A stretch of 64,000 nucleotides of DNA from Squalus acanthias (GCA_030390025.1 CM059432.1:19284001-19348000), one strand, 5' to 3'. Positions 1 to 64,000 are shown, counted from the first letter of the stretch. Notes: generated by a model not told the origin, from the sequence alone. Program-made: numbers and translations.

Positions 1-575
1 AGTGTTGTTGCAACTGCACCCATCCAACCAAGTGCAGAGTATTCCATCACACTCCTGACTTGTGCCATGTAGGTAATGGAGAGCTTTTAGGGAGTCAGGA
101 GCTGGGCCTCTTGCCGCTGAAACCTGCTGTAATAGCTATGGCATTTATGTGGCTGGTCCAGTTGAGTTTTTGGTCAATGGTGACCCTCAGGATGCTGATG
201 GTGAGGGGCATGGTGATGGTAATGCCATTGAATGTTACGGGGAGGTGGTTAGGCTTTTGCTTATTGGAGATGGTCATTGCCTGGCACCTGTGTGGCACAA
301 ATGTTACTTTCTGCTTATCAGCCCAAGCCTGGATGTTGTCCACTCTTGCTGCACATGAACATGGACTGCTCCATTATCTAAGGAATTGCGAAATGAGCTG
401 AACATTGTGCAATCATCAGCGAACAGGCCCACTTCTGATCTTATGATGAAGCGAAGGACATTGATGAAGCAGCTGAAGATACTTGGGCCTAGGATGCTGT
501 CCTGAGGAAGCTGTCCTGAGGAACTCCTGCAGCGAAGTTCTGGGGCTGAGATGATTGGTCTCCAACAATCACAAC
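1..575 (-). mobile_element. Decayed non-LTR retrotransposon RT fragment (L2/Crack-like, CR1 group)
   Basis: Minus-strand peptides PQDSILGPSIFSCFIN...LFADD and ILRVTIDQKLNWTSHIN; homologous to 5975-6778; frameshifted. Confidence 0.85.
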
Positions 576-954
576 CTGAAATCATTAGGTGCAGCAGCTG
601 CCAGGATCAGCTCATACAGGCGGAAGTGAAGAGTTTCTGAGCCTGAAGTGTCTGGCGAGTTTGAATAGCGATTTCTGCAGCTGGGAACTATGTTTTGCCA
701 TTCTATCTATGAACACAAACACTTGCTTCTGATAGGTCAGACCACTAGCCTATTTTTTGGACCTTCACCCCCTACCCACAGTAGGGGCTTCTCAGGAGCA
801 AGTATGGCATTCCCTATGGGTATATTCTTGTATGCCATTATCATGCAGAAAAAGAAGGAGCAGCACAGGATAGGGAAAAGGAGAGTCAGGGAGCATTTAA
901 GGAGGTTGCAGTCCACCAGATATTGCCCCCAACCACCCCTCTCCCCCTTACGTG

Positions 955-1420
955 TAAGTGTCTCTTGTGGCTCAGTGGGTAGCACACTCGCCTCTGAGTC
1001 AGAAGGTTGTGGGTTCAAGTCCCACTCCAGGGACTTGAGCACATAAAGCTGACACGCCAGTGCAGTGCTGAGGGAGTGCTGCACTGTCGGAGGTGCCGTC
1101 TTTCAGATGAGATGTTAAACCGAGGCCCCGTCTGCTCTCTCAGGTGGATGTAAAAGATTCCATGGCTCTATTTCGAAGAAGAGTAGGGAAGTTATCCCTG
1201 GTGTCCTTGCCAATATTTATCCCTCAACCAACATCACAAAAACAGATTATCTGGTCATTCTCACGTTTCTGTTTGTGGGAGCTTGCTGTGTGCAAATTGG
1301 CTGCCGTGTTTCCTACATTACAACAGTGACTCCACTTCAAAAGTACTTCATTGGCTTTAATGCGCTTTGGGATGTCCGGTGGTTGTGAAAGGCGCTACAT
1401 AAATGCAAGTCTTTCTTTCT
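955..1420 (+). mobile_element. tRNA-derived Deu-domain SINE (SacSINE1-like), full length
   Basis: A box TGGCTCAGTGG, B box GGTTCAAGTCC, Deu core GAGGTGCCGTCTTTCAGATGAGATGTTAAACCGAGG, tail GGCGCTACATAAATGCAAGTCTTTCTTTCT; several copies in the window. Confidence 0.9.
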
Positions 1421-1639
1421 TACTCACAGACTATACAGGCAACACAGGTCGTATGAGGACTTTTCTGAGGAGTTGTGCAAATGAAGAGTGCTCGTCACCA
1501 AAGAGTCTATAGGGAAGCTCTGCCACCTAATGTCAGAAACTGGGAACCATAAATTACCACCCAAGACAAATTTCACCCTCACTGTTTCCACTTGTGCGTG
1601 AGTCCAGAACAAAGGGGCTTCCATATAAGCTAGCCATTT

Positions 1640-1915
1640 CCTAAAGAATTTAGGAGGAATTTCTTTACACGGAGTGTGGTGAGAATGTGGAACTTGCTTC
1701 CACATGGAGCAGTTGTAGAAGATAAAATTGATGCATTTAAAGGAGAGGCTTGATGCATACATGAGGAAGAAGGGAGTAGAGGGATATGGGAGCAGGGTGG
1801 AAAGAGGTCATTAGAGCGGGCGGGGCGATCTTCTAGAGCATAAACACCGGCATAAACTAATTGGGTCGAATGGCCTGTTTCTGTGATGTAGATTCTATGT
1901 AATCCTATGTAAGAA
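1640..1915 (+). mobile_element. Decayed CR1 LINE 3' end
   Basis: Degenerate RRNFFT..MWNLLP..FKGELD coding end, GGGTCGAATGGCCT stem-loop and ATTCTATG-like tail. Confidence 0.75.
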
Positions 1916-3160
1916 CTTTTTGTGGGTTCAAGTGACTCCCATTCTATTCCATGATTTGTGTTTTCCCTGGGTATTGTGCAGGTTCAATGTCTCTGTTCAA
2001 GGGGCATGTTCAACATTTTGCATTCATATTGATTCAAGTAAATTTAAGATGGGTGTCAGTAATTGTTTAGGAATGAATCCCTTTTACATTCTAGTTAAAC
2101 AGGTTAACTACCGCTAAAATAGTACACAAAGCTGTTGTACACGCTCGCAGAGAAAATTACATCCCTGTACGTTTTAGAGAAAACTTATGTCTTTAGCTCC
2201 TGTCCCCTTAAATTGTCCTTATTGATTTTTCTTTCTGTTTCTCCACTTACCACATTGCCATTTGTGACAAGCTCATTTTACACCGCGTAAAATATTCACT
2301 TATCGACATTTCTCCCTGAATAATGAAATAGAGCATGCATCAAAAAACAATTTTCTTGAGAGTTTAAATTTTGCCGTTATAAGTTTGCCACAAATAACAC
2401 GAGCCTGTTTTCTAATATGTACTGAGTGTCTGTAATGTAATAATTCATTGTCAATTAGTTTCACTGCGGGTGAAACTACAGGTCAGATCCATACAATACT
2501 AACAGACATTTTAAAGAGTGAGATGGAATATGAAAGAAAAGTAAATGGAAACATAAATGCTACTTAATAGCTATAACTTTATATATTGTCAGGTTATTTT
2601 AATGTATGTTACATCCATTTATATAATACTTCTATTTTGTACATTTTATTTACTTTTTTTTCAATTCATATTATGATCCCTATCTTTAATCCAGCTTTCT
2701 TTAGAGGGAATTGGAGCTGATAAACATTTCTTAACAATATCTGATGCCAATATCTTAGGCTAAAATGCCCAGTTTTTCAGTGCTGCAGGCAAGAAGCAGT
2801 GACCTGAATTGCACTTACGATTGTCAAATTTAAGCACCACCCGCTATTTGGAAATAAGCAGTCAAAGGAGGAGAGAGAGGGAAAGAGGTGGAGAGGTTTA
2901 AGGAGGGAATTCCAGAGCTTAAGGGCTTAGGCAGCTGAAGGGACGGCCGCCAATGATGGAGCGATTAAAATCGAGGATGCCTCTCCTCCCCCATCTGGCT
3001 TCAATACACATATTCAATGCCTGTAGGTTTTGACCGTAATTTTTAAATCAGCATGATTTAATTTCGTTTTAAAACCCTTAATGATAACTCATTCCCTCAA
3101 TCCTTTCCGTGAAGAAAAACTGATCAAATAACCCAAAGTGTGACATATCTCCATTCCACG

Positions 3161-3418
3161 TAGAGTTGCCAACTCTCCGGGATTATCCTTGAGGATCCAG
3201 GAATTAAAAAGTAATCTTCCAGAAACTGCTGTGAGCAACCCAGGATAAAAATCCTATGGGTACTATAAAAGGATTGTGCTGGTTTTTATTTTCTTTGAGC
3301 ACTTTTCTTAATTAGTTGTAAAAATATTGGAGATGAGAATAAAGGCTGTTTGACTGGGCGATTGGAGGTCACATGATGAAACCCTCAGGCTTATGTCCAA
3401 CCAGAGTTGGCAACCCTA
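3161..3418. mobile_element. hAT-type MITE (258 bp)
   Basis: TIRs TAGAGTTGCCAAC / GTTGGCAACCCTA; both ends resemble the ends of the hAT at 49450-52454; candidate 8-bp TSD matches only 5/8. Confidence 0.75.
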
Positions 3419-3573
3419 CTCCCGCGGGAGAGGTCCCTTGCATGTGTACCCTACACCTCATTCGGAGCCATGACTGCTAATCCTCTCATACTCCAGGAAC
3501 CTACGAGCTTTAATTTAAAAAAAGTTCTTTGAATGTGCTCAACACTGGCAAGGCAGTATTCATCGGGCATTTA

Positions 3574-4395
3574 GGGCTGGATTTTGCCAGCCCTGGGGAG
3601 GTGGGTTTGGAGGTGGGACTGCCGGGAAAATGGCAGAATTTGGGGGCGGGTGCCCAACCCGCCCCCAACCTGCCTCCATGCCATCTTGCCAGGAGGCAGG
3701 TAGCCTACCCGTGCCGGGTCCCGTCTCCTTAGAGGCGGGAAGGGATTACAGCCACTTAACTGCCTGTTAACAGGTAGTTAACAGGCAGATAAGAGGATTA
3801 TCCCCATTTTGCCCACACAAGTGTAGGCTTCCCGAAGGCTCCGAACCCCGCCAGGGTCACCGAGGCGAGTAGTGGGTCTGCGGGGGTCGGAGGGGTGCAA
3901 AACTGCGCTGTGAAGGTGAGTGATGGGTGCAAGTGTGGAGAGGTGAGTATCTGAGGTAAGTGCAAAGTGTTTCTTCCTGCAGGCTTCAATCCTTGGGTAT
4001 GCAGAGAGTCTCGCACCTCCGCAGTAGAGATGACAGATGGCCGTTGCATTCTCCAATGCAATAACCATCTAATTTCTGCAAAAGAAAGAGGTTTGATGAG
4101 GTCTTGAATTCAAGAACTCATCAAACTATAGAGAATGTCAGTGTTTGACAACTTCACAAAGCTGTCAAACGATGACAAATCATCTGTCAAAAATTTTTGA
4201 CAGATGAAACGTCATACACTGACGCTCTCTGTAACCGGCTTTCCCTTAATTGGCCTGCTAAGCCCACTGGGCGGGCTTAACAAGGTCAATCAAGGGAAAA
4301 TAGCGTGGGTTAGCCAGAAGTTGATGGAGGCGGGACTGAAACCCGACAAGTGGGAGTCCCGCCTCCAAAAGCTCCCCATTGACAAAATCCAGCCC
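3574..4395. mobile_element. Non-autonomous PIF/Harbinger element (MITE, 822 bp)
   Basis: Perfect TIR GGGCTGGATTTTG / CAAAATCCAGCCC; flanks TTA and TAA; inverted homologue of 13216-14028. Confidence 0.92.
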
Positions 4396-4809
4396 TAAGA
4401 GTCACATATTGGCCAGAAGAAACAAATCTTTTCCCTGGTCTTTTTTCAGGTGCCTGCCCACAAATTACCAGATTTACTGAACTCAGTTTCATAACCGCAC
4501 CCCCCAGCTTCATCTCAGAATGGTAGCTGGATACTGATTCTGAGTTCCACCATGGAATAAATAAGCCAGGCCTCATTTCCGTAGCAGCGGGTGAGTTTCT
4601 AACTCCGGCCAATAGCTGGAGTCACGTGTAAATCAGACAAAGTGTGCGAGGCAGGTTCTCTTTCCAGGACATTAGTAAACAAGTTAGATTTTTACAACAC
4701 TCCAGCAACTTTCAAATGACCAGATTTGTTAAATTTCACTTCACAACTTGCCTTGGTGGGATTTGAATTCATGACTTTGAGCTGCCAATCCAGTACCATA
4801 ACCATTAAC

Positions 4810-5240
4810 CAGTGATGGAATACTCTCCAATACCTTAAACATCTACTCACTCCACCACTAGCACACCATGGCTGCAGAGCATTCTATCTACAGGATGCAC
4901 TGCAGCAACTTGCCAAGGCTTCTTTGACAGAACTTCCCAAACTCCTGACCTTCCCTACCTAGAGGGACAAGGGCAGCAAGTGCATGGGAACACCATCACC
5001 TCCAAGTCCTCCTTCGAGTTACACACCATCCCGTCTTGGAAATATATCGCCGTTCCTTCATCGTCGCTGGGTTAAAATCCTGGAACTCCCTCCCTAACAG
5101 CACTGTGGGAGTACCTTCACCACATAGACTCCAGCGGTTCAAGAAGAAGGCTCACCACCACCTTCTCAAGGGCAACTGGGGATGGGCAATAAACATTGGT
5201 CTTGCAAGTGACCCCCTTTTACCGAGAATGAATAAAAAGA
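4810..5240 (+). mobile_element. L2/Crack-like LINE 3' fragment
   Basis: SFIVAGLKSWNSLPNSTVGVPSPHRLQRFKKKAHHHLLKGN, same C-terminus as ORF 6035-6550; ends in GAATAAAAA. Confidence 0.85.
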
Positions 5241-5364
5241 AATCTGAAAAAGATCCAGAGGAGGACGACTTGATGGATACCTATTTAAGGGCCCATAAGT
5301 TATCAGGGCTGGGTTTTAGAAAAGTGTAGAATACAGGAGGATATGATTATAAGGGTCAGGTATT

Positions 5365-5490
5365 CAGGTCATCGACCTTAATCGTTAACTCTGTTTCTCT
5401 CTTCACAGATGCTGCCTGACCTGCTAAGTATTTCCAGCATTTTCTGTTTTTATTTCAGATTTCCAGCATCTGCAGTATTTTGCTTTTCGG
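5365..5490 (+). mobile_element. Penelope terminal-repeat fragment (partial hammerhead, uninterrupted)
   Basis: GGTCATCGACC...CGTTAACTCTGTTTCTCTC..CACAGATGCTGCCTGACCTGCT, as at 56746-56835. Confidence 0.8.
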
Positions 5491-5499
5491 ATTGTGATC

Positions 5500-5975
5500 A
5501 TGTCATTCAAAATAATGAAAGGATTAGCTTCTTTCCAAGTGGATAGGTTTTTTGAACAAGTTAGGCAAGACAGGACTAGAGTTATGTTGGCTTAGATGCC
5601 AGAAAGAATTGATTTTCGTCAAGGGTAGTCGACCTTTGGAATAGGTTGGCAGCACTTGTGGTGAGTGCGGATTTGCTGAAAGCCTTCAAAAGGGAGCTGG
5701 ACGAGCTCCTGTGAGTGGGTGAGATCTCAACTTGTAGAAGGTAACTGGGACTTTTCAGTCACCATGGTCTCCCAGAGCTTGCTTGATCACCTTCAGAGGT
5801 CAGAGAGGAAGTTCCCAGAGTTTTTTTTTCCTAAATTGGCCTGTCTTTTTCTTTCTGATGTTTTTGCCTATCCCAGGAAGTTGCATGACCCTGGATGGGG
5901 GTCAACGGTGTGGGTGGGTTTCACTGTGTTGGGTTGGGACAGGCTTGATGGAACAACTGGACTTTTCCTGTCCTT
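5500..5975 (+). mobile_element. Highly decayed CR1-like 3' end
   Basis: Degenerate FKIMKG, RVVDLWNRL and AFKRELD motifs. Confidence 0.55.
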
Positions 5976-6778
5976 TTTTTATTCGCTTATGGGATCTGGG
6001 CGTCGCTGGCAAGGCCAGAATTTATTGCCCATCCCTAGTTGCCCTTGAGAAGGTGGAGCTGAGCCGCCTTCTTGAACCGCTGCAGTCCGTGTGGTGAAGG
6101 TACTCCCACAGTGCTGTTAGGGAGGGAGTTCCAGGATTTTGAACCAGCGACGATGAAGGATCGGCGATATACTTCTAAGTCAGGATGGTGTGTGACTTGG
6201 AGGGGACCTTGGAGGTGGTGGTGTTCCCATGCGCCTGCTGCCCTTTTCCTTCTAGGTGGAAGAGGTCGCGGGTTTTGGAGGTGCTGCCAAAGAAGCCTTG
6301 GCGAGTTGCTGCAGTGCATCTTGTAGATGGTGTACACTGCAGCCATGGTACGTGGGTGGTGGAGGGAGTGAATGTTTAAGGTGGTGGATGGGGTGCCAAT
6401 CAAATGGGTTGCTTTGTCCTGGATGGTGTCGAGCTTCTTGAGTGTTGTTGCAGCTGCACTCACCCAGGCAAGTGGAGAGTATTCCATCACACTCCTTACT
6501 TGTGCCTTGTAGATGGTGGAAAGGCTTTGGGGAGTCAGGAGGTGAGACACTCGTCACAGAATACCCAGCCTCTGACCTGCTCTTGTTGCCAAGGTATTTA
6601 TGTGGCTGGCCCAATTAAGTTTCTGGTCAATGGTGACCCCCAGGATGTTGATAGTGGGGGATTCGGCGATGGTAATGCCGTTGAATGTCAAGGGGAGGTG
6701 GTTAGATTCTCGCTTGTTGTAGCTAGTCATTGCCTGGCACTTCTGTGGCGCGAATGTTACCTGCCACTTATCAGCCCT
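5975..6778 (-). mobile_element. L2/Crack-like LINE, RT C-terminal part and 3' end
   Basis: ORFs 6554-6841 and 6035-6550: ADKWQVTFAPQKCQAM, ILGVTIDQKLNW, IYKAQVRSVMEYSPLAW. Confidence 0.9.
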
Positions 6779-7469
6779 TTTTCTTAAGTGCATATGTTCG
6801 CATGATTGTTCACATTTCCTACCTGCAACAAAACTCAGCATGCTTACAAAGACCAGCTCCCAAAACAGAGTGCGCAGGGCAGAGCAGCACTGGGAATCAC
6901 TCTCTGAAACTGGATCAAAGCATCTAAATAAATTGCCTTAACTCTTTGCTGCAATAAACTTGTCTGTAGCTTGCCCCAGAAAGGCTTGTTTCATGCAAGC
7001 ACTATAGTGGGCTTTCCTTTAGAAAATAAATTAAAAAAACATTTTGCCTAATAGAGCCAGAGTTTGATATGTGAAATTTTAATTATACTAATGAACTTTA
7101 ACCAGCAGTAATATAGATTGATGGTTTAGACTAAATAATTTCCTGATGAGAATCATTTGACCAGAAGTATTTTTTTTGTTTTTTTCTAATTAAGGCATGA
7201 ACAGTGTTTCCTAAACACAATCCATTCCATTATTTATGCTAATTATTATGAACAGTCATTATTGTTAGATTGTGCTGCACATTATAATGGAATTATTTTA
7301 TCATAATGTCCTATAGTTCAGCCTCTGATTAATGCTCGGTTCCATATTCCTTATTTTTACCCAATTAATTCAACAACACATATACCAAAGAACATTGTTT
7401 CATCCCCCTCCCCTCCCCCATAATTAAATTTTTCCCATGCTCAGATAAAATATCTCCCTGTGAAAAATA

Positions 7470-8505
7470 TATTTTAGTTCATCACATTATAATATTTTAT
7501 TTATCACATTATTATATTTTACTTGATCACATTATAATATTTTATTGATCACATTATTATATTTTATTTATCATTTTATATTTTAGTTGATCACATTTTT
7601 ATATTTCAGTTGATCACATTTTTATATTTTATCACTTTATTATATTTTATTTCACATTATTTTTTAGTTGATCACATTATTATATTTTATCACTTTATTA
7701 TATTTTATTTCACATTATTATATTTTAGTTGATCACATTATTAAATTTTATTTATCACATTATAATATTTTATTCATCACTTTATTATATTTTATTTATC
7801 ACATTATTATATTTTATCACTTTGTTATATTTTATTTCACATTATTATATTTTAGTTGATCACTTTATTATATTTTATTTATCACATTATTATATTTTAT
7901 CACTTTGTTATATTTTACTTATCACATTATATTTTAGTTTATCACATTATAATATTTTATTTATCACATTATATTTATCAAATTATTATATTTTGTTTAT
8001 CACATTTTTATATTTTATTTATCACATTATTCTATTTCAGTTTATTACATTATTATATTTATCACATTATTATATTTTATTTATCACATTATTTTATTTA
8101 TCACATTATTATATTTTATTTATCACTTTATTATATTTGTCACATTATTATGTTTTAGTTGATCACATTATTTTATTTATCACATTATTATATTTTATTT
8201 ATCACATTATTATATTTTAGTTCACATTATTATATTACTGATCACTTTATTATATTTTAGTTGATCACATTATTATATTTTATCACATTATATTTATCAC
8301 ATTATTATATTTTAGTTTATCACATTATATTTTATTTATCACATTATATTTTAGTTTATCGCTTTACTATATTTTATTTATCACATTATATTTTAGTTTA
8401 TTACTTTATTATATTTTCGTTTATCACATTATTATATTTTATTTATCACATTATTATATTTTAGTTTATCACATTATTATAGTTTAGTTTATCACATTAT
8501 TATAT
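7470..8505. repeat. AT-rich degenerate minisatellite, unit about 19-24 bp
   Basis: Dozens of copies of the core ATCACATTATTATATTTT, separated by ATTT, AGTTG or AGTTT linkers. Confidence 0.95.
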
Positions 8506-9239
8506 GGGAAATTGGTTGTGTTATCTCAGGGGAAGACATGTTGCTTCACAATTTTCTGCCACCGTGCTTGGAAATTTAAAGCTAAGCTGGTGGTACACCG
8601 TGTGTAAAGACCGAATGGAAAGTGAAGAATTGTAAACAACTAAGGGAATTTGTAAATTGGAAAGCACAATGTGGAGTTTCTGCATAATGTTTAGCCAGAT
8701 TATGATGACTGAGAGGAGGATGGAGGTAGCTGGTCCAACTTTGGGATTTCAATGTTTTGTTAGAAAATAGCTATCCAAGAATTTGCTCGAATTCAGCAAC
8801 AACTGAAGAGTTTACCATTGCCAAAAGCAGACTAGTTCAAAGCACAATAAACCATCAATATTTCCTTCAGAGTCACCCATAAATATTCAGATCCATTTCA
8901 GACTATTTGTTCACGTTATAAATTGTCAGTTTACTGTACCATCCAGGCTTACAGGAGTGTCAGTTTGGTTCCATTGGTAGGACTCCTGCTTCTATGTGAG
9001 AAAAGTGTGACCGAGGTTCAAATCACACTCCAGTATTTGGATTAGAGATCATTTTAAAGACCAGAAAGTCAGGAGGGCTGCTAAGTGATCTTTGCATTTA
9101 ATTGCCTGTTCTGTCCTCCTGCAGAGCAAGGCTCTGTGCTGGCAGTGTTACCTCAAAACATCTACCCCATTATGTAGGCTAACACTCCAATGCACTATTG
9201 AAGAAATGTTCCAACGTTGGAGTTTCCATGCTTCAACGG

Positions 9240-10645
9240 AATCAATGGAATTTTGGAAAATGACAACCAATGCATCCACTATCTCTATAGCCAACTCTTT
9301 CAAAACCCTAGGATGTAGGCCATCAGGTCCAGGGGATTTATCGGCTTGATTTATGACTCATAAGAACATAAACATAAGAACATAAGAAATAAGAACAGGA
9401 GTAGGCCATTTGTCCCCTTGAGCCTGCTCCGCCATTCAATAAGATCATAGCTGATCTGATCTTGGCCTCAGCTCCACTTCCCTGCCCGCTCCTCATAACC
9501 CTTGACTCCCTTATCGTTCAAAAATCTGTTGATCTCCACCTTAAATATATTAAATGACCCAGCCTCCACAGCTCTCTGGGGTAGATAATTCCACAGATTC
9601 ACGACCCTCTGAGAGAAGAAATTCCTCCTCATCTCCGTTTTTAATGGGCGACCCTTTATTCTGAAACTATGCCCCCTAGTTCTAGATTCCCCCACGAGGG
9701 GAAACATCCACTCTGCATTTACCTTGTCAAGCCCCCCTACATCCTAGGGTTTTGAAAGAGTTGGTTATAGAGATAGTGGATGCATTGGTTGCCATTTTCC
9801 AAAATTCCATTGATTTTAGAACGGTTCCCGCAGATTGGAAGGTAGCAAATGTAACCCCACCATTTAAGAAAGGAGTGAGAGAGAAAACGGGGAACTACAG
9901 TCCAGTTAGCCTGACATCAGTAGTAGGATAAATACTAATTATTAAGGACGTGGTAACAGGGCACTTAGAAAATAATAATAGGATTGGGCAGAGTCAACAT
10001 GGATTTATGAAAGGGAAATCGTGTTTGATAAATCTGTTGGAGTTTTTTGAGATTGTGATGAGTAGAATAGATGAGGTGCCACACAACAGGTTATTAAACA
10101 AAATTAGGGCTCATGGGATTGGGGGTAATATACTAGCATGGATTGAGGATTGGTTAACGGTCAGAAAACAGAGTAGGAATAAAAGGGTAATTTTCAGGTT
10201 GGCAGGCTGTAACTAGTGGGGTACTGCAAGGATCAGTGCTTGGTTCTCAGCTATTCACAATCTACATCAATGATTTGGATGAGACGACCAAATGTAATAT
10301 ATCCAAGTTTGCTGATGATCCAAAGCTGGTTGGGAAATGTAAGTTGTGAGGAGGATACATCGAGGCTTCAAGGGGATATAGACAAGCTAAGTGAGTGGGC
10401 AAGAACATGGCAAATGGAATATAATGTGGAGAAATGTAAAGTTATCCACTTTGGTGGGAAAAATAGAAAAGCAGAGTATTTTTTAAATGATGAGAGATTG
10501 GGAAATGTTGGTGTTCAGAGGGATCTGGGTGTCCTTGTACACGAATCACTGAAAGTTAACATGCAGGTACAGCAAGCAATTAGGAAATCAAATGGTATGT
10601 TGGCCTTTATTACAAGAGGCCATTTAGGACTGAGATGAGGAGGTC
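9240..10645. mobile_element. Rearranged CR1 LINE cluster (minus-strand 3' end 9358-9735; plus-strand RT 9736-10645; inverted duplicate 9240-9347)
   Basis: QHGFMKGKSCL, FADD, WQMEYNVEKC motifs; (CATAAGAA)n tail at 9360. Confidence 0.9.
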
Positions 10646-10649
10646 ACAA

Positions 10650-10826
10650 GCTTCCTGGCATTGAGTTCCCCGGCGATCGCTGTTATCAGCAGTGCTACGG
10701 GGTGGGGGGTCCTGATTTGGCGTGCGGCGCTGGATTCGCCTCGCCCTGTTGGTACTGGTCTCTACGCCACATTAGCGCCATCACAAGCGCTAACGGGCGG
10801 CGCTAAGGGGACAAATTTTTCCCCCA
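10650..10826. mobile_element. Terminal fragment of Harbinger-like MITE related to 54657-55548
   Basis: Ends AATTTTTCCCCC; shares TTAGCGCC and GCGCTAACGGG subterminal motifs with the 54657 element. Confidence 0.55.
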
Positions 10827-10873
10827 GAATATCTGATGAAACTAATAACTATAAAAACTGAAAGGAGACATTA

Positions 10874-12640
10874 GGGACTGGATTTTCCGACCAGAGGCGG
10901 GATGGTGGCGGGTTCGGTCTTCAGCGGGTTCCAGTCCCGCTCCCTGTTGCAGCCGCCCTCCATTAAGGATTTTCCCTAGATTGGCCTCATTAAGGCTGAC
11001 AAGGGCTCTAGCCGGCTCAATCGGTGGGTGCGGGTTAGATCCCCGCCCTTGATGACACGCTAGGAGCCTGGATATTTAAAGGGGCCATGTCCCCTTTGTT
11101 TTTCACTTTCTTTCTTCTGCCTTTAAATGCTGGTTGCTGCAGGAATGGCCGCACAACGCTCCAAGGCTGCTCCACGTTTCGATGATGACTCCCTCAATGC
11201 TCTTGTGGAGGGAGTAAGAGGACAAAAGGAGGTCCTCTTCCCCTCCAATGGACGGAGGAAGCCTCCTCAGCACACAAAGGCAGCCTGGCTGAAAATTGCT
11301 GAGGAGGTGAGTGCAAGGTTGGTGTGAACACGCACCTGGGTGCAGTGCAGAGAAAGGTTCAATGACCTGATGCGCTCAGCAAACGTGAGTATAACATCAC
11401 ACTTACCTTCAGTCTGCTTCCCATCTCTTCTCATCCCCATCACTCTGCATTGGCAACCTACTCCTGCACATCCCAACTGACCCTAACATCCTTGCACCCT
11501 CACCCATCCCTCTCTCTCTATGTATAAAATCACTTCACCATCCTACTATACACCCCTCACACTCGCTCTCACTATTATGCAATGACAACAACTAACAACG
11601 CACAGGGAGGGACCTTGGTATTGGCACCTCACTCCATCTTTGTCTCCTCTAAACATCTATCTTATCCATTCTTAACACTGACTCCATCAATCTCGCTGAA
11701 ACTCCACTTGTGTCCCTCACTGCAGGAAAAGAGAACCCACAATAAGAGGGAGAGAGGGAGGACAGGAGAGGCCCACCATCCCTGGCGCATATAACGACCG
11801 CTGAGGAGGCAGCTCTGGAGATCGTGGGAGGTGCAGAGGAGATAGAAGTGGGGGATGGAGAGACGGGCACAGTACAGCAAGGTGGTGACAGAATAGATTT
11901 GCAAACCTATCATTTTGTTTTCATAAGTGACTGATAGGGCATCTGATGCTCATACAAATATAGTTATGATCATTTGCACAATGGGATGTGTTTGCTACCT
12001 AAGTATAACATGTCTAACTCATGCCTTTACTCCCTCACAGGACCATCGAGAGCCCTCCTCCCCACTGTCCATGATGAAGAGCTGGAGGACTCCTCAGAGG
12101 AACCTGCAGCCTCTGAGGGAGCAGCGTCAGCAGAAATGAGCGCACCCAGCACCAGCGCAGAGACACACACCTCGGTGAGTAGTTTGCGAGATAGAGTAGT
12201 GTTGTCACCTGGTGTATCACAGCTCACAAGTGAGCATCAGCAGATGGTGGAGACAGAGACAGCAGAGGAGAGTCCTCATCGGAGGACGCTGGACGCTCCT
12301 AGCGCTGCTCAGCTGCATGTAGACGCTTTGCCCCTGGGGCCAGCCAGAAAGAGAGCAGTGCTGGAACTTCAGGAACAAGTGAAGCAGGCTCTGACTGGGA
12401 TTTGCATCTACGGTAACTGCAAGTGTGCAGAGAATGGAGGAGTCCATGACAAACATGAGCAATGCCGTGGTGCACGCAATGGCGAATGTAGGTACCGCCA
12501 TGGAAAGGATGGCAACCTCCATGGAGGACATAAATTGCCAGACTCAGGAGAACATGGTAACACTTCTGAATAGATGGTCATCTATGGAGGATAGATGGTC
12601 ATCCATTGAGAGGCGAAACCAGAGGTTCATGGACCGTGTC
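10874..12640 (+). mobile_element. Truncated Harbinger: one terminus plus Myb/SANT gene
   Basis: TIR-like GGGACTGGATTTT after TTA; colinear with the Myb half of 32897-37042. Confidence 0.88.
11145..12640 (+). pseudogene. Harbinger Myb/SANT-like DNA-binding protein, 3 exons (11145-11384, 11726-11884, 12041 to about 12640), disrupted
   Basis: KAAPRFDDDSLNALVEGV..EVLFP..TKAAWLKIAEEVS..WVQCRERFNDL; GT-AG sites at the same positions as in the copy at 34856-36771. Confidence 0.88.
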
Positions 12641-12649
12641 TATGTTAAT

Positions 12650-13070
12650 GGGGGCAAGTTGGCTACTGGGTGACAAGGGATACCAACTATTCCCATAGCT
12701 ATGACAACACTTTGTAAGGTCACCTGCAGATGAATGCTACAGTGAAGCACGTATGAAGACAATGATAAAAATTGAGCACACCATTGGAAACTCAAAGATA
12801 GGTTTCAGTGGCTGGATAGGTCTGGGGCAGCCTTGCAGTACATGCCAGCACTGTCTTGTGAATTGTGAAAGCATGTTTTGTGCTTCATAACATTGCAATC
12901 AGGAAAGAACTGATGGTAGATGTTTCAGAGGATGCCAGAGAGGCTGATGATGACGCCACAAGTGCTGAAGACCAGGACCATTAAGAACAGGAAGCAGGTG
13001 CAATGGCTAGCAGTGCTAGACAGCCAAGAGTCAGACTCATTATAGATGCCTTCATGGATGCACAGAGCAA
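12650..13070 (+). pseudogene. Harbinger DDE transposase C-terminal fragment
   Basis: WLLGDKGY, IEHTIG, DRFQWLDRSGAALQY and CFVLHNIA readable across frameshifts. Confidence 0.8.
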
Positions 13071-13145
13071 CATATTTGTAATTATCGGCCCATCAAAGAA
13101 CAAACTCCTCTCACTAACCTCTCTGTGATCTAAGTAAAATCCTTA

Positions 13146-14115
13146 ATAAAAACAGAAAATGCTGAAAACGCTCAGCAGGTCAGGCAGCATCTGTGGAGAG
13201 AGAAACAGAGTTAATGGGGGTGATTTTGCCAATGGGGGCGTATTGGAGGCGGGACTGCTGCTTGTCGGGTTTCAGTCCCGCCTCCATCGACATCTGGCCA
13301 ACCCATGCTATTTTCCCAGCGGGCTTAGCAGGCCAATTAAGGGAAAGCCGGTGACGGAGAATGTCAACGTATGACGTTTCATCTGTCAAAAATTTTTGAC
13401 AGATGAATTGTCATCATTTGTCAGCTTTGAGAAGCTGTCAAACACTGACATTCTCTGTTGTTTGGTGAGTTCTTGTACTCAAGGCTCACCAAGCCTATTT
13501 CCTGAGCAGAAAGCAGATGGCTGTTGCATCGGAAAAAGCAGCAGCCATTCTGTCATCTCTGCCGTGGAGATGCCGGAGCCTCCGGATCCCCAACGATTGA
13601 AGCCTGTAGGAAGAAACAAAGGTGAGGAAACTTTTTCTAACACTTTTCACTCACCTCACATACTTACCTCTCCACACTTGCACCCATCACTCACCTCCAC
13701 GGTGCACTTTTGGACCCCTCTCATCTCCACAGACTCACTGCTCGCCTCGCTGACCCTGGCGGGGTTTCCCGACGTCGGGAAGCTCGCAACTCTGTTGGAA
13801 AAATGGGGATAATCCTCGTAACTGCCTGTTAACTATCTGTTAACAGGCAGTTAAGTGGCTGTAATCCCCTTCCCGCCTCCAGGAGACGGGACCCGGCACG
13901 GGTCGGGTACCCACCTCCTGGGAAGATGGCACGGAGGCGGGATGGGGGCAGGATGGGTACCCGGCCCCCAGATTCTGCCATTCTCCCACCTCCAAACCCG
14001 CCTCCCCAGAGTTGGCAAAATCACCCCCAATATTTCAGGTTTGTTACCTTTCATCAGGACTGGAAGAAGTTAAAGATTTAACAGTTTATAAGCAAGTACA
14101 GAGCCAGGGAAAAGG
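13146..14115 (-). mobile_element. Penelope terminal repeat with hammerhead core, split by a Harbinger MITE
   Basis: Reverse complement reads CCAGTC CTGATGA A AGGT AACAA ACCT GAAAT ATT [MITE] ATT AACTCTGTTTCTCTCTCCACAGATGCTGCC. Confidence 0.85.
13216..14028. mobile_element. Harbinger MITE (813 bp)
   Basis: Perfect 17-bp TIR GGGGGTGATTTTGCCAA; 3-bp TSD AAT/AAT. Confidence 0.95.
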
Positions 14116-14639
14116 CTGTGAGGGCGTGGGCCGAGGTGTTTTTTTTCATATTAGGCAGGCAGTAATATAATTTGCTATCTTGAATAAATACGGTACAATT
14201 TACTGTAATACAGTTTAATTAATGAAAAGAAGAAATCTAATATCAATTTGCATCTGTGTGAGAGAGAGAGAGAGAGAGCAGGTAATTTTGGAACTATTTA
14301 TTCTCCTAGTCCTCATAATTATTCTGAAAATACATCCAATTGCAGATAATTCTGTAAAAATATAATGTTGGTGAAATGCAAGTAAGAACGTTACCAGTAT
14401 TGGAGGCAGACACTTTCCCTTCAGTGTACTGCTTGGTGCACCAGACAAGCGTGATCCCAGGTACGCTTCCGCACACGCTGCACCCCGGGATTCGTGGGCC
14501 ATTACGCTGCCCTGAGTGCGCAGCGTCAGAGAGCATGTTCGCGAAGGAGGGTCCCCATCAGGTAAGCTCGTATTTTATTTGGGTGCCGGCGGCGTACTCC
14601 GTAGGTACGCCGCCGACCGCAAAATCTGCCCCAATGTTT

Positions 14640-14765
14640 CCACCATTCTCTGAGATGAGATCAGCTAAGTCAGCACGTGCAGATCAGAGATTGAACCTGG
14701 GGCCTTCCTGTCCTGGACGGTTCAGTGGGAGGTGATATATTTCCCAAAGAACCACTGGGGGAGCC
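14640..14765 (-). mobile_element. tRNA-derived SINE head (LF-SINE-like); related pieces near 22850-23130, 28370-28530, 40480-40639 and 47547-47700
   Basis: Minus strand CCCCAGGTTCAATCTCTGATCTG..GCTGACTTAGCTGATCTCA with a B-box-like motif. Confidence 0.55.
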
Positions 14766-16013
14766 CTTCAGTTTAAGAATGGAAAATGATCCACTTAATT
14801 GTTTGGTCATCACTTTGCATAATTATTGGGTGATTGCCTCCTAAATGCCCTTAAGACCAACACAGAACAACATTGCTGTAGGTTGCACAAGCACAATATC
14901 GGCATCGAAATGCAAAGGACATGACACATTGGAAATCAGCTTAAAATAGAAATGACATCAAGCCCCTCAAAATTGGTTGCTTTACAATACAATTGACACA
15001 TTTTACGCTGTGCGTGTTGCTGTCCCAAGTATAAATAAAGTCATTCAAAAATTGATTCACGATAAAAATCAACCCACATTACTATATTCACCATAAAATG
15101 TATTGAATCCACTCCAACATCTATTTCTTTACAAATTGATTGTGACACCTTTCATATTAAATAATAAACGGCAGGCTGGACAAACTCAAATTCTTTTCAG
15201 TCCTAGTTTATTAACTAACATGTTATATACCGAACTGGCACACGTGTAATCAGAATAAATGAGCAAAATTCACGAAAGATTAGTGCCTGCTGATCTAATT
15301 AATTATTCATGCAGTATATTGCCTGAAGCTATGATGCTAAACTAATGTTTGTTTGTTTTTACATATTACCTAATTTATCGCCAAATCATTTATTGCTTTG
15401 TACTGAATTAGGTGAATTATAAATGGGATAACTGAGAAAACTTATTTTAGATTGACATCTAAGATTTTCAAAGTTACGGAACAAGCAAGTCACACTTAGT
15501 GCTATATTGCATTAAAGGAAGATATTAGTGAAAGGTTTATTGTATAATATCTACTCTAAGCAAGGCAGCAGGCAACGCTTATAATGTGCAAATGCGTAAC
15601 GGGGTGAGGTTCCACTTAAAAAGGTCAGACGGTGTTTATCATTTCATTTTACTTTTCATGACTCTTCTGTTCATCAGGGTGAAGGATGTCAGTGATGCAA
15701 AATGGGACACCTTCTATTCCAGACACCTGAAATGATTATCAAGCAATTCTGCATATTAGCCTGGTTAGATGTGAGAAAGCTTCTTTCAGTTCTGCCTGAG
15801 CAATTTGCTTCACATCAATGTGAGGGGTTTTAGTGCCGGGGAATGGAATTCTGACTCCTGGAGGGCAGCCAGCACGCAGAAAACCCCAGAGAGAAGGGGA
15901 GGAGAAACGATCAGCAAGGAAATAAAATGCCTTGGGTCTCTTAAATGTACTAAACTGTTATTTCAAAGACAAAAGAAAGGTCATGTTAAAATGAAAGGAA
16001 AAGTAAATACTTT

Positions 16014-18655
16014 GGGCTGAATTTTTCCGGTGCTCAGGGTGCGGGTTTGGAGGAGGGTCAGCTGTCAAAATCGAAATGATTGACAGCAGGTTGGGAACCC
16101 GCTGTGAACCCGCCTCCATGTAAGTTTCCAGAGTGTCGGGTCTGCGATTTCAGAACAGACCCGACACCAAGCGGCGGGGGAGGGATTTAAGATACTTAAC
16201 TGCTTGTTAAGTGTTTGTTACCTACTATTTTGCCAGCTTTTCTCTATTTTACCACTTTTTTAACAGGGTTCACGCCGTTCGGAGATCATGTCAGGTAAGT
16301 AGGTTGGGTTCTCTATGTCTCCCCATTGCTGTGAATAGGTGACAGCTGCAAAACTGGCATGAAAGCTACCATTTCACGGCTGGACACTTTCCAACGTCAG
16401 AAACTTGAGCCTTCAGTACTTGGCAGACACTTTTGAGCTGTATGCAGTTTGGAAGGCCCCTATTTTATCGGCAGTGAGAGGGCAGGTTTGGAGGCGGGTC
16501 AAAGCTTAAAATTGTTTTGATTGACGGCAGCCTCCAAACAATTTTCCCAAGTGTCGGGTCCCCGATTTGCGCATGGACCCAATACCTAACAGCGGGAAGA
16601 GTATTAAAGCCACTTACCTGCCTGTTAACAGGTAGTTGAGAGTAGTTGACGGGCTATTTTTGAATTTTGTCACTTCTGCCTCAGGCTTCCCGACATCCGG
16701 ACACCGCGTCAGGTAAGTGTTGCGTGTTGTGAGTCTGCTGTAATGTTTCTTCATTGATGACAGCTGCAGAAGTGGTGTGAAGGATCCAATGGTGCACTGG
16801 TGAGTCTCAGAGGTAAGGAAATGTTGGGAAAATCATTTTTAATGCATTTACACATTTCTTTAGGTTACAAGTTTTGAAAACGATGTCTAGTGCCACCTCA
16901 TTGGGAGAACCTCTCTCACCTGTGACAGATTGCTCCTGTCACCTCACCTGCAGCTGCCATCTGTTCTAGCCTAAGGAGGGAGTCATTGGAGAGCCTAAGT
17001 GCAAGAGCTCACCTTTGTACAGTGATTGTCAGTGTTTGCAGCACCTCAATGCTGTCAAACACTGAGAAATGAGCTAACAAAAAAAATTGTGCGTGGTCCC
17101 TTTAAGAAAACCAGCTGATGACGCGTCATCAAATGACATCATCCGACCGGCTTCCTCTTAATTGGCCAGCAAGCCTGCAGGGCGGGCTTAACAAGGTCAA
17201 TCAACGTAAAATCACGTCCGTGGGCCGGATGCAGTTGGGGGCGGGACTGCAACCTGGAAACCACCTGACCCGCTCCCAACCCGCATCCATTGACAAAATC
17301 GCGGCCGAAGTGTTTGGTGTAAACTCTCTATCCAGTGTCACCTCATTGGAACAACCTCTCTCACCATTGACAGATCGCTTCTGTCATCTCAACTTCAGCT
17401 GCCATCTATTCCAGCAACATCGCTACCCTTGAAAAAATCTCACCTTGGTCCTCTGAATCCCTCCACGATCAGTCCCAACACCAGCATCACCAGTCACACC
17501 AACATCACTAACAACATCACCAACCTTCTCCGCAATCACCTGATGCTGCACAGGACACAGGGGCATCAGCACTCGACCACATTGCTGCCTGGGAGGCCAG
17601 CGATGGCATCACCATGGCCAGATTTACTGCACTTGATGCTGTACACCCTGGCTGCCACATGATGCGCCAGGTTAACACCACCCCATGCTATCACCATAAA
17701 GCATCCCTACAATGACCAAGCCATTCCTTTCACAATCATCACCATTGCGGGGATAGCATTATGTCTCACCATTCACTGCAACTCACTAAGCCACTTCCAA
17801 AGGTGAGCACAGATCTGTACAATAAGGCAAAGTGTTGAAAATAAAGATTTCAATGTTTGACAACACATTAGCAGAAAATTTACATGAACATTGCATAAAA
17901 CACCCAAGTGCCTACCCTTCTGTGTTGTTAGTTGGTATGATTGCACTAGGATGAGGGTGAGTGTGAGGGGTGGCTAGTGAGATGGGGGAGTGATAATGTA
18001 GATAGAGAGGGATGGGTGGAGGTGCAAGGTAAGTTGGTGTGAGTAAGGATGTGTAGGAGTAGGATAAGGAAGGCAGAGTTATGGGGATGTGATGAGTGGC
18101 ACAGCAGGATAAGGTTGAGCGTGGCTTTGCAGTAACATTTCGTGATCTACTGAGATCATTGAAAGGTTTGCACCACTGAAGCCTGGTCCTCCTGACGACA
18201 TCCCTGCTTTTGTCCTCCTGTGCAATGTGCAACCAGCCTGCGTTGGTGTCCTGGGGAGGTCTCTTCCTCCCAATGAAGGGAAGAGAACCTCCCTGCATGC
18301 TGTGACTTCCTCCATAAGATTATGGAGGGAGTCATGTGAGAGCCTGGGTGCAGCTGTGCACCTTTGTGCAGTGCTTGTCAGTGTTTGCAGCACCTCAATG
18401 CTGTAGAACACTGACAGCACAACTATCAAAATAAATGCGGCCATGGTCCCTTTAAGGAAACCGGCTGATGACACGTCATCAAATGACGTCGTCAGACCCG
18501 CTTCCTTTTAATTGGCCGGGAACTCCGCAGGTTCGGCTTAACAAGCCCTATAACAGAAAATCCTTTTTACAGAGCGGCTGCAGCCGGGAGCGTGACCGGA
18601 ACCCGCCAACCACCTCTCCCGCCGCGATCCCGCCTCCGCTGGTGAAATCACGGCC
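16014..18655. mobile_element. Internally deleted Harbinger carrying the Q/H-rich transposase leader (+, about 17420-17620) and Myb exon 1 (-, about 18135-18360)
   Basis: TIRs GGGCTGAATTTT / AAATCACGGCC, TSD TTT/TTT; AAPRLSHDSL..EVLFP and GWLHIAQE..QWCKPFNDL. Confidence 0.88.
16455..17306. mobile_element. Harbinger MITE nested in the 16014-18655 element
   Basis: TIRs GGCCCCTATTTT / AAAATCGCGGCC, TSD GAA/GAA; inverted homologue of 24737-25611 and 27331-28184. Confidence 0.9.
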
Positions 18656-19126
18656 TTTGAGTTGCTCTAAAGTAGCAGTAAGTGAGAATTGAAGACTTTT
18701 CATAGAAAAATGTTCCAAAAAACCTTTCTTAGTATTGATAGCTATGAAGTAAGTAGAAAATGGTATAGGACCTTGTTCTACTTACCCTAAAGTGTATTTA
18801 AAATATACAAAGCAATTTAAATGTGTGGCACCTCAAAATTTATGTTCAATACAATGTTTGTCAGACTATTCATTGCTGGTCTATAGTAGAAGGGCAGGAA
18901 CATTTCTATTTTATATTGCGCAATACACTAGCAAGAAGACTGGTAGGCATAAGGTGGACTATGGGTACGCATTAGTAGCAGCTCCAGGTTATTTGCTGGA
19001 GCCTTCCTTTAACATATCATTGACATCTACTCTGAATCTTTCCAAAATCTTGCAATGTACAGTCAAGGTTCCAACAAGTATTTCTTCATGAAAAACACAT
19101 GATTAATTGCCACTGATAGTACTAAG

Positions 19127-19560
19127 TGTCAGCCTTGGCTCAGTGGTAGCACTCACGCCACTGATTTAGAAAGTCGTGGGTTCAAACCCCACTCCAGAGA
19201 CTTGACCACATAATCTAGGATAGCACTGGGGGAGCGCTGCACGATTAGAGGTGCTGTCTTTCAGATGAGATGTTAAACCGAGGTCCTGTCTGCCCTCTCA
19301 GGTGGCCATAAAACAACCCATTGCACTTTTTGAAGAAGAGCAGGAGAGTTCTCCCTAGTGTCCTGACCAATATTTATCCCTCAACCATCACCTAAAAACA
19401 GGTGATCTGGTTATTTATTTCATTGCTGTTTGTGGCACCTTGCTACATGCAAATTGACTGCAGCATTACAAGAATGACGACACTTCAAAGTGCTTCTTTT
19501 GCTGTAAAGCCCTGAGGTCATGAAAGGCACTACATAAATGCAAGGTTTTTTTTTCTTTCC
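19127..19560 (+). mobile_element. Deu-domain SINE (SacSINE1-like)
   Basis: A box, B box, Deu core and tail as at 955-1420. Confidence 0.9.
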
Positions 19561-19830
19561 TAGGACAGCCATAGTACCACAAAGACCATTGTATGAGAAA
19601 TGATTGACATTGAGAAAAATGAGGGTTGTATGAAGAAAACTTCATGGGCCCTGGAAATCTATTTGTAATGAGGGCAAGTACAAACATAACTTTTGCACCC
19701 ATTTCAGAATTAATCATAATCCCTACCCCTGCCAGCACAGGTGCTGAGCAACTGGGTCCACAACTATAGATTGTAGAGGGAGATTACTGATGGAGGTTGA
19801 GATTATAATTTAGGTGCCATTATCATTGCA

Positions 19831-21100
19831 TAATCTACTGGAATTTTTTGAGGATGTAACTGGTAGAATAGATAAGGGAGAACCAGTGGATGTGGTGTAT
19901 TTGGACTTTCAGAAGGCTTTCGATAAGGTCCCACATAAGAGATTAGCGTGCAAAGTTAAAGCACAAGGGATTGGGGGTAAGGTACTGACTTGGATAGAGA
20001 ACTGGTTGGCAGACAGGAAGCAAAGAGTTGGAATAAATGGGTCTTTTTCCGAGTGGCAGGCAGTGACTAGTGAGGTACCGCAGGGATCAGTGCTAGGACC
20101 CCAGTTATTCACAATATATATTAATGATCTAGACGAGGGAACTAGATGTAATATCTCCAAGTTTGCAGATGACACAAAGCTGGGTGGGCATGTGTGCTGT
20201 GAGGAGGATGCAGAGAAACTCCAGTATGATTTGGACAAGTTGGGTGATTGGGCAGATGCATGGCAGATGCAGTATAATGTGGATAAATGCGAGGTTATCC
20301 ACTTTGGTGGCAAAAACAGGAAGGCAGATTATTATCTGAACGGCAATAGATTGGGAAAAGGGGAAGTGCAACGAGACCTGGGTGTCCTTGTGCACCAGTC
20401 GCTGAAGGTAAGCATGCAGGTGCAGCAGGCGGTTAAGAAGGCAAATGGTATGTTGGCCTTCATAGCGAGAGGATTCGAGTACAGGAGCAAGGATGTCTTG
20501 CTGCAGTTGTACAGGGCCTTGGTGAGACCACACCTTGAGTATTGTGTGCAGTTTTGGTCGCCTTATCTGAGGAAGGATGTTCTTGCCATGGAGGGAGTGC
20601 AGCGAAGATTCACCAGACTGATACCTGGGATGGCAGGAATGACGTATGAAGACAGATTGGGTTGATTGGGCTTGTATTCGCTAGAGTTTAGAAGAATGAG
20701 AGGGGATCTCATTGAAACGTATAAAATTCTAACAGGACTAGACAGACTAGATGCAGGAAGGATGTTCCCAATGGCGGGGGAGTCCAGAACCAGGGGTCAC
20801 AGTCTAAGGATAAGGGGTAAGCCATTTAGGACTGAGATGAGGAGGAATTTCTTCACCCAGAGAGTGGTGAACCTGTGGAATTCTCTACCACAGAAGGCAG
20901 TTGAGGCCAATTCATTAAATATATTCAAGAAGGAGTTAGATATATTTCTTAAGGCTAAAGGGATCAAGGGATATGGGGAGAAAGCAGGGACAGGGTACTG
21001 AATTTGGATGATCAGCCATGATCTCATTAAACGGCGGAACAGGCTCGAGGGGCCGAATGGCCTACTCCTGCTCCTATCTTCTATGCTTCTATGTTTCTAT
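19831..21100 (+). mobile_element. 5'-truncated, young CR1 LINE (RT domain and 3' UTR)
   Basis: YLDFQKAFDKVPH, PQGSVLGP, FADD; single in-frame TGA at 20663-20665; tail CTATGCTTCTATGTTTCTAT. Confidence 0.97.
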
Positions 21101-22334
21101 ATGTGACTGATAGAAGGCAAACTAGATGGACCTTGGTCGTTTTTCGTCTAGCAATTCCTATTATCCTAGGTGCCTTAATTTGCCATCCCGTTTGCAAGAA
21201 AGCCTCAAGAAGGAGTTTTCAATATGAAAATAAGTGTATTGGAGAGTGATTACAATTAGGGAACTAGGCAAGTTAATCTTCAACCTACTCATTCAGAATC
21301 TTCGCAGTTCCCCCCGACACTGACTCAAGTATATCTTGGTGAAGATTTATTGAAATTGCAATTGTGCTTTGCCTGCATTCTGCGAGTGATGTGGGGCCTC
21401 ACTGAGCTCATTGGGAAACACTACTGAAAAATCACTCGATGCTGAGACCCCGAAATAAAATTGCAGGTGTACGAAAGGGAAAATGAAGTGGCACAGATTT
21501 GAGCTTGTACATTCTTCCAAAAGAAAATTGTACCATTACCCTGAATATAATTTATCAAGGCAACTAATCCTACTTGAAACTCTCTAACACCCTCAATATC
21601 ATCTATTACCCTATAAAAGGGAATATTAAAGAATCATCTGATTATAATGATCCTTCCGAGGAAGGTCTCCTTCCTGTTGCAGGAGGAGAGGTGGTTTTGT
21701 CCACACTCCCAGACACCAGCTTGAAGCATGGATGCGCGAGGTTAGATAATTTGACCACAACATCTCAAGAGAATACTCCAGGCTTCCCCACATGCACACA
21801 CTCAACAAGAACTTTAACAGCACAGGTCAATTCCCAAATGGATGATTGTTCACATTATCCCCGTAGGATACCCTTGTTCTGCGCACACATGGATCCATGC
21901 TTTCCCATATAGAAACCCCATTCAATGGCTGCAGGCTTCTCTCACATAGGCTCTTCAGGTCTCTGGTCAAGGGCTTCAAGATTTCCTTAGGACACATGCT
22001 TCGCAGACCTCAGATGGATTTAAATGTCACCGCATCAACATTTCAATTTTTAAAATTGCCTGTATTTCTATGGAACTTCCAGCATTTAGGTCCTGAACTT
22101 CTATGGGGACTCTCCTGGTCTCCCATTGTAACTTTGGCAGGAGACCAGCAGAGCCTTCAGGGAATTGGCAAAAATGGTTGAAAACAGCCTCGTTTCCCTT
22201 GGGGCTTTGCCAGTCCCTCACGGATGTCAATGTAATAAACCAGGAGAATCCTTACAAGATTTTAAATTCTAGTAAAATTGCTGCTAGGACATGAGCCATG
22301 AAATTTAGCTCTGCTAGTTGTTTCTGAGTACATT

Positions 22335-22595
22335 TCACGGAATCATGCAGCACAGAAGGAGGCCATTCAGCCCATTGAGCATGTGCTTGCTCTTTTAAAG
22401 AGCTATCCAATTAGTCCCACTCCCCTGCTCTTTCCCTATTGCCTTATACATTTTTACTTTTCAAGTGTATACCCAATTCCCTTTTGAAAGTTACTTTTGA
22501 ATCTGCTTCCACCACCCTTGCAGGCAGTGCATTCCAGATCATAACAACTCACTGTGTAAAAACAATTCTCCTCATCTCCCTTCTGGTTCTTTTGC
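22335..22595 (-). mobile_element. CR1 3' end
   Basis: CACAGAAGGAGGCCATTCAGCCC stem-loop; minus-strand IWNALP..VVEADS. Confidence 0.85.
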
Positions 22596-24410
22596 CTCAT
22601 TCTGTAAAATAAATAGCTTTTTGCCCTCATTAAAATAGTAGTTAAGCCTTCATATATTAATCACACAGCATAATCTCTCGGCTAGAATTATTTAGCTAAC
22701 ATTAACTGTTGGTATTTAACTCAGCACAAAACCAAGCCTTTTAGGATTGAAGTTTGGCACAGCCTGCCTGATCAAATGGCTCATTTTCAAATTTTGAACT
22801 CTGCTCTGAACTTGGTCTGAATCATTTTATATATAGAATAATAGGTCACCCAGGGCCGCAGTAGAATTGGCCGTGCTGCTCCTGGATTAAGGAGGGGAAG
22901 ACCCTTTAGGATTCTAGCTCCTGATTGCTATCTGCTGCCAGTGCATATGTGAGGATATGGGATGAAGGAGGGATCGGCTGTAATTTACCCACTGCGAATG
23001 AATAGCTTGCGACACTCTGTCAAGGGTTGCACATGAACACTGGCCAGTTAAGCAAAGTAGCAGGGGGCGATTCACACTTGTGGAACTGTGCCCGTGCAAA
23101 CACTGAACAACTCAGCATAAAATGTGTAAATGCATTACCACCATCCTCCTGGCCACAATTATTGCCCTTTGTGCGAGGCATTGGTGCTCTCAACTACGAT
23201 AATTCCACAAAGAACCAAATGAAGCTGGCATGATCTATAAGGATTAGTTCAATATTTACACTACCTATTGTAATGACAAGCCATCCAGTGAAATACTTGA
23301 TCCATTTTTGTTTCCCAATATCCAACTAAACTGTAACATTGGATGCTTACTTACTGGTACAACTGCTCCAGTTACAATTTAGACTTAGATTGTAAACAGT
23401 TCAAATCAAATGCAACACTAGATGCCTGCCATTTCCGATAATTCCTAGGTAAATAACAAATCAAACTCGCTTTCTGCGAGTGCTTATGTTTCTTTGTTTT
23501 GCTGAACCTCCTCACCATGATGCACTTTACAGAATTTCTTTCCTGTTAGTCATCAACTGACTCATTTGCAAGTTGTACATCAGCAGAACTGGAAAAAAAT
23601 GTACCTACTGGCAACGCAAAGAGACCTTTCTCTTTACTGTCAAATTAAAATAAGCGATAGCAAATGAAGACACACATAGAACATTAGTATCACTGCATGG
23701 AAAGAAATTGTGCCTTATTGATGGTCAAGTTTCAATAAATGTAAACTTACATTTACATTCATTCAGATCTTTAGAGATATATATGTGTTTCATAAAAATA
23801 ATAATGGACTATATGTACAATGTAAAATGTTCATTTTGTCCTGTAATTCTAATATTCTAATACCCAAATACAAGTTTTGTCCTTTTATCTCCGGTGTCAC
23901 AGCTTGTACCACGTGGACCAGTCATAGAAGCAGACGTGTAATCGAGATTACATTCCATGAAGCCCCAGAGCAGGGCCTCGCACACAGCCCACACATATCG
24001 GGTAATCGCGGGGTTGCTGCCTTGTAATATTGATGGATTCCCACTACTCTTAGTTGGCAAAAGTGTGCAGCAGGGCATCCACCCCACTGTTTGCGCATGG
24101 CGCTCTCACCTAAACTTTTGGGTTTGGCCTTCATTAAGTGTGCAATGCCAGCTCCCAGCCACAGAGTGACCTGCCTCTGGACACTCGCATGGAATGAGGC
24201 TGGATTGCGAGTGCTGTTGCAGTTATTTAAAGTACTGCAGCTGTGAAGTACAGGATGCTTGCCTCCTTTTGGTTGCCAAACTGTACTCACGCTTACATTT
24301 TGCCATTGATAAAAATCAAATTAGAGCTGCCACATTATACAGTAGGAAAGAGAATGCACAAACAAGGAACCATTGTACTATTTGCCCAACGTTCATTGTT
24401 AAGTGACAAA

Positions 24411-24644
24411 TGGGGTCAGTAGACTTACCGCCCTGATAACTCCTGACAATCGGCCCACTGCCACTTTCACAGGGGTCTACCACTGAGCAACCAAAGCGTC
24501 TGCCATAGGACCCCGATTTGCATTTTAAAAGGGGTCTACCACCTGAAACAGGCAGACGCTTTGGTCGCCCAGTGGCAGACCCCTGTGAAAGTGGCAGTGG
24601 GCCGATCGTCAGGAGTTACCAAGGCGGTAAGTCAACAGACCCCA
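24411..24644. repeat. 94-bp-arm inverted repeat with 46-bp spacer
   Basis: 24411-24504 is a near-perfect reverse complement of 24551-24644. Confidence 0.92.
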
Positions 24645-24736
24645 ATTGAGGCTGTTGCCAGCCTCATTCACGTCGATTTTGGCAGGATAAAATAGACGCC
24701 ATAGAGTTTGACAAAAGGTAATTTACCTGGAACATT

Positions 24737-25611
24737 GGCCGCGATTTTCTCGATTGATGCGGCTTGGGAGCGGGTCAGGTGGCTTCCGGGTTCCAGTCCT
24801 GCCCCCAACTACATCCGGCCCACAGACGTGATTTTACGTCAATTGGCCTTGTTAAGCCCGCCCTGCGGGCTTGCTGGCCAATTAAGACAAAGTCGGTCAG
24901 ATGACGTCATTTGATGATGTGTCATCTGCCGGTTTTCTTAAAGGGACCACGCACAATTTTTCTTTGACAGCTCATTTCTCAGTGTTTGACAGCATTGAGG
25001 TGCTGCAAACACTGACAATCACTGTACAAAGGTGAGCTCTTGCACCCAGGCTCTCCAGTGACTCCCTCCTTAGGCTAGAACAGATGGCAGCTGCAGGTGA
25101 GGTTACAGAAGCGATCTGTCACTGGTGAGAGAGGTTCTCCCAAAGAGGTGGGACTAGACATACAAATCAAAAATTGTTCCCTACAGAAAAGTCTAAATGC
25201 ATTAAAAATGAATTTCCCAACAGTTTCTTACCTCTGAAACTCACCAGTGCACCATTGGATTCTTCACACCACTTCTGCAGCTGTCATCAATGCAGATACA
25301 TTACAGCAGACTCACAACACACCGCACTTACCTGGCATGGTGTCCGGGCATCGGAAAGCCAGAAGTAGAAGTGTCAAAATTGAAAAAGAGCCTGTTAACT
25401 GCCTATTAACAACCTTTAACATGAGTTAAGTGGCTATAATTCTCTTCCCGCCGCTAGGTGTCAGGTCCACGCACAAATCGGGGACCCGACACTTGGGAAG
25501 ATTGATTGGAGGTGGGTTGACAGCGGGTTTCCTGCCCGCTGTCAATCTTTGTGATTTTGTCAGAGCTCCCGCGTCCAAACCCGCCCCCTGAGCGCCGGCA
25601 AAATTCTGGCC
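24737..25611. mobile_element. Harbinger MITE (875 bp) inserted in a Penelope terminal repeat
   Basis: TIRs GGCCGCGATTTT / AAAATTCTGGCC; flanks ATT/ACT; right flank continues AACTCTGTTTCTCTCTCCGCAGATGC. Confidence 0.92.
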
Positions 25612-26427
25612 ACTAACTCTGTTTCTCTCTCCGCAGATGCGACCTGACCTGCGGAGTAGTTCCAGCATTTTCTGTTTTTATACTAAGTATTACTAACTGT
25701 TGGGATAGACATACTTAGGCTGGGGAGCAGTGAGGCTGGGTAAGTGGAAAAAAGGAAAAAACTGAAATAATAGAAGGAAATTTCATTGTTAAAAAAAAAT
25801 TGCAGCTTTAAATCTGCTTTCCAATGGAAGTAAAACCACCCCTTGCAAACTTTTGAAGTCTAGTGGGAGTTTTTAAACTTTGAATACTATTTCCCCATTG
25901 CCATTAATGGAGCAATCCAGTTCAACAGTACATCTTCTGATCCTTTTTTTTCTTTGTTCAAGAGGCTCATGCTCTAAGGGGTACCATTATCAATTTGCTG
26001 CTGGTTGCATTTAACAGGCAGCTTCTCAAGTGTTTATTTTTCCATTTAATTCTTTTTTAAGTGCAGATTTCAGACATAAATTGCCGCAATCCCAATCTGA
26101 ATTCAGTTTACTGTCTCTGATTCACAGTGAGCCTGGGGACAAGTTGCAAGACTGCTGTGTTACAGCCGCATTAAAGTGAGGTTGTGCTTGGCTGACACTG
26201 GCTGCAATCATAAGCGTGTGAAAAAATAATTACTGTGAGCGGCAGATTAAAAATAAGCTTGTTAGTTAAAGTTTTATGCCATTGTAAGAGTACTGAAGTG
26301 CAACCCTCTGGTAATGTCACTCCACATAAAGGTAGTGTGTTATCCAGTGAACAATTCAGAAGATTTTGTTGTGCTACCTGGGGTCTTATTCTATATTACA
26401 AAAGCAAAATACTGCGGATGCGCGAAA

Positions 26428-26752
26428 GCAAATTATTATTTAAATGGAGTGAGACTACAAAATGCTGTGGTACAGAGGGATCTGGGGGTCCTAGTACATG
26501 AAACACAAAATGTTAGCATGCAGGTACAGCAAGTAATTAGGAAGGCTAATGGAATATTGGCCTTTATTGCAAGGGGTATGGAGTATAAAAATAGGCAAGT
26601 TTTGATGCAACTTTACAGGGCGCTGGTGAGACCGCACCTGGAGTACTGCATACAGTTTTGGTCTCCATATTTAAGGAAGGATATACTTGCATTGGAGGCA
26701 GTGCAGAGAAGGTTCACTCGGTTGATTCCTGGGATGAAGGGGTTGACGTATG
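26428..26752 (+). mobile_element. CR1 RT internal fragment
   Basis: NYYLNG..QRDLGVLV..LYRALVRPHLEYCIQFWSP. Confidence 0.92.
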
Positions 26753-27330
26753 ACAAAACCATCTGTGGAGCAGAAAACAAAAGCTTGGAATCAGGCATTT
26801 ACTGATTCTGGAGAGATGAACAATCGCTTGTCATTATATAACATTACCATAATTCCTACTGCTGCTGCGGTTAAAAATGGACATCTGAAATTTAAAATAT
26901 TTATTGGGAGATTTAACAAGAGTAGCATTTTGCCAGTGATTATAAATGTTGTGTGTGCTGCCCCTCTGCATATTGTCGAAATAGGAAGGGTTTGGAGAAA
27001 AATTAGTTTTACTTCTTTGGGGCAGTACATATTCATTTCTGAGACCTGGATTTGAATCTATGGATTAGATAAAAGTCTCCACTATGAGTACAGCACAAAT
27101 CTTTCCAATATATGCACCTCATTTCATCTAGTCACTTCCGTGTCTATCCCAAGGTACGGGTCATTTCCAATGCTGTGAATAGCACAACAGTAATTTACTT
27201 CCACACCGAGTGATTCATACCCCATTCACTTTACAGGGTCGCCTCTGACAGCAAGATAGCTGTCTGCGGAGACCCTGCAAACAATTAGATTAAGACTGTT
27301 GTTACAATACTTGACCATGGCAAACACTAA

Positions 27331-28184
27331 GGCCGCGATTTTTCCGGTCGATGCGGCTTGGGGGCGGGACAGCTTCCTTCCGGTTTCCAGTCCCACCCCC
27401 AACGACGTCCGATGCACAGACGCGATTTTACGTCAATTGGCCTTGTTAAGCCCACCCTGCGGGCTTGCCGGCCAATTAAGAGAAAGCCGGTGTCAGATGA
27501 CGTCAGTTGATGATGCGTCATCTGCTGGTTTTCTTTTTTGACAGTTGATTTTTCAGTGTTTGACAGCATTGAGACACTGCAAACACTGACAATCACTGTA
27601 CAAAGGTGAGCCCTTGAACCCAGGCCCTCCAGTGACTCCCTCCTTAGGCTAGAATAGATGGCAGCTGCAGGTGAGGTTACAGAAGTGATCTGTCACTGGT
27701 GAGAGAGGTTCTCCCAATGAGGTGGGCCTACACAAACAGTTCAAACCTTGTCACCTACAGAAAAGTCTAAATACATTAAAAATGATTTTCCCAACATTTT
27801 CTTACCTCTGAAACTCACCAGTGCACCATTGGATCCTTCACACCACTTCTGCAGCTGTCATCAATGCAGAAACATTACAGTAGACCCACAGCATGCCACA
27901 CTTACCTGGCGTGGTGTCTGGACATCGGGAAGCCTGCAGTAGAAGTGTCAAAATTGCAAAAAGCCTCTTAACTGCCTGTTAACTACCTGTTAAAAGGCAG
28001 TTAAATGGCTATAATCCTCTTCCCACCGCTAGGTGTCGGGTCCCTGCGCAAATCGGGGACCCGACACCTGGGAAGATTGTCTGGAGGCGGGTTGACAGCA
28101 GGTTTCCGACCCGCTGTCAATCTGCGATTTTGTCGGATGTCCCGCCTCCAAACCCGCCACCTGAGCGCTAGCAAAATTCCGGCC
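27331..28184. mobile_element. Harbinger MITE (854 bp), direct paralogue of 24737-25611
   Basis: TIRs GGCCGCGATTTT / AAAATTCCGGCC; flanks TAA/TTA. Confidence 0.92.
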
Positions 28185-28627
28185 TTAAGATTCCAGCCAT
28201 AGTTTTGAGTTCAAAAAACGATTGACATATGGAAAAGCTTTTATTGCCATATAAACACGAAACAAGCCAGTGAGCGCTCCCACTGAGTACTGTTGATGTG
28301 TTAAATAAACTGCGCCAGGAAAAATGGATGTTAGTTTGGATTCTGGAAACAACGCTGCAGGTTCAGTGTCCCTGGGCCAGGGACAGTTGGCCAGGGATTA
28401 TGCTCCAGATCTCTACCCAGTGAGTCTTACTGGAAAGTGTGTACACTAGGTAAGCACAGATTTTACCCTCCACAGACTTAAAGCCTACCGACATTCACTC
28501 TCTAGGCTTAAGTATGAAGAACAGTGATTGGGGTAGCGGTTGTGAAATTTGCGATTTATTTGCAAAGCATAAAAGAGTACCAGTTGGGGCCAGTCGCAGC
28601 TTAGGTTTAGAAAACGTTGGTTTGGGC

Positions 28628-28678
28628 TCTCATTGACTACAGTATCTCATTGACTACAGTATCTCATTGACTACAGTA
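28628..28678. repeat. 17-bp tandem repeat, 3 copies
   Basis: (TCTCATTGACTACAGTA)3, perfect. Confidence 0.9.
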
Positions 28679-29209
28679 GTCAGTAATATTTCAAAAGGGC
28701 TCAGCTGCCTCATTCTAATTAACATAATTAGTTCATTCTCTTTGAAGGCAATGAATTATCCTCAGTACTGTGCAAACTTATATCCTGTAGCAGCTAGAAC
28801 ATTTCTGCAAATTTTAAGTAAGACGTTTTTCTGTAGATTAATGTGAGGCAGAATTGCGATTTTGCCCTATTAGGTTTGCAGTAATACTTAACGGCTAGTG
28901 TAACCCACATCAAAGATGGATTCTACTTGCTTTATTAAAATCCAAAATGGCTACTCAGAGACACTTTAGCCTCATCATTACCTCTCGGGTTTTTGGTACT
29001 TTAAGTTGTGGTGGAGTCTAATTATATACATCCTGCATGCTCTGGCCTGTACAGAGTGAAGACTGATTGCAGCTGAGATTCCAATCAATGGGCGGGAGTT
29101 TTCTGGAGACTCGTGTCATTGGAATGGTGCATCTATGACGTGGGGTCCATTTTCAGGATAATCGTCCCAGGAAGTTATGACGTAAGTGAGATATGCCATT
29201 ATTCACACT

Positions 29210-30960
29210 GAATCATGGAATCGTAGAATCATAGAATGGTTACAGCACAGAAGGAGGCCATTCGGCCCGTCGAGCCTGTGCCGGCTCTTTGCAAGAGCAC
29301 TTCAGCTAGTCTCACTCCCCCGCGCTTTCCCCCTAGCCCTGCAAAAAATTTTCCTTTAGGTACTTATCCAACTCCCTTTTGAAAGCCACGATTGAATCTG
29401 CCTCCACCACCCTTTCCGGCAGTGTATTACAGATGCTAATCACTCGCTGTGTAAAAAAGTTTTTCCTTATGTTGCCTTTGGTTCTTCTGCCAACCACCTT
29501 AAATCTGTGTCCTCTGGTTCTCGACCCTTCTGCCAATGGGAACAGTTCCTCGCTATCTACTCTGTCCAGACCCCTCATGATTTTGAACACCTCTAGCAAA
29601 TCTCCTCTCAAACTTCTCTACTCTAAGGAGAACAACTCCAGCTTCTCTAGCCTAGCCATGTAACTGAAGTCTCTCATTCCTGGAACCATTCTTGTAAATC
29701 TTTTCTGCACCCTCTCTAAGGCCTTCACATCCTTCCTAAAATGCGGTGTCCAGAATTGGACACAATACTCCAGTTGAGGCCGATCCAGTGTTTTTATAAA
29801 GGTTCATCATAACTTGCTTTTGTACTCTATGCCTCTATTTATAAAGCCCAGGATCCCGTATGCTTTTTTAACCACTTTCTCAACCTGCCCTGTCACCTAC
29901 AATGATTTGTGTACATATACCCCCAGGTCTCTCTGTTCATGCACGCCCTTTAGAATTGTACCCTTTAGTTTATATTGCCTCTCCTCATTCTTCCTACCAA
30001 AATGTATCACTTCACACTTTCTGCGTTAAATTTCATCTGCTACGTGTCCGCCCATTCCACCAGCCTGTCTATGTCATTTTGAAGTCTATCACTATCCTCC
30101 TCACTGTTCACTATAATTTTCAGTTTTGTGTCATCTTCAGATTTTGAAATTGTGCCCTGTACACCCAACACTAAGTCATTAATATATATCAAGAAAAGCA
30201 GTGGTCCTAGTACCAACCCCTGGGCAACACCAATGTATACCTTCCTCCAGTCCGATAAACAACCATTCACCACTACTCTGTTTCCTGTCACTTAGCCAAT
30301 TTCATATTCATGCTGCCACTGTCCCTTTTATTCCATGGGCTTCAACTTTGCTGGCAAGCCTATTATGTGGCACTTTATCAAACGCCTTTTGGAAGTCCAT
30401 GTACACCACATCAACCGCATTGCCCTCATCAACCCTTTCTATTACCTCATCAAAAAACTCAATCAAGGTAGCTAAACATGATTTGCCTTTAACAAATCCG
30501 TGCTGGCTTTCCTTAATTAATCCACATTTGTCCAAGTGACTGTTAATTTTGTCCCGGACTATCGTTTCTAAAAGCTTCCCCACTACTGAGGTTAAACTGA
30601 CTGGCCTGTAGTTGCTGGGTTTATCCTTACACCCTTTTTTGAACAAGGGTGTAACATTTGCAGTTCTCCAGTCCTCTGGCACCACCCCCGTATCTAAGGA
30701 GCATTGAAAGATTATGGCCAGTATCTCTGCAATTTCACCTTTACTTCCCTCAGCATCCTAGGATGCATCCCATCCGGTCCTGGTGCCTTATCTACTTTAA
30801 GTACAGCCAGCTTTTGGATTCCCTTTTATGTTAGCTGCCAATCTATTCTCATGCTCTCTCTTTGCCCCTCTTATTTCCTTTTTCACTTCCCCTCTGAACT
30901 TTCTATATTCAGCCTGGTTCTCACTTGTATTCGCAACCTGACATATGTCATACTGCATCA
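29210..30960 (-). mobile_element. 5'-truncated CR1 LINE
   Basis: VPEDWRTANVTPLFKKG, NYRPVSLTS, MDFQKAFD; (CATAGAAT)n tail. Confidence 0.95.
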
Positions 30961-31099
30961 TAATTTCCTGGGACTTCTGCGCTGTTCCACTGAAACCCTC
31001 ACCAAAAGTGTGAAAAGTTGATTATCGTAGCTCCGCTTCTCAATCAAGTCAATGGCTATTGTGAAATTCCTGAATTTAACTAGTTTTCTTGTTGCAGCC

Positions 31100-32689
31100 A
31101 CTTAGACTGAAAAATAATGGCGCGGGGCGGTGAGGGGGGGCAGGGGGGAACGGGGTGCCCTTACTCACCTGGCAGCAATGTGATTCATGCCTCTCACATG
31201 AATCTCAGCCTGGAAAAAACATTAAAGCTTTGGTGCTTCATCTCTGTGGTGTGGAATTGATCTCTAAGATTATTTTCTCTGCTTCTGTTACTGAGATCTT
31301 CAGTTTTGCCAGTTCTGTCATTCAGAGTCCTATAATAAATTCAGGATTCCCACCCCTCTCAATGCGTTTTGAAGGTCAAAGGGTGGTAATGGCCTTTCCA
31401 CTGGACATTCTGCTATTATCACGGATGAGGAGGAGGAGGAGCAGAACCATAGCTGGAGACTGTACTGAGCACGTTACTAGCCCGTACCCAAAGAGTATAC
31501 ATGGAACAAATATCATACCAGGAGCTTTACATGCATTTCACAAAGAAAGCAATTAGCCACCTCTGTAAAATGCTGCATGAAGACCTGAAGCCGTGGTCTA
31601 CTTCCCGCATGGGATGGATCCGTCAAAATGAAGGTGACCATGGCCCTCAGTTTTCATAGCTCTGCTTCTTTCCAGTTATCCTCTGGAGATCTCTGCAAGA
31701 TCAGCCAGCAAACTGTGAGGGCCTGTATTTGACAGGTGACAGATGCCCTCCTCCACAGAACATCAGACTTCATTGGACGGCATGTTCCCTTTGGAGCAAA
31801 GAGCCAGGGCCATCAGCTTCCATAGGCTTGCTGGCTTCCCCAGGATGGGACCCACGTCTCACTGAAGGCTTCACGTGAGGAACCTGTCACATTTAACACC
31901 AGGAAGGGGTTCCACTCGCTAAATGTGCAAATTGTCTGCGATGCCCAACAAAGGATTCTGCGTGTAACCTCTGACCAGCGGGTTAACTGTCACGACACCT
32001 TCTATGAATTATTCAGCAGAGAGGGACAAGGGGCAAAATTCTGGGGGACAAGGCCAATACCTTGAAGCCCTGACTGCTGACACTTTTCCGCGACACCGAC
32101 ATTGCGGCACAGGAAAGGTACAACTGCACACACGGCAACCCGGCAGGTGATGGAGAGGACCATCGTGCGCTGAAAGATCGCTTCAGGTGCCTGGTCAGGC
32201 CATGGTGGGTCCTACATTACACCCCTGATAAATGGCAAGGATTGTAGTGGTGGGCTACGCACTGCCCTATATCGCTCTGCGGGAAGGGCTCAGCCTGGAT
32301 TTAGCAGACGAGATGCCCGCAGAACCGTTGGATTTCGACCTGCATGTTCCCAAAGCCCAGGGGTGGTGGCCCCTCCTGCGTCCACAGCCGCCAGGGCAGC
32401 CAGAGAGCAGCCAGTGGCACAGGTGTTCGGCCAGTGATGTTGGCTGATGCTGGCTTCGGAGCATCCCATTGCACTTTGCCTCCTCCTCTCAGGTCCTAAC
32501 TGCGGCTGGCTTCGCATCAGAGCCGGCCACAATTGGTCAGGCCCCGACCAGTGAGCTGCATCGGCCGATTGGCGTCCACAGGTCCCCTGTTGAATGCAGT
32601 GAGGCCTCAGGCTAACATCTTTAGCCGCGAGTTTCAATTGCACCACCCATTTGGTGTTTGCAAACTGGTGCGAGTTGAATTTCTTCCCC
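31100..32689 (+). pseudogene. Old decayed Harbinger with transposase remnant (coding about 31430-32330)
   Basis: KVTMALSF..SASFQ..GDLCKISQ, DGTHV, RKGFHSLNVQIVCD, KDRFRCL across many frameshifts; TIR-like GAATTTCTTCCCC end. Confidence 0.8.
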
Positions 32690-33361
32690 TACATTCTCAG
32701 CAGAGGGTTGTGCTCACAGGGAGTGCAGGTCGGAAAAGTGAGGCGGCAATGTTATAGTCCTATTTCCAACACTTTGAGGGCAGCTACTCCACTGGCAGTG
32801 TGGAATTAGGCATAGAAACAAATAAATCTTCCTGTGTTCTTCAGCTGTGAGGCTGTGGATTTCACTTCCAGGATCAGTAGTTGAAGCAGAAACTATGGAT
32901 GCAAATTTTATTCCTCTGAGGGGGCAGGTTTGGAGGCGGGTCTGTTGCGAAAATCGGAGAAATTGGGGGCGGGCTGCGAACCCGCCTCCATCCCGCCTCC
33001 ACGCAACTTTCGGAAGTATTGGGTCAGCAGCTCCTAAACTGACCCGACACCAAACGGCGGGACAGGTTGTTAAGCCAGTCATTAACTGGCAGGATAATCC
33101 TATTTTAAACGGCTGATGAGATTTTTGAGGTTTTTCAACATGTTGCCCACCTTCATTAAAAGACGTCTGTTGAATCGAGTCGGCTTAAAAGCGGTCCTGC
33201 AAACTCTCATTCTTTCACATGCTACAACTTAGTGCTTTGAGGTTGGGAGACATTTAGCAGCTCTACTAATCTTCTGAGTGTGACCTCCTTGGAATACTCT
33301 CTGGCCACTTTGAATGAGCACACACAACCTCCATTCCTCCACTGAGACATATACCAGCGGG

Positions 33362-34555
33362 ATGGGAACCATTTATATCCTCTCATCCTGGTCATCAGAT
33401 TCAGATGAACAGCAGCCGCGACAGCAGCGCAACCAGGTATAGCAGCAGCACCAACAGCAGGAGCGCCAACCTTCTCCTCAGCCACCTGATGATGCACAGG
33501 GCAGAGGGTCATCAGCGCCGGCACCTCGCCGCAGGAGATACCCCCAACACTGGGTTTACAGGCAGAGGATGAGTTTCCTCAACATGAGTGAGCAGCAGTG
33601 CCGAAGGAGGCTGAGACTTTCGCGAGACGTCATCGCTGACATCTGCACAATGTTGCACCAGCACCTGGAGCCCAGAGGAACGTGTAGACACTCCTTACCA
33701 GTGGCGGTCAAAGTCAGCACCGTACTCAACTTATTTGCTTCGGGCTCCTTCGAGGGATCATCTGCAGACATCAGCGGCAACTCCCAGTCGGCCACACACA
33801 CCTGCATCACGCAGGTTACCGATGCCCTCTTTGCAAAGGTGCATAATTACATCCATTTCTCTATGGATGAAGCAAGTTTAACTTTGCGTGTGCTTGGCTT
33901 TGCAAATATGACAGGCTTCCCAAGGGTGCAGGGCATCGTAGACTGCACACATGTGGCCATTAGGGCACCCCATCATAACCCAGCTGTATTTGTCAACCGC
34001 AAGGGCTTCCACTCACTTCACATCCAGCTGGTTGTAACTACAGGAACATCATCACACATGTTTGCACCAAGTACCCTGGTAGTTGCCATGACTCCTTGAT
34101 CCTGCGCCAGTCTACTGTGCTTCAGCTCTTCAATTCGCCAGCCCAACTTTCCAGATGGCTATTTGGCGACGAGGGCTATCCCCTGAAAAAGTGGCTCATG
34201 ACACCGATGAGGAGGCCACCAGTAGCATCATAGAGCAAACATTCGGCTTTCTCCAAAAGCGATTCCGATGCCTCGACAGATCTGCTGGAGCCCTGCAGAA
34301 TGCACCAGCCACGGTGTTCAGAATCATCGTCGTCTGCGGTGCCCTGCACAACATCGCACAGCAGTGTGGCTTAGCGTTCCCTGAGGAACAAGTGGCACAG
34401 CGCAGAGCATCCTCAAAGAGGAGGAGGACGAGGAGGATGAGGACTAAGACGAGGAGGCACGCCTTGGGGGGCCGGATGTGGCCAAAGCAGCAGCCCTCGA
34501 GCACATTGCTGGCCGTCACACAAGGGATGCACTCATCCATGCCAGATTCGCGTAA
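33362..34555 (+). pseudogene. Harbinger DDE transposase (HARBI1-like, DDE_Tnp_4), disrupted
   Basis: [44 protein letters not shown]; one TAG in the Q-rich leader, frameshifts and a short deletion before the catalytic E. Confidence 0.93.
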
Positions 34556-34855
34556 GCTTACACTTCAGCCACAGGTGGCTAGCATATGGCTATGAATGTG
34601 TGGACGACTTTCTTAAAACACCACACATCATCTCTCCAATAAACAGTGCTTTCCTATCACTCTCAGCATCATCATTACAAATGCAAGTCGTCCTGAGGCC
34701 TCAACGTGTAACTTCCATTTCCCAGAACACATAGGCCAGACCTTCAACTGTTTGCCATAACTTTTGTTTACTACATTCACAAAATTATGACAATGCAAAA
34801 TATTACAGAGAATCAAATACAACTGAATAAAACATCCAAATGACTCCCCTTGTAA

Positions 34856-36771
34856 CTACTTGTGTTTTATCTTCCTCTTACTTGTGCTTCTACGTGGTGC
34901 TTCCCCTGTGGCTTCAGCAGATGTAGAGGCACCTTGCTGACTTTGATGCGGCGCCTGCTTAGACGCCTTTGGCGGGTGTCCTCTGGGTTTGGGAGCCTGG
35001 GAGGGCTCTGCAACAGTCTGCTCTTCCTGTGGCTGTGCAGGGGCTGAAACGGCCATTTCAGTTGGGTGTGCAATGTGGGTCTGTGAGCGAAGGCTCTGCA
35101 GTGGCATGGTCGTGTGAGCGCTTGGAGAGGAGCCCACACATCCTTGTTGCCTGCCACCAACATCCCTCTCATGGGTCAGCCGCAATTCAGTGCTGGCAAG
35201 TGGCTGGAGAGCACCTTGCTGCAGATCGGGGGGGGCGGGGGGCGCCATGAGGACCCATATCTGTACTAACAGTCCTCATAACAAGGAAGTCCATGAAGCT
35301 CTGGTGTCTCTCCAAAATATATGCCCATCTGTCCTCCATAGCTGACAATCTATTTTGAAGAGTCACCATGTTTTCGTTAGCCTGGCGACTTATGCCCTCC
35401 ATGGTGGTTGCCACCCTCTCCATGGCAGAACGATCATGCGTCATTGCCTCCACAAAGGCAGTGCTCATGTTAGAGATGGACTCCTCCATTCTCTCTACAC
35501 TCGCTGTTACCCTGGATGCAAACCCTCTCACAGACTCCTGCACTTGTTCCTGGAGTTCCAGCACCGCTCTCTTTCTGGATGGCCCCAGAGGCACAGCGTC
35601 TGCATGCAGCTGAGCAGAGCTAGGAGAGTCCTGCGACCTCCGACGAGGACTCTCCACTGCTGTCGCTGTCTCCACTATCTGCTGATGCTCACTTGTGAGC
35701 TGTGATACACCAGGTGACAACACTACTCTAAATCGCGAGGGCCCCGCCGAGGTGTGCGTATCTGCGCTGGTGCTAGGTGGGTTGAGTAATGGTGACGCTG
35801 CTCCCTCAGAGGCTGCAGGCTCCTCTGAGGTGTCGTCTGGCTATTCCTCCTGGACAGTGGGGAGGGGGGCGCTCGATGGTCCTGTGGGAGAGTAAAGGCA
35901 TGAATTTGACATCTGATTTTGATGCAGCAGACACATCCTTTGGTGCAGATGATACAAAGCGAATCTCTATGAACATCATATGCCATTGTAGTCAATCATT
36001 AAATGTAAATGAGTGGGATCAAACTCTATTCTGTCACCAGCTTTGTCTAGTGTGCCCATCTCTCCATCGCCCACTTCCAGATCTTTGTCACCTCTGACGA
36101 TTTCGTGCGCAGCCTCCTCAGTACTTGTCAAAGATGCAAGGGTTGGTATGCCTCCTCCTGCTTGTGCTTTCTCCCTCTTATTGTGGGCTACCTTTTCCTG
36201 CAAGGAGGGACACAAGCGGAGTTTCAACCACAGTGATGGAGTGAGTGTGAAGAATCCCTAACATAGAAGCTTAGAGGGAGACCAAAATGGAGTGAGGTGC
36301 CAAGAGGAAGCTAGCTCCCTGTGCATTGTTAGTTGTTGTCAATGCATAACAGTGAGAGCGAGTCTGAGGGGTGCATAGGCAGGATGCTGAAGTGATTCAG
36401 TACACAGAAAGAGATGGATTGGTAAGGGTGCAAGGGAAGTAAGGGTAAGGTGGGATGTGGAGGAGCAGGCTTACAAAGCAGAGTGCTGATGATAAGAGAA
36501 GGGAAGCAGATTGAAGGTAAATGTGATGTGATACTCACTTTTGATAATCGCAGAAGATCATTAAACCGTTTCCGGCACTGGGTCCAGGTGTGTGAACAAA
36601 CGGACCTTGCGCTGACCTCCTCAGCAATGTGCAGCCAGGCTGCCTTGGTTTGCTGAGGAGGCTTCCTCCAGCCATCCGCAGGGAACAGAATCTCCCTCTA
36701 ATTCCCTCCACAAGAGCTTGGAGAGACTCCTCATTGAACCGTGGAGCAGCCTTCGGTTTCGATGAACTCAT
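34856..36771 (-). pseudogene. Harbinger Myb/SANT-like protein, 3 exons (36771-36539, 36197-36038, 35881-34856), disrupted
   Basis: KAAPRFNEESLQALVEGI, AAWLHIAEEVS..WTQCRKRFNDL, coiled-coil-like region, basic C-terminus PRRSTSKRKIKHK; GT-AG introns. Confidence 0.9.
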
Positions 36772-37539
36772 TGTGGTCTTGCCAATTCCAGATTCCAGCA
36801 GAATCAATAAATTCAAGGCTGAGGCTGCATGGGGCCCTTAAAAACATCCGCTCTAATGACGTCATCAGAGGCGACTAACAGACCCGATCCCAGTCATTGG
36901 ACCGGCCAACGCGCACCACGCAACTTAAGGGGCCAATTAAACAAAAATCTCAGCTGGGGATCGGATGCAGCCGGCAGCAGGTCTGGACCCTGCCCACCAC
37001 GTAACCCAACTCCAAGCCGCCTGCTGAAATAAAATCGCGGCCTAAGGCTACATTCAAGAATAGATTAGATAGGTTGATGAAGGAAAAGGGGATAAAGGGA
37101 TATGGGAACAGAGTGCCTAAATGTGATTGGAACTATTTTCTCATGTGGAGGGTAAACACCGACACCGTGTGATTGGGCCAAATGGCCTGTTGTTCGTGTT
37201 GTAACTTCTATATATTTCTATGAGTAGATAGGTTAGTTCTTTTGATTAGTCTACTGTTTGTTTTCAGATCTTGGTTCTAGTGTAACAGATCAGTCTCTTC
37301 TGGCATGTAAGTGGCACTGCCATGCAGCGTGGCAAGATGTGGCTTGTTTCTTTTCAGTGATTGCTCTGATTGATGATTCCCTGATCTTTGAAGTTGCTCG
37401 GTGAAGCAGTGATGCTCTCAACAGTGGGACAGGAGGATCTTCGCACCTCCAATCTAGCGTACCGTACAGCTCATCATGACTGTGCTGGCTCCGAGACAGA
37501 CCAATTCCATTACCCCTAACCGTCCCCTATACCCTTTCT

Positions 37540-38300
37540 TTTTTCAAATACCTATTCATTTACCTTTTAAAAGCTGTTATGGATTTTGCTTTCACCGCTG
37601 TTTCTGGTCGGGCATTCCATGTCATAGAATCATAGAATCATAGAAATTTACAGCACGGAAGGAGGCCATTTCAGCCCAAAGAGCTCTCCAGCCTAATCCC
37701 ACTTTCCAGCTCTTGGTCCGTAGCCCTGTAGGTTACGGCATTTCAAGTGCATATCCAAGCACTTTTTAAATGTGATGAGGGTTTCTGCCTCTACCACCCT
37801 TTCAGGCAGTGAGTTCCAGACCCCCACCACCCTCTGGGTGAAGAAAGTTCCCCACCACTCCCCTCTAAACCACCTACCAATTACTTTAAATCTATGTCCC
37901 CTGGTTATTGACCCCTCTGCTAAGGGAAATAGGTCCTTCCTATCCACTCTATTTAGGCCCCTCAGAATTTTCCTCTGCATTCAAATCAACTAACTTCTCT
38001 CTTTGCTTTTTTACATCATTTTAAATTCATAGTTACTCTCTCACTGACCAGAGGAAATAGGTTTTCTATATTTACCATATCAAAACTCAATCATTTTGAA
38101 CACTTCTGTCAGATCCCCTCTTGATCTCTGTTCTACTTAAAAGAGCCCAATTTTCTCTATTCATAACTAAAGCCTTTCACCACTGGTATCATGATCTTGA
38201 CAACCTTTCTAAATTAGGCCATCCAAAATTGGACAAAGTATTCCGATTGTGCCTTTCAAAGAAGGTCCAAGAAAATCAAAAGAACTACTTGTATTCAAGA
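37540..38300 (-). mobile_element. Nested CR1 3' fragments (younger copy about 37623-37965)
   Basis: (CATAGAAT)n tail; FFTQRVVGVWNSLPERVVEAE. Confidence 0.85.
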
Positions 38301-39307
38301 TCATTACTATGTCATACAAGTGAAGATATATGAGTTCTTGAGTATTAAGGGATGGGCCATAAGTGCGAGCAGTTGTAACTGTGGAAGATTGTCTGAATCC
38401 TAGCAAGTGTTAAAGGAACAATTCCCAGAAACAACCATTATTCTTCGTTCCCAGATCCCAAGATCTAATAAGGGGAATCCAACTTCTATGTGGTTTTAGG
38501 AGCATCCTGCTACCCGCCAGTTCATTTATATTTTAACAGTGTAGCAAAAGCTAAGCAAAAAAAAGAGCTGTCTAGGAGCATAGTCTGTTTCAGTTCAGTC
38601 CACAATTACTACACTATTCAAATTACCTTGCAAAATGGGAAACGAGGGGCAACTCCAGGCTTGTGCTAATAAACTAAATCACACATCAATTGCATACTCA
38701 ATCCACTGATGCTCATGAAGACTGGTATCAGACCACTGCCCACAAATATAATCTTCAGAAGCAATTCTTTTGTATGTAAATTCATTTTTAAAAAGGCTTC
38801 ATTTAACCCCATAGAGAAATCAATATAAAATGAACGAGCGCCTTGATAACTGAAAAGTAGTCAGCTTGGGTAAAGGTCTGTGTAATGGTCTATTACAGGA
38901 GCAAATCTGGTATGTGGAGCACACATTTGTTGATGTACTTAACGGTTTCCCAGACATGAAGTAATTACAAGAAAATTGCACATCTTTCTTTGTACTTATC
39001 AAAGTGGGAATGATAGCATCAAATTGTGGAACATTTTAATATTGACTGTATTCTCAGTGGGTTGTTTTGCTTTCACTTCAACTCTGTTACTCTGTAATTA
39101 GTTCACTTCCACTCTGTAGTCAGCTTACTCCCATTCCACAGTTGCGTGCTCTGCCATCCCCAGTCTTCAGTCTTTCCGTTCCTTTCCAGCTCAACTCTCG
39201 ATTCCTGCTTCCTCCCTGACCCGAAGTGTTACTCTGGTAATCAACTTCTTTGGAAGGGATTTGAGGATTAGGTTGATGCCTCAGAGAAACGTTTTTATCT
39301 TTACCCC

Positions 39308-39387
39308 CAGAGAGAGACCAGAGAGAGAGAGAGAAAGAGGGGAGGAGTGAGAGAGAGAGAGAAAGAGAGAGAGAGAGGGGAGGAGCA

Positions 39388-39421
<34 letters not shown>

Positions 39422-39459
39422 GGGAGGAGTGAGAGAGAGAGAGAGAGAGGGGAGGAGCA

Positions 39460-39493
<34 letters not shown>

Positions 39494-39800
39494 GGGAGGA
39501 GTGAGAGAGAGAGAAAAAGAGAGAGCGAGAGGGGAGGATCGAGAGAGAAAGAGAGAGAGAGGGGAGGAGTGAGAGAGAGAGAGAGAAAGAGGGATGGAGT
39601 GAGAGAGAGAGTGAGAAAGAGAGAGAGAGAGGAGAGGAGCGAGCGAGAGAGAGAGAGAGAGAGAGAGAGGGGAGGAGTGAGAGAGAGAAAAGAGAGAGAG
39701 AGAGGAGAGGATCGAGAGAGAAAGAGAGAGAGGGGAGGAGTGAGAGAGAGAGAGAGAGAAACATGGGAGGAGTGAGAGAGAGAGAAAGAGAGAGAGTGAC
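39308..39800. repeat. Polypurine (GA)n microsatellite with higher-order GGGGAGGAG(T/C) units
   Basis: About 490 bp of almost pure G/A on the plus strand. Confidence 0.97.
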
Positions 39801-39974
39801 TATGGGTCATTTCTGCAGCTATCAGATGGTTAGGAGCCTCAAGTCCAGCTCTGGATCTCTGTGGGAAGTGAAAGGAAGAGTGAGAGACAGAGAGGAGCGA
39901 GAAAGAGGAAGAAAGAGACACAAATACAGAAAATACATGAGAAGCATTCAGAGTAAGGAATGTACAGAAAGAAA

Positions 39975-40200
39975 GACAGAAAGAATTTGTAACTTATATA
40001 GCGCCTTTCACAACTTCAGGATATCCCAAAGCACTTTTCAGCTAATAAAGTACTTTTTGAAGTGTAGTTACTGTTGTAATGCAGGGAAACACAGCAGTCA
40101 AGTTGACCAAATAATCAGTTTTTGTGATATTGGTTGAGAGATGAATATTGGCCAGGACATCGCAAGAACTCCTCTGCTCTTCTTCGAATGGTACCATGGG
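39975..40200 (-). mobile_element. Deu-domain SINE 3' fragment
   Basis: TATATAGCGCCTTTCACAAC...CTCTTCTTCGAATGGTACCATGGG. Confidence 0.8.
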
Positions 40201-40964
40201 GCTGGCACATAGGAGAGGAAAATCTGGCCCAAGCACTCCTCAGAAACTGGAAGCTGAGAGAAACCTGCTTTGAAAGAATGGAGAAAAGAATGTGTTTCCA
40301 TGCTGAGATTTTACAGATCAAGGGCAAAACTGATTAGATACCAGAAACACGCAAATCTCTGCTTCGGTTTCCTTGTGGGAATTGAGATTTAATATAATGC
40401 AAAGTTTTGTCAAAATGAAATGATCAGCCTGTCAGGAAATTTTACATTAAAGCTTTCTTTTCAGCCTCTCCTGATTGCTCCGTGATGGTGTATCACTGAG
40501 CTGTACAGAGCCGGAAGATTCAAAATTTAACGATAGTCTGTGGTGAGTTAGTTGATCTCAGTCAAAGCAGCTCTGCGGTTGGTCATAATATGCACAGAGT
40601 ACAGAGGGAGGAATAAATAAACTGAAGTTCCAACTCCCTGGGCTGGATTTTAAGTTTGCGATGCACTGGGAGTGGGGGGGGGCCCGATAGCGCATGGGAA
40701 ACCCGAAAATAAGTGTAGCACATCTGTCAGTGGCTTTTTAACCCAGCCATTGCATTAACATATGAATTCTGGGTTTCCTGACCAACTAACGTCAGTGGGG
40801 GTGATGACGACCTGCAAGCCGCAATTTCAACTCCACTATTTAAAAGGACACTCCAAACACGCAAGTTGAAGCAGTTGGAGGTGGGAAGGAGAGACAAACA
40901 AGTCCTGCTTCAGCGATGCCTCCCTGGATGTGCTGCTGGGGCTGTGAGGACCCAGAGAGATATA

Positions 40965-41717
40965 GGGCTGGATTTTCAATGATCTGTGGAGTCGGGTTTG
41001 GAGGCGTGTGGGGGGGTTAAAGTTGCAGATTCGGGGGTCCCGACCCCATCCCGACTCCATTCCGCCTCCACGCAATTTTGACAAAATCGGTCGCGGGGTT
41101 CCCAACTCCGTCCCGCCTCCGAAAGGCGGGAGAGGCCATTAAAGCCCTTAACAAGCCCTAAATTGGCTCTGTAATGCCATTTTGAAACGTTTTAGCTAGT
41201 TTAACCCTTTTCCGACGTGAAGTACGCCTGATGTGAAACACGCCAGTGAAACCTGGCGGGAGCACAAGTGGATAGCTGACTATCAGCTGCAGGTCCACCA
41301 TTACAACGGAGATGTGATGAAGGTAGTAGTTGTCTTGTGATGAAGGTAGTAGTAGTATTAGGTCTGAAAGTCGCCTCTGATGCTACTGCATTGAATGTCT
41401 TCAGAGACTGCCTGGGAGGACATAGTTGCAAACTCTCTCTCTCTCTCTCTGAGATGCTGCTCATTTTGCATCCAGGTCCTCTCACAGCAAAGGCCAGGCA
41501 ATCTCTGAGACCAGGCAGTCTCTGACCTGCAATGATGACATCATCAGAGGCGACTTTCAGACTGAAACCACTAATTGGTTCATGGGTTCCCACATGCTGG
41601 AACTCAATTGCCCTATTAAGTGAAAATTGCAATCTCCCACATCCAATTGCAGGCGGGTGGATAACACGAAATGCGGATGACACGACCCCAACCCGCCCCA
41701 GTATCAAAATCCAGCCC
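40965..41717. mobile_element. Harbinger MITE (753 bp) inside a Myb exon
   Basis: Perfect TIR GGGCTGGATTTT; TSD ATA/ATA; removal restores RTQRD-ILFPSD. Confidence 0.93.
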
Positions 41718-42699
41718 ATACTGTTCCCTAGTGACAGGAGGAAGAAGCCAGCTGGGGACACCAAGAAGGTGTGGTTGGAGGTGGCACAAGAGGTCAGCAG
41801 CAGGAGAGCGGTGCCACGCTGCTGGATACAATGCAGGAAGTGGTTCAATGACTTAACCAGGGCAGGAAAGGTGAGAGCAGTGGCACATTCACCTACATCC
41901 TGATGTGCGTATCACCCCAACCCCCTCACTCTGCCTTCTCAAGTCTACTCCAGCACATTTATTACAAGAGGATTTGAGTATAAGAGTAAAGACGTCTTAC
42001 TGCAATTCTATAGGGCCCTGGTGAGACCACACCTGGAGTATTGTGTACAGTTTTGGTCTCCTTACCTAAGGAAGGATATACCTGCCATAGAGGGAGTGCA
42101 ACAAAGGATCACCAGACTGGTTCCTGGGATGGGGTGTAAGACCTCACTCCTGAGACCTACAGGTTACAGATTCGTACTTGAGCTTTACGAGAAATTACAC
42201 GAGGCACATGAGTTCCGTCTTTAAGATTTTATTGTCCTTAAGACAGATTCAAAACCCCTATTCAAGCAGTTCACCAATAATGTTACAAGAGATCATACAT
42301 ACAACCGCCCGCAGATGATCAGTCCAGCGTTGATTGTATGTCCTCATAGGCGAGATGACTGGCCAGGCCACCTCCTACCGACTGCAGCCTAATCCTCGTA
42401 GGCGAGATGACTGGCCAAACCACCTCCTTCCGACTGCAGTGCTAATATATTTTAGTCAAGGTCTTTTATAGAATCATAGACAGTTACAGCATGGAAGGAG
42501 GCCATTTCGGCCCATTGTGTCCGCGCCGGCCAGCAAAGAGCTATCCAGCCTAATCCCACTTCCCAGCTCTTGGTCCGTAGCCCTGCAGGTTAGAGCATCC
42601 CAAGTGCACATCCAAGTACTTTTAAAATGTGGTTAGGGTGCTTGACTCTACCACCCTTTCAGGCAGTGAGTTCCAGACCCCCACAACCCTCTGGGTGAA

Positions 42700-42938
42700 C
42701 ATAAGAACATAAGAACATAAGAAATAGGAGCAGGAGTAGGCCAATCGGCCCCTCGAGCCTGCTCCGCCATTCAATAATATCCTGGCTGATCTGATCCTAA
42801 CCGCCAATCTACTATCTACTATCACAGAACCATCTCCTGCATCTAACAGAATTGCACACACGAAATAGGAGCAGAATCAGGCTACACGGTCCCTGGGCCC
42901 GCTCCACTACCCACAGGGCCATGACCGATCCGAACCTA
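42700..42938 (-). mobile_element. Short CR1 3'-UTR-only retrocopy inserted in another CR1
   Basis: (CATAAGAA)n tail; 7-bp TSD GGGTGAA; empty-site sequence visible near 37830. Confidence 0.9.
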
Positions 42939-45704
42939 GGGTGAAGAAAGTTCCCCTCAAATCCCCTCTAAACCTTCCCCCAATTACTTTAAATCTGTGC
43001 CCCCTGGTTTTTGACGCCTCTGCTAAGGGAAATAGGTCCTTTCTATCCACTTTATCTAGGCCCCTCATAATTTTATGTACCTCAATAAGGTCTCCCCTCA
43101 GCCTCCTCTGTTCCAAGGAAAACAGACCTATCCAGTCTTTCCTCATAGCTAAGATTCTCTACTCCCGGCAACATCCTTGTAAATCTCCTCTGTACTCTCT
43201 CTAATGCAATCACATCTTTCCTGTAATGTGGTGACCAGAACTGCACGCAGTACTCTAGCTGAGGCCTAACTAGTGTTTTATACAGTTGAAGCATAACCAC
43301 CCCTGCTCTTGTATTCTATGCCATGACTAATAAAGGCAAGCATTCCGTATGCCTTCTTAACCACCTTATCTACCTGGCCTGCTACCTTCAGGAATCTGTG
43401 GACATGCACTCCAAGGTCCCTTTGTTCCTCTACATTACTCAGTGTCCTACCATTTAATGTGTATTCCCTTTCCTTGTTAGCCCTCCCCAAATGCATTACC
43501 TCACACTTCTCCGGATTGAATTCCATTTGACACTGTTCTGCCCACCTGACTAATTTATTGATATCTTCCTGCAGTTTACAGCTTCCTTCTTCAATATCAA
43601 CCACACAGCCGATTTTAGTATCATCTGCAAACTTCTTAATCATACCCCTTATATTCAAGTCTAGATCATTGATATATACCACAAAAAGCAAGGGACCTAG
43701 TACTGAGCCCTGCGGAACCCCACTGGAAACAGCCTTCCAATCACAAAAACACCCATCAACCATTGCCCTCTGCTTCCTGTCTCCGAGCCAGTTTTGAATC
43801 CAACTTGACACTTTGCCCTGGATCCCATGGGCTTTTAACTTCGTGACCAGTCTGCCATGTGGAACCTTATCAAAAGCCTTGCTAAAGTCCATATACACTA
43901 CATCAAATGCACTACCCTCATCTACCCTCCTTGTTACCTCCTCAAAAAATTCAATCAAGTTTGTCAGACACGATCTTCCCTTAACAAATCCGTGCTGACT
44001 ATCCTTGATTAATCCATGTCTTTCTAAATGAAGATTTGTCCTGTCCTTCAGAATTCTTTCCAATAATTTTCCCACCACCGATGTTAGGCTGACTGGCCTG
44101 TAATTACTCGGTCTATCTTTTTCTCCCTTTTTAAACAAGGGTACCACATTAGCAGTCCTCCAGTCCTCCGGCACCACACCTAAAGCCAGAGAGGATTGAA
44201 AAATGATGGTCAGGGCCTCTGCTATTTCCTTTTATGCTTCGCTTAACAGCCTGGGATACATTTCATCCGGGCCTGGGGGTTTATCCACTTTTAAAGCTGC
44301 TAAACCCCTTAATACTTCCTCTCTCACTATGTTTATTTCATCTAATATTTCACACTCCTCCCCCCTGATAGCAATGTCTGCTTCGCCCCTCTCCTTTGTG
44401 AAAACAGACGCAAAGTATTCATTAAGAACCCTACCGACGTCTCCCGCCTCCACACACAGATTACCCTCATGATCTCTAATAGGCCCTACCCTTTCTTTAG
44501 TTATCCTCTTACTCTTAATATATTTATAAAACATCTTTGGGTTTTCCTTGATTTTACTTGCCAAGAATTTTTCATGCTCTCTCTTTGCTTTCCTAATATC
44601 CTTTTTAATTGCACCCCTGCACTTCCCTGTACTCCTCTAAAGATTCTGGAGTATTTAGCCCTCGGTAGGTATCTGTCATATGACGTCCTTTTTTTCTTTA
44701 TCCTACCCTGTATTTCTCTAGACATCCAGGGGGCTCTAGATTTGTTAGTCCCACCTTTTTTCTTTAAGGGCACATATTTGGCCTGAACCCTCCGGATCTC
44801 CTCCTTGAATGCCTCCCACTGCTCTGACACTGATTTACCTTCAAGTAGCTGTTTCCAGTCCACTATGGCTAAATCCTCTCGGAGCGTAGCAAAATTTGCT
44901 TTTCCTCAATTTAGAATTTTTATTCCTGGTCTATCCTTGTCCTTTTCCATAACTACCTTGAATCTAACAGAATTATGGTCACTAGCACCAAAATGCTCCC
45001 CCACTGATACGCCTTCTACCTGCCCAGCTTCATTCCCTAAAACTAAGTCCAGAACCGCCCCCTCCCTTGTTGGGGTTGCTACATACTGGCTAAAAAAGTT
45101 CTCCTGGACGCATTTTAGGAATTCCGCATCCTCTATACCCTTCACACTAATTTTATCCCAGTTAATATTGGGGTAGTTGCAATCCCCTACTATTACTGCC
45201 CTATAGTTTTTGCACTTCTCAGAAATTTGTCTACATATTTGTTCTTCTATCTCCATCTCACTGTTTGGGGTTCTGTCGTACACTCCCAGCAGTGTGATCA
45301 CCCCTTTTTTGTTTTTCAATTTGACCCATATGGCCTCGTTTGATGATCCCTCCAACATATCATCCCTCCTCACAGCTGTAATAGTTTCTTTAATCAATAC
45401 CGTGACCCCCTCTCTCTTCTTACCTCCCTCTCTATCCCGTCTGAAAATCCTGTAACCAGGAATGTTGAGCTGTCATACCTGCCCCTCTTTCAGCCATGTC
45501 TCTGTAATAGCTATATCATAGTCCCAAGTATCTACCTGTGGCTTCAGCTCATCTTACTTGTTCGCTATACTCCTTGCATTGAAGTATATACCATTTAGTA
45601 CAGGCAAACCTCCTTGTTGACTACTATCTAGCCCTTGATTTCCAATTCCAGTTTTTCTTCCCTCCCTATTGACTCTATACTTAGGTTCCCATCCCCCTGC
45701 CAAG

Positions 45705-45906
45705 CTAGTTTAAACCCTCCCCAACAGCACTAGCAAACCCTCCCGCGAGGATATTGGTCCCGTTCCTGTTGAGGTGCAACCCGTCTGGCTTGTAGAGGTC
45801 CCACCTCCCCCAGAAACTGTTCCAATTCCTCAGAAATCTAAAGCCCTCCCTCCTACACCATCTCTCCAGCCACACATTCATCTGCTCTATCTTCCTATTT
45901 CTGTAT
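45705..45906 (-). pseudogene. CR1 ORF1 SGNH esterase-like C-terminus
   Basis: NRKIEQMNVWLERWCRREGFRF..FWGRWDLYKPDGLHLNRNGTNILA; DxxH motif. Confidence 0.85.
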
Positions 45907-48108
45907 TTTTATACAGTTCTTCTCCGTAAATTTCCATCATGCAGGCTGTGAAGGGCGTTCCTCCAATGTTCAGCTTAAGCTGTCAGAGCTGTCAATCTCT
46001 CAAACATACACATCTTGTGTCTGCCGACCATTCGGTCACAATACACATTGTGCAAAACTCGTTAACTCGTGTCCTGGTTTGCAGAACTCCCAGAGTCTGT
46101 CTCCTCCCTTCAGCTACAGATGTCTCGTTTGATGACCCCGGGGCCCCATCCGAACTGATTGCATTGTCTGGCTTTATCAGCCATTTAGAATAACGAGGTT
46201 AATGTTTCACAGTTTAGCAATTCAGCAAGTTTTCCAAAAGAAGTTTACCCATCTGAACTGCTTAACGCTTCTCAAAGCATGCTGGTGAATTTGGTCAAGT
46301 TCTTAACCTTCGCTCATTTAAGTTGTTAGCTATCTCCATTAAATCCTCAGAGCAAGACTTAAAGAACGTTCTTATTCTCCTTTTATCACTGAAAGACAGC
46401 TTGTTACACACAGCAGCATTATTTTACTTCGAAAAGTCTTTTGGCCTGGCAAACCATTTTAAGGGTCTGTACATTCTTACAGGGGGATTGTCCGATGAAA
46501 AGAAATTGAGTAGCCTAGGCCTATATTCTCTGGCGTCATCGCAGGCGAAGTTCACATAATTGCCGGCCCTGGCAAAGAAGCAATCAGTCACCAGTCTTAT
46601 GCATTTGTGTTCTGACGACTGCGAGATCCTGCAAATATCTTCAGCAGAGCCCTGGAAGGATCCAGAGGCAAGAAAGCTGAGGGCGACTTTGACAGCCACT
46701 GGTAAGGCCTGGCCACCGGGTCCATTTGGCAGCAGGTCTTGTTCCAGCAGGCTGCAAATGTCTGCCACCACCTGACGCGACACCCTGAGACTCCTCAGTC
46801 GCTGGTGTTCCGACATGTCGAGGAACTTAATCCTCTCCTTGTAGACCCTGTGTGCTGGGTATGGCCTCCTGCGAGCTACATCTCTCTGCTGATCCCCTCT
46901 CCCCTGTGGAGTTGCAGTCTGTGCTGGTGCAGATCCTGCTGCTCCTGCTGCTGCTGGTGCAGGTCCTATTCCTACTGCTGCTGCTGGTGCAGATCCTGCT
47001 GCTCCTGCTGCTGCTGGTGCTTCTGCTGGTCATCCTGTTGCTCATCTGAAGTCCAAAGTAACACAGCGTAAGCGGCACCCATGCTGATCTGATAGATTAG
47101 AGCTCCAAAGTGCAGATCAGACCTCCGAACTTCCAAACCTCCAAAGTGTGTAAAGTTACCTCCCAAGTGTTTAAAGTAATCTCTCAGGTAAAAAAGCAAC
47201 CGTGAGTACTGATTGGCATATTTCCCTGTCGTGGCTTCAGCCCCCTGAATTGGTGCTGTGCTCTCGCCTTGCTTTCACTGGCGAGCTCCAGGAAGCCCGG
47301 TAAACCCGTAGAGCCAAGGTTAAACTGCTAAAATCCATGTTAATGTTGCTGTAATTGAACAATTAGCAGATTGAAATTGACAACCCGCCACTCCCGAGGG
47401 GGTTGCGCGCACGCAGCCTAATGCGCTGGAGTGCAATGCGGAAGTCGGCGGGTCGGAGCCTGCTTCCCAACGCGCTCGCATTTTCCTGGATTTCAGCCCC
47501 CACCCGCACCCAAACCCATGCGCTCACCCACGTTAAAATTCCCCCCTCTATGTCTGGTGACTGCCTTCTGGAAAGTGTGTGTGTGTGCATGTTGCGTGAA
47601 GACAGGATTGGATCGGGTTTGACTCTCTGATGCCCTTCATTATGGACTAGCCTACCGACTTTCGCTGTTCAGCTCCACCTATTAAGAATGGTCACATGAG
47701 AGAAGTGGTGGCTGTGGAATTCAGGAAAGGTGGGGAAAAGCAGAACGCTCCCACTCGCTGACGCAAAAAGCCAGTTGGGACAAATGACTACACGTCCACC
47801 TGTTTTTCTCTCCCATTTTTTATTTATTTTATTTTTCCCACCTTTATGAGAATTGAGATTTTACTCTGTTTTTTGTTCATTCCTCCCTGAAAGATAAATT
47901 GCAAATTAGGGTTAATCCTGATAAACCCAGGAAATGCAAACAACTCTGTACCACAGTTATGGTGGGACACATTCATCTATATTCCTCACTTGGTGCAGGG
48001 AATTCTTCATCTTATCTTAGTACCAATGGGCAGCATTGGCACAGAATTCAAATTCCATTACCTTTATCAGATACAGATGGCCGAACGAAGTTCCAAACGG
48101 ACGGGGTA

Positions 48109-48431
48109 CAGGTTGAGCGCCCCAAATCCGGAGTTCCAGAATCCGGAATATTTAGGAATCTGGACTCCAGGACGATTGGTGGCAGGGGTCCGGAATCCGT
48201 AAAATGTTCCGGAATCCGGACACCCTGAGGGAGGCTTACCGAAAATGCGACCTGGCCCAGGCATTTCCAGACTCGGCACATGTTTCTGATGTCCGAAGTC
48301 CGGAAATATCGCAACCTGGGCTCGGGTGTTTCCGGACTTCGGACATCAGAAACACGTTCCGAAGTCCGGAAAAACCCGAAAACCGGCTCGGCCTCGGTCC
48401 CGAGGTTGCCGGATTCAGGATGCTCAACCTG
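48109..48431. mobile_element. Tc1/mariner (pogo/Tigger-like) MITE, 323 bp
   Basis: TA on both flanks; TIR CAGGTTGAGC..C..AATCCGG; internal TCCGGA repeats. Confidence 0.88.
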
Positions 48432-48974
48432 TACTGAGGTTTGCAGATTAAGATCCAAGTCAGCTCCTCTTCATATTCTCTTGTGCCTTGAGTTATTCCC
48501 TAGCTGGGAGGGCAAAGAGAAGACTTACTCCCGAACCTTTCCAAAACACTGTTCTTGAACCACTGGAATCCATGTGGGAATAGCCCAGACTTGCCCTACG
48601 TTGTGTTTTCCCTCCCTGTTATGAAGTGCCCAATTACTGCTTCATACCTCTTTCTACATTGGCATAACCAAGACTGACATCTTCTAGGTTTGAAAACACA
48701 AACGTGAATCTGCAACATTTCACAAAAGATCACAGGGTGATTACAGAAGAGGAAAATCATTCGCCCCATCTTAGTTCATCGATCCAGAAAGAGCCGAACA
48801 TTCCCTCCCTGGAACAGCCAATTGTTTCTTAAATGATTGCAGGATATTCACTTCCAGCACTCTTACCTGGAAATCCATGTCATGTATTCATTGCTCTTTA
48901 TGCAAAAAGTTTCCTGATATCAGTTACAGTACAGTAGAGAGCAATTACTCTCTACTTCTTTCTTCTGCTTCGGA

Positions 48975-49410
48975 ACATAAGAATATAGGAACAGGAATAG
49001 GCCATTTAGCCCTTTGATCCTGCTCCGCCATACATTCATGGCTGATCTGTGCATCAACTCCATTTACTTGCGTTAGCTCCATATCCCTTGATACCCACAC
49101 CCAACAAAAATGTATCAATCTCAATCTTGAAAACTCCAATTGGCTTAGCATCCACAGCCTTTTGGGGAGAAAAAATCCAGGATTTGCACTACCATTTGTG
49201 TGAAAAAGTGTTCGTAATTTCCCTCGTTCTTGATTCCCCTATGAGAGGAAATAGTTTATCTGTATCTATCCTCTCCAATCCTTTTAACCTTTTAAACATC
49301 TCGATCAGATTACCCCTCAATCTTCTATACTCAAGGGAATACAAGCCAGATTTATGCACCCTATCCTCATAATTTAATCATCTGAGCCTTAGAATCATTC
49401 TGGTGAAAGA
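48975..49410 (-). mobile_element. Decayed CR1 3' end
   Basis: GAACATAAGAATATAGGAACAGGAATAGGCC tail and stem-loop plus RT C-terminal remnant. Confidence 0.85.
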
Positions 49411-51344
49411 ATTTTGGTTGTATTAATTTTTTATGTGTTTGCAGACATCTAGAGCTGGCTATCCTTCCAGACTGTTTTAGAGTCTATGAGTTAAAGATTG
49501 ATCTTCCTGGATATTGCTGCGAGCAAGTTAAGGGACCCAGGAGAAAAATCACTTCACCATCTCACTGGTGCGACCGTGCGTTCACTGTGCTGGTGCTGCA
49601 AGTGCAACTAACAGCGACGCTACCATAAAGTCAGAACTGTCTCACTTTACCCACAGCAACCAAGCATAACTTCGGTTCACGAACAATAACAGCATTTTGC
49701 CCTAATCCTGTTTTCAATGGAGAATCTCGGCGGTGGCCCTTGACAACATAGTGGCTCCGAAGGTAACGTGAAAAGGAACAGGTAATATTGTACTTAAAAT
49801 GACCCCGAGTATAAAAACTCCATGAAAAAAGTTGATGAATTCATGGCTGTATGCATTTTGTGTCATCAAGCATTTGACATACCTCAGAAGAATCTAGTGA
49901 CAGCAGCGGAAATTGGAGAAATTTACCATGGCCGTGATTCATCACTTAAGTTATTTCATTCAAATTGTGGTAATAAATTGCGTCCAAAGTTTCTGCTGAA
50001 TTCTGGAATTGCAAAAAAAAAAGTCTTATGTATGCACAAAAGCAATCAGCATTACCAAGAATGTTTTGGCTGTGAAATTGCAGGAAGTTTTAGTTCATGA
50101 TTTTGAACTAGAACCTTTTTTCTCTCAATTGGAACAGACACCTCGTTTTTCCCTGTAGTCGTTGGTTATTTTTCAAGGACGCAAGGGATTAAATATGGCT
50201 TACTTGATTTTTCCCATGATAACAATAAGACAAGTGATACCATTGCTGCATGCCTTTCGAACATTATAGAAGAGGATGGCCTTGGTATAAACTGCATTTC
50301 ACCCTATGTAGCTGATAACATCTTTGCAAATTTTGGGAAACAGAGGTCAGTTTACCAGAAACTAGAACAACTGAAGAGCAGAGTGATTCATGGTTGGGGT
50401 CCAAGTGCCATGTAATTCATAACTGTGTTAAACATGGCATGGAAGCTTTGAGTTTTGGCATGGAATGCCTTCTTCCTCTAAAAGGACAGAAACTCGCAGT
50501 TCATTTTTCAACTTTGTAGAAATTGAGTATAAGGAACTTCTACGTCATGTGCCTACAATGCTGGCCTGCATTAAAGGCATATTTCATTTCAGAGTGGGGA
50601 AGAAGAAAATTCAAAGGTGGGAAGCATTCAGTGAGGATGATCAGAAGTCTCTTCCTCTTTGTTACATTTACTTCATGCATAACCTGATGGAAGTATTTTA
50701 TGAAGCACTCAATAAACGAGAATGCGGCAATGCCACCTGCACAGTGCTAGACTGTATCATGGAAGGTTATCATTCTAAACTACAGAGTAGGAAAGAGGAC
50801 AATTAGCTCAGGATATTTTGCCCAATGTCTCTCTATCAAAGAGGAGGACATTTGAGGAGGAAGCAGATAAGGGATTGTCAAGATGCACCGCTTACCTTGA
50901 GAAATGGTATAATTTGAAGACATCTGTTCAAACAAATGTCAGTCCTCTCAATAGAAAATGAAATGAATGGTCTAATGATGAGATACTGTAGGTCTTTGCA
51001 TTGAGATTGATTTTGACATGCTACATAACAACTACTGCATTTTACAGCAAATAAGAGAAATCATTTCAAAGGAGCAAAAAATCACTCAAAGATCGGTGGA
51101 AGTTTTCAAACCAACAACACACAGTGAAAACAGCCACATTTCAAACATGCCCCTTTCACACTTTCAATCCCAGTCTCAAACGCAGACCACAAAAGGGTTT
51201 TTAGCGTAATGACTCAATGTCAAAGCAAGGAAAGGAACCGGTTAAGTGAATGTCCAGTGGAACAGTGTTACAGGTGCAGCTGAACTACATCATGACTTGC
51301 GCTGATTTTTATGAATATGTCAAAAAGTCTCCAGAGTTGCTGAA

Positions 51345-51774
51345 AGAAAAGAAAGACTTGCATTTATATAGCGCCTTTCACGGCCACCAGACGTCTCAAA
51401 GCGCTTTACAGCCAATGAAGCACTTTTCTGAAGTGCAGTCACTGTTGTAATGTGGGAAACGTGGCAGCCAATTTGCGCACAGCAAGCTCCCACAAACAGC
51501 AATGTGATAATGACCAGATAATCTGTTTTTGTTATGTGGATTGAGGGATAAATATTGGCCAGGACACCGGGGATATCTCCCCTGCTCTTCTTCGAAATAG
51601 TGCCACGGGATCTTATACGTCCACCTGAGAGAGCAGACGGGGCCTCGGTTTAACGTCTCATCCGAAAGACGGCACCTCCGACAGTGCAGCACTCCATCAG
51701 CACTGCACTGGAGTGTCAGCCTAGATTTATGTGCACAAGTCCCTGGAGTGAGGACTTGAACCCACAACCTTCTG
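51345..51774 (-). mobile_element. Deu-domain SINE inserted in the hAT transposase C-terminus
   Basis: SINE body lacking the A box; CTGAA at both junctions; removal rejoins PELLK-AARSQFKY. Confidence 0.9.
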
Positions 51775-51976
51775 AAGCAGCAAGAAGCCAATTTAAGTAC
51801 CAGTTTAATTAAAAAGAAACCACAAACAAAGACACTCCCTTACAGCGGACCCAATCCTTATAAGGTAAGTGCAATAACATTTGTAAATTGCAGCGATCAG
51901 GTGTCACATGATCAAGTGTCACATGGTTGAGTGTCACATGATCAAACCTCCAGGAATACACCCAATCAGAGTTGGC

Positions 51977-52442
51977 TGTTGGATTTTATATAGACTCATG
52001 CCGAGTACTCTACCTCCTGCTCCTTATCCTTTGTTTAATGAACAGATTTGAAAGCTACTATCGCACAAAGTCAAAATTACCCCTTGGTCTCCAAAATAGC
52101 CACAATTCTTCAAATAAATGCTTTGATGCATCTTAAGTTGCCTTAAACTGACAACACATCCAGCTTGCTTAACTTTGGCCTGCTGAATCCTAACCACCTA
52201 ATATAAACCATGAATACAGAGTACATTCTGATGATACAAAGATAGTAATACTGACTTCTGAATTGTTAGGCTGTTGTTCATTATTTCTCACCAGATGTTC
52301 TAAGATTTCTGCTGAATCATGCCCAATATAAGTCGGCGGATTCTACACTTTCTCCTTTACTGTAGCCCTCTATGCTAACTATACCATGATAACCTTTAAC
52401 TATACCAAGCTGTTAACTTATTATATTATACACTATCCTACA
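51977..52442. mobile_element. Probable solo LTR (466 bp)
   Basis: TGTTGGAT...ATCCTACA termini (TG..CA, inverted) with 5-bp TSD TTGGC. Confidence 0.75.
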
Positions 52443-52950
52443 TTGGCAACCCTAGTCCCACCTCAAATGCAGCCTGCAGTGTTAGTAGATCCTTTGATGT
52501 CAAATTTTTTGTCACATAACACTCCTGTGCAGCGCCTTGGGACGTTTTACTACGTTAAAGGCGCTATATAAATACAAGTTGTTGTTTTTGTTGTTTCACT
52601 CACCCCCACCTCACCATGTCATAAAACCTACTAACTCCTACCTGAAAGAAGAGTGAATTGGAGAGAAGTAGAAGAGAAAAGAAAGAGGGAGACAGAACCA
52701 GAAGAGGACAGACAGAGAGCAACAGCAACATGAAAACATCAGAAACAGGTTAGAGAGTTGACCACGTTTTTCAACTTACTGTACAATGCCAGTAAATGAT
52801 AAATACTTACACTGTCTTAACAAACTATAATACATTATTGGCTGCAACTTTAGCATTTTCTTTGACTCCTCCGAGGAACTGTTCAGCTGTCTCTTTGGTG
52901 ACACAAAGAGTGCTCCATGTTGCTGTCGCCAGCTGGTACCGAGAAAGGAA

Positions 52951-53901
52951 GTCATAGAGTCATAGTCATAGAGTCATAACGGCACAGAAGGAGGCCATTC
53001 GGCCCAACGAGTCCATGCCAGCTCTCTGTAGAGCAATCCAGTCAGTCCCATTCCCCCGCTCTATCCCCGTAGCCCTGCATGTTTATTTCCTTCAAGTGCC
53101 TATCCAGTCTCTCCTTGAAAACATTGAGTGTCTCCGCTTCCACCACTTCCATCGGCAGCGAGTTCCCGGTCCTCACCACTCGCTGCGTAAAAAGTTTTTC
53201 CTCACATTCCCCCTGTATCTCTTGCCCAAAACCTTAAGTCTGTGTCTCCTAGTCCTTGTACCATCAACTTGTGGGAACAGCCTTTCCCCGTCTAGCCTAT
53301 CCAAACCTGTCATAATCTTGTACACCTCTATCAAATCACCCCTCAACCTCCTTTGCTCTAATGAAAACAAATCCAGCTTCTCCAACCTGTCCTTGTAGCT
53401 AAGATCCCCCATCCCCGGAACCATTCTGGTAAATCTCCTCTGCACCCTCTCAAGTGCCTTCACATCCTTCCTAAAGTGTGGTGACCAGAACTAGACGCAA
53501 TACTCCAGTTGTGGCCTAACCAACGCTTTATAAAGGTTCAGCATAACTTCTCTACTTTTGTACTCAATACCTCTATTTATGAAGCCCAAGATCCCATGTG
53601 CTTTGCTAACCACTCTCTCAATATGTCCCGCCACCGTCAGGGACTTATGCACATTAACTCCCAGGTTCCTCTGTCCCTGCACACTCTTTAAAACTGTGCC
53701 ATTAAGTGTATCTTGCCTCTCCCTGTTCCTACTGCCAAAATGCATCACCTCACACTTCTCTGTATTAAATTCCATCTGGCACTTGTCTGCCCATTCTGCT
53801 AGCCTTTCTATGTCCTGTTGCAGTCGATTGGTATCATTCTCACTGTTTGCCACACCCCCAAGTTTGGTGTCATCGGCAAATTTAGAAATTCTACTCTGTA
53901 G
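52951..53901 (-). mobile_element. 5'-truncated CR1 LINE
   Basis: ISKFADDTKLGG...LVRPQLEYCV; (CATAGAGT)n tail. Confidence 0.93.
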
Positions 53902-54656
53902 TCCTCCCTGGAAAGTGGTTGTGAGCACCACAGCAAAGATACAGCATGCAGGCAGTGACATTTCCAGGTTAAATTGGGTTTAAGCCTCATTTTGGGATTC
54001 ATCTTTTGAGAGGTAATTATCTGGTTTGACCCGAATATCTGAAGGCTTAAGAACGAACCATTTCCGTCTGCAGTGACTATCGGACTGTCACCATAACTCA
54101 CCTGAGATTCCCTGCTCGAATACGTGTACAAATTGAGCAATGCATCTGATTACCACAGTACTGTCGACAGCCAATAAATCCTTAAATGGGCTACCAGTTA
54201 GAGCAAGGAAAGCAATTTAGTGTAGAGAAATGTTCTTCCCTAACTCTGACACACATATATATGAAAAAAGAGCTTCTAAAGAAAAGTGTCAGTTTTCATT
54301 GCTCTCCATGCAAACAGTTTGTATATTTTCATTATAGCACAATTGCAATTTCATGTTTAAGGATCCTGGGTTTCAAAGCATTCTGTGTGATGGGCACTCA
54401 ATTTGTCAATCCCATTCATGCAGTCAGGATTTTACCATTGTACTTTATTAAAAAAAAGTGGCGCTTCTATTCAGTGCTTCCTTGTGTTAGTATCTGATTG
54501 AAATTCATTGATGTAACAGGGACAGAGTATAATCATGTGGAAGGAAAGGATGTTATATCTTTCTGCAGTATATTAGGAACACTTGGGTTAAGCAAGTGGA
54601 AAAAAGGACATACCTGAAGGAAATGTGGCCGAAAAAAATCATTTCAAAACAACTTG

Positions 54657-55548
54657 GGGGGGAAAAATTCGGTTGCTTTGTGCCTCCCGTTAGCACCTTA
54701 AGAGGGCGCTAATGGGGCGCAAAGCAGCTAGCGCCAGGGAACGGCGATGTTTGCGCCGCTCGCGAAATTGACCAGACATTTTGCGGCGGCACTAAACACT
54801 ACCGCCACGATCTCCTGCGCCTGCAGATCGTGACGTCAGTCGAGCGTGCAACGCCCCGGTAGCGTCCCGGACCGGATATTGAGTGGCGCCCCTTCCTTTC
54901 CACCTGCCGCTAGCAACGACAGGTTGAGGGGAGCGTTTTGCAGTCAGGAAGGGGCTGGGGGAGCGTTATTTAAAGGCAACTGCTTCCTGCCTTTTTTTGT
55001 CAGTGACATTTTTGTACCACGCATTCTGAGTGAGAGAGAGAGACTTCTGGAGATATTCAACGCTGTGTTGAGGAGTTTTGGGTACTGAGCAGCACTTTGC
55101 AGGTTCATTTTGATTTGATCTTCCTTGCATCGATTTAGAAGAGACTGTGGGGGTGCACTCTGAGCTCTTTCCCTGGGGCTCTCCATTGTTCTTTCCAGCA
55201 GATTTGATGTACAGGTCTCTCCAGGCCAAGATTCAAGGCTGCAATGAGCAGGGTGTGGATGAAGAGCAAGATCGACCCTTCCCGTTAAGGACAGGCTGGT
55301 GCCAGTGTGTCTGTGTTCCATTGCTGACTGACAACACACGAGCTTCGCCAGCGCTCTGAGGTAGCGCCTCACTCCTCGGCGTTAGCGGCTTAAGAGAGGT
55401 GTGTAGCGCCTGATTTAGCGCTCCAATTACCTCCAGGGATGATAGAAGCCAAGTTTGCAGTCGGAGGCGATAATTAGCACCAGGCGCTAAACTTTGCGCC
55501 CGGCCGATAATTGCGCCCCAAACGGGGCGATACCGAATTTCTCCCCCC
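54657..55548. mobile_element. Harbinger-type MITE (892 bp), distinct family
   Basis: TIR GGGGGGA(A/G)AAATTCGGT, TSD TTG/TTG; CpG-rich subterminal TAGCGCC repeats. Confidence 0.88.
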
Positions 55549-55681
55549 TTGACTTTTAAATGGGGCCAGGCCTATGCTTCAAAAGGTAAATTGACATTTG
55601 TGCACTTCTAGGTAAAGGAATTTGATCCACTCATAATTTGGTTGACTGATCATGCTTGGGGAAAGGATGGGGCTGTTTCAG

Positions 55682-56055
55682 TCATAGGAACATAGGAACA
55701 GGAGGAGGCCATCCAGCCCCTCGAGCCTGTTCCGCCATTCAGTTAGATCATGGCTGGCCTGTATCTTAACTCCATCTACCTGCTTTGGTTCAGTAACCCA
55801 TAATACTCTTGCCTAACAAAAATCTATCAAGCTCAGTTTTTAAATTTTCAATTGACCGAGTCTCAACAACCTTTTGGGGGAGAGCGTCCCTGATTCCCAC
55901 AACCTTTTGTGTGAAGAAGTGCTTTGTGACATCATCCCTGAACTTCCGAGCTCTTATTTTAATGTTATGCCCCCTTGTCCCGGACTCCCCCACCAGAGGA
56001 AATAATTTATCTCTATCTCCCCTATCAATTAACCTAATTATCTTAAACACCTCAA
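55682..56055 (-). mobile_element. CR1 3' end
   Basis: (CATAGGAA)n tail; LFPLVGESGTRGH. Confidence 0.9.
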
Positions 56056-56149
56056 ACACGACACAATCCTCTGACTTAAATAAAATTCATAATTTTCTTC
56101 CCTGTATTGATAAATGCTCATATTGGAGAGTGGAGATAAATAAAGCCAA

Positions 56150-56835
56150 GTGATTTACTTGTACTTCTTCTAACTTCTATACCGTATTCGCTGCTCATAA
56201 TGTGGTCTCCTCGACATTGGGGAGACCAAACGCAGATTGGGTGACCGCTTTGTGGAACACCTCCGTTCAGTCTGTAAGGGTGACACTGAGCTTCCGGTCG
56301 CCTGTCACTTTAATTCTCCGCTCCACTCCCACTCTGACCTCTCTGTCCTCGGCCTCTTACACTGTTCCAACAAAGCTCAACGTAAGCTCGAGGGACAGCA
56401 CCTCATCTTTCGATTAGGCACTTTACAGCCTTCTGGACTTAACATCGAGTTCAACAATTTCAGACCATAACCTCGGCCCCTATTTTTTTTTTCTCTCACA
56501 TGGCAGCTGTTGATAATTCTGCCATTGCCATTTACATACCGTCTACAGTCATCTTTTGTTTCTTAACTTGTCCCATTACCATCTCCTTTTGCCTTGCACC
56601 ATCATCCCTTTTGTCTTTTAATCTCTCCTGCCTTCCATCCTATCACAGACCTTCCCTTTGTTCTTTCATTCCCTCCCCCCTTTCCCTGCCCCTACACTTG
56701 CTTAAAAATCTGTTACATCTCTAACTTTTTCCAGTTCTGTCGAAGGGTCATCGACCCGAAACGTTAACTCGGTTTCTCTCTCCACAGATGCTGCCTGACC
56801 TGCTGAGTATCTCCAGCATTTTCTGTTTTTATTTC
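56150..56835 (+). mobile_element. Penelope-like element 3' part: GIY-YIG endonuclease remnant (to 56470) and terminal repeat
   Basis: IRCS.CGLLDIGETKRRLGDRFVEH..PVACHFN..RKLEGQHLIFRLGTLQPSGLN. Confidence 0.9.
56731..56772 (+). ncRNA. Minimal type I hammerhead ribozyme motif (core A6 mutated in this copy)
   Basis: AGTT CTGTCGA A GGGTC ATC GACCC GAAAC GTT AACT: stem I AGTT/AACT, stem II 5 bp, palindromic AACGTT in place of stem III. Confidence 0.75.
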
Positions 56836-56845
56836 TGCTCAAATC

Positions 56846-56975
56846 CAATGTTCCCTTTCAGCACCCTGGACCTCCCGTTCAGCCGGCTCACCAGTTTTTA
56901 CATGCAAAAACCTCGCATGTGTGGATTTTTGAATGGGCCGCGCGGCCCCTTTTAAAAAAATTAGAGGGAACATTG
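56846..56975. mobile_element. Tiny hAT MITE (130 bp)
   Basis: TIR CAATGTTCCCT / AGGGAACATTG; 8-bp TSD CTCAAATC / CTCAAATG. Confidence 0.85.
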
Positions 56976-57351
56976 CTCAAATGACTGAAACACCAATCCT
57001 CCTACTGTTATTTCTCCTTCCATTTCCTCCACATGTAAAACAATTACTGTAAAATAGATAGATACATCACACTGATATATAACTTGTAGCTGGAGGACCT
57101 TGCAGGATAAGAAAACCTGACTAAACTCCTAATTTTCTTTGGGTGCGTGGCCCCTTTAAGGGGCTCCATTCACAGTTTTGTGCATACATGAAACTTAACA
57201 TTGAAAAAGCTGGTCCCGGGCTGCGCGGGGTCGGCAAACAGCTGCGTGGCTGAGCAGCTGCGCAGCTTATAAGGAGCTTGTGCCAATAAGTCATTGGTTC
57301 AAATGCCATAAAGGTCTGTGTGGAGGCATAGCATATGCACCAGATTTTACG

Positions 57352-58833
57352 TAAGAACATAAGAACATAAGAAATAGGAGCAGGAGTAGACCAATCGGCC
57401 CCTCGAGCCTGCTCCGCCATTCAATGAGATCATGGCTGATCTGATCCAACCTCAACTCTAAAGAACACAAGAAGTCGGAGCAGGACCAGGCCACTCGGCC
57501 CCTGGGCCCGCTCCGCCACCCACAGGGCCTTGACCGATCCGAACTCAAACTCATGTCCAATTTCCAGCCCGCTCCCCGTAACCCCTGATTCCCTTTACTT
57601 CTAGGAAACGGTCTATTTCTGTTTTAAATTTATTTAATGAAGTAGCTTCCACAGCTTCCTGGGGTAGCAAATTCCACAGACACACTACCCTCTGAGTGAA
57701 AAAGTTTCTCCTCATCTCAGTTTTGAAAGAGCAGCCCCTTATTCTAAGATTATGTCCCCTAGTTCTTGTTTCACCCATCATTGGGAACATCCTCACCGCG
57801 TCCACCCGATCAAGCCCCTTCACAATCTTATATGTTTCAATAAGATCGCCTCTCATTCTTCTGAACTCCAATGAGTAGAGTCCCAATCTACTCAACCTCT
57901 CCTCGTATGTCCAACCCCTCATCCCCGGAATTAACCGAGTGAACCTTCTTTGTACTGCCTCGAGAGCAAGTATGTCTTTTCTTAAGTATGGACACCAAAA
58001 CTGTATGCAGTACTCCAGGTGCGGTCTCACCAATACCCTATACAACTGCAGCAATATCTCCCTGTTTTTATATTCTATCCCCCTAGCAATAAAAGCCAAC
58101 ATTCCATTGGCTTTCTTGATCACCTGCTGCACCTGCATACTATTTTTTGATTTTCTTGCACCAAGACCCCCAGATCCCTTTGTACTGCAGTACTTTCCAG
58201 TTTCTCGCCATTAAGATAATAACTTGATCTCTGATTTTTCCTGCCAAAGTGCATAACCTCACATTTTCCAATATTGTATTGCATCTGCCAAATCTCTGCC
58301 CACTCACCCAGCCTGTCTATATCCCCTTGTAGGTTTTTTATGTCCTCCTCACTCTCTACTTTCCCTCCCATCTTTGTATCATCTGCAAACTTTGATATGT
58401 TACACTCGGTCCCCTCCTCCAAATCATTAATATAGATTGTAAAGAGTTGGGGACCCAGCACAGACCCCTGCGGAACACCACTGGCTACTGGTTGCCAGTC
58501 CGAGAATGAACCATTTATCCCAACTCTCTGCTTCCTGTTAGATAACCAATCCTCCACCCATGCCAGAATATTACCCCCAATCCAGTGATTTTTTATCTTG
58601 AGTAATAATCTTTTATGTGGCAACTTGTCGAATGCCTTCTGGAAGTCTAAATACACTACATCCACTGGTTCCCCTTTATCCACCCTGTACGTTATGTCCT
58701 CAAAGAACTCGAGCAAATTTGTCAGACATGACTTCCCCTTCATAAAGCCATGCTGACTTTGTCCTATTAAATTATGTTTATCTAAATGTTCCGTTACTGT
58801 CTCCTTAATAATAGACTCCAAAATTTTACCCAC
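57352..58833 (-). mobile_element. 5'-truncated CR1 LINE with duplicated 3' UTR module
   Basis: RT ORFs 58120-58833 and 57551-58138 (one frameshift); (CATAAGAA)n tail. Confidence 0.96.
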
Positions 58834-59139
58834 CTGGTTTGTCCTGTGGCTTTTGCTATCCTAGTTCACAAAAAAAAAACATCATTGTTAGCATTCACGT
58901 TACATTCACTATTGATTTTATACTATTATTTTAACGGAGCGCAAGGTATAGAAAGGAAGAGATCGTTTATGTTCTTTCTCCAATCTAACCAGGCAAAACA
59001 CAATAATTAAACTACTAGTGACGTAGGGGCGCTTTTAACCCTACTCGCTCAGCAGAAACCTGGCAGGCGGGCAGTTAAATTCGCCTTGGCTAGTATCTGT
59101 CTGAAAGCCGCCTTGATCACAACATCTGCAATTTTAGCA

Positions 59140-59315
59140 CAATAGCAAACTACCACGGATGCTGGAAATCTGAAATAACAACAGGAAATGCTGGAGACAC
59201 TCAGCAGGTCAGGCTGCCTCCCCTCCTCCCTTTTCCTGCCCCTACACTTGCTTAAAAATCTGTTACATCGCTCCCTTTTTCCAGTTCTGACGAAGGGTCT
59301 CAGACCTGAAACCTT
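59140..59315. mobile_element. Penelope terminal repeat pieces in inverted arrangement, with an intact hammerhead core at 59281-59315
   Basis: 59150-59217 is the reverse complement of the repeat's distal end; then CCAGTT CTGACGA A GGGTC TCA GACCT GAAAC CTT. Confidence 0.82.
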
Positions 59316-59880
59316 GGCCACGATTTTGCCGGCGCTCAGAGGGCGGGTTTGGAGGCGGGTCCGGAGGTAAATCCAAGATGTTTGAAGGCGGGTTGCGAGC
59401 CCGCCGCGAACCCACCGCCACACGACCTTCCAAGATGTCGGGTCTGCGACTCCTGATCAGACCCGACACCAAGCGGCAGGTGAGGCAGTTAAGGTAGTTA
59501 ATAGCTCCTGTTTAATCCTATTTTGATAGGGATTTTCAATTTTGCAACATTTTCAGCGCGTTCCCCTGTGTTCCAGGAACACGGCAGCTGATTTGAGTCG
59601 GGTATTCCAACAAGCTGAATAGTTCACAGCTGCAAGTGTAGCATTAAAGCTAACCTGCCACTTTAGTTGAATTTCAAAAGCCTGTACTTTCTGATTGCAG
59701 GATGTTGAAGACATTGTTCAGGTGTTTTGAGGTTGTATGTGTATGTTGTGAGATCTATATACACTGTGACCTCCTTAGAATAACCTCTCTCCACTTTGAC
59801 TGAGCTCTTAGAGAACATTTCATCTTCAAGTGACATTTTCACCAGCACCCGATCACCCCCTTCCCAGTCACCCCCTGCCC
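59316..59880 (+). mobile_element. Harbinger transposase-side terminus, truncated
   Basis: TIR GGCCACGATTTT; colinear with 32897-33350; second end not found. Confidence 0.8.
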
Positions 59881-60150
59881 AGTGCCCTTTAACGACTTAG
59901 CTGGCATCGCAGCACCTAATCTTTGACTCTTCTTAGCCAGCTCCATGACAATGAAGCCCGAAGCCCAATATCATGTGCGACTCAGGCCTATCCATGCAGG
60001 CATGGGGATAAATCCTGACGCCCCATTTTTGGGTGAGCTCGAATTTCTAGGCCGTCCTGTCTTCCTCTGTGATTGGGTGAAACAGCATGATTATCTTTTC
60101 CTGTCAGTAAAAGGAATTGTTTGGGTGGGAAGGCCTTAAATCCGTAAAAT

Positions 60151-63100
60151 GTCAGCCAGTGGCTCAGTTGGTAGCACACTCACCTCTGAGTCAGAACATA
60201 AGAACATAAGAAGTAGGAGCAGGAGTAGGCCATACGACCCTTCGGGCCTGCTCCGCCATTCAATAGGATCATGGCTGATCCGAACCTAGACTCACGTCCA
60301 CTTCCCTGCCCGCTCCCCATAACCCTTAATTCCCTTATCAGCTGGGAAACTGTCTATCTCCGTTTTAAATTTATTTAATGTCGCAGCTTCCACAGCTCTC
60401 TGAGGTAGCAAATTCCATAGATTTACTACCCTCTGAGTGAAGAAGTTTCTCCTCATCTCAGTTTTGAAACTGCAGCCCCTTATTCTAAGATTATGCCCCC
60501 TAGTTCTAGTCTCACCCATCAGTGGAAACATCCTCCCCGCATCCACCCGATCAAGCCCTCTCACAATCTTATATGTTTCGATAAGATCACCTCTCATTTT
60601 TCTGTATTCCAATGAGTAGAGGCCCAACCTGCTCAACCTTTCCTCATAAGTCAACCCCCTTATCTCCGGAATCAACCGAGTGAACCTTCTCTGAACTGCC
60701 TCTAGAGCAAGTATATCTTTTCTTAAATATGGAAACCAAAACTGAACGCAGTACTCCAGGTGTGGCTTCACCAGTACCTTGTATAACTGAAGCAAGACTT
60801 CCCTGCTTTTATACTCCATCACCCTTGCAATAAAAGCCAAGATTCCATTGGCCTTCTTGATCACCTGCTGTACCTGCATACTAACCTTCTGTGTTTCATG
60901 CACCTGGACCCCCAGATCCCTTTGTACTGTAGCACTTTGCAGTTTCTTTCCATTTAGATAATAACTTGCTCTTTGATTTTTTCTGCCAAAGTGCATAACC
61001 TCACACTTTCCAACATTATGTTCCATCTGCCAAATTTCTGCCCACTCACTTAGCCTGTCTATGTCCTTTTGCAGATTTTTTATGTCCTCACTCATTGCTT
61101 TCCCTCCCATCTTTGTATCGTCTGCAAACTTGGATACGTTGCACTTGGTCCCCTCCTCCAAATCGTTAATATAGATTGTAAAGAGTTGGGGTCCCAGCAC
61201 TGACCCCTGCGGAACACCACTAGTTACTGATTGCCAACCCGAGAATGAACCATTTATCCCAACTCTCTGTTTTCTGTTAGATAGCCAATCTTCCACCCAT
61301 GCCAGTATATTACCCCCAATCCCGTGATTTTTTATCTTGTGCAGTAATCGTTTGTGTGGTACCTTGTCAAATGCCTTTTGGAAGTCCAAATACACCACAT
61401 CCACTGATTCTCCTTTATCCACCTTGTTTGTTACGTCCTCAAAGAATTCGAGCAAATTTGTCAAGCATGATTTCCCCTTCATAAAACCATGCTGACTCTG
61501 TCCGATTAAGTTATGCTTATCCAAATGTCCTGTTACTGCTTCCTTAATAATGGACTCCAACATTTTACCAACCACAGATGTTAGGCTAACTGGTCTATAG
61601 TTTCCAGCCTTTTGTCTACCTCCCTTTTTAAATAAGGGTGTTACATTAGCAGTTTTCCAATCTGCTGGGACCTTTCCTGAATCCAGGGAGTTTTGGAAAA
61701 TTACCACCAATGCATCCGCAATCCCTACCGCGACTTCTCTCAAGACCCTAGGATGTAAGCCATCAGGTCCAGGGGATTTATCCGCCTTAAGTCCCATTAT
61801 CTTACCGAGTACCATCTCCTTAGTGATTTTAATTGTGTTTAGCTCCTCCCCCCCTATAGCCCCTTGTTTGTCCAGTGTTGGGATATTTATAGTGTCCTCT
61901 ACTGTAAAGACTGATACAAAATATTTGTTCAGTGTATTTGCCATCTCCATGTTCCCCACTACTAATTTCCCGGTCTCGTCCTCTAAGGGACCAACATTCA
62001 CTTTAGCCACCCTTTTACTTTTTATATAACTGTAGAAACTCTTGCTATCTGTTTTTATATTTTTTGCTAGTTTACTTTCATAATCTATCTTCCCTTTCTT
62101 AATTAGTCTTTTAGTTATTCTTTGCTGGTTTTTAAATGCTTCCCAATCTTCTCTCCTCCCACTAGATTTGGCTACTTTATAAGCCCTTGTTTTTAGTCGG
62201 ATACTATCCTTTATTACTTTACTTAGCCACGGATGGCTGTCTTTTCTTTTACGCCCCTTTTTCCTCAGTGGAATATATTTTTCTTGAAAGTTGTGAAATA
62301 CCTCCTTGAATGTACACCACTGCTCCTGTACCGTCTTACACCTTAATTTATTTTCCCAGTCCACTTTAGTCAACTCTGCTCTCATACCTTCATACTCTCC
62401 TTTATTTAGGCTTAGTACGCTGGTTTGAGATCCAACTCTCACCCTCCAACTGAATTTGGAATTCAACCATGTTATGGTCACTCATTCCAAGGGGATCCTT
62501 TACTAGGACATTTTTTATTAATCCTGTCTCATTACACAGGACCAGATCTAAGATTGCCTGCCCCCTGGTTGGTTCAGTAACATACTGCTCAAGGAACCCG
62601 TCCCTAATGCACTCTATGAACTCTTCCTCAAGGCTGCCCTGCCCAATTTGATTTGTCCAGTCAATATGAAAGTTAAAATCTCCCATGATTATAGCTGTTC
62701 CCTTATTACAAGCCCCAACTATTTCCTGATTAATACTCCGACCAATTGAGTTGCAACTGTTAGGAGGCCTATAGACTATGCCCACTAGTGACTTTTTCCC
62801 TTTATTATTCCTTATCTCCACCCAAACTGTTTCACTATCCTGGTCCTTTGACCCAATATCATTTCTCACTATTGCAGTGATTCCATCCTTTATTAACAAA
62901 GCCACCCCACCTCCCTTTCCTTCCTGTCTGTCCTTCCTAATAGTCAAATACCCCTGGATGTTTAGTTCCCAGTCATGGTCACCTTGCAGCCATGTTTCTG
63001 TGATGGCCACCAGAGCATACCCATGTGTAGTTATTTGACCTGTCAACTCGTTTATTTTGTGGTTTAAGTCCCACTCCAGAGACTACAGCACAAAAATCTC

Positions 63101-63432
63101 GGCTGACACTCCAGTGCAGTGCTGAGGGAGTGCTGCACTGTCGGAGGTGCCGTCCTTGGGATAAGATGTTAAACCGAGGTGTCTGCTCTCTCAGGTGGAC
63201 ATAAAGATCAGATAGCACCTATTTCGAAGAAGAGCAGTGGTGTCCTGGCCAATATTTATCCCTCAAAAAACAGATTATCTGGTCATTATCACATTGTTTG
63301 TTTGTGTGGAGCTTGCCAAATTTTCTACATTACAACAGTGAATACACTTCAAAAGTACTTAATTGCAAAGCGCTTTGGAATGTCCTGAGGTCATGAAAGG
63401 CGCTATATAAATGTAAGTCTTTCTTTCTTTTT
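60151..63432 (+). mobile_element. Deu-domain SINE split by a CR1 (60151-60196 and 63057-63432)
   Basis: A-box half ends GAGTCAGAA; B-box half resumes TTGTGGTTTAAGTCCCACTCCAG. Confidence 0.9.
60197..63056 (-). mobile_element. CR1 LINE with near-complete ORF2 (APE endonuclease and RT), one frameshift near 62440
   Basis: ITETW, GDFN, SDHN endonuclease motifs (62402-63046) and 729-aa RT ORF (60292-62481). Confidence 0.97.
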
Positions 63433-64000
63433 CCTATGTGTTGGCAACATTGCAAGCCAGCTGTCTACATTGGCATTATACACTCCTCATTAAAACATTT
63501 GGTTCATGTCCTCCCTTAATCTGCCTTGGTGGTGTTGACCTACATGATGGGCCGAGACCCTTTACTTGGATTTAAAAAATTTTAAATACCTGCAATTGCG
63601 CAGCCTGGCCTTGAAATACCATGGGGTTCTTCTGGTCTCACTTCATAACTCGAGTAGGAGACCATTGCAACCCCTAGGCAAATAGCATAAACAGCCAAAA
63701 CCAGTCTTTTATGCAATTTCCCTGGGGTTTCAGTGGTATTGCACTGAAGTTAAGGCAGGAGACAAGGAGAACCCTTGTGGAATGTCAGGGCCCCTCGTTC
63801 TTCTCTAACCGTGGCCTTGTCTGGCTTGGCAAAAGATCATCGAGTGATCATCTCTTTCTTCTGCTTCAGTCACCGATATTTCATTTCCCGTAATAACAAT
63901 TTGGCCTTCAGCAATACAAAAAAAGCCACCATTCACACCTGTAGTAAAAGAGCAAACCACCATCACAGTCCGCCCTTCTGAGCTTTCAGAATAAAATACA

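What the first reader, a model, noticed from the sequence alone, without database searches (positions are those of the whole stretch)
13146..59330. Three independent Harbinger insertions at the cleavage triplet of a Penelope hammerhead ribozyme
Seen: five copies of one Penelope terminal repeat (about 5365, 13146-14115 on minus, 24705-25680, 56731, 59281). Three are interrupted at the same position, directly after GAAAC-NTT: 13216-14028 (TSD ATT on minus), 24737-25611 (ATT/ACT) and 59316 onward (CTT; far end missing). The inserts differ in TIR, length and orientation, and their relatives (3574, 27331) sit in other flanks, so the events look independent. Established: Penelope-like elements carry minimal hammerheads, and Harbinger transposases have extended target preferences. 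Inference: the duplicated triplet is the ribozyme N-U-H triplet, and insertion separates the core from the 3' strand of stem I. This would be a DNA transposon using an abundant retroelement ribozyme as landing pad and disabling it.
Basis: partly seen in the sequence, partly recalled or inferred. Interest (0 to 1): 0.88.

Follow-up and report, generated by a model that had tools for sequence, protein, structure and literature searches.

The report
Harbinger transposons hit Penelope hammerhead site
In this shark-sized genome, cut-and-paste Harbinger transposons have landed again and again at one exact spot, the cleavage triplet of a small hammerhead ribozyme motif in the tail of a very abundant Penelope-like retroelement, most likely because that spot happens to spell the transposon's preferred DNA target.

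Summary
Five Penelope-like (PLE) tails lie in the window. Three are split after the same GAAAC-NTT by three different PIF/Harbinger elements (813 bp, 875 bp, and a 532-bp 5' piece of a long element), in two orientations, with 3-bp duplications.

The genome shows the same pattern. 105 left and 58 right strict junctions exist, and the reversed-pattern controls gave 0. In anchored scans, 34 of 37 and 26 of 31 insertions sit at exactly this position. Filled copies are independent events: they differ in size and orientation, and on a tree they are interspersed with copies lying elsewhere.

The repeat fits the published minimal hammerhead of PLEs, and a GIY-YIG-like ORF lies upstream of it. Rfam finds nothing, and cleavage is untested.

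The best explanation is DNA target preference. The family favours CWGA-N-WC | NNN, and the PLE site CTGAAAC|GTT|AACTCTG matches one half fully and the outer part of the other. A crude model predicts about 250-410x enrichment; about 1,160x is observed. Other repeats are hit just as often or more. Only about 3% of the family's ends lie here, and well under 1% of PLE tails are filled (by these strict patterns). I found no evidence that ribozyme function attracts the transposon. This is a new member of a known kind, of moderate interest.

The parts
56149..56835 (+). 5'-truncated Penelope-like element (PLE) 3' end with an uninterrupted site; the last 156 bp (56680-56835) is the 'terminal repeat' of the finding
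   Evidence: Aligns over about 700 bp at 90% to genome copies L101 and L103 and over about 320-350 bp to L010, L011, L013, L014 and L020.
56731..56769 (+). Minimal hammerhead motif. Helix I 5' strand CCAGUU is 56731-56736. The core box is 56737-56743 (CUGUCGA here; the genome consensus is CUGAYGA, so A6 is mutated in this copy). The extra A is 56744. Helix II GGGUC-AUC-GACCC is 56745-56757. GAAA is 56758-56761. C15.2 is 56762. G16.2-U16.1-U17 is 56763-56765. Helix I 3' strand AACU is 56766-56769.
   Evidence: Read. The features were compared with Cervera & De la Pena 2014 (PMC4209133; parts 1-2 of 4 of the whole text read). No Rfam match. The helix II hairpin appears in the MFE fold.
56763..56765 (+). 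Empty target triplet GTT (the putative N-U-H cleavage triplet)
5367..5456 (+). 5'-truncated PLE tail with an empty site (GTT 5384-5386); GAAAC is decayed to TAATC
14029..14112 (-). Left PLE half of copy 1, ending in the duplicated triplet ATT (14029-14031)
13216..14028 (-). Harbinger MITE, 813 bp, with GGGGGTGATTTTGCC-type inverted ends; the 5'-type end faces the PLE left half
   Evidence: It is 79% identical to 3580-4389.
13145..13215 (-). Right PLE half of copy 1, starting with the duplicated ATT (13213-13215)
24700..24736 (+). Short, decayed left PLE half of copy 2, ending in ATT (24734-24736)
   Evidence: read by eye against the consensus.
24737..25611 (+). Harbinger MITE, 875 bp, with GGCCGCGATTTT... 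ends, in the opposite orientation to the other two inserts
25612..25681 (+). Right PLE half of copy 2, starting with ACT (25612-25614; a decayed duplicate)
59230..59315 (+). Left PLE half of copy 3, ending in CTT (59313-59315)
   Evidence: also listed among the genome junctions.
59316..59847 (+). 5' end (532 bp) of a long, autonomous-type Harbinger; the rest and the right PLE half are not in the window
   Evidence: 85% identical to genome locus L002 over 1-524, and 72-75% to L019 and L020.
59172..59220 (-). Inverted fragment of a PLE tail (positions 108-156) abutting copy 3; it has no hammerhead site
32897..37042 (+). Autonomous-type two-gene Harbinger of the same family. The transposase pieces are at 33443-34595 (+) and a Myb/SANT-like ORF at 36329-36697 (-). 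The flanks are CAGAAAC|TAT and TAA.
   Evidence: DDE_Tnp_4 scored E 9.5e-6 (25.8 bits, cut-off 24.8) and E 2.5e-4 (21.1 bits, below the cut-off). Myb_DNA-bind_5 scored E 1.9e-5 (24.9 bits, cut-off 21.7). The ends were read, and end homology to the inserts is.
3574..4395 (.). Related MITE in an unrelated flank (flanks TTA / TAA)
27331..28184 (.). Related MITE in an unrelated flank (flanks TAA / TTA)
16455..17306 (.). Related MITE copy (88% to insert 2 over 775 bp) in an unrelated flank. Further fragments lie at about 10876-10994, 16019-16220, 18321-18655 and 40965-41152.

Best explanation
A PIF/Harbinger family (two-gene autonomous elements plus their MITEs) has inserted many times, independently, into the 3' tail of an abundant Penelope-like retroelement (PLE). 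Each insertion duplicates the triplet GTT that follows GAAAC.

The cause is the transposase's own extended DNA target preference. Outside the PLE, the family prefers CWGA-N-(A/T)C immediately before a 3-bp duplication, ideally on both strands (roughly CWGAMAC-NNN-GTKTCWG). The PLE site reads CTGAAAC-GTT-AACTCTG. It has a full left half-site, and the outer CAGA of the right half-site on the other strand.

Four of the key left-half bases (G, A, A, C at -8, -7, -5, -4) are the hammerhead's G12, A13, A15.1 and C15.2. The ribozyme core therefore happens to spell a half-site, and the roughly 90,000 or more copies make it a frequent pad.

Steps shown here: recurrence, independence, positional precision, the target motif, and the PLE and Harbinger identities. 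Steps inferred: that sequence preference alone sets the rate, that the motif cleaves after GUU, and that insertion abolishes cleavage (it removes the 3' strand of helix I).
For: Recurrence (counts by strict patterns):
- GAAAYNTT + GGCCNNGATTTTNCC: 105 matches, reversed-pattern control 0.
- 19 of the first 20 listed junctions lie in a PLE hammerhead context.
- GTTAAN + the same end: 58 matches, control 0, of which I read 51 as PLE-type.
- All ends of this type: 5,351.
- Empty sites: 90,223 for a 13-mer and 57,490 for a 20-mer.
- A uniform model expects 0.13 ends at these sites; about 151 are seen.

Position:
- With a left anchor and a 0-30 nt gap, 34 of 37 ends lie at the same spacing. Three lie 2 or 6 nt further on, and none lies upstream.
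- With a right anchor, 26 of 31 are exact, 4 are ambiguous because of indels, and 1 lies 6 nt away.

Independence:
- Among the 19 sampled PLE junctions, both orientations occur (12 and 7).
- Insert sizes are 405, about 870 and about 1,535-1,750 bp, plus long autonomous-type elements.
- On a tree of 14 copies of about 870 bp, the 4 hammerhead-site copies need 4 label changes, at least 3 of them forced by well-supported branches.
- Those 4 copies are no closer to each other (mean identity 0.867) than to the other copies (0.876).

Target motif, from 94 non-PLE half-sites: A at -7 in 71, A at -5 in 60, C at -4 in 70. The resulting matrix ranks the triplet as the best position in the 156-bp repeat (3.14, next best 3.11).

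Feature model:
- CWGA plus WC gives a likelihood ratio of 71.5; CWGA alone gives 5.7. The product is about 410.
- Larger genome counts (245 and 357 of about 2,390 ends), corrected by hand for PLE rows, give about 65 x 4.4, or about 290.
- The same model predicts 16:1 for the triplet over the neighbouring GAAAC|AGA site. Observed ratios are 26:1 and 34:1.

Other recurrent pads exist in other repeats, each with 7 of 100 listed flanks.

An extended 9-15 bp insertion preference is a stated hallmark of PIF/Harbinger (PMC2836001; passages seen).
Against: - Observed use is about 1,160 times uniform. That is 3-5 times above the crude sequence model.
- It is about 18 times above the average half-site with the same or better matrix score.
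- An A at -6, as in GAAAC, is an under-used variant: about 9 of 87 non-PLE rows.
- The right half-site lacks the most conserved inner bases.
- Left junctions outnumber right junctions about 2:1, and I could not explain this.
- All models rest on small samples, on hand counts, and on one strict end pattern that catches only part of the family.
Confidence: 0.78

Rival explanations
1. Sequence preference plus an extra attractor. Something beyond the core target motif raises use of this site. One candidate is the element's Myb-like DNA-binding protein recognising the GTTAAC hexamer that spans the site; the same hexamer is repeated 3-4 times at about 10-11 bp spacing inside the elements. Another candidate is a local DNA or chromatin property of PLE tails.
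For: - There is a residual 3-5-fold excess over the feature model.
- GTTAAC is about 7 times more frequent in the first 400 bp of 80 elements than in the window (60/31,600 against 16/63,995).
- It is clustered about 175-205 bp from one end.
- ORF1/Myb-like proteins bind Harbinger ends and recruit the transposase (PMC2836001; passages).
Against: - GTTAA flanks outside the PLE are at about chance level: 7 of 58, with about 5 expected.
- No GTTAAC occurs in the 45-nt flanks of 80 non-PLE insertions (0/3,200 positions).
- The residual is within the error of the crude model.
- PLE density within 2 kb of ordinary insertions is not raised: 2 site-spanning copies in 178 kb.
Confidence: 0.12
2. Ribozyme-directed or adaptive homing. 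The Harbinger family targets the hammerhead because it is a ribozyme (through RNA, a structure, or selection for a safe haven or for disabling a competitor).
For: - The insertion point coincides exactly with the predicted cleavage site.
- The conserved core supplies the half-site.
Against: - Only about 3% of strict ends lie here, and other repeats are hit as often.
- Sampled targets are truncated or decayed tails.
- Occupancy is about 0.1-0.2% of sites by strict patterns.
- Cut-and-paste transposases act on DNA, and no RNA-guided step is known for this superfamily (my own knowledge).
- The motif learnt outside the PLE already picks the site.
Confidence: 0.05
3. One or a few composite PLE+MITE copies were amplified by retrotransposition or segmental duplication, so the shared position is inherited.
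For: L010 and L011, 295 kb apart, are near-identical composites.
Against: - Both orientations, at least five size classes, and different PLE truncation points occur among the 19 sampled junctions.
- Hammerhead-site copies are scattered on the MITE tree.
- The three window inserts belong to three subfamilies.
Confidence: 0.03

Closest known systems
Extended target-site preference of PIF/Harbinger elements: maize PIF and rice mPing/Ping/Pong at 9 bp, '9-15 bp' for the superfamily (PMC2836001, passages seen); zebrafish Harbinger3_DR with a roughly 15-17-bp palindromic target (recalled, not seen in a call)
   Same: - 3-bp duplication.
- GGCC-type inverted ends.
- Two genes (DDE_Tnp_4 transposase and a Myb/SANT-like protein).
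- A partly palindromic preference that reaches beyond the duplication, and so causes repeated hits at one position of any repeat that carries the motif.
   Different: Here the preferred bases lie 4-10 nt outside the duplication (CWGA-N-WC), and the duplicated triplet itself is nearly free. The pad is the hammerhead core of a retroelement. I found no report of that pad with the terms.
Minimal hammerhead ribozymes in the terminal repeats of metazoan Penelope-like elements (Cervera & De la Pena 2014, PMC4209133)
   Same: - Core boxes CUGAYGA and GAAA.
[quoted passage not shown]
- A helix II of 5 bp.
- A 4-bp helix I.
- No helix III, but a palindromic A-C-G-U at 15.1-16.1.
- Tens of thousands of mostly truncated copies, some in inverted pairs.
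   Different: - The 10.1-11.1 pair is mostly A-U or G.U in this family, not the usual G-C.
- Helix II is shorter than the 7-8 bp described for Schistosoma.
- No activity data exist.
Site-specific insertion of one transposable element into another repeat. Examples: Tx1-clade LINEs, Pokey in rDNA, Dada in small-RNA genes (recalled). This scan's own notes e1-7852016 and e1-7790025 on the same genome are also relevant.
   Same: An abundant repeat serves as a recurrent landing site at one nucleotide position.
   Different: Those elements are largely confined to their target. This family puts only a few per cent of its copies here and uses several other pads.

Membership tests
Minimal hammerhead of PLEs (min-HHR) | Catalytic boxes CUGANGA and GAAA in type I order | tested here: met
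   The genome consensus is TTCTGAYGA...GAAAC in the 37 listed copies (this box was the required search anchor there), and GACCTGAAAC in the 100 listed of 57,490. The window copy at 56737-56743 has CUGUCGA, with A6 mutated.
Minimal hammerhead of PLEs (min-HHR) | [quoted passage not shown] | tested here: met
   The extra A precedes RGGTC...GACCY. The pair is A-U, G.U or G-C depending on the copy. The paper stresses G-C, so this is a partial departure.
Minimal hammerhead of PLEs (min-HHR) | No helix III; palindromic 15.2-16.2, allowing a dimer; N-U-H triplet | tested here: met
   GAAA-CG-UU: A15.1 C15.2 G16.2 U16.1 is the palindrome ACGU, and H17 = U.
Minimal hammerhead of PLEs (min-HHR) | Helix I of 4-5 bp formed with the sequence after the cleavage site | tested here: met
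   AGUU (56733-56736) pairs with AACU (56766-56769). This was read by eye. It is not the MFE fold of the monomer (z -1.08), as expected for a dimer-type motif.
Minimal hammerhead of PLEs (min-HHR) | Covariation between families; self-cleavage | not testable with these tools
   Only one young family was sampled. No RNA run kept as raw reads was listed, and no bench work is possible.
Rfam hammerhead families | Match to a curated covariance model | tested here: not met
   0 matches at gathering score over the window. No hammerhead family matched at E up to 10 on 56650-56850. My understanding is that the Rfam models include helix III, which this motif lacks.
Penelope-like element (EN+) | Reverse transcriptase followed by a C-terminal GIY-YIG endonuclease, upstream of the repeat | tested here: met
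   In L101, ORFs reading ...NLVYCIRCS / CSLLYIGETKRRLGDRFAEH... lie about 0.4-1 kb upstream of the tail. GIY-YIG scores only E 0.12 in that ORF. Relatives at 59-72% identity carry RVT_1 plus GIY-YIG in one protein, with GIY-YIG below Pfam's cut-off (E 0.0013-0.008). No full-length copy was recovered.
Penelope-like element (EN+) | Variable 5' truncation with a constant 3' end; inverted pairs | tested here: met
   Tails of 157 bp (L102), about 700 bp (window) and at least 1,010 bp (L101/L103) share one 3' end. Inverted pairs 35-60 bp apart appear in the listing and in L002, L009, L016 and L019.
PIF/Harbinger | 3-bp target-site duplication and short inverted ends | tested here: met
   Identical triplets flank 12 of the 24 sampled elements for which a right-end candidate was called (of 80 sampled), and insert 1 in the window. 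The ends are GGCCGCGATTTTGCC-like.
PIF/Harbinger | DDE_Tnp_4 transposase plus a separate Myb/SANT-like ORF | tested here: met
   The window element at 32897-37042 has both. Both ORFs are broken or partial. The ends of the three inserts are homologous to this element and to long genome copies.
PIF/Harbinger | Insertion preference extending beyond the duplication | tested here: met
   From 94 non-PLE half-sites: A at -7 in 71, A at -5 in 60, C at -4 in 70. CWGA at -10..-7 occurs in 357 of about 2,390 ends, against 1.1% of background positions.

The most novel reading that the evidence does not exclude
The hammerhead core is a trap for its own element. The PLE must keep GAAAC, the palindromic CG and helix I for RNA processing, so it cannot mutate away from a Harbinger half-site. 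The Harbinger family, perhaps helped by its Myb-like protein recognising the GTTAAC that spans the site, gains a neutral, self-renewing safe haven, and any hit on an active PLE copy would cut the ribozyme from helix I. This would be a conflict between a DNA transposon and a retroelement, fought at a catalytic RNA motif.
Probability: 0.1. Interest if true: 0.7.

Novelty: new member of a known kind. Interest (0 to 1): 0.36.

Why it matters
This is a clean, quantified example of one mobile element shaping where another accumulates. A 17-bp stretch that includes invariant ribozyme bases attracts roughly a thousand times more Harbinger insertions than an average site.

It also gives a natural data set of filled and empty alleles of a minimal hammerhead. 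That could be used to test whether these motifs cleave and whether helix I is needed. It gives a target motif for a vertebrate Harbinger family that could be tested in a transposition assay.

It does not by itself reveal a new mechanism.

Tried and rejected
- **Rfam.** Searches at gathering score and at E up to 10 found no hammerhead. This is read as a limit of the models, not as absence.
- **RT between copies 4 and 5.** The reverse transcriptase at 57551-58860 (minus), between PLE copies 4 and 5, looked like a candidate PLE ORF. Its C-terminal region and tail read to me as LINE-like (by eye, no classifier), and it lies on the other strand.
- **Alignment.** A MAFFT alignment of whole and half copies misplaced the left halves. 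I used the BLAST coordinates instead.
- **Position-weight matrix.** A plain matrix gave a likelihood ratio of only about 23 for the site and scored the neighbouring site similarly. It averages good and poor half-sites, so I replaced it with a two-feature model.
- **GTTAAC as an attractor.** This was tested and the flank counts and is not supported.
- **Regional co-enrichment.** PLE and MITE co-enrichment is not seen: 2 site-spanning PLE copies in 178 kb around ordinary insertions.
- **RNA evidence.** No RNA holder was listed. All runs are kept as contigs, which cannot show RNA ends, so no reads were laid.
- **MFE fold.** The fold of the monomer shows helix II but not the hammerhead, and is not better than shuffles.
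- **Full-length PLE.** The smaller fetch gave only truncated copies.

Full report
**What is in the window**

The 156-bp repeat at 56680-56835 recurs at 5367-5456. It recurs in two pieces at 14112-14033 / 13214-13145 (minus strand) and at about 24700-24736 / 25614-25681. It recurs as a left half at 59230-59315. An inverted tail fragment lies at 59220-59172. A 28-mer of the repeat matches 4 times against 0 in shuffles.

The three interrupted copies all break at repeat positions 84-86, the GTT of GAAAC-GTT.
- Insert 1 is 13216-14028, flanked by ATT/ATT.
- Insert 2 is 24737-25611, flanked by ATT/ACT.
- Insert 3 starts at 59316 after CTT.

The inserts are related but distinct. Insert 1 is 79% identical to the copy at 3580-4389. 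Insert 2 is 86-88% identical to 27332-28184 and 16531-17305. Insert 3 is the first 532 bp of a long element, 85% identical to genome locus L002. Insert 2 lies in the opposite orientation to the other two.

**What the inserts are**

Their ends are GGCCGCGATTTTGCC-like inverted repeats. Identical 3-bp duplications flank 12 of the 24 sampled genome copies for which a right-end candidate was called (of 80 sampled).

A 4.1-kb relative in the window (32897-37042) carries pieces of a DDE_Tnp_4 transposase. It also carries, on the other strand, a Myb_DNA-bind_5 ORF. This is the two-gene PIF/Harbinger architecture. The window holds 11 copies or fragments of the family. By strict end counts (2 in the window against 5,351 in 3.7 Gb), that is some 20-40 times the genome mean.

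**What the repeat is**

It is the 3' end of a longer retroelement.
- The window copy aligns with genome copies over about 700 bp.
- Other copies share 157 bp or at least 1,010 bp with the same 3' end.
- In L101, a GIY-YIG-like ORF (NLVYC...LYIGET...R..EH) lies upstream of the tail.
- Pfam sees that ORF only weakly (E 0.12).
- Its relatives at 59-72% identity join RVT_1 and GIY-YIG in one protein, with GIY-YIG below the curated cut-off.

This is the architecture of endonuclease-bearing Penelope-like elements.

**The hammerhead motif**

The motif CUGAYGA-A-RGGUC-AUC-GACCY-GAAA-CG-UU|AACU has the features that Cervera and De la Pena list for the minimal hammerheads of metazoan PLEs (PMC4209133; parts 1-2 of 4 of the whole text read):
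- an extra nucleotide after position 9;
- no helix III, but a palindromic 15.2-16.2;
- a 4-5-bp helix I;
- massive copy number, and inverted pairs.

Three caveats apply. Rfam gives no match. The monomer fold is unremarkable. The window's intact copy has T at the A6 position. Cleavage is untested.

**Genome-wide test**

Pattern counts over the 3.71-Gb assembly gave the following.

| Pattern | Count | Reversed-pattern control |
|---|---|---|
| Left junction: GAAAYNTT + strict end | 105 | 0 |
| Right junction: GTTAAN + strict end | 58 (51 PLE-type by my reading) | 0 |
| All ends of that strict type | 5,351 | 2,770 |
| Empty sites, 13-mer | 90,223 | 1,254 |
| Empty sites, 20-mer | 57,490 | 0 |

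The first 100 listed ends all read as end variants, despite the high control. A uniform model expects 0.13 ends at these sites. About 151 are seen, roughly 1,160-fold more.

I fetched the first 20 listed left junctions; 19 are in a PLE hammerhead context.

Anchored scans with a free 0-30-nt gap show where insertions fall within the hammerhead region.
- Left anchor: 34 of 37 at the triplet, 3 displaced by 2 or 6 nt, none upstream.
- Right anchor: 26 of 31 exact, 4 ambiguous, 1 at a site 6 nt away.

**Independence**

The 19 sampled junctions carry inserts of 405, about 870 and about 1,535-1,750 bp, plus long autonomous-type elements. They occur in both orientations (12 and 7), in PLE copies with different truncation points. 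One pair (L010/L011) is a duplicate.

On a maximum-likelihood tree of 14 copies of about 870 bp, the four that sit in hammerhead sites are scattered among ten that sit elsewhere. They need 4 label changes, at least 3 forced by well-supported branches. They are no more alike than any other pair. Amplification of one composite is rejected.

**Why this site**

I fetched 80 unselected ends from the listing and built the target profile of non-PLE insertions. Among 94 half-sites, A at -7 occurs in 71, A at -5 in 60 and C at -4 in 70, with C/G enrichment at -10/-8. Verified sites often have one very good and one poor half.

The PLE site CTGAAAC|GTT|AACTCTG has a full left half. On the other strand it has the outer CAGA. 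The matrix ranks the triplet first in the repeat.

Estimates of the expected enrichment are as follows.
- A two-feature model gives likelihood ratios of 71.5 and 5.7, so about 410-fold.
- Larger genome counts (245 and 357 of about 2,390 ends), after my hand removal of PLE rows, give about 290-fold.
- The model also predicts 16:1 for the triplet over the neighbouring GAAAC|AGA site. The observed ratios are 26:1 and 34:1.

Sequence preference thus explains most of the roughly 1,160-fold enrichment. A factor of 3-5 remains, which is within the error of these crude estimates but is not zero.

Extended preference of 9-15 bp is a known hallmark of the superfamily (PMC2836001; passages).

**Limits of the 'ribozyme as landing pad' reading**

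- About 3% of strict ends lie here.
- In the 100 flanks, two other repeated targets each account for 7 flanks...GCAGACTC-TTT-GTGTTCTCC... and ...GACAGACAC-AAA-GTATTTGTT... Both are near-perfect palindromic matches. The PLE accounts for 1.
- By strict patterns, about 0.1-0.2% of PLE sites are filled.
- Filled copies are older than empty ones. The CpG in GAAACGTT is intact in 43 of 100 listed filled junctions against 81 of 100 listed empty sites; these are my hand counts.
- The window's 3 of 5 filled copies fits its locally very high Harbinger density.
- GTTAAC, which spans the site and is repeated inside the elements, does not attract insertions outside the PLE.

**Novelty**

Searches of the held library found no report of Harbinger insertions at PLE hammerheads. 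The searches were: hammerhead ribozyme + Penelope-like; Harbinger + target site + palindromic + transposase + Myb-like; Penelope-like + Harbinger + nested + hammerhead. For these I saw only the listings, plus the two papers named above.

Earlier notes of this scan on the same genome had already described the PLE hammerheads, abundant Harbingers, a Harbinger re-using one satellite position, and a LINE that targets PLE tails. None described this junction.

**Verdict**

This is a real, strongly non-random nested-insertion hot spot. It is best read as a new example of Harbinger target specificity. Its one notable feature is that invariant ribozyme bases form the half-site.

Noticed in passing
window 32897-37042: Autonomous-type two-gene Harbinger (DDE_Tnp_4 pieces on the plus strand, a Myb_DNA-bind_5 ORF on the minus strand), with flanks CAGAAAC|TAT and TAA. 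Both genes look broken.
   Followed up: partly
whole window: There are eleven Harbinger copies or fragments in 64 kb, some 20-40 times the genome mean by strict end counts. This is a local cluster around the autonomous-type copy. Local hopping is possible but untested.
   Followed up: partly
genome loci L080, L043, L030, L034 (pad A); L094, L040, L056, L078, L081 (pad B): Two other repeated targets are hit at one position by the same family...GCAGACTC-TTT-GTGTTCTCCTCACAGCT and ...GAAGACAGACAC-AAA-GTATTTGTTTAAT. Each accounts for 7 of the 100 flanks listed. The repeats are unidentified.
   Followed up: partly
genome-wide: Left junctions (about 100 PLE-type) outnumber right junctions (about 51) two to one. 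A simple model of two unlike ends plus orientation bias does not fit.
   Followed up: partly
window 13820-13860 (minus), 25390-25440, 27965-28010, 3755-3800; 80 genome copies: Arrays of 3-4 GTTAAC-type motifs about 10-11 bp apart lie about 175-205 bp from one end of the MITEs. They are plausible binding sites of the Myb-like protein.
   Followed up: partly
genome listing; loci L002, L009, L016, L019; window 59172-59315: PLE tails often stand in inverted pairs with their hammerhead sites 35-60 bp apart, or abut an inverted fragment. The 2014 paper describes this for other animals.
   Followed up: no
genome C2:85732754 and C23:21777434: Two filled copies read CTGMAAC-TCT-end. This is as if the GTTAAC between the two AAC repeats had been lost before insertion, which would create a near-perfect palindromic target.
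   Followed up: no
genome C1:254008966 and C1:254304234 (L010, L011): Near-identical PLE+MITE composites lie 295 kb apart. This is probably a segmental duplication.
   Followed up: no
window 57551-58860 (-), 60292-63082 (-), 43278-45472 (-), 19814-20665 (+), 53491-53979 (-): LINE copies with RVT_1, two of them also with endonuclease/exonuclease/phosphatase domains. None is the PLE's own reverse transcriptase.
   Followed up: partly
window 3571-3573/4396-4398 and 27328-27330/28185-28187: Two MITEs are flanked by TTA...TAA and TAA...TTA, which are inverted and not direct triplets. This may be decay of a TWA duplication, or the ends may be one triplet longer than assumed.
   Followed up: no
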